Assembly: GCA_045837725.1 (NCBI GenBank)
Contig: JBEWZL010000266.1
Coordinates: 186,001 to 250,000, forward strand
Reading direction: 5' to 3'
DNA length: 64,000 bases
Source of the DNA: Vermamoeba vermiformis
Lineage: Eukaryota
Shown: one piece after another, positions 1 through 64,000 of the stretch
Layout: the number at the start of each line of letters is the position of its first letter
Position numbering within the stretch: the first letter of the stretch is position 1
Notes under the pieces: generated by a model
What the model saw: only the letters and a program-made list of their open reading frames with translations
What the model was told of the DNA's origin: nothing
The model's database searches: none
Made by a program: the position numbers and the translations under genes

Positions 1-1811
1 CCGACGATTCTAGTCAGTCTATTGAGTTAGACAAGCAATTGATAGACGAAATAGATCACGAAGAGCCTTATTATTTACTAGCAAAATCGTACTTCGATCT
101 CAAAGAATATTACAGAGCCTCAAATGCCCTCGTTGATTGCAACAACGCAAAGTGTGTATTTTTGAGAGGATATTCACGGTATTTAGTAAGTTGTCTTTCT
201 GCATCTGTCAAGCAACCTCATTAGATCTCAATGTATCCTTCATAGCTTGGAGAGAAACGAAAAGAAGAAGAAAGTCAAGAATTAGGAGGTACGCTATAGC
301 ACTGATATCTTGCATATTGAAGACACTGACTCGTATTGACGCCAGACAAGCCAGCGTTCAATCGCGAGTTGAAGGCGCTCAAAGATGACTTGCAACAGCG
401 CTACACTCACGAACAACTCGATGGCTTTGGTCTGTACCTGTACGTACTCGATTCTGCTGCATTGCGCGAGACTAACAATAGGGACAGATACGGACTGGTG
501 CTGAAGGAGCTCGAGCTCAAGTCGCAAGCAACACAGCTGTTCTGCGAGTCAGTCACGCACTATCCCTGGAACTGGTCTGCATGGCACGCACTGGCATCGC
601 TGTGTCAGGACCGAGAACAAGTGGACAAGCTGCCCCTGCCTGACCACTGGACCAAGTATCTGTTTGTGGCGCACACGTGCCTTGAACTGCAGCGCAACAA
701 CGAGAGTCTGGCCATGTACGAGCAGCTCAGCCACGTGTTCAGCAACAACAATTACATCCTCGCTCAGACTGCTCTGGCAAATTACAATCTGAAAGGTCAG
801 TAACGCTCACTCAATACTTACAGCCGTTGCAAAGCTGACCGTGTGGTGCAGAGTTTGATCGAGCGGAGGAGTTGTTTGATAGTCTCGCTACGATAGACCC
901 ATTCAGATTGACCAATATGGACGTGTATTCCAACATACTGTATGTCAAAGAAGAGAAGGCCAAGCTAAGCTACTTGGCAATGAAAGCAGTGCACTTGGAC
1001 AAGTACACTCCCGAGACGTGCTGCATTGTCGGCAACTACTACAGTATACGCGGTGAACACGCCAAGGCAGTGACGTACTTTCAGCGCGCACTGCAGCTCA
1101 ACAAGAAGTATTTGAGTGCGTGGACCTTGATAGGTCACGAGTACATTGAGCTCAAGAACACGAGTCAAGCCATCAAGGCCTATCGTGAGGCCGTCAAAGC
1201 GAGTGGTGGACGAGATTTCAGAGCCTGGTACGGCATTGGTCAGGCCTACGAACTGTTGCAGCTGCCACTCTGGGCTCTGCACTACTATCACCGCGCCGTG
1301 GCACTCAAACCCTACGATGCGCGCATGTGGGTAGCAGTGGCTGGCTGTCACGAACAAGCTGCTGCAACTACCACATCTGCGCATCACTTGGATCAGGCAA
1401 TCAAGTGTTACATCCGCGCGGAGCAGTGTGGTGATGTTGAAGCATTGCACAAATTAGCGCAATTATATCACAAGCTAGGACACGACGAACAAGCTGCTTT
1501 TTATTATCGTCGGCACTTGACAAGGTGCGATCAGGATCGCGTAAGTAACTCTAGCTAGCAAATGCGGTGACGCTAATTGGTCGTATATTTAGATTGAAGA
1601 TCAAACGACGATCGATGCACTACTCTTTCTGGCTCAATTCTGCAAGAGCTCTGGTCACGTAACGGATGCACTATTGTACTGCAACAGGTTGATGGACTAC
1701 TCGGGCAAAGAACAAGACGAAGCTAAAGCACTGATGCGCGACATTCACAGCTCACAGCAATATATGACTAGCACATTAGACACCTCCACTTCTCAGCTTG
1801 ACACGCCCTGA
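1..1811 (+). CDS. CDC23: Anaphase-promoting complex subunit 8 (Cdc23), TPR protein; 5' end outside window, spliced
   Basis: [72 protein letters not shown] are Cdc23 motifs; GT-AG introns; stop TGA 1809-1811. Confidence 0.95.
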
Positions 1812-2054
1812 GCCCGGAGTAATTGTACAGTAAATGTAATTGCGAAAATGTTTGCTTAGCTGCCTATGTATACTACTAGTGCTACATTGCAATGTGCTCG
1901 TATTGAGGTTATTAGGAGTGCTCTGTGCCTGCAGCGCGAAGAGATTTACTCTGCAAAAAATTTAACGGTCGAGTCTTGCAGAACAAATCAAATATCTGTA
2001 TTATAACAACCACCACCTCAGTCATTTAGTAGTGTTGTAAAATAAACCCTACAA

Positions 2055-3177
2055 ATGGGCGGTTGTTTTGGCAAATCTAAAACGGAAACGAAACCGACAC
2101 GGAATCAAGTAGACAGGCCAGATGAGAAGACAAATTCACAGTACGTAATTGCTAAAATACCTTTAATAATAATCGAGTAATTTTGGAGATTGATTACAAC
2201 CAATTTATTTGAATGGGAGAGTAAAATTATATCGAGAATTGTAACGATCTAAAATAATTGTAATCAACAATTCAACTTTGTTAACAATATTAACGTGTCA
2301 TTATTATACGTAGATTCCGTATTTTATTACTAGGAGATTCAGGTAAAGTAATAAAAACAGCCGCAGCATAATTAAATCCAGCCTCTATTAATTAAATTAC
2401 AGCACTTTGATATAGCTTTTAATTAATGATAATATCTACAGGTGTCGGAAAAACGTCTTTGCTCCTTCGTTTTGTGGTATGAAAAATAACCGTACTTAGT
2501 TTACCCAAGGCTAATTTCGTGCTTCTAGGACAACTCCTTCACTGACGCATTCATTAATAATATTGGTGGTGATTATCGAGAAAAACAAGTCACAGTTGGC
2601 AAGGCGAACTGCACGCTGCAGATTGTAAGTACACTGACCAGGACACTGCAGGCTGTGATTGCTAACAATTTGTTTGCATGCTTAGTGGGACACTGCTGGA
2701 CAAGAGAGGTGCGTACTGCTCATTACTATACATAGATATACAACATGTGTCGTGCTACAATCATCACTCACGCGTGACACTACAGGTTCCGTCAAATCAC
2801 ATCGTCGTTCTATCGCGGTGCCCACGGCATACTGGTGGTGTTCGACTTGAACAATCGCGAGTCCTTTGACAATCTGCAGCGCGGCTGGATGAAAGACATT
2901 CACAAGTACTCCACCAGCACTGTCAGCATCATACTCGTCGGCAACAAGTCTGACACCACACAAGACCGCGCTGTCTCACTCGAAGACGCCAAGGTACTCT
3001 ATAACGGACTATACTTACTCGCGACTAGTGTTATTAATATTGCGTGTTCAGGCCTATGCAGAACAAATGGACATTCCGTACGTGGAGACTTCAGCCAAGA
3101 CAAATGCCAATGTAGAGACAACTTTTATGAAGCTAGTAGAGTCTATGCTAAAGAGCGAGCAAGCAGATGATGGCTGA
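2055..3177 (+). CDS. Rab1/Rab8-like small GTPase with MGGCFGK N-terminus and no C-terminal prenylation motif
   Basis: Spliced exons give [42 protein letters not shown], ETSAK; ends ...KSEQADDG*. Confidence 0.9.
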
Positions 3178-3435
3178 GCTATAATCAACCTGTTTATAGT
3201 GCTCTATTTGTCTAAAATTATTTATTTTTTGTTGTCCAAAACGACGTTTTTGAACCCTCAATTTTGTAGAATATAAACAACTGTGATTAATTGTATTAAG
3301 TGATTGTGTACATACCTGGGATGTTGCAACTTGTGGACAAATATTGCACCAAAACTTGGTTTGGTGTGTTTGGCAAATTGCACGCCGATCAAGAGCCACT
3401 TTAGAAATATTACAGCAAATGACGAACACAACTCA

Positions 3436-6400
3436 ATGAGCCTCACTAAGAAGTTCTTTAAAGCCTTGCTAAAGCAGCATCTGGGGCCCTATTTGATGGG
3501 CGAGATGTTGTGTTTAGAACAAATTGAGGCTGGTCTTGGGTCGATCAAGCTGCACGATCTTCAGTTCGATCCACAGGTAACTACCCTTGCGTTGGCGATA
3601 GCAATGCCCACTAACAATTTCTTTGCAGAAAATCAACGACAAGCTCGTTGGCTCTCCTGTACTCGTCAAACACATGCACATTCTTCATGCTACCATCAGC
3701 ATCCCGCTTATTAATTGGAATGAGAACTGTAAATTAAAATTAGAGGATTTTGAATTGATTTTAGAAGTGAATAACAATGCTACTACTGGCGGTAAGTTCA
3801 AACAGAATTTAATCCAATTGCATCCACGCGAAAATTAATTTCCGAGCTTGTTCAAACTCGCGTAAATTTATTTGTTCTGGAATTTTTCGGAGCCTTTTAT
3901 TAGCCATTATTTTCTTTGGGTGAAAAACAATTCTTTATTACCCCACCATTTCCTATATTCACAAGAATAATTTCCAAACCAGATGCAAAGACAGATGTCG
4001 AATTATTGGCGAGCATTGTCAACGGGGCAGATTCAATATTTGAAGATGGACTCAAGAAAATGATTTCAGACGAAGAAGACAATTCAAAGCGCAGCAAGAA
4101 AGTGCTGATCCAATTTCTCGAACAGCTGTTTTTTGGCGCAGAAGTCGAGATTATTAACGCTGCCATTCGACTCGAGGCACGCGATGAACAACAGAACACG
4201 CAACACAAGCGCGCGGGATTAGCAGTGCTGTGTCCACGATTTTACTATCACAATCCCCAGGGCACAACCACGGACCCAGAACTGCACAAAGTCGTGACAA
4301 TTACAGGTCTGCGCATCGGACTGTGGGACTTGAGTGGCCAGGGACCGAATGAGTCCGCCTTCGCATCGTCCATGCTGACTGAAGCAGCGGTGCGACAACG
4401 ACTGACCACACTGTTCACCACGAGCCAGGACATTCAATGCGATGTCAAGGTACAAATTGAGAAGAAATTTCAACCGCGATCACGTGAAGAGGTGACAGCA
4501 CGAGACAGCAAGGACAGTGTGACCAATGAGCGCAAGACCATCAAGCGCGTCGATTTGCAGTGTGATGTGAATGAAGTGCACTGCTGTTTGAACCCCAAGC
4601 AGATGCACCGCGTGTTGGAGCTGTTGACAGCTGTCACTGCCAGCACTGCGAGTAGTGCGAGTGTCACGCCGAGCAACAGCCGCAACATTGCAAGCAACGC
4701 GAAGAAACAGACACGCAACAACAATGTGCATCTATCAGCCTCACCGAATGACAAGTACATGTTTCAGTCTTATGTGCCTGATTATGTAGACAATAGCGAC
4801 GATGAATATACATCGTTCAGTGAAGGGGAGGAGGACGAGGAGGATGACGGCATGGATCAGATCTGGTTCAAAGCTGACGATGCCGCAAGCAACAACAACA
4901 ACAATCCGCGCACCAATCCCAAGATGAATCCAATCAGCGAGGACGGTGCAGAGGACGACGACACCGTGATCATTAGTGCACAGCTGATTAAGAGCAGATT
5001 TCCCGATGACATTGATGAGTTCAAAGACGTCGATGACGATGAGTTGAATGACGTCATGGGCAGCAGTGCAGACAAGTTGATGATCGACAAGGCGAAGATT
5101 GATTGGAGTGTCAAATTGAACATGCAGCTCATTTCTCTGTCACTGCTCTACGACTCCTATCACAGTCCCAAAGTACTCAACGCACTTATACCCCACTCCA
5201 CGCATCACAACCTCACGCACGATCATCTTAACATGCTCGTGCAGCAATTCAACATGCATATTGACCACACAGGGTCCAATCGAGTGATAGATCTGCACAT
5301 TGGTGACATTGCAGTCACGGAACACTTCTTCAAAGTGCACCACACTACCGTCGAGTCTGATATTCACAGCAGTCGCTCCTCTGAGTTCACCGATGTGCTG
5401 CACGATGAAGATCTCAATTCCGAGCACAGTGACAATCACATTGTGCGACATTTGTTGCGTGTAGAATCACCGCTTGAAGGTCCTAACACTTTGCAACGCT
5501 CTCATCACGGTCCAGCGCTCATACTGAATATGAGCACCACACGTGGCTTGCAATCCGTCAAAGCACAACTCGCCCCATTCAGATTGGAGATCGACGTAGA
5601 TCTGCCCAATCGACTCGACAACTGGCTGCACGCACTGGAAGGCTGGAGCAAAGAACGCGCCGTCAAATCTGCACCCTCTCCTGCTACACCCGCACAGCGA
5701 ATTAACTCACGGCCATCGAGCTACAAATCGACTTCTGGCAGCTTCAAATCAGCACCGCGCAGCTGGTCCTCCACGAGCAACAAAAGTGAAGAGCTGTCTG
5801 ATCGTATGGAAGAGCTGATGCACGAGCTCAAGATCAGCGGTGAATTCTTGCGCGTGGTTGTTAAATTCCCGCACCGTGAAGAGAAGCACGAGAGCAATGT
5901 CAACAGCCAGTTCCGCAGGTGAGTGAAAGAGTGTTGTTGAGTGCGCAGCCACTAACTGATTGGCAGAGACGCGCGCACACGACGTGAAGCACTGGTGCTG
6001 GAGCTGATCAATCCCCAAGTGCGCTGTCACTCGATTGTGAACCATCCCTCCGTGCAGTATCACTTCCACTTCGATCAACTCACTGCCTATCTGGCGCGCA
6101 ATCACGAGGACAAGATGACTGGGTGGCGTCAAATCCTTGAAATTCATCAGTTGTCCAGCAGCAGTGAGGCCACAGAGCCCGTGACACTGACGCTGCTCAG
6201 TGCTGTCAATGCTGCTCCTGTACATCCTGCAAAGCCACGCGAGAACGATAGCAAAGAGCCCTGGCAACAATGGCGTCAACAGTACGAGGGCCCCTTTCAA
6301 TCGGTGATGACAGTGACTGAGGGGCTGATTCTCAACAGCAAGACTGAGACCATGGACCCCGTGCCCGCGTTGCTGCCTATCGACGAGCTGATTGCTTGGA

Positions 6401-9287
6401 AGAGCAGCACCATGGAGAGCTGTCGATTGGTGCTCACCCTGACATTCCCGCACGTGACTGTCGATCTCGCGCGATCAGATTATGCGCTGCTCATGGAACT
6501 CATCGAATCGTTGCTGCTCAGCATGCAACAGTACTCGAGCAGTGTGGCTGTCACGCGCGATGAGGCTACAGTGCCGAGTATTGCAGACTCGCTCAGCACG
6601 GCAGCAGTCATGTTGCACATTAAGAGCGGTGAGATTGTGCTGCATCACGAGGCTGAAGGACCCCAAGAACCCAGTTACAGCTATGGCCTCGAAGTGGATG
6701 GCGTGCAGCTGTTCACTGTCTCAGGCTACAAGGGCTCCACCAAGAGCTACATGACCTTTGCTATGGACACGCTCACTGCCGTGGACAATCGTCGTGATCG
6801 CGAGCTCTTGGCGTACAAATCACAGCGCAGTGGCCTCAAGCTGAAGGGCCGCGATGTGCTCTCCGTCACCACTGCCTCCGACACTCGCGTCAATCAGCCA
6901 CTGCACTCGGTGATGCTGATCAACGTCGCTGAACTGCTGCTCAAACAAACGGACTTCACTTGGCTCACGAACTTCACGCACTATGTCACGCGTACTAGTC
7001 TATTGCCCGATGTCGCGAGTGACGAGCAGCTCTTTGTAACATTGGACGATGTCACTTGGCAGATCATTCATCCCAACAAGTGTGCTGGCGTACTCACTGC
7101 GCAGTCACTCAAATTAGCGCATCGATCCTCACGCCCAGTCACCTCCGCACAGAGTTCTAGCTATGCGGCCTTGGCCAATCATCTCACGCTCTTTGTGCTC
7201 GCGAACACGGATCACGCCAAGCCCGTGCCTTACCACACGATCTTCTCGACGCGCGAAGATGACACGCAGCTCACCTATCAGCAGCGCGTGCACGAGTACT
7301 GGCGCACATGTGGCTACGTGCCAGTGGCGCATCAGGACTTCACGGAACTGTCAGCGATGTCTCACAACAAAGAGCCCGGATTTCAGCTCAAATTGTCCAA
7401 CAATCTGCTCACGGTTGACACGTGCGTGGATTCATTCAAAGCGCTGCAGAACTTCATCAGCTCGTGGCTAGCGAGTGACCCCAACTCCACGGCCAATACG
7501 ACACCCAACAACTCTTCGGCGACTGATGTGCAGCCAGGACCCAACAACAACGATCTGTCCGACGACTCGGAGATTGATTTGAATGCGCGCACACCGAACA
7601 CGCAATCGCTGCTCGGAGATTCATTGCGCGAGGACTACGTGGAAGATGAAAAGCAAGACGAGGGCTATGTGATCTTTGCGCTGGATGAGAGTGACGTCAT
7701 CACCCCCAAGACACAGCCCCTCACTTCAGTGCCGCTCTTGCACTCGCAGTCCATGGGCACCGTGTCGCGTCGTGACTCGGATGTCAAGTCCGTGCATCAG
7801 AACATGAACACCGCACCGCGCAGTGAGGGCGCAGTACAGTGGCTGAGTGAAGATCAACAGTTGGTGCTGGTGCCTGACTACCTGGATCAGATCAGTCGCG
7901 ATGAAGAGGACTTTGTGTTCAAATTACCCGCGCACTACCCCACTCCCACCAGCTCAGTGGCACTGATCGACATCAAGATACAGTGGAACTTGCACTCGGG
8001 TCATGATTGGGGCAGATTGGCCAAGCGGGGTCCTGCCCTCATGCAGCTCTCGCTCGACAAGCTCAACTTTCAACAGCTCTACTTCCCAGCCCCTGCCGCA
8101 CCCCTCACCGAGGACGATGATGAACACCCCGCTTGGCGCATCAATCTCTCCGTGTACGATGTGGTGTTGTACGATCTGCACCCGTCCTCGTCGTGGAACA
8201 AGTTCCTCTGTCACAACGTCAAGATTGCACGTCCACACTTCAATGCTCCGATGCTCTCCACGGTGTTGCAAGCCAGACATCGTAGCCCCACGAGTCTCGC
8301 CTATCACTGGAAGGTACTTGACGGCTTTCAATCTTTGTCTGGCCACGTACTAACTTCCATTTGCAGCTCTCGGTACTGCCACTGCGACTCAACATTGACC
8401 AAGACACCCTCAGCTTCTTGAACGAATATTTCACGGAAGCATTCGACACCCCACACAACGAGACCCCACCAGTGAGTGACGAAGAATTGCCCTGGATTGA
8501 GAGCGTGGAAGTGCTGCCCATCAGAGCCCTGGTTGATGTCAAAGTGAAAGAAGTGTCTCAAGTGCGCAGTCAAGCGCTCTCAGTACTCAGCACGGAGAAT
8601 GCACAACTCGACATTAAGCGCATTCGCATCAGTGATGTGCGGGGCTGGGCGGCTGTCATGCACGCTGTCGCCAGTGAGGCCACGCGACAACTGTTGCGCC
8701 AAGCACCAGGCCAGTACATTGCAGGACTGCGCGGTCTGCCGCACTATCTCTCGCACTTGTCGTCTGCTGTCTCAGGCCTCGTACTGGTGCCCTGGCAAGA
8801 ATATTCCAAATCAGGCAACGTCTCGCAAGGCTTCGTCAAGGCGTGGACTAACTTCGCGCGAGAGCTCACCGTGGGCTCAGCAGACTTGGCAGGTCGTGCG
8901 ATGGTAGATGCTTCAGCGCTGCTCGATCGATTGTTGGGCGAGTCGAGTGAAGCGAGTGCGCAAAGTGGCACTGTGCCAGGCGACAAGAGACCGAGCAAGT
9001 ACGCGGGACTGCCTTCCAACACCACCGAGGGACTGCAGGGGGCGTGGGAGTCCATGTCACGCGAGCTCAAGACGGCCAAAGATCGCTTGTTCGTGGTGCC
9101 CATGCGCGAATACAAGCAGCGCGGTACGCAGGGACTGTTGCGCTCCGTGGTCAAGGGCGTGCCTGTAGCGATCGTGAAGCCGCTGATAGGCACGACTGAA
9201 GGACTGGGCAAGGTGTTCTTAGGTGTGCGCAACTCTATCGACAAGAATCAGAAGCTCGATAGCGACAACAAGTACGGCAAAAAGTAA
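3436..9287 (+). CDS. ATG2: Autophagy-related protein 2 (chorein-N lipid transfer protein)
   Basis: Chorein-like N-terminus (LLKQHLGPYL..IKLHDL), DTCVDSFKALQNF (CAD-like motif), SVLPLRLNIDQDTLSFL, ATG_C tail (PSNTTEGLQGAWESM..VPVAIVKPLIGTTEGLGKVFLGVRNSID). Confidence 0.92.
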
Positions 9288-9541
9288 TTGCAGATCTGCA
9301 TTACTCTCATGTATAATTAATTGTGAATAGCGAGGTCTGCAACCTCTCTTGTAAAAATATGTACAAAACCTCTCTTGTAAGATAAAAGATTCTGTAGTAT
9401 CTGTTTGCAACCTGCTCGGGCAAAAAATCGGAAAAATGAAAGTTTGAGGGAAATTCAATTAATAGTTTAATTATCCTGGTTGACAACAACTCCGTCCCTA
9501 GTTGTTTTTTTTAACTTTCTTTACCATCCAACACACCACCA

Positions 9542-11643
9542 ATGTCCCTGAAAAACGCAATTAAAAACGCGTAAGTGAAAGTTTCACCTGGTTTTTGTAC
9601 AATGTTTCTTTTCTTTATCTTTCTCGAACAATTTTATACATTAAGCCAATTAATTACACTTAGTTTAACGTCGTTAATTTAGTTAACGACAATAGCAAGT
9701 GAATAATAATTGCAATAATTTTTTAAATAAATTTGCCAATTAATTTTGCTCTTCAGGCGAAATTACGCTTTAAAGCGCACAGATATAGAAATTCTCGTAC
9801 GAGATGCAACATCGAACGAGAAGTGGGGACCTAGCGGCACCCAAATGTCTCAGATTGCTCAGGCAACTTTTTCGCATGCAGATTTCACACTTGTCATGAA
9901 TACTCTATGGGAGCGCATTAACGATCACGGAAAAAATTGGCGTCATATTTATAAGGTACAAAAGATTTACATTATCTGAAATTTCTCGATAGTGCTTGAA
10001 AACCGCATCCGTGTCAAGTAATCACTACTAATTTATTTATGTAGGCGCTATTAGTGATCGAATATTTGCTGCGTTGTGGCAGTGAACGTGTCATCAGCGA
10101 GTGTCGCTCAAAGATGATCGAGATCAAAACGCTGATGGAGTTCCAAAAGATTGACGATCACGACAAAGATGTGGGCTATTCGATCAGAGAGCGCGCCAAA
10201 CACGTGATTGAATTGATGCACGACGACAAGCGACTGCAAGACGAGCGCGACAAGGCGCAGAAGAACAAAGACAAGTACGGCGTGGCCATGTCCAATGTCG
10301 CTGGTGGCACTGGCAGCTACAGCAGCACCAGCAGTGCGTCGTACGGCAACACTAGCAGCAGCTCTTACGGCGGCACTACACGCAAGCCAATGACCTCCAT
10401 GGGCTACACACCAGGCCAGGGCACGTACGGCTCAGCCATGCGCGAGACACGTGACCGCGATCGTGACAGTTATAGCTCCGGCAACTCTCTTGAACCACGC
10501 GGCAGTTTCCGCAATTCATCGAGCAACAGCCGCGAGACTACACGTGAGTCCTCGCGCGATCAGACGAGTCGTGCCAGCACTCAAGCCTCACGTGCTCGTG
10601 CACCCTCCATCAGCGACGAGGAGTACTCGATCAGCGACGATGAACCACCGCGTCCCTCTGCCTCACAGCCGCGTCGTCCCTCCAACTCCACACCCAACAC
10701 CAACAACACCACCTCCGTCGATGACTTCTTTGCCCCGCGCGGAGGCTCATTCGTGTCCGCCCCAAGCACGACGCAGAACACGCAGGCAGGCACCAACAAC
10801 GCAGACCCCTTGTGGGCGATATTGGCTGGTCCCTCAGCCCCCACACAGCCCGCACCACTCACCACACCCAGCACTGGCTACACACCGTTCTCATTCCCTC
10901 CAGCTCCCACCTCGTCAGTCACCACACCCACCAACAACTCGGCCATGTTGTTCCCCAACACCACTGCTGGCCCCTCCGTAGTCTCCACGCAGCAGTCCTT
11001 CCAAGCCCTCTCACTCAACTCCGTCGGCACTGGCAACAACGGCTCATTCTTTCCGAGTCCGCGCAACAACACTGACGACGATTGGAACGACTTCAAGAAG
11101 GCAGGCGTGAGCTCGAGCACACCCTCCACCAACTCGCTGAGCAATCAACTCGGTGTCAAGTCAGATCTGATTGACCTCGACTCACTCACTAACAACAAGA
11201 GACCAGACACTAAGGCGAGCACCACTCCTGCATATCGTCCTATTGTAGCATCGAGCACCACACCAGCGACGACAAGTGGCATGACTATGACCCCTAACGG
11301 CGGCATGATGATGAACAACACGGGCATGATGGGCTACAACACGATGGGCACACCGACTATGATGAACAACACGAGCACGCAGAATATGATGCTCAATCCA
11401 GGCATGAACTACAACAGCGGCATGATGATGAACAACAATGTCGGTATGATGGGCAACAACACTGGGGGCATGATGATGACACCGAACAACAACAGCGGCA
11501 TGATGATGAACAACACGGGCATGATGTACAACAACGCGATGATGACTCCCAACAACAACACTGGGGGCATGATGATGAACTACCCGACCATGAACAGCGG
11601 CATGGCAGTCAATAACTCCGCGAACAATCAGTTTAAGTTTTAA
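9542..11643 (+). CDS. ENTH-domain epsin/epsinR-like clathrin adaptor
   Basis: VRDATSNEKWGPSG, WERINDHGKNWRHIYK, IEYLLRCGSE; DDDWNDF and DLIDLD adaptor/clathrin-type motifs; Met-rich tail. Confidence 0.9.
11290..11605 (+). repeat. Coding low-complexity repeat (GGMMMNN / MMTPNNN units) in the epsin tail
   Basis: Repeated ggcatgatgatgaac and aacaacactgggggcatgatgatg units. Confidence 0.8.
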
Positions 11644-11745
11644 CATCACTCTTATTTATTTGTTTGTAATTTATTGCCGAGTGACAATAAAAGTGAAGAC
11701 GTCATATATGGAGTTATTAATGCACAAGAAGCACTGACGCAGCCA

Positions 11746-13823
11746 CTAAGCATCGAGCATGGTGGCCAAGTAGCGGTGCGCAAAGTCAGTGATGAGCGAG
11801 CGGTCAGGCAGCGAGGCCACCACGCCGTACATGGGCGCAGAACCACCCGAGAACTGTTCGTCCTTGGGCATGGCACGCACTTCAGCGACAGCTTCGGTCA
11901 AGTCCTGCAAGAACTCCTGCTCGCGACCCACGTGACGCATGGTGACGCAGAGGTGCAGCCTGTGCAAGGGGGGGTGAGTGGTGTGTGCGTGGTGCGAGTG
12001 CGGTACTTACGCGCTGGGCTGTTGCAAGGCATCGAGGTGCCAGTGACGACGGGACATGGCGTCGTTGACTTTGAAGATGTCGAGCTTGGTGCTGCTGTTG
12101 AAGGTGAAGGCCACCACGGGCGAGGTGGGCAGACCCAACACGCGCAGTCCAGTCACGTGCTCGCTGTCTTGAATGCCCTTCACCAGGGCCTGTTGCGTGT
12201 TCATGATCTTGAGTGCGGAGTTGCGATAGCCCTCGTCACCTAATTCAGTGAAAGCGGTTCAGTGAACTGACAACTCACGTGCTCGTACTCACCGTTGAAC
12301 AGCATGACAGCCCACGTGCAGGCGAGGAGTGCACCAGGCCGCGAGCCCGCGAGTGAAGGTGAGGCGTAAATGCCGCCCGACCAGTCCGTGGCCACGAAGA
12401 ACATGTGCTCGCGAATGCTCTTGTCGCGGAACAGCAGCACACTCGTGCCCTTGGGTGCAAAGCCGTACTTGTGCGTGTCAGCTGAGATCGAGGTGACACG
12501 TGCCACCGCGAAGTCAAAGGTCGGCACGCCGTAGTTACCCTCGCGCAGTGCCCAGGGCAACACAAATCCGCCGAGACAGCTGTCCACGTGCAGACCAATG
12601 CGACCGACACGTGCACTGTGGCGCGGATCCACTTGCTCCAACACGGCACTCAGACCTTCAATGTCGTCGACAATGCCGTGCGGATAGTTCGGAGCAGATC
12701 CGACCACCAATATGGTGTTTCTATTTATAGCGCGCTTGACAGCATTCAAATCCACGCGCAGTGTGTTGGGATCGAGATCGATCTTCACGAGCTTCACTCG
12801 GAGATATTCCGCCGCTTTGTCAAAGGCAGGGTGAGCTGTCACAGGCATGACGCTAAAAATAGATCAGTCGCGGTCAGCGAGGCACTTGGACGTACACTTC
12901 AGGCTCGGTGATTCCAAATAAGGCAAGTGCGCGATCACGGTAAGTTTTGACGGCCATAAATAGACTGCGTGGGAGTTACTAATTAGGAGGCCAATGACCA
13001 AATAAGGCAAGCAGTTACCTGTCAGTGCCACCGCTAGTGACCACACCGCACGTGTCCTGATCACCGCGCATGATGCGAGCAGTCATGTGGATGATCTCCG
13101 CTTCAAATCTGCGCACGGAGCTGAACACATCCGCGTGCAGGGCATTGGCCAGGGTGTAGCGCGCATAGACCTTGTTGATCAGCTCGGTGATGCTGCTGTC
13201 GTTGCTGTAGATCTTGCCTGACAGTTTGCCTGTCGACAGTATATTAATATTCAGCTATAATCATGCGTATACAGTCAACTAAGCGCAGTTGATTTTGTCG
13301 ATCACAACTCTCGCGCGAGATCTCGTCTTTAACTTGATTTAAAATGGGATTGCGATTGCAACGCTGATATGTGATGGAAGATGCACATTATCGCATAATT
13401 AATCGCGTTGCCGAATAAATAATTAAAATTGAACTTGCCTTCTTTGACAATTTCTTGTTCGCGTTTGCTGAGCACATCTATCATGGCGAAGATGTCTGCT
13501 TCACTGACGCCCTTCTCAGGCAAGGCATTAATACGGGCAGGCATGCCTGGTTCCTGATCGTGCTTGGTAAACAGCTTGGTGATATCCTCAGCCATCTTCT
13601 CTTGCTGCTTGCTCACCACGCCACTCACGCCAGGCACTTGGCGCACAGTGCGCAGCAGAACACCGAGCAGCTGTCGCACACTCTTCTTCAGTCCGGTGCG
13701 ACGGATGCTGTTCAAGATCTGCACTCCGCCCAGCACAGCAAGCGTGGCTAAAATGACCGTGCTGGGTCTGTATTGTTTTAAGCGATTATCTACGCTATTA
13801 AGGAGTTCAGTTGTGGTGTTCAT
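11746..13823 (-). CDS. SGPL1: Sphingosine-1-phosphate lyase (PLP-dependent)
   Basis: TAHPAFDKAAEY, LHVDSCLGGF, SISADTHKYGFAPKGTSV, WSGGIYASPSLAGSRPG; N-terminal TM segment. Confidence 0.95.
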
Positions 13824-14195
13824 GGCTCAATTCGTAACAACATTAAGTTCCGCGACACATGTCAAAGCATTTATTTCACATTTGTGTCCGGAGCGGAACA
13901 GATTCCCATTCACAATAGTTGTACTGAAATTACTTAGCGCCGTTTGAAGGCCAATTAAGGAGTTAAGGAGGAATACACAACGCAATAACACCCTTCGATG
14001 TTGGCTGCAAGGGACGTTCAAGATTCAAAGGGTAGATACATTTGGAGTTTGATTACTTAAGCAACTCGACACGTCAATTTGCCAGTACCATCTCCTTCCA
14101 ATTAGGCTGACTCTTGTTCAGATGGTACCGCCACCAACTTTGAAGGTTACCTGCGGGCACAGGATCCTGTCCACAAAAATTTTTCATCCTTCCAT

Positions 14196-15273
14196 GGGTC
14201 TGTCCGGGGTCGCTGCATCTGCTGATGTTAGTAATTGACCAACTTATACCAAACTTAGCCACTAGCACCAGTGGACCCAAGAAGTGCCACTGTTGGCATC
14301 AGGAGGCTTTCAGCAAATTGCTGGAGGCTGAAAATAGCAATGTTTGGCAAAGAACTTCACCAAGCTAACATCGGCAGATACAGCACCCTGGTGGATGCAA
14401 TGTACATGGAAGGACGAAAAAAATTGGGTGGATGAGACGTCCACCCATGGAAAAAACGCAAAGACCAATTGTAGTGAATATTTAGGATGTTTCTTTGCTT
14501 CCAAGCCTGGAATTGAGTCGAAAGCTCGAGTAACAAAGATTTTGATAACTACAGCTTGGTATGACATATGAAATCAGTTTAGCAGTTATCCCACCAAAAA
14601 TTGTGTCCCATTTAAGTGTGGGTTCTGCAAAGAACAATTTCAATTGTGACTATGGGTGGGATCATACTATCTTTGCAGCAAACATGGAAAACGGGGACAT
14701 CCATCCCCAAAAATTGGATGTCCACCATGGACCACACATCCACCGACCATCATCATAAGTACGAATTTTTTAATACGATTTCTCATGTATGTGGTTCATA
14801 TTACTGATATAAAAAGGTTTGCCACCATGCTGGACAAAGTTACACCATAAAAAAGTATGAATAATGCAATTTTTTTTGGACAGTTAGGTGACAATGAATT
14901 GTAGCCAAACTTCAGGGTTGCATAAAACAAGTATAGTTGTGTTGTGCCAAACATGTGCTGATGGATGGGTTCATACTTAATGCTGAAAAATTACAATTGC
15001 TGTCACTACAAAACCTTTGACGATTACTCATATTTTCTGTTATATAGTGATAGTTCTAGGTATTTCCAAGTTAAATGAGATTGCAGCATACAGAACAAAG
15101 TTTTAGTGCTTAAGTTCTCTGCAGAACTGTGACATTTTCAGCCTCCAGCGCTTAGCCCAAAGCCTTCCGATGCCAATAGTAGTACTAATTGGATCCACTA
15201 TTGCTAATGGCAAAGTTTGGTATAAGTTGGTCAATTACTAACATCAGCAGATGCAGCGACCCCCGACAGACCC
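14196..15273. mobile_element. Non-autonomous DNA transposon (MITE-like), about 165-bp imperfect TIRs, AT target duplication; possibly ISL2EU/PIF-Harbinger type
   Basis: GGGTCTGTCCGGGGTCGCTGCATCTGCTGATGTTAGTAATTGACCAACTTATACCAAACTT at 14196 matches the reverse complement ending at 15273; similarity decays inward to about 14358/15112; AT flanks both ends; no intact internal ORF. Confidence 0.8.
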
Positions 15274-16131
15274 ATACTTACGTGAAGCACTCTCGACCCA
15301 CAAACAGAATTGAATTTTGTTAACTAACTTCAGTACTCCCCATCCTGATTCAGACCTTTACTTGCTGTTCTATGAAGAACCGATTTTAGTTGCTCTTGGA
15401 GTCTGACAACTGCTTCCTCACACTGAGACCCACACGACAAAAATTTTTCGTCTGTGGGAGGTCCTGTCCCAATTAGGGAATGTCTGTCCATAGTGTAGTA
15501 GATAGGTGTCCATCCAGGTTGTCTCGCAAACAGGACAGGGGTCCGTTTTGGCAGTGTGACCCCAATGGTGGAGCTAGCCCCATGGGCATGTGGTGGTCTA
15601 TTCAACGCCAAGATAGAGTTTACAGCGTAGGCCCTCTACCTGTTCCTAATAATATTAGAGGATCATTGTGCTAATTTGTTGTTGCAGTGCTACTACAAGA
15701 TGGTCATTCTAAGATCTACAAAACTAGGATCATAACTCGGAGCGGAAGTTGAGGGGCTAGCCCCAGGGTTTGCCAATGGTTGGATCCATCATAAATCTCA
15801 TACGTACTCTCTAATAGTCAGTCTATCAAACAATGAAACGTAACAGACAGTAAGTTGCGAATTGAGGGTGTGTCCCCCAGTGACAAGTGAACACTGTATC
15901 CGACGTTGGATGGTCAAACGTCACCAAATTGTGCGCTGCTTGCGGTTCTTACTCCCCTAATGAAATTCCATTTGAAAATTATCAGCACATTTGCGACTAG
16001 CACGCCAAATTCGCCATGCTGCCAGCCCTCCTTCCCGAAATTTCACGTCAGTAGCCGACACGTGATTTTTTATTGGCCAGTCACTCATTGCGTGCACTTA
16101 TATTATTGCAATCCAAAGACCACAAGCCACC

Positions 16132-16586
16132 ATGGATCCAACAGACGATGTTATGGACAATGAGACGAAGATCAGCGTCTCCAAAAAAAATAAGTACCAG
16201 CCCTATACTCCCTGTCAGTACTAACGCGTGTTTGTTCGTGCACTGTTCTACGGAGGATTTTTCATGCTGCCGTGGCTGTGGCTAGTCAATTATTTGCTGT
16301 TTAGAAAATACTTCACGCGCAGATCGACGCCCCCAGAAGTCAAGTGGTGTATCCGATATACAATTCATTTCATATTAATATTGCAATAATATTCTTGATT
16401 ATTTGATGGTGGTACTTTACTATTTAATTTTCTTTGACCTCCACCACAGATGCAAGGACATCACTGTTGCTATTCTTCGTAGCATTCGTCATCATATTAA
16501 TATGGGTCATTATATATCAACTGCGCTGGCGTTATTGGGGTGAATTTGGAGAGAAGATCTCGCTCGTCATTCCAATCGGCGACTGA
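16132..16586 (+). CDS. PSENEN: Gamma-secretase subunit PEN-2 (exons 16132-16189, 16244-16348, 16450-16586)
   Basis: Spliced product ..KKMFYGGFFMLPWLWLVNYLLF..IYQLRWRYWGEFGEKISLVIPIGD* matches the PEN-2 pattern; not in the ORF track. Confidence 0.9.
16190..16243 (+). other. AT-AC intron with U2-like signals (ATAAGT ... CTAAC ... CAC)
   Basis: Contains an in-frame TAA; only AT..AC excision restores KKMFYGG; no in-frame GT-AG alternative found. Confidence 0.75.
16349..16449 (+). other. Probable U12-type GT-AG intron
   Basis: Donor GTATCCGA; branch-like TTCTTTGAC about 11 nt before CAG; excision restores KWYAR frame. Confidence 0.65.
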
Positions 16587-16776
16587 GCTCCAACGCACCC
16601 ACCACGCATGTACATAGCTGCCCTATATAAATTTGTTACTACCACATCCATATTTCTCTTCAATTACGCCAATGCAAGCTTCAAGATACAATATGTTAAT
16701 GCGCGCCATTTTCCAAATCTGACATTTAAATTGCACTGCGCACCACAACAAGAGAACTCATTCAAAGTGCTATCAT

Positions 16777-17783
16777 ATGGACATTAAAATAGATGCTCGC
16801 AACAGCACATCAAAAATCAAGGTGCAACATCTGCCCTTCAATATCAAGTACGACGGACCAGCACGATTAGCGTCCTATTTTGTCGCTAAAAAAACTACAC
16901 ATCTCTATGAAGGTAAATATATAGTTAATAGGACTGGATGAATATATATAGCTCTTCAATAATAACACTACGGACTGCCAGGCAAGCACGTCCTTCAAGC
17001 CGGATTCAGAGGGCGCTTGCTGACTGGTCTGCCCGTGACTGTACCTGCTGAATACACTGGTGAGTGACTGACCGCACTATATATATATATATTCCTGTAT
17101 TATTGTGTTCTGAGTGACCTGGATCAGGCTGCATCTTCCGCGACTCGGCACAGCTGGCGTACAAAGCGAGTGCGCTGCACGGCGACGAGTGCGAGGAGCT
17201 GCCAGACCCGCACGACCACAGCGCGAGTGTGCTCGAGTGGCGCTTGTTGGGCACATTCCGAGAGCTGATCAGCTGGCAGCGCCGCACCGACAATCAGCTC
17301 GATGCAGATCAGTTCTTGGACGAGCAGACAGCGCCGAGTGCACCAGTAGTGCTCGATCCTAATGTCCCTCCTGCCCCTCCTGCACCGAATATGACCACTC
17401 TCTCGCACAAGACTGCGCTGTTCAATTGGATGCGCTGGCTGGACGTTGGTCAAACAGTAAGTACACGATTCTCATCACCAATCGCTCACTATATGCTGCA
17501 GATACACGCGCCGATCACTCAAGCACAAATTGCGCGAGTACAGGAGCAGGATCTGCTCGCCGCAACCGAAGCAGTCAAACAAGAGCAAGACCAAGGCAAA
17601 GAGGCCGCTGCAGAGCACGCAGAAGAGCCCTCGAATACTAATGCATCGAGCAGTGCAGCTCTGAACACTGCGCCCGATGCCAGCAGCCCTCCATCCAGTA
17701 CACGCAAGCGCAAACTCGATGCTGTGGAGAGTGAAGAGGACGAGACTAGCAGTCCTGCGAATAAGAAGCAGCGCAACAACTAG
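16777..17783 (+). CDS. RNASEH2C: Ribonuclease H2 subunit C
   Basis: VQHLPFNIKYDGPARLASYF, AGFRGRLLTG, VPAEYTG, GTFRELISW, WMRWL..IHAP. Confidence 0.85.
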
Positions 17784-17954
17784 CAGCACCCTCAGATAGG
17801 GACCACTACACTCTTGTACATATTAATAGCTTTGAATTCACGGCGGAAATAAACCTGTGCATAGGTCGCGATAAATTCGATCTGTCTGCTCGACAAAGCA
17901 ACAGAACTGCGCATATACTTGTAATATATATCTATCATAGAGTAGTGCGTTGCA

Positions 17955-19933
17955 ATGCAGAGGTTCGTACGGCAGTTCGTGCGTCGGATGCACAGCACAG
18001 CGGACAAAGCCAGCGCAAGTAAGCGTCAATTGTATTAATTATGATATTGGCGCGGTATATTTTCCATATTATTTATGGCCGTATTATTGATGGTGCAATG
18101 CCATTATTTAACACTGCACTTTGGATCTGACGACAACAATCAGGTCCCACACTGCCCATATTTGATCGTGCCGTGCAACACGCACGTGACAATAGAGTAG
18201 CCGTGCTGTCGCATGGTCGCGAGTTCACTTACGCAGATCTGCTCGCGCACTCGAAACAACTCGCTGCCACGCTGTCCACCAAGTAAGTGCTGCATCCGCT
18301 CGACCACCACTCACGCACTACGCTAGGGACATGCAAGAGGCACGCGTCTCTTTCCTCACACCGCGCACCTACGACTACGTGCGCACGCAGTGGGGTATCT
18401 GGCGCGCAGGAGGTGTCGCAGTGCCGCTGACCTCCGCGCACCCCGCGAGTGAGTGGGAGTACCTGATCCGCGACAGTGAGAGCGAGCTCGTGGTGGTGCA
18501 TCCGTCCTTCGAGGCTCAGATGCGACCTGTAGCGGACAAGCTCGGCGTGCGCATGCTCACCTTGCACGAGGTGCCGCAGAGTGCTGCGAGCTCATTGGTC
18601 AGCGATCACGTGCCCGTGTCTACATCGCGCGCAGCACAGATCGTGTACACGAGTGGCACTACGGGCAGACCCAAGGGCGTGGTGGCCACACACGCGAACA
18701 TGCAAGCGCAAGTGCAGGCCCTGGTGAGTGCGTGGGAGTGGCGCGCAGAGGACTGCACGGTGAATGTGCTGCCCCTGCATCACGTGCACGGCATTGTGAA
18801 TGTGTTGACGTGCTGCTTGTGGTCTGGCGCGCGCTTGGAGATGTTGGACAAGTTTGACAGTCGTCAGCTGTGGCACCTGTTCATGAATCACATGTCACGT
18901 GCGCAACAGGGACTGCCTGCCCTCACGCTGTTCATGGCCGTGCCCACTGTGTACAGTAAGTAGCTGCGCATCTACTGGTGCGAGTGCGCAGTACTGATTC
19001 AGTGAACAGCCAAGTTGATTCATGAATACGATCTCATGTCACCGGAGATGCAGCGCGAGGCCAGTGCGTCATTGAAGCGACTGCGACTGATGGTGAGTGG
19101 TTCAGCTGCCCTGCCTGGTAAGTGGCACATTGCCGCCCGTGACACGTGACTGACAGGTGACACGTGTCAGAGCCCGTGTTCAATCGCTGGGAACAGATCT
19201 CTGGACATCGGCTGTTGGAGCGCTACGGCATGACGGAGATTGGCATGGCACTCAGCAATCCACTGCACGGCCCTCGCATTCCGGTAAGTCACTGTTTGAC
19301 ACCTGTCACGCGCTCACCAGTCACGCAGGGTCGTGTGGGCTATCCGCTGCCAGGAGTGCAGGTGAAGATACAAGCCGAGGACAGCACGCGACCACACACG
19401 GGAGAGCTGTTGGTGCGGGGGCCGCAAGTGTTCCGCGAGTACTTCCGCCGTCCTGAAGCCACGCGCGAGGCCTTTGACAGCGAGGGCTGGTTCTTGACCG
19501 GTGACATTGTGGAGCAGTCCGTCAGCGAGGACCTCACCAAGGGCAGCTACAAGATTGTGGGCCGCAAGAGTGTGGACATCATCAAGTCTGGCGGCTACAA
19601 GCTCAGTGCACTCGACATTGAAGGTACGTGTGGCCCATACTACGCGCTGCAGCACTAACTGTTCCCCCCCGCGCAGATCAGTTGCTCGCACATCCAGACA
19701 TTGCCGAGTGTGCCGTGGTGGGCTTGCCAGATGCTGAGTTCGGACAGCGCGTGGCAGCACTGATAGCACTGCGCAGTGGTGCAAACATGAGTGTGGAGCA
19801 GCTGCATCAGTGGTGCAAGCAGACCATGCCGAGCTACCGCATGCCGCGCACGGTGCAGTTCGTGGATGCGATCCCGCGCAATGCCATGGGCAAGGTGAAC
19901 AAGAAGGAGCTTGTAAAGTTGTTTGTGCAATAA
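17955..19933 (+). CDS. ACSF3: Malonyl-CoA synthetase (ACSF3/MatB family), probable mitochondrial presequence
   Basis: [50 protein letters not shown]. Confidence 0.9.
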
Positions 19934-20069
19934 ACACCTCATATATCTGTAGCTCACCTCGCAGTGTGGTCTAAGGACTTACATTAAGGTGCCAAGCCCT
20001 GGTAGACAGTGACCAGTGCGGCCCTCAGAACATTCAGTGGAGAGTTCTCACGCACAGCAACACAACATC

Positions 20070-21885
20070 ATGAGTACCTCTATTCAACACTACGAGTTCG
20101 ACGAGAATGCTTTCGTGGACTTGCTCACCAAGCTGATCGGTACAACCAAGGTCTAGTTAATCCAAAAACAAGTTGATTGATTTTGCGTAAATATAGGCGA
20201 GTCTAAATACGTGCAAAACAGCCCCCCTGAACTCGTGCCCGAAGGTATGAAATTAAATCAGCCAATAATCATAATTAATGGTAATTATTAGAGGACCGAG
20301 TGGTCGCGCATGTTGAGAAAGGCGAGTAGCAGTGATCTGCATGTTTACACCAATGGCTAATCATAATGCTCGATACAGTATTGGGTCCTTATCTTGCGCC
20401 CAATGGTCCCCTTCAATACAAGCGCAAGGCCTATGTTCCGGGCAGATCTAACGTGATCATCACTTATCCTGGCACCACTCAGCGCACCGTCTCATTCGTG
20501 GGCAGGTCAGTACACACCATGCACCTGTACATTGCTGAGTATAGTCTTGCAGTCACATGGACGTCGTGCCCGCCAATCCCAAAGAGTGGACGCGCGATCC
20601 ATTCACCCTGACGCGCGAAGGAGACAAGCTGTACGGGCGAGGTAACTACACTAGTCACCCCTAGCATATACATCCCGATACTCACTCCGCGCAGGCACCA
20701 CTGACTGTCTCGGACACGTGGCACTGCTCACAGAACTGCTGCGTCAGCTGGCCCAGCACAAGCCCGTGCTGTCCGTGAGTGTGGTGGCAGTGTTCATTGC
20801 AGACGAAGAGGTCGGGGATGACCCTGATGTGGGTGTCGATCACTTGTGTCGCGACGGCGAGCTCGAGTTCATCAAGCACGGTCCGCTCTACTGGCTCGAC
20901 AGCGCGGACATTCATCCCACCGTGGGCTGTGGCTCGATGATCGCGTGGAAGTTGACTGCGCACGGCAAGCGCGGCCACAGGTAAGTGACGCGCAGTGCTG
21001 CCGCGGTGACTGACAGCTGTGCAGTGGTCTGCCGCAGAATGCCATCAATCCGCTGCTGATTGCCACGCACGCACTCGACTACTTGCTCAAACAGTTCCAC
21101 CACGACTTCCCCAAGCACGCGGTGAGTACACAGTGCGGGTGTGACTGACACGTGTCACTGACGCGCGCACAGAAAGAGGCCCAGTACGGCTACGAGTGTC
21201 CCTCCACGATGAAGCCAACCATGTGGTCCCATCCCCCTGGTTCAGTGAATCAGATTCCCTCTGAGTGCGACATCTCGGTCAGTACCGCGACAGAGAGATC
21301 TCTCGCAGCACGGATATTGACACGTGTCATTTGCAGGGTGACATTCGCTTGACACCGTTCTACAAGGTCGAAGAGGTGCAACAGCGCATGCAAGAACACG
21401 TGACGTGGATCAACGAACACATTGATGGCCTGCCCTCTGCTTCGGCCTCATTCCGCAACTCGGTGAGTAGCGCATAATAGGACACATCTGTTGCTGACAC
21501 GTGCTGGACAGTTGCCCGATGGTACACGTGGTCGCGTGGTGTTGCAGTGGGACGGCACGGCATATCGCGGCATTGCATGTGATATGACTAGCGCGGGATT
21601 CAAGGCCCTGAGCGAGGCCACGCGCGAGGTGATTGGTGAGTGCAAGCCTTACGCCGAGACTGGTGCCCTGGTAAGTGACACGTGTCACGCGCGCACTCGT
21701 ACTGACCAATCACGTGACAGCCGTTAGTAGCAGACTTGCAAGAGCGCGGCTTTGACGTGCAAATGATGGGCTTTGGCGTGGGTGCAGTGTACCACGCGAA
21801 TGACGAGTACTGTTCAGTGAATGACATGCGCAAGGGCCATCAAATCCTGTTGAAGATCATCGACAAACTCGCGCAACAGCAGTGA
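20070..21885 (+). CDS. argE: Acetylornithine deacetylase (M20 metallohydrolase); includes a GC-AG intron at 20322-20378
   Basis: [71 protein letters not shown]. Confidence 0.88.
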
Positions 21886-21994
21886 GGACAGCATTCGTAA
21901 TAAGCGAGTAATTGTTATTAAACACGCGTGCCATTTACAAGTCACATTATTGCTGCAAAGATTGATCCTTTGCCTCTCTCTCTAGACTCACGCT

Positions 21995-22786
21995 TCAGGG
22001 CTTCTTGAAGTTGTACATCATCTTGTGCATGCCCAGCACCTGCACCTCGCTGTCTTCGATCAAGTGCACCACCAGCCAGCACACCACTGCAAAGCCTAAA
22101 TTCGCGCCTGCAAACCACGTGTACGCCAGGGGTTCGCGCAGTCCTACTTGCACCAACCACGCGAGTGTGAGTGTGACACCTGCCACCAGACTGCAAATGA
22201 GCGGTGTACGCGATTTGACACGTGTCATCCAGCCTCCAATGTACACTGCTGACAGCGCGAAACCGAGCGCAGACACACCTAGCGAGCGTGTTAGTGCGAC
22301 AGTATTGATATTGCCATATTTGGTCATTACTTACCTTCCATGGACCAAATTGCCCAAAAAGGAAATTCTTCTGAGAACTGCGCGTGAGGCATCAATTCAA
22401 ATGGAAAATTGAGATGACTCATCATGTAATAGAGTTTGCCCTAAACGAATTGTCAGCAACACGCCCTATTTAAATAATAGCTACGTACAATGCCAAGTAC
22501 AATACCAGCCAAGCCGAACAGATTCTAAAAAACAAAAATTAAATTTCGAAATTAATTAATAATTGACGGAACATACGCGATAAGTCTTATTGGCCTGTGT
22601 GTTCTGATCTTGAAGTCGCTTGATCATTTCTTTTTGTTCTAAATTATTCAAATAAAAGTGTCAGATCCGCTCCGTGCCTACGTAACTACTCATCGCTGCT
22701 TATGATACAGTACCATCCTCATCCAAGTAGTCCGATATGTCGTTAGAGCGCTCTTTGCGGGCAGTGATGCGTTCTCGAGTGCTCAT
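21995..22786 (-). CDS. Conserved multi-pass membrane protein of unknown function
   Basis: Spliced: MSTRERI..DYLDEDEQKEMIKRLQDQN, several hydrophobic helices, C-terminal MYNFKKP*. Confidence 0.65.
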
Positions 22787-22885
22787 TGTCGTGGTGTTCT
22801 GTTGCTGTTATTTGTACATTGAACGGCTGTGCGTACAACAGCTGAGTGAGACAACAGAAGCATAGAATAGAACATATATACACCT

Positions 22886-23388
22886 ATGGCGAGCTTAGCA
22901 CTGCAAAAGCGATTGGCTATGTCACTACTGAACTGTGGTCAAAGAAAAGTTTGGCTCGATCCAACAAAAAAGGCAATCATCGCCAAGGCTCGAACACGTA
23001 CGCACAGTTTATTAAATAATGCCATAATCGATATTTGCACTAGAAGGATGGATAACACATAATTACGGCCAAATTAATTATCAAATTATTATTGTTGTTT
23101 ATTTTTTTAATTTAACTGGCGAATGAATTTGACTCTCGTGATTATAAAGTGCAACTATAAATCCCGTGTATCACATGCACAATATTAAATGTCAATTCTC
23201 ATGCAGGAGATGATGTACGAGATCTGATCGCCCAAGAAGTGATTCAACACAAGCCCACGCACCGCGGAGTGCGCAACAGCTTGACGAAGATGTTAGTGAA
23301 CAACAATCCGCGCATCAAATTCTTCAAGCAGAGCTATCTGGAGAAACAGGCACACGCTGCTTTCACATCGCAGCAGAACTCTGCTTAA
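22886..23388 (+). CDS. Short divergent ribosomal protein eL19-like protein (97 aa; exons 22886-22997, 23207-23388)
   Basis: [42 protein letters not shown] is the eL19 N-terminal domain; the rest is divergent. Confidence 0.8.
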
Positions 23389-23564
23389 CCCCGCGAACTA
23401 CAATAAACCCTATGTATTTAGTCACCCCTCCTGCGTGTTATTAATACCCTTCGTGTCCTACTCGTGCACTGCCACCATTGCGGTAATGGAAGTGCGTGCA
23501 GATAATTAGCAACGGCGCCATCCGCACGTTCATTCTTGTATAATACACGCGAGGGTGAGTCACA

Positions 23565-25566
23565 ATGGAGTTCTCGAACGTGCCTATGGATGGACGCAAG
23601 AAACTGACTGCAAGCACTGTGTCAATGGTGAGTACTGGTAGCACTGTCTCTTGGCCACCATCTAACGGCACGTTGTTGCAGGACGATGATTCAGATGAGT
23701 TCGAGCCGATTCAAGTGCCTGATGAAGATGACAACGCACTGCAAGGCACTCACTCTGCATTCAAACAGCCTTATCGCTCTGCTTGGCGTCCTGATGTGAG
23801 TATTTAAAATTGTTGGCCAACAGCAGTGAAATATTAGAATATTATATCAGGCTGCAACTAATTGATTGCGGACAGTTGTGTGTAATGAGAATAATATTTG
23901 TTAATTTATTGTTAATTTTAAGGAACGAGGACCTCCCGAAATTGATCCTAGCGAAATTGAATATGACGAAGAGAAAGATTTCTTGGGCGAGGGCACCTTT
24001 GGTAAAGTGTTTAGAGGTATGTACGCACAGTCTTATTTAAATCGGTCAACTCCGATAGCTTTGCGCAACGACGTTGAGATGTACTGTTGAACTGACTCAC
24101 CATCCGCAGGTCGATGTCGCGGCAAGAAAGTGGCAGTAAAAGTGCCCGTCAATCAACACCTCACCCCCGAGGAGATGAATGATTTCAGAAAAGAAGTGCA
24201 GATCATGAGCAAGATCTTCCACCCCAATGTCGTGCTGTTCATGGGTGCGTGCACTCAAGCAGGCAACATCAAGATCGTAACAGAGCTGATGGACATGGAC
24301 TTGGAGCACTTCCTCAAGACCGAAGAGGGACGCACCTTGTCGCTGTTTCAGCGCATGAAGATGGCCAAAGACGCCGCGCTGGGCATGAACTGGCTGCACG
24401 GCATCACCAAGATCATTCACCGCGACTTCAAGACCGCCAACTTGCTCGTCTCGTTCGATGAGAATCTGCGCACCAAGGTGATTGACTTTGGCTTCAGTGA
24501 AATCAAGCCCTCGATGACTGGCCAGTACCTCAAAGATCAGTTCGGACCGCGCGGCACTGCACTGTGGATGGCCCCTGAAGTGATGCAGGGCAAGGAGTTC
24601 GACGAGAGCATTGACGTGTACGCATTCGGCATTGTGTTGTGGGAGATTGTGATGTTGTTGGAGCCCTTCGCCCACCACGATGACTGGGACGTGTTCTTCG
24701 ATGCCGTGGTGCTCAAGGGCGAGCGACCGCCGCTCGATGCCGCGACCTTCAACAAGATGAACAAAGTGCCCAGCAGCACCACCACCACCACCACCAAGAA
24801 GGAGAGCAAGATTGTGCACGTCAACACCATGTCCAATCCGCTCATCACTGAACTGCCGCACAGTCTCGCGAGTCTGATCCGCGATTGTTGGAGTCACGTG
24901 CCACGTCAGCGCCCCTCGTTCAATCAGATCGTCTATCGCATCGATGAAGTGCTCGTCGACACGGCGATTGAAGACCCTCAGGGCCGTGCATTCTGGCGCG
25001 AGATGTTCTTGTTGCCGCGCAAAGAGCTGCAAGAGCGCGTCAACTGGGACGAGTTTGTGCAAGCACTGATGCGCAAGACACGACTGCAAGTCAAGCAGCG
25101 CTTCGATCACTTGTATCACTTGCTGGTGGACGCCAACAACGAGGTCACCATCCACAAGTTCAATCACATGGTCAGCTGGTTCGGTCACTTCTTCGTGGCG
25201 GAGCATGCCAATCACGTGCTCGATGAGATACGCGACATTGTAGAGCGGCCCTGGTTCCACGGCGAGATTGACATCACGCACGCCGAGAGTGTGCTGCAAG
25301 ACAAGGCTCCGGGCACCTATCTCGTGCGACTCTCCACCACCTATGCGCAGTACCCATTCACGCTCTCGCTCTCGACGAGACCGCAGCACAAGCGCATCCA
25401 GAAGGAGGTGGTGCAGGGTCAGATCGTGTTCTCGATCGTGTTGCCCGACAAGAAGACTGTGCGCCGTGCCCCCTCGCTGATTGAACTGCTCGATCTGGTG
25501 GCCAAGCCCTTCAATCTGCTCACTCCGTGTCCCAAGGACGAGATGATCACCAATCCCTACGAGTGA
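23565..25566 (+). CDS. TKL-family protein kinase with C-terminal SH2 domain (Shk-type)
   Basis: LGEGTFGKV, VAVK, HRDFKTANLL, DFG, GTALWMAPE; SH2 WFHGEI..YLVRLS..PFTLS. Confidence 0.92.
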
Positions 25567-25740
25567 GCGCCCTCTGATCACGTGGCACTGTTGTTGTTTC
25601 GAAATTTCTTGTAAAATAAATTGGATAAATCTGCATTGACTAGTACTAGTACGCAGCACCTGGCACACACTAGTTAGCACACTAGTCTACATACACAAGT
25701 AAGTGAGCAGCGAACACCACCGCACCGCCGCTGCTCTAGC

Positions 25741-27342
25741 ATGGAGTCATTCAACAACTTGTTCGAGTCTCCGCTAGTGAGTGTCGATGGATTTGCCAAG
25801 ACTACGAAAGCTATTCTCGACGAAGTGCGCGCTGAACTGGATGCAGCTCCGGCACTCGACCTCGCGGATGTCAATATAGAGTGCGTGTTTGGGGTTAATA
25901 CTATTTTTAAAATTCATTCCATAATTAATAACGAATATTTTCGCTAGTTGTGACGACTTGCGTTATAGATCGCCAAAAGAGCAGATCCAAAGTGCGATCG
26001 ACGCGGCAATGGTAATTTATATTAATTGAGTGCAGCAGAAACTATCATTGACTACTTATACAGGCCGATATTGCTGACAATCCCCCTTTTACTTCACGAG
26101 GTAAGATCCACATGCTATTCTGAGAGTAGTCATTATCCTATGCTTCTCTTTCATATATACGCAGCTCCTATTAACACCGTGCACGCCCCAGACAAAGTTG
26201 ATGTCAAGACAGTGCTCGAGCGCTATCACATACCCAGCTACGAGGAGTTGTCGCGCAAGAAGAAAGAAGCGCCGCTGCACTGCATCAAGTAAGCGCCGTA
26301 ATAATACTATATTATACATATATATATAGTGCACATATTCTTGTACATTGATGCCGGTACTCGCAGACACGCACGATGGGCGGCAGAACAAACGCGGATC
26401 TTGCAGCGCAAAAAAGAAGTGAACTACTTGACTGAAAATGTCAACAGTCATCTCGATGTAAGTGTCACGTGCATTCACTGAACTGTCGATAGCTGACACG
26501 TGTCATTCACAGCCCGAGGCCCCCACGGAGCCGATCGACAGCGAGGACGTGGTGCTGTCCATCGCGCTGTATCACCCGAGCAAGAACACCAAGACGCAAG
26601 AGTACCGCGTGCTGGGCCAACAACCCCTCACGGCACTGCGCGACAAGCTGTACTGTCTCAGCGATCACATGCTCGATGGACCCAAGATCAAGAGCGGCTA
26701 CTTCTTCGTCGAGCACACCTTCTACAACGACATGCGCGATCAGAACACGGATTATTCCAAGTACGTACTTGACAGTTAATACTTGGATGATGATGACACC
26801 TGTCAAACACTCACTCTGACACGTGTCACAGGACTGTGATCGACTGGGCCGAGGAGATGAAGCGAGTGACGCGAGTGATGCGCGAGAGACACGAGGCAGT
26901 GGTGATGAAACGACCGCGCGGACTGACCAAACAACACGCGATTGGCACGTACATCATCACACCGGCCTCGACACTGCACGCTGCGGTGATGGAGAACACG
27001 CGCTTCGTGGACCTGAATCTGCGCATTGGCACGCCGTACCTGTACTGTCACCAGGGCAACTGTCTGCACCACATGATCGTGCACGAAGTGCGGCGCATTG
27101 ATCGATCGATGGACGTGCTCAACCGACTCGCCTATCCGCTGCACGTGTTCCAGTCCAAGATTCGACGCAAGAAGTGTCGCATCTGTGACACGTGTCCCGC
27201 CAAGTACGTGACGTATGGCGACAAGATGAGTCCCGAGAACCCCTGCTTCTACTGCGACAACTGCTACCGCTCCCTGCACTACGACAGCGAGGGCCGCTTG
27301 TTGTACAGCGATTACAAAGTGTTTCCGTATTATCACGAATAG
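25741..27342 (+). CDS. SNAPC3: snRNA-activating protein complex subunit 3 (SNAP50)
   Basis: QPLTALRDKLYC, SGYFFVEHTFYNDMR, LRIGTPYLYCHQGNCLH, CRIC..PENPCFYCDNCYRSLHY. Confidence 0.92.
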
Positions 27343-27422
27343 GGCTAGTTTAATATGTACATTTCAATTGCTCGCTGTATATAAATCCTCTTGTAGCATA
27401 GTGCTGGTTAAATATGACCATA

Positions 27423-27913
27423 TTAAGGCAGTTCTTTGGGTTGTTCGCGCAGTTTCTTGTAAGTGTAGCCCACGCCTGCCAGCACCGTGAACAGTTGTGC
27501 GGCCACACGCGCACGCATCATGCTGCACAGAGGGTCAGTAGTCAGCACTCATAGGACGAGGTGAATATATTCGCTGAAAAGAGCAGATCTGTTGCCAGCA
27601 ACACCTCCGCACGACTGCAGTACTCACCGTTGCGAGAGCTTAGGATCGCGCAAGTACATGGAGTAGAAGCCCACGACGAGCACTGCGGTGGTAGTTGCCA
27701 TGCCTGGATTGAGTTCAGTCAGATGGACTCCGTGTGTAACGCCATTATTATGCACAATAGAGCACGTATATATATTGGCCAATGTACTGGCAATATATGC
27801 AGTGCAGGTCACGTACCGATCGGCACCAAGGGCTGTTCTTTCATAAAGTCCCACATAGTCTTGCGACGCGGGAAGATTGAGTCATCGCCTGGCACAATAT
27901 TGTTCATATTCAT
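27423..27913 (-). CDS. HIG1-domain protein (Rcf1/HIGD family)
   Basis: KEQPLVPIG..SQRMMRARVAAQLFTV motif across three exons. Confidence 0.88.
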
Positions 27914-28106
27914 ATGCGCAGTAGTGTCTGGTGTTGAGGTGTGGTGCGCAGCTTCAATTGCAGCTAACAATGAGTGCACACGACTCCGCCAGATCGGATA
28001 ATTGTCACGTGACTGGAATTGGCAGCTAACTCCGAGGGGCGTGGTGCGAGTGAGAATAGCGACAGAGATATATATACCACACCTCGAGTACTTACCGCGT
28101 GCAATC

Positions 28107-28599
28107 ATGGTAAGTGTTGTTGCAGATGTGTCTCGAGTGATAGCTCACCCCTAGTCTGCAGTTCGGCCTATTCAAATTCCAGACCATGTTGACCGTGGTG
28201 CTGCTGATTATATGCACCTGCACCTACATACACTCCAAGTACCCGACTCTGCTCGACAGACATCAGAAAGGGTCAGTAATAATTACATTAAATTGCTGCG
28301 TCCTCACTGGACCACGCTAGCATCACGCAGCATATTTAGCAATTATAGGGCATTATATTCAATTATTTGCGCTGATTAACAACCCAATTATTATTCATGC
28401 GTGTAATTGACCTCTGACGTCAGCGCTTACAGTCCACTACAATAATAATATGTATAATAATAATCACCTGCATTATATTCACCTCTGTATTCTCAGATTG
28501 ATGGGCACGTTTTGGAAAGCAGCGCGGATCGGCGAGCGACTGAGTCCTTACGTCTCGCTGGCTTGCTTGGTGATGGGCGTGCTGGCTCTCAAAGAGTAG
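28107..28599 (+). CDS. TMEM167: Protein kish (TMEM167); first coding exon is ATG only
   Basis: [39 protein letters not shown]. Confidence 0.92.
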
Positions 28600-28708
28600 A
28601 TCATAGGTGCATATTCGGCGACACTAAGCCTATTTGTACTATTTGGTTGACTCCCAGTGCTTGTAAATAAAGTTCAATTTTGTATCAACTGCATCTACAT
28701 GAGAACAC

Positions 28709-29065
28709 ATGTCTTCATCGTGTCAAGATATACGCAGTGATTTGATAGAGTGCATCAAGCTGTCCGGATGTTTGCGTGACTCAGACTTCCACTCTTGTCT
28801 CAAATCCGATCAGCTCAAATCTGAATGCAAGTTACTGCGCACAGCGTACTTTGAATGTCGCCGCGGACAGGTACATTATATATTATAATATAGCTGCAGG
28901 ATATTAATCACATTGTATCGTCAGTTGGACATGAGGAAACGAATGCGTGGCAATGTGACGAAACACGGCGAGTCTATCTTCAATAACGAGGACTTTCAGA
29001 GCAGCAATACTAATAATACTAATAATACAAATAACAATAGCTCTAAGAACACTAAAGAGAAATAA
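28709..29065 (+). CDS. COA5: Cytochrome c oxidase assembly factor 5 (Pet191)
   Basis: MSSSCQDIRSDLIEC..ECKLLRTAYFECRRGQ|LDMRKRMRGN, twin CX9C pattern; absent from the ORF track. Confidence 0.88.
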
Positions 29066-29378
29066 GAGCAATAATTCAGATCAAATAAATATTAATATTT
29101 TTTCATTCAATTTCAGCTCTGTTAAGTTTGAACATGATTGCGCAAGCATAATAATATATCGAATGGTATATTGCGCTCAATGATACAACAATCTACGCAC
29201 TCACCACGCACGTGCTTGGATCTGTATTCGCTGCATGACAAATTTTTATTTTTCACGAATTTCACGTAAAATCAACAGCACCAGGTCAACAATTATTAAT
29301 TTCAGTCAACTATTGAGGCACAGAGTACAGCACCACTCGACTCTATTAGCACTGAATTATTAATTTCAAGACTGGCTG

Positions 29379-29884
29379 ATGGATTTGGAGGAATTGTCGA
29401 CCAAGATCACCACCAAGCTGTATTTAGAGAACAAACGCCGATATAGCTGCAAATACTTTCATTATTTAAATATGGAACGCGTTAAAGAGAGGAAAAAGCA
29501 GCTACCAAACACTAATAATAATAACAACAATAATACTCCGAATTTTGCGAATAATCAAAATGCAGCGCAATTAACCACTCACAATGTGCCTAGTAATCAA
29601 CGTAATGAATATAATAACAATTATAGCGCTGGAAATAATTTCTCAGATTCAGATCAAGAAATGAGTCGGTAAGTGGATCCATTTGCATTCGAGTCAAAAA
29701 ACCGAGCAGAGTTCTTTTTAATTATGTCATATACGTATTACAAACATATCGTGTATTTCCCCTTAGTTACTTACGTGTTTGCAGGACGGATGCAGATCAA
29801 GCTCTTGAAGACGACATCTCGTTCTTGGTGGAGCACTTTCATGTCGAAGAGACAGAACCTACTTACATGCCTTATATATGCTGA
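29379..29884 (+). CDS. Small hypothetical protein, Asn-rich middle, ends YMPYIC
   Basis: ORF 29379 joined through a GT-AG intron to DADQALEDDISFLVEHFHVEETEPTYMPYIC*. Confidence 0.5.
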
Positions 29885-30127
29885 TCATCGGCTGCTGGCT
29901 GTGCTGCGATCGTGGCTGTCACTCTTGCAGTCACTTGTACATTGTGTTGATTAGTCGCTCGTGTAATTTGTACAGAATAGAATCAAAACTAAATACCATT
30001 ACATTCACTGAACGAGATTCACTGAACAAAGGTCACGAGGTCAGTTCTGAGCAGCAGTCGATTCATTCACATGTGTTTTATGTACAAGTTCAATATACAG
30101 AGGTTAGAGATAGAGTTACAAATGCAC

Positions 30128-31916
30128 TCAGCTGTGCGGCACTGAGTCGCTGTCACTGCTGTCGCTGCTGTCACTGCTGTCACTCGGTGCCATCGTCATT
30201 GTGCTCAGCGCGGCATTGCTTAGCGGGGTTGTGGCAGGGTTGGTCGCCCCAGCGGCGGTATTGCTACCAGTGGTATTGCTGTTGCTTGGAGTGGCTTCGA
30301 GCGGTAGTGTCGTGGCGTGACTGAGTGTCGTGCTGTGGTGGTCTTCAGTGGTGGGCGTGGCAGTGGTGTTGACACTAGTGCTGGTGGCACTGTTGGGGGT
30401 GTTGGGGCTGATCACGGCGTTTGGTGAGCTATTTTTAGCATCAACTGCAGCACTGGGTGCTTTGATTTTGATGCGAATGGATGGTCGAGTGATAGGTGTG
30501 ACAGGTGTCACTGGGGTGACATTTGAATTATTCCGCTGCGTGTCAAGGGTCGTTGAGTCGTGTGGAATGATGTTTGACGCTTCTTGTGACGCGTAACTGA
30601 CAGGTGGAGGGGCAACTGACTGCAACACCTCGTTTGACACTGGATTTGACAGGTCAGTTGACACGTGTCGCTTGTTCTGTCCCTCGTCCTCCTCGTCAGC
30701 TCGTTTTCTCTTGCGCGCAGTGACATCACGCCGCGCATTGCGGGCAGCAATGAGTTCAGGGTGCTGCTGATAATAACTCGCGAGGTAGTGTTCGCGATCA
30801 GTGCGGTACTGCATCATATTCGCACTCAACATGTGCTTCAACTTGCGGTACTGTTGCTTGTACAGCTGCACCAGATTTGACAGGTGTGTCTTGCGGCGTG
30901 TCACGAATTCTTTTTCAGTCATGGTGTTGACAGTACTGCAAATGACACGTGTCAATCAGCGACTCGCGCGGATATCAAGACGTACCTCAAATAGTCATCC
31001 ACGAGCTCAAACTGTCGTTGTGTCACATCGTGCGAGCCCTCAGTCAGGGCTGTCACTGGCTCAGGGTCTGCGCGCTCAAAATAGATCACGCCATTCATGA
31101 AATCCGTGTCGGAGTGCTGCGCGGTGATTGCTGCCACCTCTTCGTCGTCGTCTTCACTCGCCACGGACGACGAGTCACTCTCCTCTTTGTGCTCACTCGC
31201 AGCATGCACACCGTGACTCGTGTTGGTGTTGTTAGCTGTGTTAGTGTTGGCAGCACGAGGGGCAGTGGTGTCAGTGTGCGTGCTGCTCACTCCGACCTCG
31301 CGCAACACTTGCTGCAAGCGACGACGTGAAGCCAAGTGTTCAGGACTGGGCTCGTGTCGTTCAAGTGGCACGTCATCGAGTGTCATCACTGTGCTGACTG
31401 GCACGTGACTCACTGGACTGAACTGCTGTGAGGGCTTTTTGCCTTTTTTGGCACTGACAGATCCGGGAGTTGTGAGGCCGAGTGCTTGACGATGAAACAC
31501 GCAGTATCTATACGACAATATAGATCACTATTAATCGCGTGTACAATAAATAGGACGCGTGGAAAAGTACCTCGGATCAGGATCAGCGAGTGCGACAGGA
31601 TTGGTGCACTGTTTGTTGGACTTGGGATTGACGTTGTCGCATTGCTTGAAGGGTGCAGCAGGGTCTTCGAGGATGTGTTTGGCGCAGAAGCCATAGCCCT
31701 CCATGCGTCTGCGAACTGTTAGTGTACTGGCTTCGGATCTGCTTTCAACACCAGCTGCAGCAGTGATACGTACTTCTGATGGCAGATCTTAAGGCTGTAG
31801 CTGCATAATAACTTTCCGTCAGCATTGCGATGAATATTCGTCCCCTCTCGGGGGTGACGGATCGGAGGCTCGCCGTTACTGTCCTCCAGCGAGAGATCGA
31901 TTAGCATGGTACTCAT
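30128..31916 (-). CDS. zf-C3Hc3H protein, KANSL2/INO80D-like chromatin complex subunit
   Basis: LCSYSLKIC..GYGFCAKHILEDPAAPFKQC..CTNPV..RYCVFH; later RRKTHLSNLVQLYKQQY helix. Confidence 0.75.
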
Positions 31917-32375
31917 CTAAAAATAGGACAATATTATTATAAGCATGATAGCAGATGTTAGTATTCGTAATCCGCTAAACAGATTTTTAAGAAAATTAAA
32001 GAATATTTTTAAAAATAAAATTATTCGGAATAAATTTGTAGGGCTTAAAAAGCTTTCAAATACATATATAAATCAATTAAAAAATATATTTGCCTTTTTA
32101 ATAATTTATTGAGCCACTTTAACGAGATTGTTGCATACCTCGAACAGTTCGGAATATTAACCAGTATCAGACTCGAGACTATAGCTAGCGAATAAATAAC
32201 GCCTTATATATATATTACAACAATATTCGCCGTATCTTTATAGTGTTTGTACTGCGCTGAATAACTAATGGACAATTCGTCGCAGCAATTTTCAGTTTAA
32301 TTTCGAGTGCAGCACCAGAACTCGGCCTAGTACCACAACAGCTGGCGATAATAGATCTCAAATAGCACTTCAAAT

Positions 32376-32958
32376 ATGCCGAAGCGATCATGTACGTAAG
32401 CAAAAAACTGTTAACCATTCGATCTAACGATCTGATCGCAGACAAGAAGGGAGAAGTGCTCAAGGAGCGCGAGAAGAAAAAAGCCAAAAAACAACAAGTA
32501 GTACCTCCGACTAAGGACAGCAAATGGCTTGTTAATGGCGCTGAAGTCGAATCTGCTCAAAAAAATAATACCAATAATAACAATAATAATATGGAAGATA
32601 ATAATGTCGAGGTTGAGGAGACAATGGATACTACTAACTCCGTTGCCACAAAGCCAACAACAACTACTACCAACCCTGAATTAAAAGATCTGTTCGCGTT
32701 GAAATACAAGTAAGTTGCGATCAGATCCAGAAGTGATCGAAACAAATACCGATATAATACAGGAACTAATATTCACGCAGCAACACGATCACATTAACTG
32801 CGAACAAAGATAAAAAACCCTTGTCGCGCAAGCAGAAAGCAAAGAAAGCCAAAGCGATCACGCGTGCGATCAACTACCGCGAACAATTAGACAACAAAAA
32901 AGTACTCAAATCGCAACGTCATTCGCGCCGAGACCGCTGGAAGAACTTGTACAATTAA
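32376..32958 (+). CDS. Small basic protein, Alb1/Ecm1-like 60S biogenesis factor
   Basis: MPKRS start; C-terminal LSRKQKAKKAKAITRAINYREQLDNKK..RRDRWKNLY. Confidence 0.55.
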
Positions 32959-33063
32959 TTGGGATCGCTAGTACTCGCATTGTGTAATAAACGTCATCAT
33001 CTTGTCAATCGAGCAGATCTGCAAGACATTCTATGGTACACGACTATATTACATGTTTATTAT

Positions 33064-36000
33064 TTACGACTTGTCATTTAACAACGCTTGCTGCTGTGTT
33101 TGCCAAAATTTGATTTTCTAAATAAGGCAATCGAATCGTTAGTCACGTGCTCACCACGAGTTCAGCCAGGTACGTACCTCGCGAAAGGGCGTGAGAGTGG
33201 CGTTGACAGTGCTCGCGCGCTCATTGTACACGGCACGAATCTCATCACGCTGCTTGAACAGCTGTTGTTTGCGCTCACTCAGCGAGGCCGTGCCTGCCAG
33301 CAGTTCAAACTCGCGCTTGGGGGACTGTTTGAGCTCCACTCTCGGCGTACCACTGCTGTCACTGCTCTTCGGACTCTCGGCACGGCCACTGTCACGTGTC
33401 GGACTGCCACTGGCTCGCTTGGGAGTGCTAGGTGCTTCCATGACACGTGTCACGTGCTCGCCCAAGTAGCGCCGCTCGAGCTGTTGAGCCCAGTGTTCGG
33501 GTGTCTGTGTGGATGTCAGTCCTGTCACGTGATCACTGACCACGGTCCTACCTGTGCTTGACGGAGCTCAGCTTCGAGCACGCGAACAGACTCGGTGAGC
33601 TGATGCACTTGTGACTTGACGCGCTGGTACTCGCTGTCCAGTCGTGTCTTGTTCGCATCGATCGTGTGGTGCGCTGTCTCTTCTTCGTGCAACTTCTTCT
33701 TGAGTTCACTGGCCTTGACAGTCATCAGATTGACACGTGTCACATCGGTCTCGATCAGCAGTTGACTCTGCACGTCATTGTTCTCTTTGAGCAGATTGGT
33801 GATCCATCGACTGCGCACGGCTGCTTCTTTGTCGAGACGTGCTCTGAACACGTGTCAGATATTGCCTAATTTGGACTGAACTATATTTAGACTCACCGAG
33901 ATTGTAGCAGTTCACGCAACTTTGCTTGACATTTTTGCAGTTGTTTTTCGAAGTTGTCTTTCATTTGCATCATCTCCACACGCGACTTGATCTCCTCTTG
34001 CATCTCCTGCTGAATTTGCGCAATGATTGGTCCAGATTGAGCTCCGAGATGTTGTTCAATCTTTGCACGCAGTTGCAATTGTTTTTCCGCCAAGACTTCT
34101 TTCCACTGCGACACCTGCAAAGAGCTGTCAGAATGAATGTGACGTGACAGGTGTCAATCAGCGTACCTCGCGCGTGACTCGATTCTTGCCGATGAGTCGC
34201 TCGTTCTTCGCACGCAAGGCATCCACGCGGCGCTTCCAAGTCTTGACTGCGTCAGTGAGCTGTTTGACACTGCCTTCGCGCTTGACACGCTCTTCGGTGA
34301 CACTTTGCAACTGTTGTTCGCTCTGTGACACGTGTCAGTCAACAGTCAATCACGTGGCACCAAGTACTGTACCTGCTCGAGTTTCACAGCTAGTTGCGAC
34401 TGCTGTTCAGTGAACGAGGTGATGTCGCGCTCAATGGCACTCAGCGCAGCACTCAACTCCGCGGGCTGATGGGACTCGTCACGTGACACTGCTGTCACTT
34501 CAAAAGGACTGCCGAACACGTGCTGATACACGCCACTGCTGTCCAACAACTGCACTGACAGCACTAACTTGCCCTTGCAGTGTGCCGTGTAGTTCACTGC
34601 ATAATGGCCTGTCTGCAAATCTGTCACGCGCACTGTTTGCGAGATCTTTGCACTCTCATCGCTGGCCACACTGCTCGGCTCAGCGGTGACAGGTGTGTTG
34701 ACAGGCGTGGCATCTGTCACGTGTGGCGAGTCACGTGACGGCGAATTGAGTTCTTCATCGAGCTCCTCGTCATCGAGGGCAGTGAGTTCGCGCTCCTCAG
34801 TCCAGGCCTCGTCGTCTTGCACCTGTTCGATCAGTGTGTTCACATCCACCGCGCTCTGTCCGGCACTCACATACGCGACACTCACTGACAGCACTGCACC
34901 ACCGCGCTGCACGGCATTGTCGAACAGATCACGTGTCACTACAGTGAACTGCGTCTCTTCATCGACCAGGGCCACACACGTGCCCAGGCCAGTGCAGTAC
35001 GAGGTGTGTGGATCGCACTCTGTGGCTTGCACGTGAATCACTGGCAGACACGTGTCAAAGGACTCGGTGGACAGCTCGTCAAATGTGACGCGCAGCTGAT
35101 AGGTGCCTGCGACCTCTGTTTGAAACGTGCAAATATAGCTCTGTGGACCACGTGATTGGACCTCGCAAGGGACGGTGATTGGACCCACCAGTGCAACACT
35201 CGGAGTGACACCTGTCACATCGGCACTCGTGCTGTACGTCAGTTCGAATGCTGTCGGGCTGTTGACAGGTGCGCCGTTCATGAAACACGGCCCAGTGACA
35301 TCTAACTTGTCCACTCGCGGTTGTGCTGCAAACATGTCAGTTACGCCGTTGACAGGTGTCACAGTATCGCGATATTTACCCGTGAGCAGATTGCGCAAGT
35401 ACTTGAGCACGACTACACGCCCCCGCGAACAGAGTGCAATGGGTGGCACGAGCAGTGGATTGTAGTCGAGCTGCAGCACGAGCAGGTCGGTCAGTCGTGC
35501 CAGGGAGGGCGGCAACTTCTCAATGTCGTTGTGCTGCAGCTCCAAGCGACGCAGTGCTGTCAAGTGATCGATGGTGACGGGCACGTGCTTCAAGTGATTG
35601 TGCCCGAGCTTCAACTCGCGCAAGTGCACCAGCTTGGCAATGTCAGGCGGCAAGTGCGTGAGGTGATTGTTGCTGAGATCGAGTTCTACGAGCTGTGTCA
35701 GTGTGAACAGCGCTGCGTGTGTCTCGAACAGCTGATTGCTGCCCACACGGAGCACTTTCAACTGCTGCAACTGCGCCAGCTGCGCACTGACCGCGGTCAA
35801 CTTGTTGCGACTGAGCGTGAGTTCGGTGAGGGAGCTCAGTTCGCACAGGTACGCGGGCACTTTGTCGAGCTGATTGCGGTACAAGTTGACGCTGCGCAGT
35901 GGTGTGCGGTGCTGGGCCAGGGCTGACAGCTCACTCGGCAAGCGGTGCAAGTGACAGTTGGACAGATCGAGCTGTCCTGTGCGCGCGGCACGTGATACGC

Positions 36001-36757
36001 GTGCAGTGACATCCTCTTCCACGCGCACTGCACCCTCCACGTGACTGGCACTCAGCACGGCACTGCGCGGTGTCAGGGCAGTGCTATTTTTAGCGCCAGT
36101 TGGCTCGCTCTTGGAGGGCAGTTTCAAGTGATTGCGCGCCTGTCCGTCACGTGATCGCACTGCCGCGAGGGCCGTACGATAGGCACTCATCGTGGTGGGG
36201 GTCAGTGACATTGTGCCACCACCCGCGGACTGCTCGGCGCGGTGGATGTTGTACAGTCTGCGCACTGGTGCTGCGCGCGGTGCAGCGGTCTTGGAGGATT
36301 GACTCCAGGGCAGTATCTTCTTGTCTATAAATGGCAATGTTAATGTTGTTAGCACGACTCAATAGCACATCCAATTCTCCAGTCACATACCGCGATAATT
36401 CTTGTAAATATCACTGTTGAGGAAGTCAGTCAGCACAGTGTCTGCCATGTACTTCATCGCTGCGTTGTAAGCACCCACAAACAGATCTGCTTTCGGAGTT
36501 TTGATACTCCTCGTAATATCATCGATCACGCTAGCTGCGAGCTCTATATAATTTTTTGCATTTTTTTGAATATAACGGCGAAAGATCTCTTGCGCCAAGT
36601 CTTGCCGCCAATTTTCATCTTGAGAGTCATAGCTCTGCTTGTAGTCCTCGACTTCCAATATGAATTTTAAATAGGCAATATTTTTAGATTTGATCAGGTA
36701 GTGGTCTAATAGCGCGCACTTGGTCGTATCTTTCAGTATTTTCTTTAACTCCTCCAT
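33064..36757 (-). CDS. RGS + leucine-rich repeats + filamin-type Ig repeats + coiled-coil protein
   Basis: RGS (LKFILEVEDYK, AQEIFRRYI, FLNSDIYK); LRR (LDLSNNHLTHLP etc.); filamin repeats (FTVVTRDLFDN, HVFGSPFEV); heptad-rich tail. Confidence 0.8.
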
Positions 36758-36947
36758 TCAGATCTGTTCACACGCTGGCCATCTTTTATTTGAGCGACAG
36801 TAATTAAAAGCACATATATATGTATGTTTGTTCTTAAGAGCGTCAATAAACAAATCGTCAAAATCCTCCGCTTGATTTCGGCACGCCTATATTTAGCACA
36901 ACCGATGAGCACGTGATACTTCCAAATATGGATACGGCCGCTGAGAT

Positions 36948-38711
36948 CTATTCCTGTTCTGGTTCCTCGTGTGCAGGTCTGTCCGCTCTGTTCGGCTGCA
37001 AGTGCACTCTGCCGCGCAGTTTGGCACAGCCGTAATAGACGAGCACGAGCTGTTTGAGTTCGTTGTAGCCCTGTTCGCCACTCACGCGCAGCCACTCCTC
37101 CAGTTCACTGCGCAGACGTCGCTCGCTCAACAGTTGCACGCGCAGTCCTCGGGCCACCAGGGCTTCGGCGACTTGTTCCGTGGTCAAGCTGTTCACGCCC
37201 TCACGTCTCAAGTACTGCGAACAGAACGCGGTGAGACAAGTGCTGCATTGGAGTGCCTGAGACACGTACCTTGTCGTCCTCTTGCAGCTCTGCAAAGTGT
37301 TTCTCGAACATTTTCACTGCCCAAGCGTGCGGCCAGAATGTTGTCAAAGGTCTGCAAATGACACGTGTCAAACACTAGCTGCACAAATATTTTCTATATA
37401 TTGTACTTACTTGCGCACATTGAGGGCTGCGAGCACAGCTTTGAGTTGTGAACTACTCCACACTTCAGGGGACACACGGTCAAATCCCCGCGCAATCTCC
37501 CGCTCGATGTCACTCACCCACGCACCAGTCACGGGGAATTGCTAATGACAGGTGTCAACAAAGTGTCACAAAGGTGTCACATCTGACTTACGTCACGGAT
37601 TCGCAGCAGAGTTTTCATTTGCAGAGCAGTGGTGGAGTGGTGGTGCAAATAATACGACTGCCAGTACCGAGTGCGCGCCAAGACATCATCAATGAGGGGC
37701 TGTGACACGTGTCAAACACTGATCAGCAAGCACGTGACTTACCTTAGAGCCGAGTTTGAATGTGGACGGCAAGTAGCTGGGGTAAGTGACGAGCACGAAG
37801 GGCAGCCAATAGACTGAGAGCGGCAACAGCTTCCACATGACCAAAATAGGCAATATTTTGCGCGCATCGGCGTAGAATTGGCTAAATAGGGAATTAGTTG
37901 AGCTAAAGTGACAGCTGTCAAACCGAGGTCTCTACCGTTCAAAGTGATATTCTTCGCGTGTCATTTCACGATTTTCTTCGCTGTTCAGTGAATCACATGT
38001 CAGACAAGCCGACTACTAAATAAGGCAATAGTACTCACGCGACACGCTGTTGCAGTGCGCGGACAGTGCGCCAGTTGAAGTAGAGTCCTTTGAGTCCAGC
38101 TGCCAAGTCCTGAATGAAGCGCAGCAGTCGGCGCATGATGAATGCGATCTTGCCGCCCAACTAGCGACAATAGGCACGTGAATACTAGGCATCTATAGGT
38201 CACTCGAGCACCGTACCTTGCGCGATTTGAACTGGTCCCAAGTGTCAGGTCTGGGTCTGTATCGATCGATGAATGTTCTGACAGGCGACAGTGGCGTGTA
38301 GCGCTGCAGACTCATCATGCGCAGTCGCATCGTGTGGCGCAGCATCATCAACTTCTCGCGCACCGTGTAGCCGATGGAGATCTGACGAGCTTGTACGAAA
38401 GGTGATGTGCGGGTAATATGTTGATGTGTATGTGCAGGGTTAGATTGAAATAATGTGACTTGTCGAGTGGATCTGCGATCTGAAAACAAATGAGTTCATT
38501 TTAAAAATTACGATAATTATCGTTTCTCTGGCAGCTGCATGTATTTACCTTTGTTATTATTTTTCAGGGTGCTAAAAAATATTGGCTTATTTGTTGGTGA
38601 CAGTGTCGTTGCAACGGATCTGCCAAACAGGATCTGACCCTTGCAAGGCTTTAGAGGACTGCTAGTGGTCATCACAGTACTTCTAGTACACGTAGATATT
38701 ATCCGCCACAT
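36948..38711 (-). CDS. LETM1-domain mitochondrial protein (LETMD1-like)
   Basis: Presequence-like N-terminus; YLPSTFK after a hydrophobic segment; YLRREGVNSLTTEQVAEALVARGL..LRSELEEWL. Confidence 0.75.
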
Positions 38712-38828
38712 GATTGTCGTGGTGGTGTTCCGTCACTTTATTTGGATCAATTTGGCGCCTTTTGGCAACAAGCATTTGAAGTGCTCGAACAGCGTGAGGA
38801 CCACAAATCAGCTTGTTAAACACACATT

Positions 38829-40083
38829 ATGTCACAAGAAGACGATATATTATCGGGAGAGGAGCAGGACGATTTAAATGCGTCGTTTGACCTCGATCTA
38901 GGCACGCCAATCAAAGTCACGAAACAAAATTACAAAGATCTCGTATTTCTCATGAAAGGTGCATATCAAAATAAATATATTAATAGCGACATTGATTTAT
39001 TTACTGTGAATATAACAGGGGACCCAAAAGACATTACAATCACACAGCTGCCGCATCCCAGGACAGGTACGGCGCTTCTATCTTTATTAAAAGCATAATA
39101 TAACGATTATATATAGGACAACCAGCACGCTACGTGATTACAAGCGACAAGCAACGAGTGCTCGAGGTGCAAAAGATCTACGCCAAACCTTCATCATATT
39201 TTATTGATGATAACGTCAAAGAAGGTGATTATTAGCTGATAGTAGCACCTTATATTACAGTCACTAATGTGTGCGTTAGATGGAGCACTCTACTCCGCTA
39301 CACCGATAGATCCGCTGTTTTTGTTGTTACCACGCCTAGAAAAGCTTCGCAACAAGACTAAGAGCGACAAAGCACCCAATGGTTCATATACACCGATGAA
39401 AGAGCTGTTTATGGACTTGGAACAGCCTAATTACAGTCACTTGCGGGAGGTGAAGGACGCAGATCTCGAACTGCTGTGCGATGTTGAAGGTCAGTTGCAC
39501 TCGTTCTACGCACAATACTGACTGGTTATTATAGACATGGGCGATGACAAGTACGTGCGACTGAACGACGACAAAGTGGTGCTGTGGCTGCGTGCCAAGC
39601 TGAATCAAATCGCAGATCTGTTTGAACTGAGCACCAAGGCCACACAGCTGGGCCTCGCACTCATTCGCGCGCAGGCTGAGGGCTACATGGCCTCCAAGCA
39701 CGACACTCTCACGCACGGTAAGTCGCTCTTGCTGCCCGCTGTGTCCGCGGCTAACACCCTCTGCAGACCAAGTGCTGCACATTGCGGCCGGACTGCTCAG
39801 CGACTACATCAGCGCGCACTGGCTCGGCAAGTTGAAGAGTTGTTACGCGGCCTTCGAGACCAAGCCTGCATTCCTCGTCCCGGCCTCGCCTGCCACTCCT
39901 GGCGGCGGTGGCTCTCGCAAGCGCAAGTCCATGTTCGACGACTTGGACGAAGAGGACGACGGTGACACGAAGACACCTGTCAAAAAGCGTCGCACGTCAT
40001 TGGCGCAGTCACAGCTGGCCAAGACTGACACGAGCAAAATGAAGAAATTGACGTCGTTCTTCACGAGTCCGAAACCTAAATAA
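38829..40083 (+). CDS. RNASEH2B: Ribonuclease H2 subunit B
   Basis: QLPHPRTG, SYFIDDNVKEDGALYSATPIDPLFLLLP, YVRLNDDKVVLWL, C-terminal PIP-like MKKLTSFF. Confidence 0.9.
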
Positions 40084-40343
40084 ACTGCTTGTATTATAGT
40101 CACTAATGTACTACTCGCATGTTGTACTACTTGGCCGATCACGTGATTAACTTTGCAGTTGTTGCGTAGAAAGTGCAATAAGTATTGAAAAGAAAGTTGC
40201 GCAGAGATTTTTATCTGAAAACTGGTCAAAATTCAAGAGTGCTTCAGCGCAGTTGTATTGTCTTATTATTATTAACTCGAACTCAACTCGTGTACAATGC
40301 GCGTGATACAATCAAGCTAGTAGCGATTAATTCAAGACAAACA

Positions 40344-42698
40344 ATGGGCGACAGAACGAATGATTCTGATTCGATCGGACAGCGAAAATTACCCGATGAT
40401 CAACATACGACCACTCGTAATATTATGAATAATGATAATGTCGTGCCCAGCGCGAGTAGTCCGGTCATTCTGCGGGCAAACAGTAATAATTCAACGCCCC
40501 AGCAAAATGACGAAATAATTAATAATTCAAATAATGCTGCTCATGCGCCAACTGATAGCAATAATAATGCCAATAATAATAGCGGTAATATTGAAAGCCC
40601 GAAAAAAGCTGAAGTGCCACTTGAATCTATGCTGAACGATCCCGAAGGATTTTACGCACCACGTACGCGCAAGAGTTCAGACAGCAAGCGCAATCAGCTG
40701 CATATTCGTGCTGGATCTGGTCACAAACAGAGCAGAAGTATGGACATTACTGCTTGGGCTAAGATCTTGAAGGGAGAGAACAGTGAAGCTGAAGAGAAAA
40801 AACGAGCATCGATTGATAGCAAAGAACCACCTCCAACTCGGAGCTCAAGTCGCCAGCTCAACAGACGAGATTCGGTCATAGTCACTTTCTTTTCAAAATA
40901 TCCTTTTACTTATGATTTATTTTCTGCGCTGTAGCTTCCATTTATTTATCTACCACTATAGCATACGCACGCCATATTTCCTTGACCTAGCGTACTTTGT
41001 TTAATTCTACAGCGCAAGTAATGGATGAGATCGTCTCACCACGTACCAGCGCCACACCGAGCACTGCACCACCGCGCATTGAAACTAGGCCCTCGTACGT
41101 AATCATAGAGATATTGATGATCTTTCATATCATTACGCTGCAGTTACATTCATGTACTGAAATTTCCGAGCATTGAATTCAATTATCCAATTAATTACAT
41201 GGATTGCTGCGAGTCAATTAAATATAACTCGTGCAGCATACTGATCTATATTTAGATTGCTGCCGCGCAAGTCACCAGAAGAAGAGGCACAACATCTGCG
41301 CGAGTACGAGGCCATGGAAAAAGCATTCTTGAAAAAAGGTGCGCACTTGCTGTCAACATTGCTGCAGGTACAGAACTGACTTGTTATTTCCTAATTTAGA
41401 AAAGGAGCGTAAGGCACGCAAAGAAAAACTGAAAACTGAGCGTGAGAAAAGAATTCTCGATTCGACTCCCAAGTGGCGCGAGATTATAGACCACTGGGGC
41501 AGGACGTAAGAGTCGCACTTTGACACATCAAATTTGATATCTATTGTGACACTTTTGACATTTCTGACACGTGACAGGCGAGTGAAGAATTCGCTGAAAG
41601 AACTCAGTTGGTTCGGGGTGCCACCAATTCTGCGCGGCGAGGTAAAAGCGCGAGTTAATTGACAGTCAGGGATTGACACGTGTCAAACACAGGTCTGGAA
41701 GAAAGCAATCGGCAACAACTTGCACTTGACAGGCGAGCTGTACGAGATCTTAGTGCACCAAGCACAGCAAATGAAAGACGCCAAGGCAAAGAAGATTGAG
41801 GCAAGTGTCATTCAGTGACTCGCGGTGCAGTGCAGCGATTGACACGTTTGACAGATGAAAATCAAGGGCCGCTCGAACACAATAGTCGACATTGCACTCG
41901 ACTTGCCGCGCACATTCCCCGCGCTGTCCTTCTTTCAACAGGGCGGTCCCTCGCACCACTTGTTGCGCAATGTGCTCGAGGCCTACACGCTGTACAGACC
42001 CGATGTCGGCTATGTGCAGGGCATGTCGTACATTGCTGCGCTCTTGCTGCTCTACATGGACGCCGAGGACGCATTTGTAGCGCTGTGCAATCTGTTGAAC
42101 CGCAGTCTGCACTACTGCTTCTATCGCATGGACATCAAGCGAGTACGTACTTTGACACGTGTCATTGGCTGTGTTGCGTGGACTGACACGTGCTGGACAG
42201 ATGAAGCGCTACTACACGGTGTTTGACATGTTGATGAAAGAGTACATGCCACGTGTCTACACGCACTTTCAACAGCTCGGCATTCACACTGAGATGTACA
42301 TTCTCGACTGGTCCGTGCACTGCTTCCATGACTGACTGTTTGACATTTATTGACACGTGTCATTTTGTAGGCTGTTGACGTGTTTTGCTAAGACGTTGCC
42401 GCTCGACATGGCCACGCGCATATTTGACTTGTATATACTTGAAGGCGACAGCTTTTTGTTCAGAGCGGGCTTGGGTCTGTTGCGCTATTGGAAGAACACT
42501 GAAGAACTGTTGGAACGCGATTTTGAAGAGTGTCTCAAGCAGCTGAATCATCACTACTCGCCGACTGAGGAGATTGAAGAGGAAGAACTGTTCCAGGAAA
42601 TCAATTTAATTCCCCTCACTCCGAAGCACTACAAAGAACTGCTCGAAGAAGGTGAACAGGCTGATGATGGTGAAGAGGATGAACCCTCTGATCAATGA
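40344..42698 (+). CDS. TBC-domain Rab-GAP (TBC1D12/14-like)
   Basis: RPSLLPRKSPEEE, GVPPILRGEVW..IGN, IALDLPRTFP, YRPDVGYVQGMSY. Confidence 0.88.
40898..40995 (+). other. Canonical U12-type AT-AC intron
   Basis: Donor ATATCCTTTT, branch TTTCCTTGAC, acceptor TAC 9 nt later; excision gives an open frame FFSNLFNST. Confidence 0.9.
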
Positions 42699-42833
42699 GC
42701 AGATCTGCTAATTATTTATTGTCCCTATTGTACTCTTGCATGTAAATAAGATGTTTTGTAATCGAATTCATCATTAGCGTTGGTTTATTATCTACAGGCG
42801 GTATTTACAAGTACAAAATTGACTGACCAGTGC

Positions 42834-44374
42834 TCAATCAGTCTCCATGTCCAGCAGCTCTTGTTGTGCGCGCACAGCAGCTGACTCGTCCTCTTTTCTC
42901 TTGTGCAGCGAGGCCAGTTCATCGATCACACTCGTCAACAGATTTTTGTTCTTTTTCTGCTCTTCTTCGAGTTGTTTTTGTTTCTTCTTCCACTCAAGTG
43001 TTTTGAAAGTGTCTGCAATGTCTTGTTTGATCTTCTCTTCTATCATCGCCCACTCTTTCAATTCTTTCACAGTCTTCACAATCAGGGTCTGTTTCGCGCG
43101 TCGTACGTCATCAATCTCACGCGCGGTGTATCCGCCATCTTGTTCGAGACGAGCAATCAAGTCGTTCTCGTACATTTGAACTGCTTTGCAGGCTGATTTG
43201 GGCTTGAGTGGTGCACCTTGAATGACACGTGGATAACATTGCACGAGTTTAGCGAGGTGTTTTAGTCCGTCTTCACCTTCGCCAAGCAGCACTTTGTTGT
43301 AATTGGCTGCTACTTTCGCGACATTAGCAGTTTCAACATCACCTTGGGCTATTAGGTCTGACACTGCTTTGCACAACTGTTCTGGTGTCAGAGGTTGCGG
43401 ACCTTTAGGCTTAGCTGGGCGGGGAAGAGCAGCGCCAGGAGCACCTGGAGGGGGTGGTGGAGGGGGAGGAGCGACATTGGTGTTGGAAGTGTCAGTGACC
43501 TCTTCGATGACAGATGGTGCGACGGGTGGTGGTAAGAAGTGATTGATCGGTGAGTGTCGCGGTGGTGAGTGCTGAATGCTGTGAGCGAGCACTTGATCAA
43601 CAGTCAGCGAGGCCAGCACTGATTTGTATTGCTCCAACAAGGCACGCATTTGCTGCAGATCTCCTTGCACTTGCTGCAATTCACCGAGCTTGCTGCGCAT
43701 GAGTTCGAGTTCAGCAGCGAGTTGAATGGTGTGCGCGACAGTTGGCGGACTGGTGCTGAGCGCAGTGTGGAGCGCATTGTCCTTGGCTTGTTGGGCGTGG
43801 AAGAACGATGCGACCCACGACTGGAATCTGCGCACTCGACCCGTGTTGGGCGTGTCACATGCCATGGATTGTTCGATATTGTCTTTGACACGTGTCATTT
43901 CAAGACTCGGAACATCGTCTGCCTGTTGTTTCATCGCATTCTCGAGGTGCGAGGGGTCTGTCAAACTGTTGCTGACACTCAGCACGGTGAAGTCATCAAC
44001 TTTCAGTGAACCAGACATGACCATCTCCGCTGCACCCGACTTGCCTTTTATGGGCATTGCTTCAGTCGCGGTGTGCGGTGCTGGACTGTCCACTACTATT
44101 TCAGGCAAGTTCTCCGTGTTGTAAATAGATTCGTCCATGCACGATTGATCACGTGTGCTGTACTCGTCCATATCGGGTATTCTATCGAGATCATCGTCCT
44201 GTCACGTGATAATTAATATAAATAAAATTGATAAATCTCAAATCGCCGTACTGAGTCATTATCGTTGTTGTGGTCCCGTTGCAGAATTGAGTCAGAAACG
44301 CTGTTCGTCGAGTGATAAGGCTCGAATAGTGTATCGTCATCGAGTGGTGGCTGTACAGATAGGTTCATATTCAT
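42834..44374 (-). CDS. Hypothetical protein with coiled coils and a polyproline tract
   Basis: 445-aa ORF plus an upstream exon joined in phase 0; PPPPPPPP; family not recognised. Confidence 0.7.
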
Positions 44375-44472
44375 ATTTACATGCTCTCTATTGTTATTTG
44401 AGTTGAGATCTGCTTCGTTTAAACAGTGCTGTTGATTATTTGCTAATTCGGCGCTCTTGCGCAGACTTTCTT

Positions 44473-45013
44473 TTAATTTTTCAGTTTCTTCTTTAATATG
44501 AGCCTCTAATAATATTCTGCCCCAATAAATTTATTAATATAAAAGAGCAAATAAGCGTGTTGTGATCCAACTAAGACTTACTCGGCACATTCAGCATTGC
44601 TAGTTGAAAGTGATAAATGTAGAGGTAATTGACCACTCTTGTCTGGAACATTAACACTCGCGCCTATTATATTAAATTAATTGCGAATTTTACGCAAAAA
44701 CAGAAGCAGTTTTCGAGATCGGTCTTATCTGCCTTCAAATTACTTGCCATTATCGAGCAATTCTTTAATAGCTTGCTTATCCTCTAATACTGTTGCCAAA
44801 TGGAGCAAGGTAGCGCCATTATCTGCGACCTAGAATTACAAGAATGAGAAAGAATAATCTCAATTTATTTTACAGAGCTAATTAGAACTTAAAAATTGAT
44901 ACAAGAATTAAATAAAATTATAATCATTATAATATTACCTCGGAGTTAATGTCTGCACCACTAGAGTGCATCCGTTGAATGATCGAACGAGAAACAGAAC
45001 CAACATTACCCAT
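44473..45013 (-). CDS. Small (about 95 aa) ankyrin-repeat protein with myristoylation-type N-terminus; 4 exons, one GC-AG intron (44664-44747)
   Basis: MGNVGS..GADINSE|VADNGATLLHLA..ELLDNG|ASVNVPDKSGQLPLHLS..AE|ILLEAH; absent from the ORF track. Confidence 0.8.
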
Positions 45014-45338
45014 TCTGATTATAATACATGCGATCGAAATACTACAGTGTTATTATTAATATTAAACAGTCTCTTGTGTTTGCGTGTTATGTACAGGTGG
45101 TGGAAATGTCAAAAAAGAAAAAATTTGACTGTAATCGCACTGGATAGGGACAACAGACTCTCATTTGATCAGTATACACTGTATGGATATATTGCCCTAT
45201 CAAGTTGTTAGATTGCCGTTACGTACTCTGCTTGTTGGGGTGTCACTCGGTCAGTGCGAATTTAATGTCAGTTTTTACAACCGAGTCACACACGACGTGA
45301 ACGCCTAGCCTAGTAAATATATGCTGTAGTAATTGCAT

Positions 45339-47339
45339 ATGACTTCTAGGCGCAGATCGAGAGAGGCGGATCCAGCCGAGAATGGTGAGGTAGTTGAGGT
45401 CGAGATCAAGGAAGATGGAGATGCAGACATACCCAGTGACGATGAAAACTCCGGTAGGTGTTTCTACATGAATAAATATATCGGGGAAATCATTGGGGCC
45501 ACCAAATATTTCGAATGAAGGTTAATGCAAACGAAGGGCCATATTTTCAGATCGAAAATTTAATTCAACAGGGTCCTTTTGTGGCCCTGCTACTACCTAC
45601 GAAAATCATAGGAATTATAAAGATATTTTTCGAAGTATAGGCGCTATAATATGTAATTCCGTAGTTTTTAATCGATCGGTTTATTAAATTTCTTGCAGGG
45701 CAATTGAGCCAAGACGGCTTCGTAATGCAAAATGGCACATCAAAAGGCATCAGAACAGGCATTGTATACGACGAGCGCGTGTTGAAGCACATCAATGCCA
45801 AGCCAGGCAGTCCCGAGACCGCTGAACGGGTGCAAGTCTGTTTTGAAAAGCTGAAACGATCGAAACTGCTCGACAAATGCGAGTTAATAGGTACTAATAG
45901 GGAGAATATGACCTAGCAGTTAATGGCTAATCTTTGTCGCAGCGGGCGAAGAAGCCAGCGATGAGGTCTTGACGCTGGCCCACACTGCAGAATACGTGCG
46001 CAAAGTGAGCAACAAGTGCAACAAGTTGAGTGGCCGCGAGACAGTGGAGATTGATCAAGACGTCGTGCTCTCGCGTGAATCTGATCGCGCTGCCCGTGTG
46101 GCTGTTGGAGGACTCGTGAAATTGACCGACAAAGTGTTGAACGGCGAGCTCGACAATGGCTTTGCAATTGTTCGGCCACCGGGACATCACGCTGAGGCTG
46201 GAGAGGCCATGTAAGTCCAAACCAAATATGACATTAGGAGGTCTAATTAATGCTGCACCTAGGGGCTATTGCATTTACAACAACATTGCAGTGGCAGCAC
46301 GGTACGCTATTTCAAAGGGCATCAAGCGCGTGTTGATTGTGGATTGGGACTTGCATCACGGGAATGGCATTCAAAACATATTTCTGAACGATGACAAAGT
46401 GATGTACTTCTCAGTGCATTATCACGGGCGAGGGGACTATTACCCGGGTGAATCGGGTGCGCTGCATGTGGTGGGCAATGATGATGGTTACGGTACTATA
46501 ATGATCGCTGCAATGTGATATGAATCTACCACTAACCTGCCCATTAGGCTACAACGTCAATGTGCCGTTCAATCGGCAGAAGATGGACACACAAGACTAC
46601 GCAGCTGTCTTTCACAAATTGTTGCTGCCAATGGCAATCGAATACGGACCTGAACTCATCTTTGTAGCCGCTGGATTTGACGCAACACGCGGTGACAAGA
46701 TGGGCATCATGCGCGTCTCCACCACTGGCTACGCCTATTTCACACAGCTCTTGAAGTTGATCAACAAGAAGATCATCATGTCACTGGAGGGCGGTTACAA
46801 TGCAAAGTTGACAGCGATGTGTGTGGAGAAGTGCGTCAGTGTCTTGTTGGGCCAGCAAGTCTCAGCCACCACACCGGGAGTGCCTAGCGCACAGTGCTTG
46901 GAGACGATCAAGCAAGTAGCCATGCAGTGTGGTTAACAATCTTTTGCTTACATATAATGCAGGAATGTCGCATTGACGCACATTAAGACGGGTTGGAAAT
47001 GCTTCGGAGACTACGCAGGCATATCTGACAATCCTAACACGTGAGTGATAAATGCTGCACACATAATTCATGTTGCTAAACTAATGCAGACAAAAACGAG
47101 GCTGGGAGCCAATGCCAGTCGATGCGGATGGCAACGAGTATTTGGTGGATAAAATCCTCGATGACAAAGTCGTGAAGGGCAGAAAGAAGTACTATGTCTC
47201 GTGGTTTGGATTTCCGTCAGACGAGAACGAGTGGGTGGACGAGAAAGATATTTCAGAGGGGCTCGTTAAAGACTACGAGGCCAATAAGAAGGACAAGACC
47301 AAAGAGCCACCTAAAAAGAAACAAAAAACACGCCGCTGA
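45339..47339 (+). CDS. Class II-like histone deacetylase with C-terminal chromodomain
   Basis: RPPGHHA, GYCIYNN, DWDLHHGNG, AGFDA, LEGGY; chromodomain EYLVDKIL..YYVSWFGFPSDENEWV. Confidence 0.85.
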
Positions 47340-47395
47340 CGTCAATTCAGCACCCATGTACAGTATATAGTATTTAACATTAGCCACGCACCTGT

Positions 47396-48986
47396 TTATT
47401 TGATCTTGAGCAAGTTGATCAGCTGTCGTTCAGGCAGTGAAATGAGCACTGACCGACTCGTGGTGAGTCCGTTCTTCTTCATTGCAGTGAGCATTTTGAT
47501 GTATTCACCGTGACCTTGAATAGCCTCGAAGAACTTTCTGTTGTCTTCAATGTCTTTGACAGTGACGAAGACGTCGTCAATTTTCTTCACGAGTTCCATA
47601 AATTTAGTGTTGACCTGTAGTCAATATACCAATCAATCAATATTCGTAGCTGTGCCACAAATAATGTACTTACTGAATCATATAGTGGCCTCCATTGCGG
47701 GAAATAGGCAAAGAACTCTTCGCTCTCATTGGTGATCACTAACTTGAGCATGCGCCGTTCATTCAAACCTTCCTTGTCTTTGACTGTCAACAGTGCCATT
47801 TGAACGTAGTTCGGTGACTTGATTTTGAGCCGTTTGAAATGGATGTCACACGCTACAAATCCTTCGGCGTTTGCTGGATTCAAGTCAGCTGCGGCCTCGA
47901 CAATTTCATCGAGAGATTTGTACTCTGCGACACAATTAGACATCTATTAGCACATTATTGATATGCCTCATACCTCTGAACGGCACTGACTTCCACTTGT
48001 ATTTGTTGGCATACAGCGCGTGGTCTTCTTCGGCCAATGTTTTCAAATTCCTCACGCCATGCAAAAAGATGTCATCTTGATCGTATTTTACAATAATCTA
48101 TATATAATACGTTAATACTGTGAGTCGCAAGTATGTCTAATGCCTACTCTGCCATCGCGTGACAAAAATTCGAACATGAAGCACTTGTCTTGGTCCTCTT
48201 CGCTCGGCAGTGTATAATTGAGTGACTTCCACACGGCCCAAAATATCGTGTTGAATGTCGGTATGTCGTCATAATTGAGCCACTCTCGTTTGTCGTTTGT
48301 GGCATCGGCGTTGTCTTCGCCATCCAAAGTTAATTCCTCGAGCTGATCTGTAACATCATCTTCACCATTCTCATTGTTATTATTAGCTGCTGCGTCATCA
48401 TTGTTATTGTTGATTGATGTTTCGCTGTCAGTTGGCACGGGTACATTCATCAATTCAGCGAAGCGTTTCTTCGTTATTCTAATTTTGCCAGATGCGTCCG
48501 GCTTGCCGCTGGTTGCAATATGCCATTCCCCTTTACATAAAATTTAATAAATTCACCGATAAACCTACTAAAGTACCTTTGTAATAGTACAGTGTCATTA
48601 AGCTGCCATCTAGCTTGTCGGTTACGCGAACAGGTTGCTTGAAATTGAGCTTTGCGGCATGGGATTCGCCTGTGATAATCGGGGTATTATTATGAGGTGC
48701 TCAATTAATATTTGAATTTCTATAATTATTCTGCGTAATTTAGCAGATCCATACCAACATTAAAGAACTTGTCATAGGGATAAGAGACTATCCGCCAGTC
48801 ATCCGATTCGTCCAATATAATACCACGACAGTTTTGCACAACCTTGCTACTGAAAGGGGAGTTGATTTGATCGTATTTGAATAATATAAGTTGCGGATGC
48901 TTCTTGTGCCGGCACGTAGCAACGCTGAGTTTAGTCTTAACAGCTGCAAGACCTTCTCTTTTCAAAAAACCTACGAGATGAGTCAT
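47396..48986 (-). CDS. T4 Rnl1-like ATP-dependent RNA ligase
   Basis: NCRGIIL, YPYDKFFN, motif I DKLDGS, FMFE, LHGVRN, EGFV, RLKIKS; spliced. Confidence 0.85.
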
Positions 48987-49123
48987 GTTGTTGACAGTTG
49001 AAATAAATAAATCGAAATACTCGTTCTGCGACTTTTTTTTGTATTTAAATCTCGTACTTATCTCCCCAATCTCAATTAATACAATTTATAACAAAGCAGA
49101 TTAAAATACAAAATTGCTTTTCC

Positions 49124-50216
49124 TTAAGCACTAGGGTTGGGAGCAGTGATTCCAGCTGTAATGTCATCGAAGGTCGTGAGCTTGACGATCAGCGAGACGA
49201 TGAACACGTAGCTCTGCAGTGAGATGTTAGGCATTGTTAGGTATATAGGGGCTCATATAGAGCACTTACGATGATAAGCCACACGAAAACACCGACAATG
49301 CAAGCAGCAATCGTGATGGGATAGATGCTGTACTGATTGTTCGCGGCCACAAATCCTGCGTCATTTGCCGCGAGCAGTCCACTCTCCACCACTGCATTGA
49401 ACGCGTCTAAACACCACGTGACTAGGATGCAGATTGAAAAGATGGCGACCAGGATAATGAACTGATAGTACCAGTTAAGAAATAATAAAAAGAACTATAA
49501 TCAAGTTGATTAAGACTAATATGAAAGGATACGCCTAAGAACATTTTCTTCTTGCGGAAGTGCACGGTGATAATGCACGCGACCAGATCAATGACCAACA
49601 GAAGACCTGTCAAATGTTACTTTAATTGCCGAGTAATTAATTAACGATCGTGATTACCTCCAATAACTCGAATAGCATCCGCAGCAAGAGCAGTGCCTGT
49701 ATAACAAATGGTAACGTCAATATCGATACAGCAGTTTTGATTCAGTAGGTCCTACCTTGCGTTCGCCCTAAGAATCCGCGCCAAGCTGTGGCACCCAAAA
49801 TCAGCCAGCCTAAAACGAGGGCCTAACATGACGAGTTATTAATTACTGAATTTTGCTCGCAATATCGTTAAATTGGCCGGTTTGTGTCAGAAAATCTTTT
49901 TATAAGTTCGGGATTCGGAAACTGAAATTCGATTTCGAAATTAAAATTGTCTTAATTACTTGTTAAGACAATTTATCCATCGATTCTTTACTTCCAACAA
50001 AACATTCTGAATTCTACAAACCGACGATCCGAAATCAATACAAAAGCCTTGTAATTTCATGTGAACATTTCAATAATTGATATTAGTACTTACTCCTGCA
50101 ATACAATAGAGAATAAATAAAGATTTCTTCGTGCGAACGAAGGGTCCGCCAAATCTCGCAACTCGTTGTACAGGGCCGGAGTCGGCTGCAACATTCGGTG
50201 ACGAGTTCACTTCCAT
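49124..50216 (-). CDS. Four-TM membrane protein of unknown function
   Basis: Six small exons join into an open frame with four hydrophobic segments; ends ITAPNPSA*. Confidence 0.7.
49462..49532 (-). other. U12-type GT-AG intron
   Basis: Donor GTATCCTTT, branch TTTCTTAAC 14 nt before the intron end; frame MFLG|FIIL maintained. Confidence 0.85.
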
Positions 50217-50400
50217 GGTATTATGGTGCTGGTGCAGAGGTCATAAATATTTAATTAAAACATCAATCAACGTTCACTCTTTGTTTTTGCTATTTTAAGA
50301 AATCACGTGTTTGTGGTAGATCAGCGCGCAGTAATGAGCTAATAATTACAATGTTTATATGACGAATATATACTACGGTCGAGAAGACACTGGGCCACAT

Positions 50401-51479
50401 CTACTCAGAGGTCTTTTCAATGTCCATCGGTGTGGGCGGATCCACGTGTTCATTAACACTCGAGCCCTCTTCTTTCTTGTCCTCAATATTGCCACCCTTT
50501 ACATCAACGTTAGACCAGCACATGAGTCACACATACAGCGCGACATACCTCGTCCTCGCTGTCATCTTTCTTCTCCGCTGCTGGTTCATCGAACTGTCTG
50601 TCGCTCTGTTTGATCGCACTGATCGCTTTGTGTTGTTGCGCCACTTGGGTGTCGTAGTCACTCGCTGACAATGTCTCTTGTGTCGTCGATACTGACAGTA
50701 ACTGCGTGACAGGTTAGCAATTATAGGTCAATCAAGCAATGCGCGGAACACAGCGCTCGTAGCAGTGTTGCCAAGTGATCACTGCACGTACCTTGTCGTA
50801 GGCAAATATGTATTTTTTGGTTGAAGAATACAACGTGGGTCGCACTATTAGCTCACACATGCGTTGTACTGTAAAGGGCACGCTAAAAAAAAATAATTAG
50901 CATAAATAGCTATAATTGGCAAAATACTAGTATTTTCAACCGTACCCTGAAAAACCATTAAGCGCATCTAACAATTTCTTTTTCTGCTGGTCAAAATCTG
51001 ATAGAGGACTCTTTGCTTGCCATTCATCCAAAATCTAATGGATATATTATTAATATGATCACTAAATTGCAACCATTGTGGAACAAAAATATCTTTTGTA
51101 GGATCTGTCAGCCGCGTACCTGTTCCAATCTATATCCAATCAACTGTTTTAAAAATTCCCAAGGGTAGCTAAAAAACCGTATTAATAAATATGCGCTCAT
51201 AGAAATGAAAATCAGTTTTTTAAATTAATTTCGTGGATTAACTAGCATTTAATTAATAATTTGCGTCGACGTACCAAGTCAATCCAGTGGCTGCTATATC
51301 ATTAATGATTCGATGCAAATTATCGTTTAACGTTTTGGTTGCTTGTTTAGTGAAATCTAGAATAAGAAACAGATTTAATGCGGGTGGTTAACGCTGGACC
51401 TATCGTTCAACAACTGACCTTCCAATTCATTTTCAAAGTCCTTTGAATATTTAATTTCGCGGGCCTTGTCTGTTTCCAT
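50401..51479 (-). CDS. PPP4R2: Protein phosphatase 4 regulatory subunit 2
   Basis: IAATG..YPWEFLK, VPFTVQRMCELIVRP..KKYIFAYDKLL; acidic tail; absent from the ORF track. Confidence 0.85.
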
Positions 51480-51609
51480 GTTGCGCTGTCTGGTAAAATT
51501 TGGTTGCATGAGAAATTCAAACCAAATTTATTGCAAAGGTGAACACAACACATTAGACCATTAAATTTTGGATAGACTTTCATATAAAGCTTAAATTCAA
51601 ACAACAGCA

Positions 51610-52858
51610 ATGAACAAACTCAAAGTCAGAGATGTGGTCATCACAAGACACGATATGGTTGTTGTCGGCGAAAATGAATCGATTGAAAATGTGCTTAAGG
51701 TTAGTTGCCATAGACATATTAAGATTGAAGTATAAGCAACTGGGTATTAAAATTTTTCAAGTTTCGTTCATGAAAATATTTTGATTACTTTTATCTTACT
51801 ATTTTACTTACAACCCGATATTTTTTTAGACACTCGAACGTCATAAAATACAGTCAGTACCAATCAAAACTTACGATGGCACAATTGTTGGATTTTTTGA
51901 TGTTTTAGATCTGCTCTGCTATTTGGTGTCTGGCCACGAAAGCAAAGACAATATTGGCACATTATATCAAAAGAGCGCAACACTGCCATTCCAGCGAGTG
52001 TTAGATATGATTGGTAAGCATCGTAACGTGTCGATATGAGTTTTCGACTAAAACTCGATAGATTTATCAAAGCGAAATCCTTATGCCCCTGTGCATCTGG
52101 ACGATCCTATTGGCGCAGCTCTACTGTTATTCGCACAGCCAGTCCATCGAGTGCCAGTGCACGATGAGAAAGAGAATCTCGTTGGTATTTTGTCGCAGTC
52201 AGACCTCTTAAAGGTAATAGCAGGTGATTACAAACGAGTCGTTATTAACGCGGTGTATATTAGTACTTTGTACATCACCCCGAGCTCTTGAGTGAGATCA
52301 ATGACTTGAGCGTGTTAGACCTGCGCTTGGGCACGAGTGAAGCCAAGCTTGACAAGCTGATCAGCATCAACAAGAAGTTGCCCGCGCTTGAAGCATTCAA
52401 ATTGGTACGCGTAACAGCACGACATAGGAGTACGGTGATACTAACACCTATCAGATGAACACGCACTTCTTGTCCGCAGTCGCAGTGGTGGATGATGAAG
52501 GACATTTGTTCTCATCAATCAGTGCCACTGATTTGCGGAATATCTCCTTCAATCTCGCCGATGAATTCTCACTCAAAGCACTCGCTTTGCCCGCGCAAGA
52601 GTTTATCGACTTGTCTCGCAAGGCCCGTGGTCAGGTACGTGCTATTACAACTATGACTAACTTTGCTGACACGTGTCACAGCACGCTGATTTCCTCGTGT
52701 GGTGTCAGCCAGGCTCGTCACTGCGCGATGTAATTCAGCACATGTACAACAACCACGTGCACCGCGTCTATTTGGTCGACAACTACATCAACTTCTTTGG
52801 CGTCGTGTCAGTCACTGATATTGCTCGTCTGTTGTTGGAACAAATGAGTGGACTGTAA
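51610..52858 (+). CDS. Four-CBS-domain protein (AMPK-gamma/Sds23-like)
   Basis: IQSVPI..VGFFDVLDLL, VHRVPV..GILSQSDL, SAVAVVD..SISATDL, HVHRVYLV..GVVSVTDI. Confidence 0.85.
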
Positions 52859-53264
52859 TGCATGTGTAGCAGTGAAAGTAAATAGTGTTAGAATTAGATT
52901 TCATTCCCGAAATCTTAACGATGCACGTGATTCGAAATTTCACGTAAAAATATTTCCAACCGCTGCCCTTTAATATTAACAACTTTTATATTGTTGATCA
53001 CGACAAGTAGGCGGCGGTGTATATTTATTAACGCCTACTCGCGATTCTGTCATTAAGTTCGTAGATCAATTGTAAGCCAACGGAAAACATAATTTAATTT
53101 CACAAAATGAGCATAACAATATAAGCACAATTATTGAATATTGTCGAGGCACGAGGAATTACAAATATCAGCAACTGATTTATTGAATTGAATTCGAGTA
53201 TCTTTTTTTTAGTTTTGATTAAATCGGTCAATACTGACTAACTGAAATATTTTAGCAATTAGCA

Positions 53265-56200
53265 ATGTCAGAAACACCAGTATTGGGCAGTTTAAATAAG
53301 ACGCTCGCCGAGAAAAAATTGGCCAAGTACGATCCCGCGCTAGAAAAGAAAGTGCGTGCCTCACTTGCAATATTAGTGCCAGAGGTAAATTTAGAATTTA
53401 TGACGGCAACAATCATTATCTAACACGATTAAACTCAAGCACAAAGAAACGTTGGAGAATGAAAAAATGAGCTTGCAAGATGCGCTGAAAGACGGAATCG
53501 TATTGTGCAAGTATGTACTCTTTGCCATGTTAGAATATGGCTAATTGCGTAATTAGATTGATGAATAAGATTGCACCGAACAAGATCTCACGGATCAACA
53601 CCATGCAAGTTGCGTTCAAGCAAATGGTATTGGTTATATTATTATTGTGATTCGTACATGGGACTAACATCTTACGCAGGAAAATATTGCAAACTATTTG
53701 AAAGCATGCACACAAATTGGCTTGCAAGAGATTGAATGCTTTGAAACGAATGATTTGTTCGAAGGCCGCGATTTGATGGCTGTACGTAGCCTCAGTTATC
53801 ATAAACATGCCTCAAATAACTATATTTATATACTAGGTGCTGAACAACTTGAACACATTCTTGACGCTGCACGAGAAGTACGGCGATCAATTGCTCGATC
53901 AACTCAAACAACGACCGTAAGTCACGTGACACTTGCCAAATGCATGTCGGCCGTTAATTGACACCTGTCATTAGCACTGCAGCAGAGGCACGCAACGAGC
54001 CAAAGTCCCCTGCAACACCAGCACCGCGCATCAACACCGTCAAGTCCATCACACCCACTGCCAGTCCAACCGATCAAAAGGGTCCCTCGACACTGGGCAA
54101 GAAACCAGCGCTGTGGGGCCAGTCCTCGGAGACTATGTGTAAGTCAATCAATAGTTAGTTTGGCACTGTGCAGCACTGACTCGGAATTAACAGCCTCGCC
54201 TACTTCGGCCTCCGTAAGCAGTTTGGAACACGATATTCAAACCAAAGAAGAGTTCAAATACATCCCTGAACTCGAGCGAACGGCGCGACAGTGGATTGAA
54301 GCAGTGACTGGCATCAAACAACCAGAGCTGACCTTCCCTCAGTATCTGAAGTCTGGCATTGTGCTGTGCAAGTTAATTAACACCGTCAAGCCCAACGCTG
54401 TCACCAAAGTCAACGAGGGTACTGTGGCGTACAAACAGATGGAGAACATTGAACATTACCTGAAAGCGTGCAGTGAACTCGGTCTGCATCAACAAGATCT
54501 CTTCAACACGTCAGATTTGTTCAATGAAAAGAACGTCAATCTTGTCATTAACAGCATTCACGTGTTCGCGCATTTCATCGAGAAGTTGCCTAATTACAAC
54601 GGACCCAGAATTGAGAACCCGCAAACAGCGAGAAATCTGTTCTCAGCCTCATTGGTCGAAGGCTCGGCAAGTGACTTCTTGAGTGAAGATCCGAATGCTG
54701 TGCCCGAGCCCTTGACGCCTGAGCAACAAGAACTATTGGACTGGGCCAATGCGCTGCTACGTCGATTTGACACTGCGTTCAAACTGAAGAACTTGACTAC
54801 AGACGTGCGTGACGGTGTTAAGCTCATCAAGCTGCTGGAAGTTGTGACTAAGGGATCACAATTGGGCTCGTACACAAAACAACCCAAGTTACTTTGGCAC
54901 TGCATGCAGAACGCCACGTTAATTCTCCGCTTCTTGGCACAACAGACCTTTGAAAAGGTGCAATGCCGTGCTACGGACATTGTGATGGGAAATCTCGATG
55001 CCGTCGTGCGCTTGCTAACCTTCATCAGAAACAAATTCGATTTGGACTACATGTTCAAGAAACTGATTGCTGAGGCATATTTGTCGCCCGAGGACGTGTT
55101 GTTCGAAGAGACAGAAGAGGTCATTCAAGTGCCTGACGAGGACATTTCACATCTCAAAGACGAACAGCCAGTGATTGTTTTGACACCTGCCTCACCTGTC
55201 AAAACCACAACTACCAGTGTCACCACAGTGCGTAAGACATCACAGCCACAAACTCCGGTCGCCATTGCCAAGCCCGCAGAGACAGCAGTTACCGCCACGC
55301 AGACACAAACTCCAACTAAGGAGCCAACCACTCCCAAAACGGTGCAAACACCACAAACCCCTCAGACACCTAGCACACCGCAGACCCCACAAACACCGAG
55401 CACACCTACCACTACCAAGCCCATTGATATTCCCTCTCCACGCGACTCACCATCCACTCTTGAGCCTTCTTCACCCAAAACAGGCTCACCACTGAGTACC
55501 TCACGAGGTTAGTACCGCCATTAATGTTAATGTATGCTTGCTAACTCTGATCGTCAGACTCGACAAAAAGAGACAAAAAGAGCAAAGAAAAACAAAAGAA
55601 ATCCAAAGACAAGAAGAGCAAGGAGAAGAAGTCACGCTCCAAAGACAAAAAATCATCACTGGCCTCGTCAAGTGAGGGTCCAGCGAGCCTGTCATCAGAG
55701 CAGTTGTCCGACGAGTCCAAGTCATCACGCAAACACGAGTCCCCGCGCAAAGAAAGACCCCTCAATGTCGTTGTGACCTCTGCCCCCGAGCCCACACCAG
55801 CTCATCAAGAGCCTGTCACAACCACCACTGCAGCCACTACTAAAGCTACCGTGGAGACAGCAGCAGGCACTCAGCCCACCACTCCTTCACAGCCTCAAGC
55901 TGCCGCTCAAACCGCCGCAGTGTCTCAACCTCAAGCCGCGGGACCTCTCGCAGCTAGTGATAGCGCTGTCACTCAACCACACCACGTTGAGCGTGATCGC
56001 ACCGTCAGCATCTCAGCTGACAACACGAACAATCCAGTGGTGCGCCGATTGGTGCGCAGTCACACTCGCATTCAGACCTCAGAGCCCGAGAGTAAGTTCT
56101 ACCATTGCAATTGTTACTGCATTAATGCTTGTCCTAGAATTGGCCCGTGTCGCGAAGGCTCAAGGAAAGATGCGCCAACACGTGGCTAATGAACTGCTGC

Positions 56201-57373
56201 AAACTGAACGCAGTTATGTGCGCAGTTTGACAACACTGGCTGACGGTCTTATTACACCGCTGATCAAAGCGAATGTCATGAGCGAGACTGAAATGTCAAG
56301 TGCTTTCTCTAACGTGCTTCAATTGCTCGAACATCACAAGGGATTCTGTGACATTATTTCGTCGCGATTGGCCTCATGGAACGACGACTCAACAATTTCT
56401 GACATCTTTTTGGGCAGGGTAAGCTAATCAGCTTTGAGAAATATAGCACTAACGCGGTTTTAGACGAAATTCTTCTTGGACTACGAGCCTTATTTGACCA
56501 ATTACAACTCGGGCATGATTGCTATTCACTATTTCAAGAAAAAATATCCCAAATTCAACTCGCTGTTGACCAGTTTTGAAGAAGAACAAATGAACACGAC
56601 CATGTTGAACACGGAGTCGTTCTTGATCATGCCAATTCAACGATTGCCGCGCTATGCACTGTTATTGAAGGACATTCGCAAGTACACTCCCGCTTCACAA
56701 GAACACACTGCTATTGGCGAGGCAATTTCGTGGATTGAACGCACGCTGAATGATTTGAACGCGAAGATCAAATTCGACGCTGAAAAGACGAAGAAAGTGC
56801 TGTCGATTGCAGAGTCTATTGAAGGCGAAGAGGTGAGTTACTGACTTTAATAGTAATATATATACAGTCAATAAGACCAACTTTCACAGAATTTGTTGAA
56901 AAATTCACGATTCTTCGTGCGTGAAGGCGTGTTCTCGGTGAAAAAGATTGCAGAAAAGAAAGACAAGAAAGGACTGCTGAAAGAGGGCATTAAGAAGGTG
57001 TGGGACACATTCACCAAGAAGAAAGTCAATCCTTATTGGTTCTTATTCAACGATCTGCTCGTCTATTGTGACTTCAAGTCCTCGGTAAGTACAACACACT
57101 TGCGCACTTGTTACAATATTAACTTTAATGCTGTGCCAGGCCAAGACCGAAGAACGCAAGCCCTTCACGTTCTTGCACTCACTGCCCCTCGACGAGATCA
57201 AAGAGGTGATTGAAGTTGCCAAAAAAGGCAAAGACACCGAGTTCCAATTGCTGCTCGAGAACGAAGTGTGGAAGTTGAGCTGTGCGAGTGCTGACGACAG
57301 AACACTGTGGGTCTCCGAGATTAGACGCTGCATGGACATGGCACCCAGTCAGTGCAAGAGCTTCAGTCAGTAA
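53265..57373 (+). CDS. Calponin-homology (x3) + DH-PH RhoGEF
   Basis: LKDGIVLCKL, LKSGIVLCKL, DVRDGVKLIKLLE; DH ELLQTERSYV, FLIMPIQRLPRYALLL; PH WFLFND..LWVSEI. Confidence 0.9.
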
Positions 57374-57644
57374 GCAGTATCATTAGTCATGCTGATTTTT
57401 GCTATTAGTGTATTATAAATTTATTTCGAAGCAATCGTTGAATTGTATTCCAATCATTGAGCCTAGATCCCATTGAAATAAGATAATGGCTCGTATCATA
57501 ACAGTATTTCCAGTCAATTCTGACTTTCAGATTTTCGGTGCGAATCACATTGCACCGAATGTTCCAATCATATTTAAATAGTTGATAAATACGCTCATTG
57601 CTGTTAACCAACACAATGCAACTACCACAACACTCTACAACAAA

Positions 57645-58079
57645 ATGTCTGTTACTGCTCAAAACATCGTTGATGCGCATGCGTGGTTGAGTCAATTTCA
57701 TGCTGCGTCAGATGCACTCAATGCACCGCACTGGATCAACACTTTCTTCGCACCCAATGCCACGATCAGATTTGCTAACAATCCAGCACTGGTTGGCCGT
57801 GAAGAGATCATTCGCAGCTTCAATGACACCTTCAAACTGTTGGCTAGCATGAAACACACGGTGCTCGCTGTGGATGTGCTGCCAGACAAGATCTATCAAG
57901 AGGTACTCATCACTTATATAGTTAAGAATGATCCCGAACAGGTGCCTATCAGTGTTAGAGGCATGGCTGTGTTCGGCAAGAAAGTTGACGAATCCACAGT
58001 AACATTCTTCGACGTCTACTTGGATATCAGTCCCGTGTTTGCTAGAATTGCTGTTGTGGTTGATTTGAACAAGGCGTAG
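57645..58079 (+). CDS. Intronless SnoaL/NTF2-like fold protein
   Basis: FFAPNATIRFANNPALVGREEI..MKH..VYLDISPV pattern. Confidence 0.75.
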   Translation: MSVTAQNIVDAHAWLSQFHAASDALNAPHWINTFFAPNATIRFANNPALVGREEIIRSFNDTFKLLASMKHTVLAVDVLPDKIYQEVLITYIVKNDPEQVPISVRGMAVFGKKVDESTVTFFDVYLDISPVFARIAVVVDLNKA

Positions 58080-58319
58080 TATTAATTGTAATTATTCAGA
58101 TTAGTTGGACGCGTGTCATTCGTGCACACATCCACCTCACCGCCACGTCATCCAATAAAATGATAATGCTATAAAGAAAGAACGTTGATTCAATACAGCG
58201 GTGCAGTAGTGTCAATACCGAATCCAGTCACGTGCTCGGTCACGTGCCCGGTCTTTTTTCGATTCTGTTTCTAGTTCGACAAGATTTTATTTTCATTATT
58301 CTCACACACAAAATACATC

Positions 58320-59133
58320 ATGGCTGAGTGGAAAGACGAACAAGTTGTTAAGAAGGCTATTGCTGAGACCTTCACTCTTAACGGTATGCATTAAGTAACT
58401 ACATCCTCCGAGCAATATATTTTGTTGTAAATCTGTCCAAAAATTTTTCTTCTCAAGCCAAAACTTGTTCTTGCTTTAGCAATATTACAAGGACAATTTA
58501 ATAATTAGTTTGCGATTGTTTTCTCCTTCACAAATTTCAAACTAAATTTTTTGAAAATATTCCAACTTCGCTTCTGACGAATTATTCCAGCTCACTCCGG
58601 TTGGATCCTCGTCGGATACTCTGGCGACAACGCTCTTGTCTTCCAAGGCAAGGGTTCTGGTAAGTATTCAGCGTATTAATGAAGTAAAATATTCAAATTC
58701 TAAATTTTAATATTTCAGGTGGTGTTGAGGAGCTCAAGCAACACTTGAAGCCCAACGAGGTTCAATACGCCATTGTCCGCATTGGTGACAAGAAGGACGG
58801 TGAGTCATTAATTAATTTGTCGCTTTAGCACGCAACACCAAAAGATTTTCGGATCACAAAAATATCTTCGATCTGTTTTAAAAATTATGTAATTGCAATA
58901 CTAATAGTCGCTTATAATTAGTTGCTACCACCACTCGTGATGTTTTGTTGTCCTGGTGGGGTCCTGAGCACTCTAAAATTAAATCCGCCAAGAAGAAGAC
59001 TCACCACGGCGATGTTAAGCGCGTCTTGACTCACGCCCACGCTGAGATTGAAGTCATCAACTTGGCTAACTTGAACGAGGACAACGTGCGTGACCGCTCC
59101 AACCCTCTCTCTGGCTCTCACGTCATTGACTAA
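58320..59133 (+). CDS. ADF-H domain coactosin-like actin-binding protein
   Basis: WILVGY..GSGGVEELK..VQYAIVR..LLSWWGP..SGSHVID; strongly biased codons. Confidence 0.85.
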
Positions 59134-59495
59134 TCGAATTGTTTTGGTTTCAAATCCGCGATCAAGATCGTAAGAGGAAATTTGAAATCAACAGCAACAA
59201 GACAATAATTTATTTAAAAATAATACTCGAAATAATGGTGATAATTGTAAATGACTCCTGCATATATAAATGCGTTTAGTCACCTGAAATTTACGTTTAT
59301 TTTAGCCGACTGGATCAAGTCTCTGACTTCTGCGCAGTAAAATTACTACAGCTGGTCATGCATTACTTAAATTAGTAATATATAGCAAAGAAAGCTGAAC
59401 AGTGCCCAACAAAGTTTTGCGCAAATCCAGAAAATATTTACAGTACAAAATTGAGGTGCTATTTACAAGGTGTTATATGCTACAGTGCTCTATTC

Positions 59496-60257
59496 TCATT
59501 GCGGGAATCCAACAGTAGTCCTGCGCGGGAATATAAAGACCATCACGAACAACAACAGCAACAAAAACACAAAGAGAACCAATCCGACTATCAAGCAGAG
59601 TTTGATCGCATTAGAGCCACCGCCTTCATAATCTAAGTCTGCTAGTGATCCACCAGATAGCATTAAACTGAGCTTTTGCTTGGAAGTAAGCCTGATCCAC
59701 AAATTTAGTTTCGTGCGTACAGATGGCGCGAAAAACTTGACTTACCTCGGCCTTAAGTAAGGATTCTTTCTATCGTAATGTTCAATGTAAAATACTTGAT
59801 GCAATTCCCCGACTCCTTCATCGTCCACCCACCTCACATTTCGTTTATTTTTGTCGCTCGAAACGGCTAATTGATCCGGATCGGTTGGTACACCATCCGC
59901 CACGTCTATTTACGAGTAATGATTAGAAATAAATTGTGTATGGTCGTATGTGGCGCAAATAATCTGAATTTTCGTCGTGTCAAGGTCGTTTTCGTATTTT
60001 TTAAAAACAGATCTGAAAAATAGAATTGTAAAAAATAGAAAATAGGGCAACGTACCTGAAGGGTTGGGATAAATAGGTGTTTGATTATCCATATTATCTT
60101 GACTGTAACTAAAATACTGCATGCTGGGTGGCGGTGTGAGCGACAAAGGCGAGTTTATTGGATGTAGCTGCGATAACTCCTGACTGACGAGGGAATCATC
60201 GTCAAGCAGCTTTTGTTGTGCCTCTATATCGTCTTGTGCGCGCTTAAGTGAGGTCAT
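59496..60257 (-). CDS. Tail-anchored hypothetical protein with RVxF-like motif
   Basis: Three exons; KRNVRWVD..LHQVFYI; C-terminal TM LCLIVGLVLFVFLLLLLFVMVFIF. Confidence 0.65.
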
Positions 60258-60647
60258 TCGTTGTGCCTCTAATTAATCAAAATTGATGACTGGATTCGGA
60301 CGATTAACCGAAATCTTCTTTGACGCAATTACTGCACAAATGTGGCCTCCCACTTCTGCGAATCAAATAATCAGAGTTTTCGGCGACAATGCCCAGTTCC
60401 ACTTGCCTTATAACCCTGATTTAGTTCGTTTGTCAAACCAAAATTAGCTCATCTAAATCTACCCGAGTTAGCACTCCCTGAAAATATTGCCGCAACTCTT
60501 ATCGTACCGATCTCGTGAATAACCCGATTGTGGCAAATCAACATTAATCAAATTTGAATTTGACTTTACCGCGCTTCCCTTCGTTGTCGAACAAACACAG
60601 TATTTGGCCTATATATTACACCCTTTATATTAATATTCATGCACCTA

Positions 60648-61623
60648 TTAGTTCTGGAACGCAGCTTTCTTCGATGCAACGTTGCCGCTAATCTCAGGGG
60701 TCTTGCCTCCAGCCTTGGTTTGCGAATTCTCTTCTTCTTTTTGAGCAAAGAATGCAGCGCGATTCTTCATGGCATTCTTCTTCTCTTCTTCTTTCCTTCG
60801 CTCTTCTAAGTACTTGGCGTCTTGAGATTGGGACTAGAACGATAGCTGATTAGTTTGGAACAAGTTTAAACTTTAAAGATCTTAAAAATATTCGATAGTG
60901 CCTTCAAGAGAATAGAGAACCAAATGATTATGGTCGTATTGTGTTAAAACGGCATATATAATAATATGTAGGATAGAAAGGCTGCTCAAGCTACAGCGAA
61001 CGAGCTCTCACCTTTTCAACCAATCGTTGTCGCTCTTCAGGGGTCAAATTATCAGTGGGGACATTAATGCCCATAGCACGCAACTACATTCATAAAAATA
61101 TGCGAATGAATACCCACGAGTTTACAAAAGAGTGCGAAAGAGAACAGATGCACTTCGAAACAAATACAAGTACGTACCTTAGCGCGTTCTTGAGCTTCCT
61201 TAATGGCAGCAATTTCCTTTTGTTTTCTTTCCTCTTCTTCGCGCTTCTTTTGCTCCTTCATGGCCTAAATTCAATTCAGGCGTCAATTTCGAAAGATGAG
61301 GCACGCAGTATTTTTAATTACCTGGAATTCTGCGTCCTTGGAGGCCTTGGCATTTTTAGCGGCAGCGACACGACGCTTATCTTCTTCGATGGCCTAAAAA
61401 GATTTTTGTAAATATCAGATGTGAACTAAAAAAATCTGTGGTAGTAACTTTAATAATGGCCGAAAATATATGCAAAATAATTTAAATATTCAACACTTAC
61501 GCGAGCCTTTTCTTCTTCCAATTTTTGTGCGTCACGTTCAGCAGCGACCTCTTCAAAAGTCTTGATCTTGGTGCCGTGGTCCTTGGCGACTAAATCGTCG
61601 ACTTTAACGTCAGGAGTGCTCAT
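60648..61623 (-). CDS. Small charged coiled-coil hypothetical protein
   Basis: Four exons in frame: MSTPDVKVDD..KEQKKREEEERK..MKNRAAFF..VASKKAAFQN*. Confidence 0.6.
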
Positions 61624-61800
61624 TGTATTCGTGGTGTTGTAATGTAGATTTGTGAGTGGAGATTAAAAACTGCATTTCTCCTCCGAGATTGCTGTCTGCC
61701 AGGGCAATTTCGATAAGCACGTGCTATTGTCAGAGGATAGCTTATTTATTATGGAGATATAACTACAACAAGAATTTTTACAGAAAGAATCAAGGTCGCC

Positions 61801-63047
61801 TTATTTTGCTACATCCAACAAGAAAGCAATAGATGTACGATCAGTACCGCCGGGCATCATCTACAAGCAATATTAGGCCACGATTTGATCTAATGATTAA
61901 ATCAACAACGTACCACACGGTGCAGAGTGGCAGGGAACTTCTTGGAGTTAGTGAACATGGGAATCTTCTCGCCAATGAAGGCCAACAGCTCGTCTTCACC
62001 GCACAGTGCTTCAGCCTTGACGTAGCACTTGTTGAGAGAGTCCCAAATCTCCAGCGAGGGGACCGATGTGCGCAACAACAGCGTCACGAGACCAGTGTCT
62101 GGAGGCACGAGGTTGCATCAATTGCTGCACATTATAGGGACAAGTGACTGCGACGTACCTGTGTGCTCTTCACACGCGCACTGCTCTTGTTGCTGCGGCA
62201 GGTAGTGAATGACGCTCACACTCGACTTGACGGGCACAAACTCTTGAATGGCGGCCACTGTGTCATCAAGTATCAGTCGCTTTTCCTTCTCCTCATGATG
62301 TCTGTAATAATATATGAGTATACGTCTATAATATACTCGAGACTGCTTACGCGATGCTGTCAAAGCAGGCCCATGCAGTGTTGTAGCATCGTTCAAAAAA
62401 CGCGTCAAAAATGCCTCGGAACTCTGGGAATTGATTCGGCCAGTAGGCTTCAATATCATTTGGACGAAGCTGAAGAAGCAATTATAATTATGCACGCAAT
62501 TGCGATTTAAGATTGTAATACCTTTAAATACTCTCTGACTCCGGGCACAACGACGTAACCCAAATTATTGCGATCCACGTCGGCGTTGTTATTTTTGATT
62601 TCTTGAGGTTGATCAAAATATTGCTTGGATATATTTTTAAGGGCGTTGTAGCGTTGCACAGTCTCAGGATCCATCTAGGAATTTTAGTTCAATTTCAAAT
62701 AAATTTAAAATAAATCAAGCACCTACTCTGATCACAGTGTATCCTCGTGTCTTAATATTTTCTACAAATTGTCGTCGGGCATCAGCATCATTGGCAATTA
62801 ACGCCAACAAATCAATCTTGGGCGGTAATTCCACATCTGTCCTTCCTGGTGCAGCGTTACGCAGTTGTTTTTCTTTGTAAAATGGGCTGTCCTTGCCCAT
62901 TACTTTGATATTAGGATCTCCTTCTTCATCGTCGTGGCTGGCCTCATCTTGTTGATTTTTCTTCCAAATAAAGAATGAAGCTACACCAGCAACAAAAGCC
63001 GATGCAATGCCCAAAAGAGTTTTAGGTTGTTTAAGTATGTCGCTCAT
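61801..63047 (-). CDS. 2-oxoglutarate/Fe(II) dioxygenase (IPNS-like) with N-terminal membrane anchor
   Basis: HxD (EEHTDTGLVTL), ATLHRV, RTSIAF; N-terminal LLGIASAFVAGVASFFIW. Confidence 0.85.
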
Positions 63048-63155
63048 TGTGTTAGTGTTATTCGAAAAAAACAATGGTTGTTGGCTTGCAGGAACAGACA
63101 AAAAAGGTCACTTTCGCTGAAAATCAGTTTAGAATAATTATTTGCAACAGCGAAC

Positions 63156-64000
63156 ATGGAACGAAATGGTACACACAATCAATTGATTACATTAAGATTC
63201 TAACCACTAAGTTTATCGCAGCTGCTAAGCGACGCATCCAACCGACAGTTGTCACAACTCCTGAATCTCCAACCAATGGCACTAAAAGGAAAATAGAAGA
63301 AACAGACGGAATTACATTCATCAAAAGCGTTACTTGCACAGATCAAGACGAGGGTAGAAAGTAAGTGACGAGCGAACATCATTTTTACTAAGAAAATTTA
63401 ATTCAAAAATTCAAAAATATCGATTTAAGCAGCAAATAGCGAGATATTAATCGTACAATTAGAATAAAACGAAGAAAAAATCAATCGGACCGAGACAGAA
63501 AAGTTGATCCTAAAGTCTTGGATCCGTTCCTGTTTTTGATCACAGAGCCACCAATAGCTACGGCTCACGGTTATAAGGTCATTGGAGAACTCGTATCCTT
63601 CATTGTTCATCGTGATAAATATGCGGGAGACTATCCGATAGGCGAGGACTTGACCAACAATCCGAACTTCACTAAAGGTACGGTACAGCATTGCAATTAC
63701 AAGTCTAACAATATGATCGCCAGAACAACGTGAATGTTGGGCTAATTTAGTTGCTGCTTTCAAAGATCCAGAGAGATTTGACGCCAACCACACCAAGTTT
63801 AGTTTCGTCAACAAAATTTTATGTTTACACCCGGAAGAAGCGTGGTTAAAAGAGAACATGGGATTTTGCAAGCTATACGGCGAGGTCTGGTGGGTCAAAA
63901 TGTTCCGCAAATTCTTCGAGAAGACGTCAAGTGGCACTGGCATGGAAGATTTTATTCAGGTACGCTTCGGATATTGTATAGTATTATAACTAATTATCAT
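63156..64000 (+). CDS. Hypothetical protein, 3' end outside window
   Basis: Consecutive GT-AG exons in frame (MERN|AAKRRIQ..|IKRRK..|VAAFKDPE..); bipartite NLS-like basic patches. Confidence 0.6.

Follow-up and report, generated by a model that had tools for sequence, protein, structure and literature searches.

The window, by which we mean the whole 64-kb stretch of DNA that was analysed, contains 18 perfect copies of TGACACGTGTCA, an exact 12-letter palindrome, and 10 further copies that differ at the two central bases (CC in 4, GG in 4 and GC in 2). The earlier note had listed 18 perfect copies, and both their number and coordinates are reproduced here. Its figure of 10 centre variants is also exact, although one GC copy (TGACAGCTGTCA, 4625..4636, plus strand, inside the long open frame 3904-5922) lies outside the range of 19158-53970 assigned to them.

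On the plus strand, a malonyl-CoA-synthetase-like gene carries a perfect copy (19158..19169) that reaches the 3' border of intron 19118-19170, its last A and the following G making up the 3' AG. Residues 244/245 of protein P0011 abut across 19117-19169, and other proteins likewise support this intron, which also holds the partial copy TGACACGTGACT (19140..19151). The variant TGACACCTGTCA (19297..19308) belongs to a further intron of this gene, 19284-19328, which appears as a 45-nt gap when P0011 is aligned and is skipped by the other proteins too. An acetylornithine-deacetylase-like gene follows, with a perfect copy (21146..21157) and a subsequent CTGAC in intron 21122-21172, which leaves a 51-nt gap when P0131 is aligned. 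Further plus-strand copies are found 7 nt from the 3' end of intron 21278-21336 (perfect, 21318..21329; P0149 residues 284/286 abut), at the branch position of intron 21463-21511 (partial copy TGACACGTGCTG, 21495..21506), and from base 6 of intron 21671-21720 (perfect, 21676..21687; ACTGAC downstream, P0149 residues 381/382 abut). In a SNAPC3-like gene, the perfect copy at 26494..26505 (plus strand) is 7 nt from the 3' end of intron 26458-26512, which is supported by the gene model only. Intron 26761-26831, with positions 1-66 and 63-199 of the Pfam SNAPC3 profile on its flanking exons, contains both the variant TGACACCTGTCA (26794..26805) and a perfect copy (26817..26828) 3 nt from its 3' end, again on the plus strand.

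The next group is read on the minus strand. The variant at 30499..30510 (sense TGACACCTGTCA) is exonic and read V-T-P-V, and the perfect copy at 30943..30954 is 7 nt from the 3' end of intron 30985-30936, which has 179 and 268 open codons on either side. An LRR-filamin gene has perfect copies in the exon for its coiled-coil tail (33441..33452, read H-V-T-R-V-M) and in an exon at 33731..33742 (read D-V-T-R-V-N). A partial copy (sense TGACACGTGTTC, 33846..33857) occupies the branch position of intron 33896-33844, a variant (sense TGACACCTGTCA, 34145..34156) starts at base 11 of the intron beginning at 34166 with CTGAC downstream, and a perfect copy (34326..34337) is 3 nt from the 3' end of intron 34372-34323. 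Two variants follow: sense TGACAGGTGTCA (35206..35217), read V-T-G-V in an exon within a filamin repeat (match over residues 349-428), and sense TGACACCTGTCA (35350..35361), which lies either in open frame (read V-T-P-V) or in an in-frame 54-nt intron. A LETM1-like gene carries the motif in four consecutive introns backed by the reading frame: perfect at 37359..37370 (7 nt from the 3' end of intron 37410-37352, where the frame is open only if spliced), sense TGACACCTGTCA at 37546..37557 (4 nt, intron 37591-37542), perfect at 37703..37714 (3 nt, intron 37742-37700) and TGACAGCTGTCA at 37909..37920 (6 nt, intron 38038-37903).

Returning to the plus strand, a RabGAP-TBC gene has a one-mismatch copy (TGACACGTGACA, 41565..41576) whose CA and the next G make the 3' CAG of intron 41506-41577, a perfect copy (41674..41685) 7 nt from the 3' end of intron 41642-41692, across which the TBC reading frame is continuous, and a two-mismatch copy (TGACACGTTTGA, 41840..41851) 3 nt from the 3' end of GC-AG intron 41801-41854. 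Intron 42143-42200 (TBC profile 42-130 and 134-163 on its flanking exons) carries a perfect copy from base 11 (42153..42164) and the partial copy TGACACGTGCTG at the branch position (42184..42195); a further perfect copy (42351..42362) is 8 nt from the 3' end of intron 42296-42370 (TBC profile 134-163 and 171-213). The remaining copies are perfect at 43886..43897 (minus strand, read E-M-T-R-V-K in the 455-codon open frame 44201-42837), perfect at 52667..52678 (plus strand, 3 nt from the 3' end of intron 52635-52681, model only) and the variant TGACACCTGTCA at 53959..53970 (plus strand, 12 nt from the 3' end of intron 53917-53982 in a CH-domain gene).

Overall, 14 of the 18 perfect copies are intronic, as the earlier note had counted, and all 14 are in spliceosomal introns of 43-75 nt; seven of these copies are in introns validated by homology and seven in introns backed by splice signals and reading-frame continuity. 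Four copies had been assigned to coding sequence: those at 33441, 33731 and 43886 are exonic, but that at 22216..22227 lies past the stop of the acetylornithine-deacetylase-like gene (21882) and fits a 66-nt GTGAGT..CAG intron, with frames open on both strands. It is the only one of the 28 perfect and centre-variant copies that is not placed in an intron or exon, and with these crude gene models no copy in the window is placed in intergenic DNA. A promoter E-box or G-box was rejected as an identity for the motif, as 27/28 copies are inside introns or exons and not upstream of genes. The motif-bearing introns start with GTAAGT, GTGAGT or GTACGT, and one with GCAAGT; these are not the [AG]TATCCTT 5' splice sites of U12-type (minor) introns, and this class was also rejected. 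Copies are densest in the central part of the window, which is also richer in GC.

Over-representation and conservation

The palindrome is far more frequent than base composition predicts. In 100 dinucleotide-preserving shuffles of the window the mean number of perfect copies is 0.03 and the largest 1, so none reaches 18. Sites with at most two mismatches number 46, against 4.57 expected (sd 2.11, largest 12). Counted on both strands, the 36 observed occurrences compare with Markov expectations of 0.007 at order 0, 0.07 at order 3, 1.2 at order 5, 6.0 at order 6 and 15.9 at order 7, for models trained on the window itself with the motif copies included. The excess therefore survives at every order that is not dominated by the motif's own copies (orders 0-5).

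Its form is equally strict. TGACA-N2-TGTCA occurs at 28 sites, and every other spacing from 0 to 12 gives 0-2. The centre is CG in 18 of the 28 sites and otherwise one of the CC, GG and GC variants, never containing A or T; the most frequent variant is a G-to-C transversion. The "many one-mismatch copies" mentioned previously do exist, numbering 13, fewer than the perfect copies; they are mostly the centre-variant set counted again, since 8/13 are CC or GG variants altered at the centre only.

The motif is not confined to this contig. A 19-mer scan returned 25 metagenome loci, of which 17 are distinct and intron-like; these 17 other contigs are indirect evidence for a possible spread across the genome, as expected of a HIP1-like word. 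As these come from independent assemblies, the palindrome is not an assembly artefact. The loci, 66,582 nt in all, contain a further 8 perfect copies that were not ascertained by the scan. One orthologous pair (L017 and L020), taken from a scan that selects for the motif, has exons that are ~78% identical. A non-ascertained 5'-proximal TGACACCTGTCA is kept at 12/12 positions and a second copy at 9/12, the remaining introns are motif-free in both loci, and intron sequence is otherwise unalignable. On the reading favoured below, the palindrome is a genuine cis-element of transcribed gene interiors, shared by this amoebozoan-like protist with its relatives and apparently kept by selection. We found no published description of a similar gene-body signal in the literature; none of this kind seems to have been described for any eukaryote, which is what gives the element its interest.

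Position within introns and exons

Intronic copies are not scattered, a point that the earlier note had missed: most sit at the branch-site/3' splice-site position, ending 1-8 nt upstream of the 3' YAG, and the motif is within 10 nt of the 3' end in 17/25 motif-bearing introns. In these 17, A3 of the motif is 10-17 nt from the intron end; CTRAY in motif-less introns has a median distance of 14 nt (quartiles 11-19). The usual branch site of this genome is ACTGAC/ACTAAC, and the first TGAC of the motif occupies the same position, supplying a yUnAy-type word with its A at a short, fixed distance from the 3' splice site. No second CTRAY is present in 11 of the 17 introns, and the other six have one 17-35 nt from the end. 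Where the motif is distant from the 3' end, CTGAC lies downstream in 4/8 introns. T or C precedes TGAC in 13/15 oriented copies. Judged by sequence and position, the left-half TGAC of the intronic motif is very probably the branch point.

In branch-position copies the left 8-9 bases are more constant than the final three, a sign of a separate constraint at the RNA level. In the TBC gene, TGACACGT is at the branch position in 5/5 introns with variable last bases. Asymmetric intronic variants, in small counts, always hold TGACAC on the sense strand (5/5 for copies matching only the 9-mer TGACACGTG and 5/5 for TGACACCTGTCA). Some copies adjoin the 5' splice site; several introns carry two copies, or CACGTG next to the 5' splice site, and some have a copy at both ends.

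The three exonic perfect copies all encode the recurrent peptide M/V-T-R-V noted earlier, with exactly the codons of the motif and in a single frame, xTG ACA CGT GTC A (3/3). This frequency, 3 per 34,158 nt of modelled CDS, is beyond codon-usage expectation: synonymous shuffles average 0.10 and 0/300 reach 3, and a codon-order shuffle yields no perfect copy. The frame-independence that had been likened to HIP1 is not borne out. Exonic copies matching only the 9-mer are split 4 to 3 between orientations, with no bias. The three copies could fall in alternative introns; that at 33441 has a YAG 13 nt downstream.

Possible origins of the signal

The likeliest explanation, at a probability of roughly 40%, is that the palindrome is under selection and is recognised, as double-stranded DNA, by a dimeric protein that uses the branch-site TGAC as a ready half-site. 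Duplex reading is suggested by the dyad symmetry, the strict 2-bp spacing, the C/G-limited centre and the exonic partial copies without orientation bias, although the orientation counts are small and the gene models behind intron and exon placement crude. From symmetry alone, the reader would most probably be a homodimeric sequence-specific protein. The motif may have accumulated at branch sites because TGAC, already one third of the word, is ready-made there and the whole is compatible with splicing. A bound protein might serve gene-body regulation, chromatin phasing or a link between elongation and splicing. Binding sites of transcription factors usually tolerate variation and occur in promoters; against duplex reading, perfect copies here outnumber one-mismatch copies (18 to 13) and, with crude models, none is placed in intergenic DNA. 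The RNA-level constraint suggested by the better-kept left part of branch-position copies also counts against it.

The candidate geometry is that of a TALE-homeodomain double site, and the core is also an E-box. CACGTG is the E-box/G-box of bHLH and bZIP factors, and CACCTG and CAGCTG, which occur in the centre variants, are other classical E-boxes; unlike these, the palindrome has fixed TGA..TCA flanks, a gene-body location and far more exact repetition. The inverted TGACA half-sites of TALE type proposed in the earlier note are real in their geometry: each half of TGACAGCTGTCA is bound by a TGIF1 homeodomain monomer, in a study that names a MEIS1 structure as its model (PMC6158717). As described there, that site is likewise a 12-bp dyad with TGACA half-sites inverted exactly 2 bp apart and one monomer on each, an occupancy that for TGACACGTGTCA is predicted from geometry. 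Unlike the TALE double site, the motif is centred on CG in 18/28 sites and on the canonical GC in only 2/28, which speaks against a TALE-type reader, and its copies are exact, many per 10 kb, and in introns and exons, not promoters.

A splicing element acting in RNA is a less likely explanation. TGACACGTG would be a lengthened branch site whose pairing with U2 snRNA goes past the usual GUAGUA contact, the complete palindrome would add RNA-RNA pairing between pre-mRNA copies or the two ends of an intron, and exonic copies would be by-products or alternative-acceptor sites. Canonical U2 CAAGUGUAGUA would be complementary to yUGA(bulged A)CACGUG apart from a single G.A mismatch. The branch-site position, mostly with no other branch site, the TBC introns, the sense-strand orientation of intronic variants and the introns with two copies or a 5' CACGTG all agree with such a role. 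However, a single-stranded signal needs no dyad symmetry, and the TCA that follows TGACACGTG at 18/30 sites is unexplained by U2 pairing. Motif-bearing introns show no excess of structure over shuffles (mean z -0.01 for 18 introns, two with imprecise borders), and the top variant, a transversion and not a wobble change, disrupts pairing. Genes with a single copy are common, exonic copies exceed the synonymous null, and the strand bias is absent among exonic partial copies.

We think it improbable that the palindrome has no function of its own and reflects a sequence-specific drive, a repair, gene-conversion or template-switch bias that perfects near-matches in transcribed DNA. A drive of this kind has been put forward to explain over-represented words, cyanobacterial HIP1 among them, and it would account for the surplus of perfect over one-mismatch copies, the exonic copies at synonymous cost, the restriction to gene bodies (crude models) and the denser GC-rich middle. 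Against it, we know of no eukaryotic repair activity with 12-bp specificity. CpG is undepleted (observed/expected 1.01) and TG/CA deamination variants number 0 in the window and 1 in the loci, which also weakens the earlier idea of methylation-biased mutation. Furthermore, presence and absence of the motif agree intron by intron between two species at 78% identity. Site-specific selection fits this pattern better than a drive acting genome-wide, from which a continuing gain of copies would be expected.

A relic of an introner or miniature inverted-repeat element, its termini surviving as the palindrome after it had created the introns, is very improbable: introners are known in protists, the word is common to many introns and some have it at both ends, but similarity stops at the motif (local alignments of motif-bearing introns, with the motif removed, score 5.5 on average and those of other introns 4.8, maximum 12, in line with the unrelated flanks noted earlier), the word is internal and not at the intron borders, target duplications are not seen, exonic copies exist, and the motif-bearing introns common to two diverged species would make any insertion old, yet the word is still exact. 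This class was therefore rejected.

HIP1 (GCGATCGC) is a highly iterated cyanobacterial palindrome of coding and non-coding DNA whose function is unsettled. Like it, TGACACGTGTCA is exact, over-represented by orders of magnitude and found in both kinds of sequence; unlike it, TGACACGTGTCA is eukaryotic, 12 bp long rather than 8, clustered at a single functional site within introns, in one frame only in exons, and in no intergenic placement in the window (crude models). The extended branch-site motif of Giardia and Trichomonas is ACTAACACACAG. Extended branch-site/3' splice-site words of intron-poor eukaryotes (Irimia and Roy 2008, PMC2483917) resemble the present motif in being long and near-invariant and in keeping the branch point a short, constant way upstream of the 3' AG. 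They differ in that TGACACGTGTCA marks a subset of introns in an intron-rich genome where ordinary ACTGAC is also present, is palindromic, and occurs at intron 5' ends and in exons. The Arabidopsis intron-mediated-enhancement signal TTNGATYTG is over-represented in introns without being limited to them and exerts its effect from inside transcribed sequence (bioRxiv 10.1101/269852), and TGACACGTGTCA is similarly enriched in introns, inside transcribed sequence and also outside introns. TTNGATYTG is promoter-proximal and non-palindromic, whereas copies of TGACACGTGTCA lie, by a rough estimate, in the central and 3' portions of genes.

Abundance and symmetry of the palindrome

The palindrome TGACACGTGTCA, which pairs TGACA with TGTCA around a CG centre, is present in 18 exact copies in the window, compared with a mean of 0.03 and a maximum of 1 in 100 dinucleotide-preserving shuffles; 46 sites match it with at most two mismatches, where 4.6 are expected. 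The excess survives Markov models of orders 0 to 5. These models were trained on the window itself, motif copies included, and with both strands counted they predict 0.007 (order 0), 0.07 (order 3) and 1.2 (order 5) occurrences against the 36 observed. Orders 6 and 7 come nearer (6.0 and 15.9) because the word is by then largely learnt from its own copies. We rate the element as a selected, over-represented word or cis-element.

The dyad symmetry is strictly spaced. A gap of exactly 2 bp separates inverted TGACA half-sites in 28 cases, and no other gap between 0 and 12 is seen more than twice (0-2 times each). The centre dinucleotide is CG in 18 of these sites, CC in four, GG in four and GC in two, and never contains A or T; among the 13 one-mismatch copies, the centre is the sole change in eight. 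The earlier tally of 18 perfect copies and 10 centre variants was right, as were the coordinates of the perfect copies. The range proposed for the copies holds for all but one, a GC-centred variant at 4625 lying outside it. The copies cluster in the GC-richer middle of the window (16000-44000, GC about 0.46-0.53), and copies are nearly absent from the flanks (1-16000 and 44000-64000), whose introns are AT-rich. Introns towards the 5′ end of a gene likewise tend to be rich in AT and to lack the motif.

Copies in introns, exons and other contigs

The window is eukaryotic by gene content. It carries ATG2-like, ENTH, LRR-filamin, CH-domain, SNAPC3-like, RabGAP-TBC, malonyl-CoA-synthetase-like, acetylornithine-deacetylase-like, LETM1-like and histone-deacetylase-like genes, and the best named relatives are Physarum and dictyostelids. 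In one open frame (24091-25566, + strand) a protein kinase domain precedes an SH2 domain at the C-terminus, the order of the Dictyostelium Shk kinases; the nearest atlas cluster has mostly Discosea among its recorded members. The source is accordingly taken to be an amoebozoan-like protist. An Rfam search of the window returned no matches, hence no snRNA gene. Pfam gave none for five of six very short exon pieces (21-43 aa), nor for the middle exons of the acetylornithine-deacetylase-like gene, which were settled through homologues.

All 14 perfect copies previously called intronic stand as such, seven in introns validated by homology and seven in introns supported by splice signals and frame continuity. 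Proteins of relatives abut exactly across 19118-19170 and skip 19284-19328 in alignment, and they behave likewise at 21122-21172, 21278-21336 and 21671-21720; Pfam profile coordinates continue across 26761-26831, 42143-42200 and 42296-42370. The frame of the LETM1-like gene is open only once four consecutive motif-bearing introns are removed, and removal of five introns from the TBC gene yields one continuous protein. TGACACGT occupies the branch position of all five TBC introns; three have the complete 12-mer, and the other two are degenerate on the right. The TBC intron at 41801-41854, without whose removal the frame is not continuous, is probably of the GC-AG type (GCAAGT...CAG).

According to crude models, introns have a median length of 54 nt (5-95% range 42-99 nt). 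Their 5′ ends in the window read GTAAGT, GTGAGT or GTACGT, and ordinary introns place ACTGAC or ACTAAC about 10-20 nt upstream of the 3′ YAG. Minor-spliceosome introns were rejected because the 5′ splice sites belong to the ordinary, major type. Many introns end in TGACAG (for example 21711-21720, 34125-34134 and 41565-41577), with a branch-like TGAC only 2-3 nt before the 3′ AG; TGACAGGT is in excess too, at 19 occurrences against 3.3 with both strands counted.

Within introns, the palindrome is concentrated at the branch position and not scattered. Twenty-five motif-bearing introns were surveyed from the window and related loci. The motif lies 10 nt or less from the 3′ end in 17, and in these its third base, the A of TGAC, is 10-17 nt from the intron end; in motif-less introns, CTRAY has a median distance of 14 nt (quartiles 11-19). 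No other CTRAY exists in 11 of the 17, and of the eight introns with the motif further upstream, four have a CTGAC downstream of it. Some copies adjoin the 5′ splice site (intron bases 6-13) and are followed by an ordinary branch site. Complete 3′ ends also recur in the window, TGACACGTGTCATTTGCAG three times and TGACACGTGTCACAG four times. We infer that, in most of the introns bearing the motif, branching takes place at its TGAC half. Three introns with two copies hold them 19 nt apart (31 bp centre to centre), namely 42143-42200 in the window and one each in the metagenome loci L013 (copies at 737 and 768) and L020 (1714 and 1745); the gap is 6, 11 or 23-25 nt in the other two-copy introns.

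Exonic copies exceed codon expectation. Of the four claimed originally, three hold: those at 33441 and 33731, where the open reading frame of the LRR-filamin gene encodes a coiled-coil tail, and that at 43886, within a 455-codon open frame; the fourth, at 22216, is placed after the stop of the deacetylase-like gene. The recurrent peptide, V/M-T-R-V, is indeed encoded by all three (codons xTG ACA CGT GTC A). Across 34,158 nt of modelled CDS, 300 synonymous-codon shuffles produced a mean of 0.10 copies and none reached three, and a codon-order shuffle produced none. The centre variants in exons encode V-T-P-V and V-T-G-V. T-P-V is seen nine times in the modelled proteins against 2.8 expected (also at 30131-30934, − strand), an excess that comes partly from V-T-P-V repeats encoded by the variant TGACACCTGTCA. 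No copy was placed between genes within the window, for which the gene models are crude; copies called intergenic by the crude map turned out to lie inside genes that it had missed.

The motif is not restricted to this contig: further contigs and a second species have it too. An exact 19-mer scan of metagenome contigs returned 25 loci, none overlapping the window, and the same scan of viral contigs returned no matches. Five groups among the 25 are the same sequence from different assemblies, and L009 and L018 are likely chance matches in GC-rich DNA without intron context. In nearly all of the 17 distinct loci that remain, by which the motif extends beyond this contig, it closes a short GT..AG intron; eight extra perfect copies lie outside the scan selection, in 66,582 nt. 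The word thus occupies splice-relevant positions in independent assemblies, which disposes of the adapter or assembly artefact that had been a worry.

Two of these loci, L017 and L020, contain orthologous or closely paralogous genes with exons about 78% identical and introns that are otherwise unalignable. A 5′-proximal TGACACCTGTCA, which had no part in the scan, is identical at 12 of 12 positions. In that intron the 3′ copy is exact at one locus and matches at 9/12 positions at the other, where the nine leftmost bases are preserved. Furthermore, the scanned copy is identical in both, and the remaining introns are motif-free in both. This comparison of one locus pair from a motif-selected scan argues for probable long-term maintenance at particular introns.

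DNA-level and RNA-level readings

The most economical reader of the word is a putative dimeric DNA-binding protein, to which we assign a probability of roughly 0.4; it is favoured by the binding of TALE proteins to such half-sites and by the match of the three centres seen to the three classical E-box cores. The full word would probably be recognised as a duplex. Branch sites might collect it, since they already supply four of the twelve bases and splicing would still work. However, the exactness of these sites goes far beyond what is usual for factor sites, promoters have no copies, and the canonical GC centre accounts for only 2 of the 28. Two TALE homeodomains bind the two halves of TGACAGCTGTCA (PMC6158717), and this double site is among the closest known systems, but the element departs from it in a defining feature, the GC centre.

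Strand asymmetry bears on the RNA level. Every asymmetric variant within introns has TGACAC on the sense strand, including five of five TGACACCTGTCA copies and five of five that match only the 9-mer TGACACGTG; the exonic 9-mer-only copies are split 4 to 3 between strands. Our reading is that the intronic left half is under splicing constraint (branch site; avoidance of an early AG) superimposed on a strand-symmetric word. TCA follows TGACACGTG at 18 of 30 sites, so the symmetry is no by-product of the branch site. An extended branch-site role for TGACACGT in splicing would fit its better conservation at branch positions and a putative complementarity of the motif to the U2 sequence 5′ of GUAGUA. 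Such a role leaves the last three bases, the exonic copies and the lack of structure unexplained, and we regard it as a rather doubtful alternative. Folding in the motif-bearing introns does not exceed that of their shuffles (mean z −0.01, n = 18, two with imprecise borders), so a hairpin or zipper is no general explanation.

A repair-type drive appears improbable. The methylation-biased mutation suggested in the earlier note left no sign: CpG observed/expected is 1.01, and TG/CA decay variants number zero in the window and one in the loci. A mobile-element relic is very improbable; with the motif removed, host introns give a mean local score of 5.5 against 4.8 for others (maximum 12), and this absence of extended similarity means that they are no copies of a longer element, as the claim of unrelated flanks had it.

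A broader proposal built on the dimeric reader, which we consider unlikely as a whole, is that this eukaryotic word is the equivalent of the signature words of bacteria. The exact 12-bp dyad would mark the interiors of transcription units at the DNA level. It would be pervasive enough to have replaced the usual branch site in as many as one third of the introns of gene-dense regions, and coding sequence would carry it at a synonymous cost. Possible roles might be chromatin phasing or the coupling of elongation to splicing.

Branch sites of intron-rich eukaryotes are normally short and loose, and over-represented exact palindromes are known chiefly from bacteria. Here, one 12-base word does double duty, standing in for the branch site and being kept as a symmetric word, exons and species included. 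If it is DNA that is read, the word would be an undescribed kind of gene-body signal that has to remain compatible with splicing; if it is RNA, the word would amount to an extended branch site of an unusual sort, relevant to the evolution of U2 recognition. Either way, metagenomes can be screened with it as a simple marker of this amoeboid lineage, and it is a system well suited to telling DNA- from RNA-level constraints on introns. Cyanobacterial HIP1 is one of the closest known systems, but the element fails one of its defining features. The same is true of two others among the closest: the long fused branch-site/3′ splice-site words of intron-poor protists (PMC2483917) and an intron-enhancement word that also works in exons (10.1101/269852). 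Searches of open-access papers and preprints, exclusive of supplements, by 12-mer, 10-mer and keywords found no description of the motif; the exact 12-mer appeared only in unrelated Ebola-virus papers.

Other over-represented words

Against an expectation of 3.4, the window has 11 copies of another palindrome, CAGATCTG (4858, 9291, 11162, 18234, 27584, 33014, 36482, 36759, 39613, 42700 and 60008), four of them as GCAGATCTGC (about one expected). Some copies are at gene ends: 42700 comes right after the stop of the TBC gene, and 36759 is where the LRR-filamin model begins. The remainder include some in exons. The CACGTG-centred palindrome GTCACGTGAC is found four times against about one expected (28004, 34478, 34730 and 53921). 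Finally, CACGTG often comes immediately after the 5′ splice site, giving GTAAGTCACGTG.

Follow-up and report, generated by a model that had tools for sequence, protein, structure and literature searches.

A 12-letter palindrome, TGACA(C/G)(C/G)TGTCA, is present in 2,793 exact copies in the Vermamoeba vermiformis genome, compared with four for a reversed control. On the basis of its sequence and placement, we favor, with a probability of roughly 0.6, that it is a selected DNA-level site of gene bodies and that it replaced older branch points where the two uses were compatible. About 10-20% of the copies genome-wide lie at a branch point, chiefly copies with a preceding C or T; the others are found in coding sequence, between convergent genes, or in other parts of introns. 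In a minority of cases, the palindrome appears to have assumed the branch-point role in a pre-existing intron.

Abundance and form of the palindrome

Within the window, the whole 64-kb stretch of DNA analyzed, 18 exact copies were identified, 14 in predicted introns and four in coding sequence (Table 1). A variant, TGACACCTGTCA, occurs 1,060 times genome-wide and once in its control. Inverted TGACA pairs number 105 at a spacer of 2 nt and 10 or fewer at every other spacer within 0-20. In an 860-kb sample, the center was CG in 70 copies, CC or GG in 24, and GC in five, and variants with a CA or TG center numbered two. Arrays of half-sites and near-copies, for example (TGACACTT)n, are found around full palindromes.

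Among 195 sampled copies, 126 were assigned to introns, 40 to coding sequence, and 29 to intergenic DNA, and the densities were 313, 26, and 37 copies per Mb, respectively, all three classes depending on an ab initio gene model that was self-trained, contained no branch-point term, and was the source of the intron boundaries. The palindrome is over-represented both within and outside coding DNA, with 14 copies observed in coding sequence compared to 0.2 after synonymous shuffles. Copy-to-copy and intron spacings below 1.2 kb showed no clear period and nothing clear at nucleosome scale, and no paired copies were found in viral contigs. Among 80 TBC loci of other eukaryotes, a copy was found only in the sibling lineage L206. 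In the literature listings searched, no report of the motif in an amoeba was found, and the exact string came up in two Ebola virus papers.

Table 1. Copies and variants of the palindrome within the window. Distances are those of the A of TGAC from the intron 3' end.
Position	Strand	Feature	Context	Support for boundaries
19158..19169	+	Palindrome, G-flanked	Its TCA and the next G form the acceptor of intron 19118-19170	Gene model only
21146..21157	+	Palindrome, C-flanked	A at -25 of intron 21122-21172; second CTGAC nearer acceptor	Homolog P0074
21318..21329	+	Palindrome, T-flanked	A at -17 of intron 21278-21336 in the acetylornithine deacetylase gene; probable branch point	Homolog P0074
21676..21687	+	Palindrome	Across donor of intron 21671-21720, which has its own downstream CTGAC	Homolog P0074
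22216..22227		Palindrome, exact	Predicted CDS	
26494..26505	+	Palindrome, C-flanked	A at -17 of intron 26458-26512, SNAPC3-like gene	Exact acceptor from 1/6 homologs
26794		TGACACCTGTCA copy	Intron 26761-26831, same intron as 26817..26828	
26817..26828	+	Palindrome, C-flanked	A at -13 of intron 26761-26831	5/6 homologs
27186..27197	+	One-mismatch copy	Coding sequence, SNAPC3 gene	
30943..30954	-	Palindrome, T-flanked	A at -17 of intron 30936-30985	Gene model only
33441..33452		Palindrome, exact	Predicted CDS	
33731..33742		Palindrome, exact	Predicted CDS	
34326..34337	-	Palindrome, C-flanked	A at -13 of intron 34323-34372	Gene model only
37359..37370	-	Palindrome, T-flanked	A at -17 of intron 37352-37410	Gene model only
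37546..37557	-	TGACACCTGTCA variant	3' end of intron 37542-37591	
37703..37714	-	Palindrome, T-flanked	A at -13 of intron 37700-37742	Gene model only
41674..41685	+	Palindrome, T-flanked	A at -17 of intron 41642-41692, TBC/drainin-like gene; 11/12 bases same in L206	Homologous proteins
41807..41854	+	Intron	Its ATTGACACGT aligns to the canonical ACTAAC branch point of L206	
42153..42164	+	Palindrome	10 nt past donor of intron 42143-42200; not a branch point; 12/12 bases same in L206	Homologous proteins
42351..42362	+	Palindrome, T-flanked	A at -18 of intron 42311-42370; 10/12 bases same in L206, TGAC there being CGAC	Homologous proteins
43886..43897		Palindrome, exact	Predicted CDS	
52667..52678	+	Palindrome, C-flanked	A at -13 of intron 52635-52681; rival ACTAAC upstream, A at -22	Gene model only
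53959..53970	+	TGACACCTGTCA variant	3' end of intron 53917-53974	

Position at the branch point

A U2-type branch point is a YTRAY sequence pairing with GUAGUA of U2. The U2 snRNA of this genome was found at 149 bits, and its 5' part reads GTGTAGTA, with the standard GUAGUA. In motif-free introns, CTAAC, CTAAT, and CTGAC peak 11-19 nt from the 3' end. In the window, the A of TGAC falls within the same distance in 11 of the 14 intronic copies (3.0 expected if uniform, P = 5e-6), and homologous proteins give or agree with the boundaries of seven of the motif introns, in three genes. Outside the window, 26 of 103 intronic copies do so (17.4 expected, P = 0.018), a much weaker departure from uniformity, and over all sampled intronic copies, 37 of 117 are at branch-point distance.

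The share of copies at -11 to -19 was 12 of 16 for those preceded by C, 20 of 62 for T, 4 of 15 for A, and 1 of 24 for G, a ranking that follows the branch-point enrichment of the corresponding pentamers (CTGAC 16.9-fold, TTGAC 1.5-fold, GTGAC 1.1-fold). C-flanked copies occupied this interval in 19 of 25 cases (4.9 expected) and were oriented to the sense strand 27:4. Genome-wide, a YAG is present 0-5 nt downstream in 191 of ~389 C-flanked copies versus 213 of 1,218 G-flanked copies. Where T-flanked copies are at the branch point, another strong branch point is present in 5 of 23 introns, compared to 65% of motif-free introns, and a second strong candidate accompanies 8 of 19 C-flanked copies so placed. 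Because TTGAC is only 1.5-fold enriched in motif-free introns, introns with T-flanked copies may branch elsewhere. There is no extra coupling between branch-point position and the full motif, to which CTGAC is extended in 6 of 126 branch-point cases versus 2 of 40 elsewhere, and TTGAC in 10 of 56 versus 14 of 120.

The motif strings quoted by the first-pass annotation are all in place, and its observation that introns often end with the motif at branch-point distance describes the window far better than the rest of the genome. Its proposal that a DNA motif was co-opted as branch point is supported for a subset, chiefly C-flanked and sense-oriented, and not as the main role, with 37 of the 195 sampled copies so placed. 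Two window copies have a rival branch point upstream, the copy at 52667 and the G-flanked one in intron 19118-19170, where an upstream CTGAC (A at -18) is more likely the branch point. A role of strand symmetry in splicing, as it proposed, is not supported, the flank that makes a branch point being strand-specific. The pyrimidine tract is weak, as it noted, and this is not special to motif introns, whose pyrimidine fraction at -12 to -4 is 0.57 versus 0.61 in motif-free introns. The donor overlap it described at 21671 is likewise no single case, since 6 of 117 intronic copies begin at intron offset 5, as in GTAAG-TGAC.

In the TBC gene, bases identical between the window and L206 amount to 33 of 36 in the motif, 238 of 504 elsewhere in introns, and 51 of 78 at four-fold sites, a figure that represents three copies in one gene under an alignment that favors matches. 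Conservation above four-fold sites fits selection but also protection. No indel was found inside the orthologous copies, and an ATTGAC is aligned to ACTAAC of L206.

Avoidance of gene starts

None of 63 intronic and 30 CDS copies falls within 500 nt after an ATG, 94 kb of upstream DNA contains zero copies, and none of 60 motif introns is a first intron. Intergenic copies lie between convergent genes in five of six cases. In 3-kb loci outside the training set the avoidance is weaker, with 6 of 42 copies less than 500 nt from a predicted ATG (36% expected, P = 0.002). Palindrome density increases with distance from any ATG and also with GC3. Introns before tandem neighbors hold 19 copies in 48.6 kb, and those in convergent pairs 44 in 53.9 kb. 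This lower density in the tandem setting, together with the increase away from any ATG, led us to reject a promoter element acting on the next gene.

CArG-, MEF2-, and E-box-like words are also depleted near start codons, and across 233 genes CACGTG, CArG-like, MEF2-like, and TTCA(C/G)TGAA words co-vary with the palindrome and increase away from the ATG. The gene-body bias is common to several unrelated motifs, and one protein does not explain it. A 6mA zone is located after start sites, according to excerpts of a published report (PMC12695648). Since the ApT observed/expected ratio is flat (1.04-1.11), the sequence gives no support for a link of the palindrome to that zone.

Resemblance to TALE homeodomain sites

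As judged from its letters, the palindrome has the shape of a TALE-homeodomain dimer site, with inverted TGACA and a strict 2-nt spacer. Homeobox_KN (PF05920) has ten matches in the genome; one of the loci, L116, matches PKNOX1 (E = 6e-22), TGIF2LX, and MEIS2, and the helix WFINARRR is present in L117 and L124. In the excerpts available of the respective reports, TGIF1 binds ATTGACAGCTGTCAAT in crystal DNA (PMC6158717), the MEIS3 motif is TGACAGGTGTCA (PMC5449588), and the Drosophila Hth dimer seed is TGACAGCTGTCA (10.1101/706473). As far as these excerpts extend, the TGIF1, MEIS, PKNOX, and Hth sites have the same inverted TGACA half-sites, 2-nt spacer, and preferred 5' T. However, the TGIF/MEIS animal sites they describe have a GC or GG center, whereas here CG is commonest and the animal forms are rarer (70 versus 24 versus 5). 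The distribution also differs from that of TALE sites, with thousands of perfect copies that avoid promoters, fill gene bodies, and overlap splice signals and codons.

Alternative explanations

The branch-point copies, in the window and overall, together with the higher density in introns than in coding or intergenic DNA, would be expected if the palindrome were primarily a strand-symmetric 3' splice signal, selected on pre-mRNA as a branch point or splicing-factor site. We nevertheless consider this improbable, as 80 of the 117 intronic copies and every one of the 69 non-intronic copies are located away from branch-point positions, and C, the best branch-point flank, is the rarest (~389 of 5,586 oriented copies). 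In addition, the model skipped a YAG at the right distance in 14 of 84 upstream copies, none of 15 G-flanked copies followed by AAACAG, a possible ready-made acceptor, was modeled as an acceptor (7 of 15 being unclassifiable in short loci), and the donor-side copy is fully kept in L206. Intron gain seeded by the palindrome, as raised by the first-pass annotation, would have new copies supply branch point and acceptor, or involve an introner-like mobile element. Two TBC branch-point introns, at codons 296 and 466, were indeed not found in distant loci, branch-point motif introns are shared with paralogs in 3 of 11 cases and other introns in 136 of 280 (P = 0.22), the former have skewed phases (22/9/20, P = 0.005), and the flank AAACAG recurs beside the palindrome. 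We give this origin hardly any credence, however, because 143 motif introns yielded only three similar pairs once the motif was masked and do not share flanks, and because paralogs (38-53% identity) have the introns of L096, L174, and L176, one gene family, without the motif and with ordinary branch points. All five aligned TBC introns are also present in L206, motif intron 42143 is at a position common to the distant eukaryote loci L242, L257, and L270, and motif introns have ordinary lengths (median 54 versus 57). Other motif introns are common to paralogs in 12 of 20 cases. From these comparisons, the motif introns tested appear older than the motif and offer no new route of intron gain.

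A benefit-free bias at the DNA level, in which bound sites mutate less or gene conversion favors motif alleles and copies are purged near promoters and where splicing would break, seems to us unlikely. It would accommodate the co-variation with unrelated words and the increase with GC3. Such drive could also have exacted a cost at the SNAPC3 near-copy, whose D-T-C stands where 14 of 16 homologs carry a conserved I and then Y or F. However, no such drive mechanism was identified, the conservation in L206 fits selection as well as protection, and introns show no CpG depletion (observed/expected 1.2-1.6), so 5mC decay is not the bias. We would also assign a very low probability to the copies being transposon excision footprints, a bZIP/bHLH G-box, or an RNA hairpin. 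The core does hold CACGTG, itself enriched 2.95-fold, and the bZIP G-box consensus has an invariant ACGT core with variable flanks such as TGCC. Here, in contrast, the center tolerates C-to-G, which destroys ACGT (24 copies), and the bZIP-type flanks TGCCACGTGTCA number only two. Neither the SNAPC3 near-copy nor the L206 orthologous copies contain an indel, and the hairpin would reach -2.1 kcal/mol, with none of the other GC-balanced 12-bp palindromes checked being common.

Proposed origin of the branch-point copies

The selected gene-body site that we prefer would act as double-stranded DNA, with a TALE-class homeodomain dimer as its most likely binder. Selection would favor it far from promoters, where it is observed, and for this reason copies would accumulate by point substitution wherever the sequence is free, mostly in introns of ~55 nt. 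Repression of spurious transcription or chromatin organization in promoter-distal DNA is the purpose we would suggest, and it is the weakest step. In a short intron, a 12-mer at the 3' end would be tolerated only where a branch point survives, and such copies would therefore follow a C or T, and their TGAC would have its A at a distance of 13-18 nt from the AG. Stepwise conversion to YTGAC+ACGTGTCA would start from an older branch point of the CTAAC type, in an intron that predates the motif. The same bases, whose position is observed, would then probably serve as both DNA site and U2 branch point.

Comparison with known systems

A subset of copies has what a U2-type branch point has, YTRAY at branch distance on the sense strand, with the A of C- or T-flanked copies 13-18 nt away from the AG and so within the branch-point range of this genome. 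Unlike ordinary branch points, the eight bases after TGAC would be fixed by a second, DNA-level constraint, and most copies lie away from branch points. Introner elements show similarity among introns along their length and occupy recent, lineage-specific positions. The palindrome is likewise a recurring sequence near intron ends, but there is no likeness outside the 12-mer and the tested introns appear to predate it. A few hundred natural cases in which the same bases would be DNA site and branch point offer a direct way to study how splice signals are altered by constraints that have nothing to do with splicing.

Promoters are where transcription-factor sites are expected, whereas in this genome introns and exons are filled with a perfect site and several other factor-like words that avoid gene starts. 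If these words are under selection, they would amount to a code, written in the sequence, that marks the gene bodies of a compact eukaryotic genome. In the excerpted account of Engrailed transcription-factor antennas, arrays of half-sites and near-copies surround full sites (PMC6987225), but here perfect sites dominate and lie away from promoters. HIP1 (GCGATCGC) of cyanobacteria is one hyper-abundant palindrome, conserved beyond background and, in the portion of the report available, with no evident gene-level regulatory role (PMC5861425). The palindrome described here is likewise hyper-abundant in and between coding sequences, but it is a different word, of 12 bp and transcription-factor-like shape, that avoids promoters in a spliceosomal eukaryote, and at most it would work like HIP1, which is further characterized by cognate methyltransferases and a periodicity of 10-90 kb. 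By this analogy, and tentatively, with the odds leaning somewhat against it, it may be a eukaryotic counterpart of HIP1, in which a TALE protein and other transcription-factor families would mark promoter-distal gene bodies via thousands of selected sites, a sequence-encoded distinction between body and promoter whose pressure would rewrite branch points and conserved codons.

Abundance, form and sampling of the palindrome

The palindrome TGACA(C/G)(C/G)TGTCA is abundant in the compact, intron-rich 43.3-Mb genome: its commonest form, with a CG centre (the exact copy), occurs 2,793 times against 4 for the reversed control, and the variant TGACACCTGTCA 1,060 times against 1. A 2-nt spacer separates 105 inverted pairs of TGACA half-sites, and no other spacer accounts for more than 10. 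Among single changes, replacement of the central C by G is the most frequent (24 cases); the bZIP-type TGCCACGTGTCA was seen twice. The outer flank is preferentially T, and half-sites also recur as direct repeats, for example TGACACTT-TGACA. At six loci (L126, L130, L162, L164, L165 and L166), half-site arrays (TGACACTT)n with an 8-nt step run into a full palindrome near donors. The motif is preceded by CTGTT (or, on the opposite strand, followed by AAACAG) at a rate far above chance, in roughly 20 of the 100 G-flanked matches listed for the genome (L287-L300); this appears to be an extended DNA site rather than an acceptor.

The analysis took in 796 kb of neighbouring and more distant sequence, bringing the total with the window to 860 kb (blocks of contigs C266, C3 and C6). 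A gene model trained on these 860 kb scores donors, YAG acceptors and coding sequence but has no term for the branch point; it yields 1,991 introns, of which 1,660 reach a posterior of at least 0.9, and most measure 45-65 nt. Motif-free introns show peaks of CTAAC, CTAAT, CTGAC and TTAAC whose A lies 11-19 nt before the intron's 3' end, and the U2 snRNA is standard; contigs C202 and C49 hold three U2 genes of equal score (149 bits) plus four longer U2-like matches (56-57 bits). Long poly-C/poly-G runs are strongly over-represented in the 860 kb (C12 counted 126 times). In the window, homologous proteins back intron boundaries in three genes, encoding a deacetylase (nine introns from the homolog P0074), SNAPC3 and a TBC protein whose named relatives include amoebozoans at 60-61% identity; the genome is taken here to be amoebozoan-like.

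Introns and other features of the window
Feature	Coordinates	Support or remark
Deacetylase intron, probable (GC-AG, 57 nt)	20322-20378	P0074 lacks these 19 codons; gene model split the gene here
Deacetylase intron	21122-21172	P0074
Deacetylase intron	21278-21336	P0074
Deacetylase intron	21671-21720	P0074
Kinase gene	23565-25566	C-terminal part, by eye, presumably SH2-like
SNAPC3 intron	26458-26512	exact boundaries from 1/6 homologs
SNAPC3 intron	26761-26831	boundaries from 5/6 homologs
TBC intron	41807-41854	
Possible longer form (GC-AG, 54 nt, frame unchanged)	41801-41854	donor may be GCAAGT at 41801, not GT at 41807; its bases are kept in the sibling-lineage locus L206

A sample of 195 exact copies, chosen irrespective of position, was drawn from three blocks, the listed copies of contigs C2, C6, C8 and C11, and one more C3 copy; the C...G flank class was left out (13 sites genome-wide, by subtraction). 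The gene model places 126 in introns, 40 in coding sequence and 29 between genes.

Coincidence with the branch point

The first-pass annotation held that the palindrome often supplies the intron branch point, and every string that it quoted is present in the window. Of 18 exact window copies, 14 lie in predicted introns, and 11 of these place the A of TGAC at -11 to -19 from the 3' end (3.0 expected). After nine introns with posterior below 0.8 were dropped, 37/117 sampled intronic copies sit at this distance against 20.4 expected; outside the window the figure is 26/103 against 17.4 (P = 0.018). In this respect the window stands at an extreme. Motif density is itself patchy (18 copies in the 64-kb window, at 19000-44000, versus 70 in 860 kb) and increases from 0.9 to 4.9 per 10 kb as GC3 goes up. 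A weak pyrimidine tract is a genome-wide trait (0.57 in motif introns versus 0.61 in motif-free ones).

The preceding base decides whether a copy sits at branch-point distance: 12/16 for C, 20/62 for T, 4/15 for A and 1/24 for G, with C reaching 19/25 once loci picked for a C flank are added. The C flank lies on the sense strand 27:4. This dependence is matched by a test free of gene models, in which a YAG lies 0-5 nt downstream of 191/~389 oriented copies with a C flank, 606/~2,660 with a T flank and 213/1,218 with a G flank (a few sites counted twice; C and T totals by arithmetic). Relative to the G class this leaves ~260 copies in excess, near 10%, and the sample estimate is 19%. The orientation of TGACACCTGTCA is 13:3 for the sense strand in sampled introns versus 12:11 in coding sequence, possibly owing to the spare acceptor that TGACAG would add.

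T-flanked copies at intron 3' ends are accompanied by another strong branch point in 5/23 cases, versus 65% of motif-free introns, and in the TBC intron at 41807 the window's ATTGACACGT aligns to a canonical ACTAAC in L206. Together with the flank placement and the YAG test, these observations argue that the branch A very probably comes from the palindrome in a subset of copies. Counting against such use, TTGAC is enriched only 1.5-fold in motif-free introns, a second candidate is present in 8/19 C-flanked cases, and intron 42311 has CGAC in L206 where the window has TGAC. Co-option as a branch point, as the first-pass annotation read it, probably holds for a minority of copies and was not confirmed as a general rule.

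Placement beyond splicing

For the most part the palindrome is not a splice signal. The flank most favourable to a branch point, C, is the rarest (~7% of oriented copies). CTGAC extends to the full palindrome in 6/126 cases at branch points versus 2/40 elsewhere, and TTGAC in 10/56 versus 14/120; with such equal rates, the branch-point peak matches what seeding by existing branch points would give. Of 72 introns whose copy lies far upstream, 50 retain a strong branch point of their own. Coding copies number 14 versus 0.2 after synonymous shuffling, with the peptides that they force enriched (DTC[HQ], 6 versus 0.4); a one-mismatch copy in SNAPC3 encodes T-C where 14/16 homologs have I then Y or F, without an indel.

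Copies avoid gene starts. Across the 860 kb, no intronic (0/63) or coding (0/30) copy of TGACA(C/G)(C/G)TGTCA lies within 500 nt past a predicted ATG, and none occurs in 94 kb upstream of predicted ATGs (P = 9e-12 and 7e-4); 0/60 motif introns are first introns, and 5/6 intergenic copies lie between convergent genes. In 3-kb loci outside the training set 6/42 copies lie near an ATG (36% expected), so the depletion holds but is not absolute. CACGTG, TTCA(C/G)TGAA and words that we take to be CArG- and MEF2-like likewise become denser with distance from the ATG and vary together from gene to gene. The CArG-like, MEF2-like, TTCA(C/G)TGAA and presumed E-box words are denser in introns than in intergenic DNA of the 860 kb; TRTTTAC, presumably forkhead-like, runs opposite to both trends.

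Conservation and intron gain

L206 is identical to the window's TBC gene at 51/78 four-fold sites. The three TBC copies keep 33/36 bases there versus 238/504 other intron bases, and the donor-side copy is conserved at every base. The suggestion that the palindrome seeds intron gain is unsupported: 143 motif introns with the motif masked gave 3 similar pairs, 5/5 aligned TBC introns also exist in L206, and the intron at codon 430, which carries the motif, matches the distant eukaryote loci L242, L257 and L270 in position and phase. In one family (L096, L174, L176), paralogs share branch-point motif introns without the motif there. Some introns may nonetheless have been gained through the motif. 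No counterpart of two TBC branch-point introns was seen in the distant loci; sharing with a paralog is 3/11 for branch-point motif introns versus 136/280 (P = 0.22, a small count). Phases of sampled branch-point motif introns are 22/9/20, short of phase 1 (P = 0.005).

Comparison with known systems

Beyond minority branch-point co-option lies a larger and more unusual pattern, which the first-pass annotation missed. The gene-body sites may repress stray transcription or organize chromatin. A search of open main-text literature returned no report of the palindrome in an amoeba. The same geometry is found in TALE homeodomain dimer sites: TGIF1 binds ATTGACAGCTGTCAAT (PMC6158717), the MEIS3 motif is TGACAGGTGTCA (PMC5449588) and Hth dimer sites are documented (10.1101/706473), although the centre of the animal sites differs. 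TALE genes are known in Amoebozoa (PMC6219170), and the genome gives 10 Homeobox_KN matches, some bearing a MEIS/PKNOX/TGIF-type helix, making a TALE dimer a putative binder. The nearest analogues of the palindrome are HIP1 (PMC5861425) and factor antennas (PMC6987225), and it is a member of neither.
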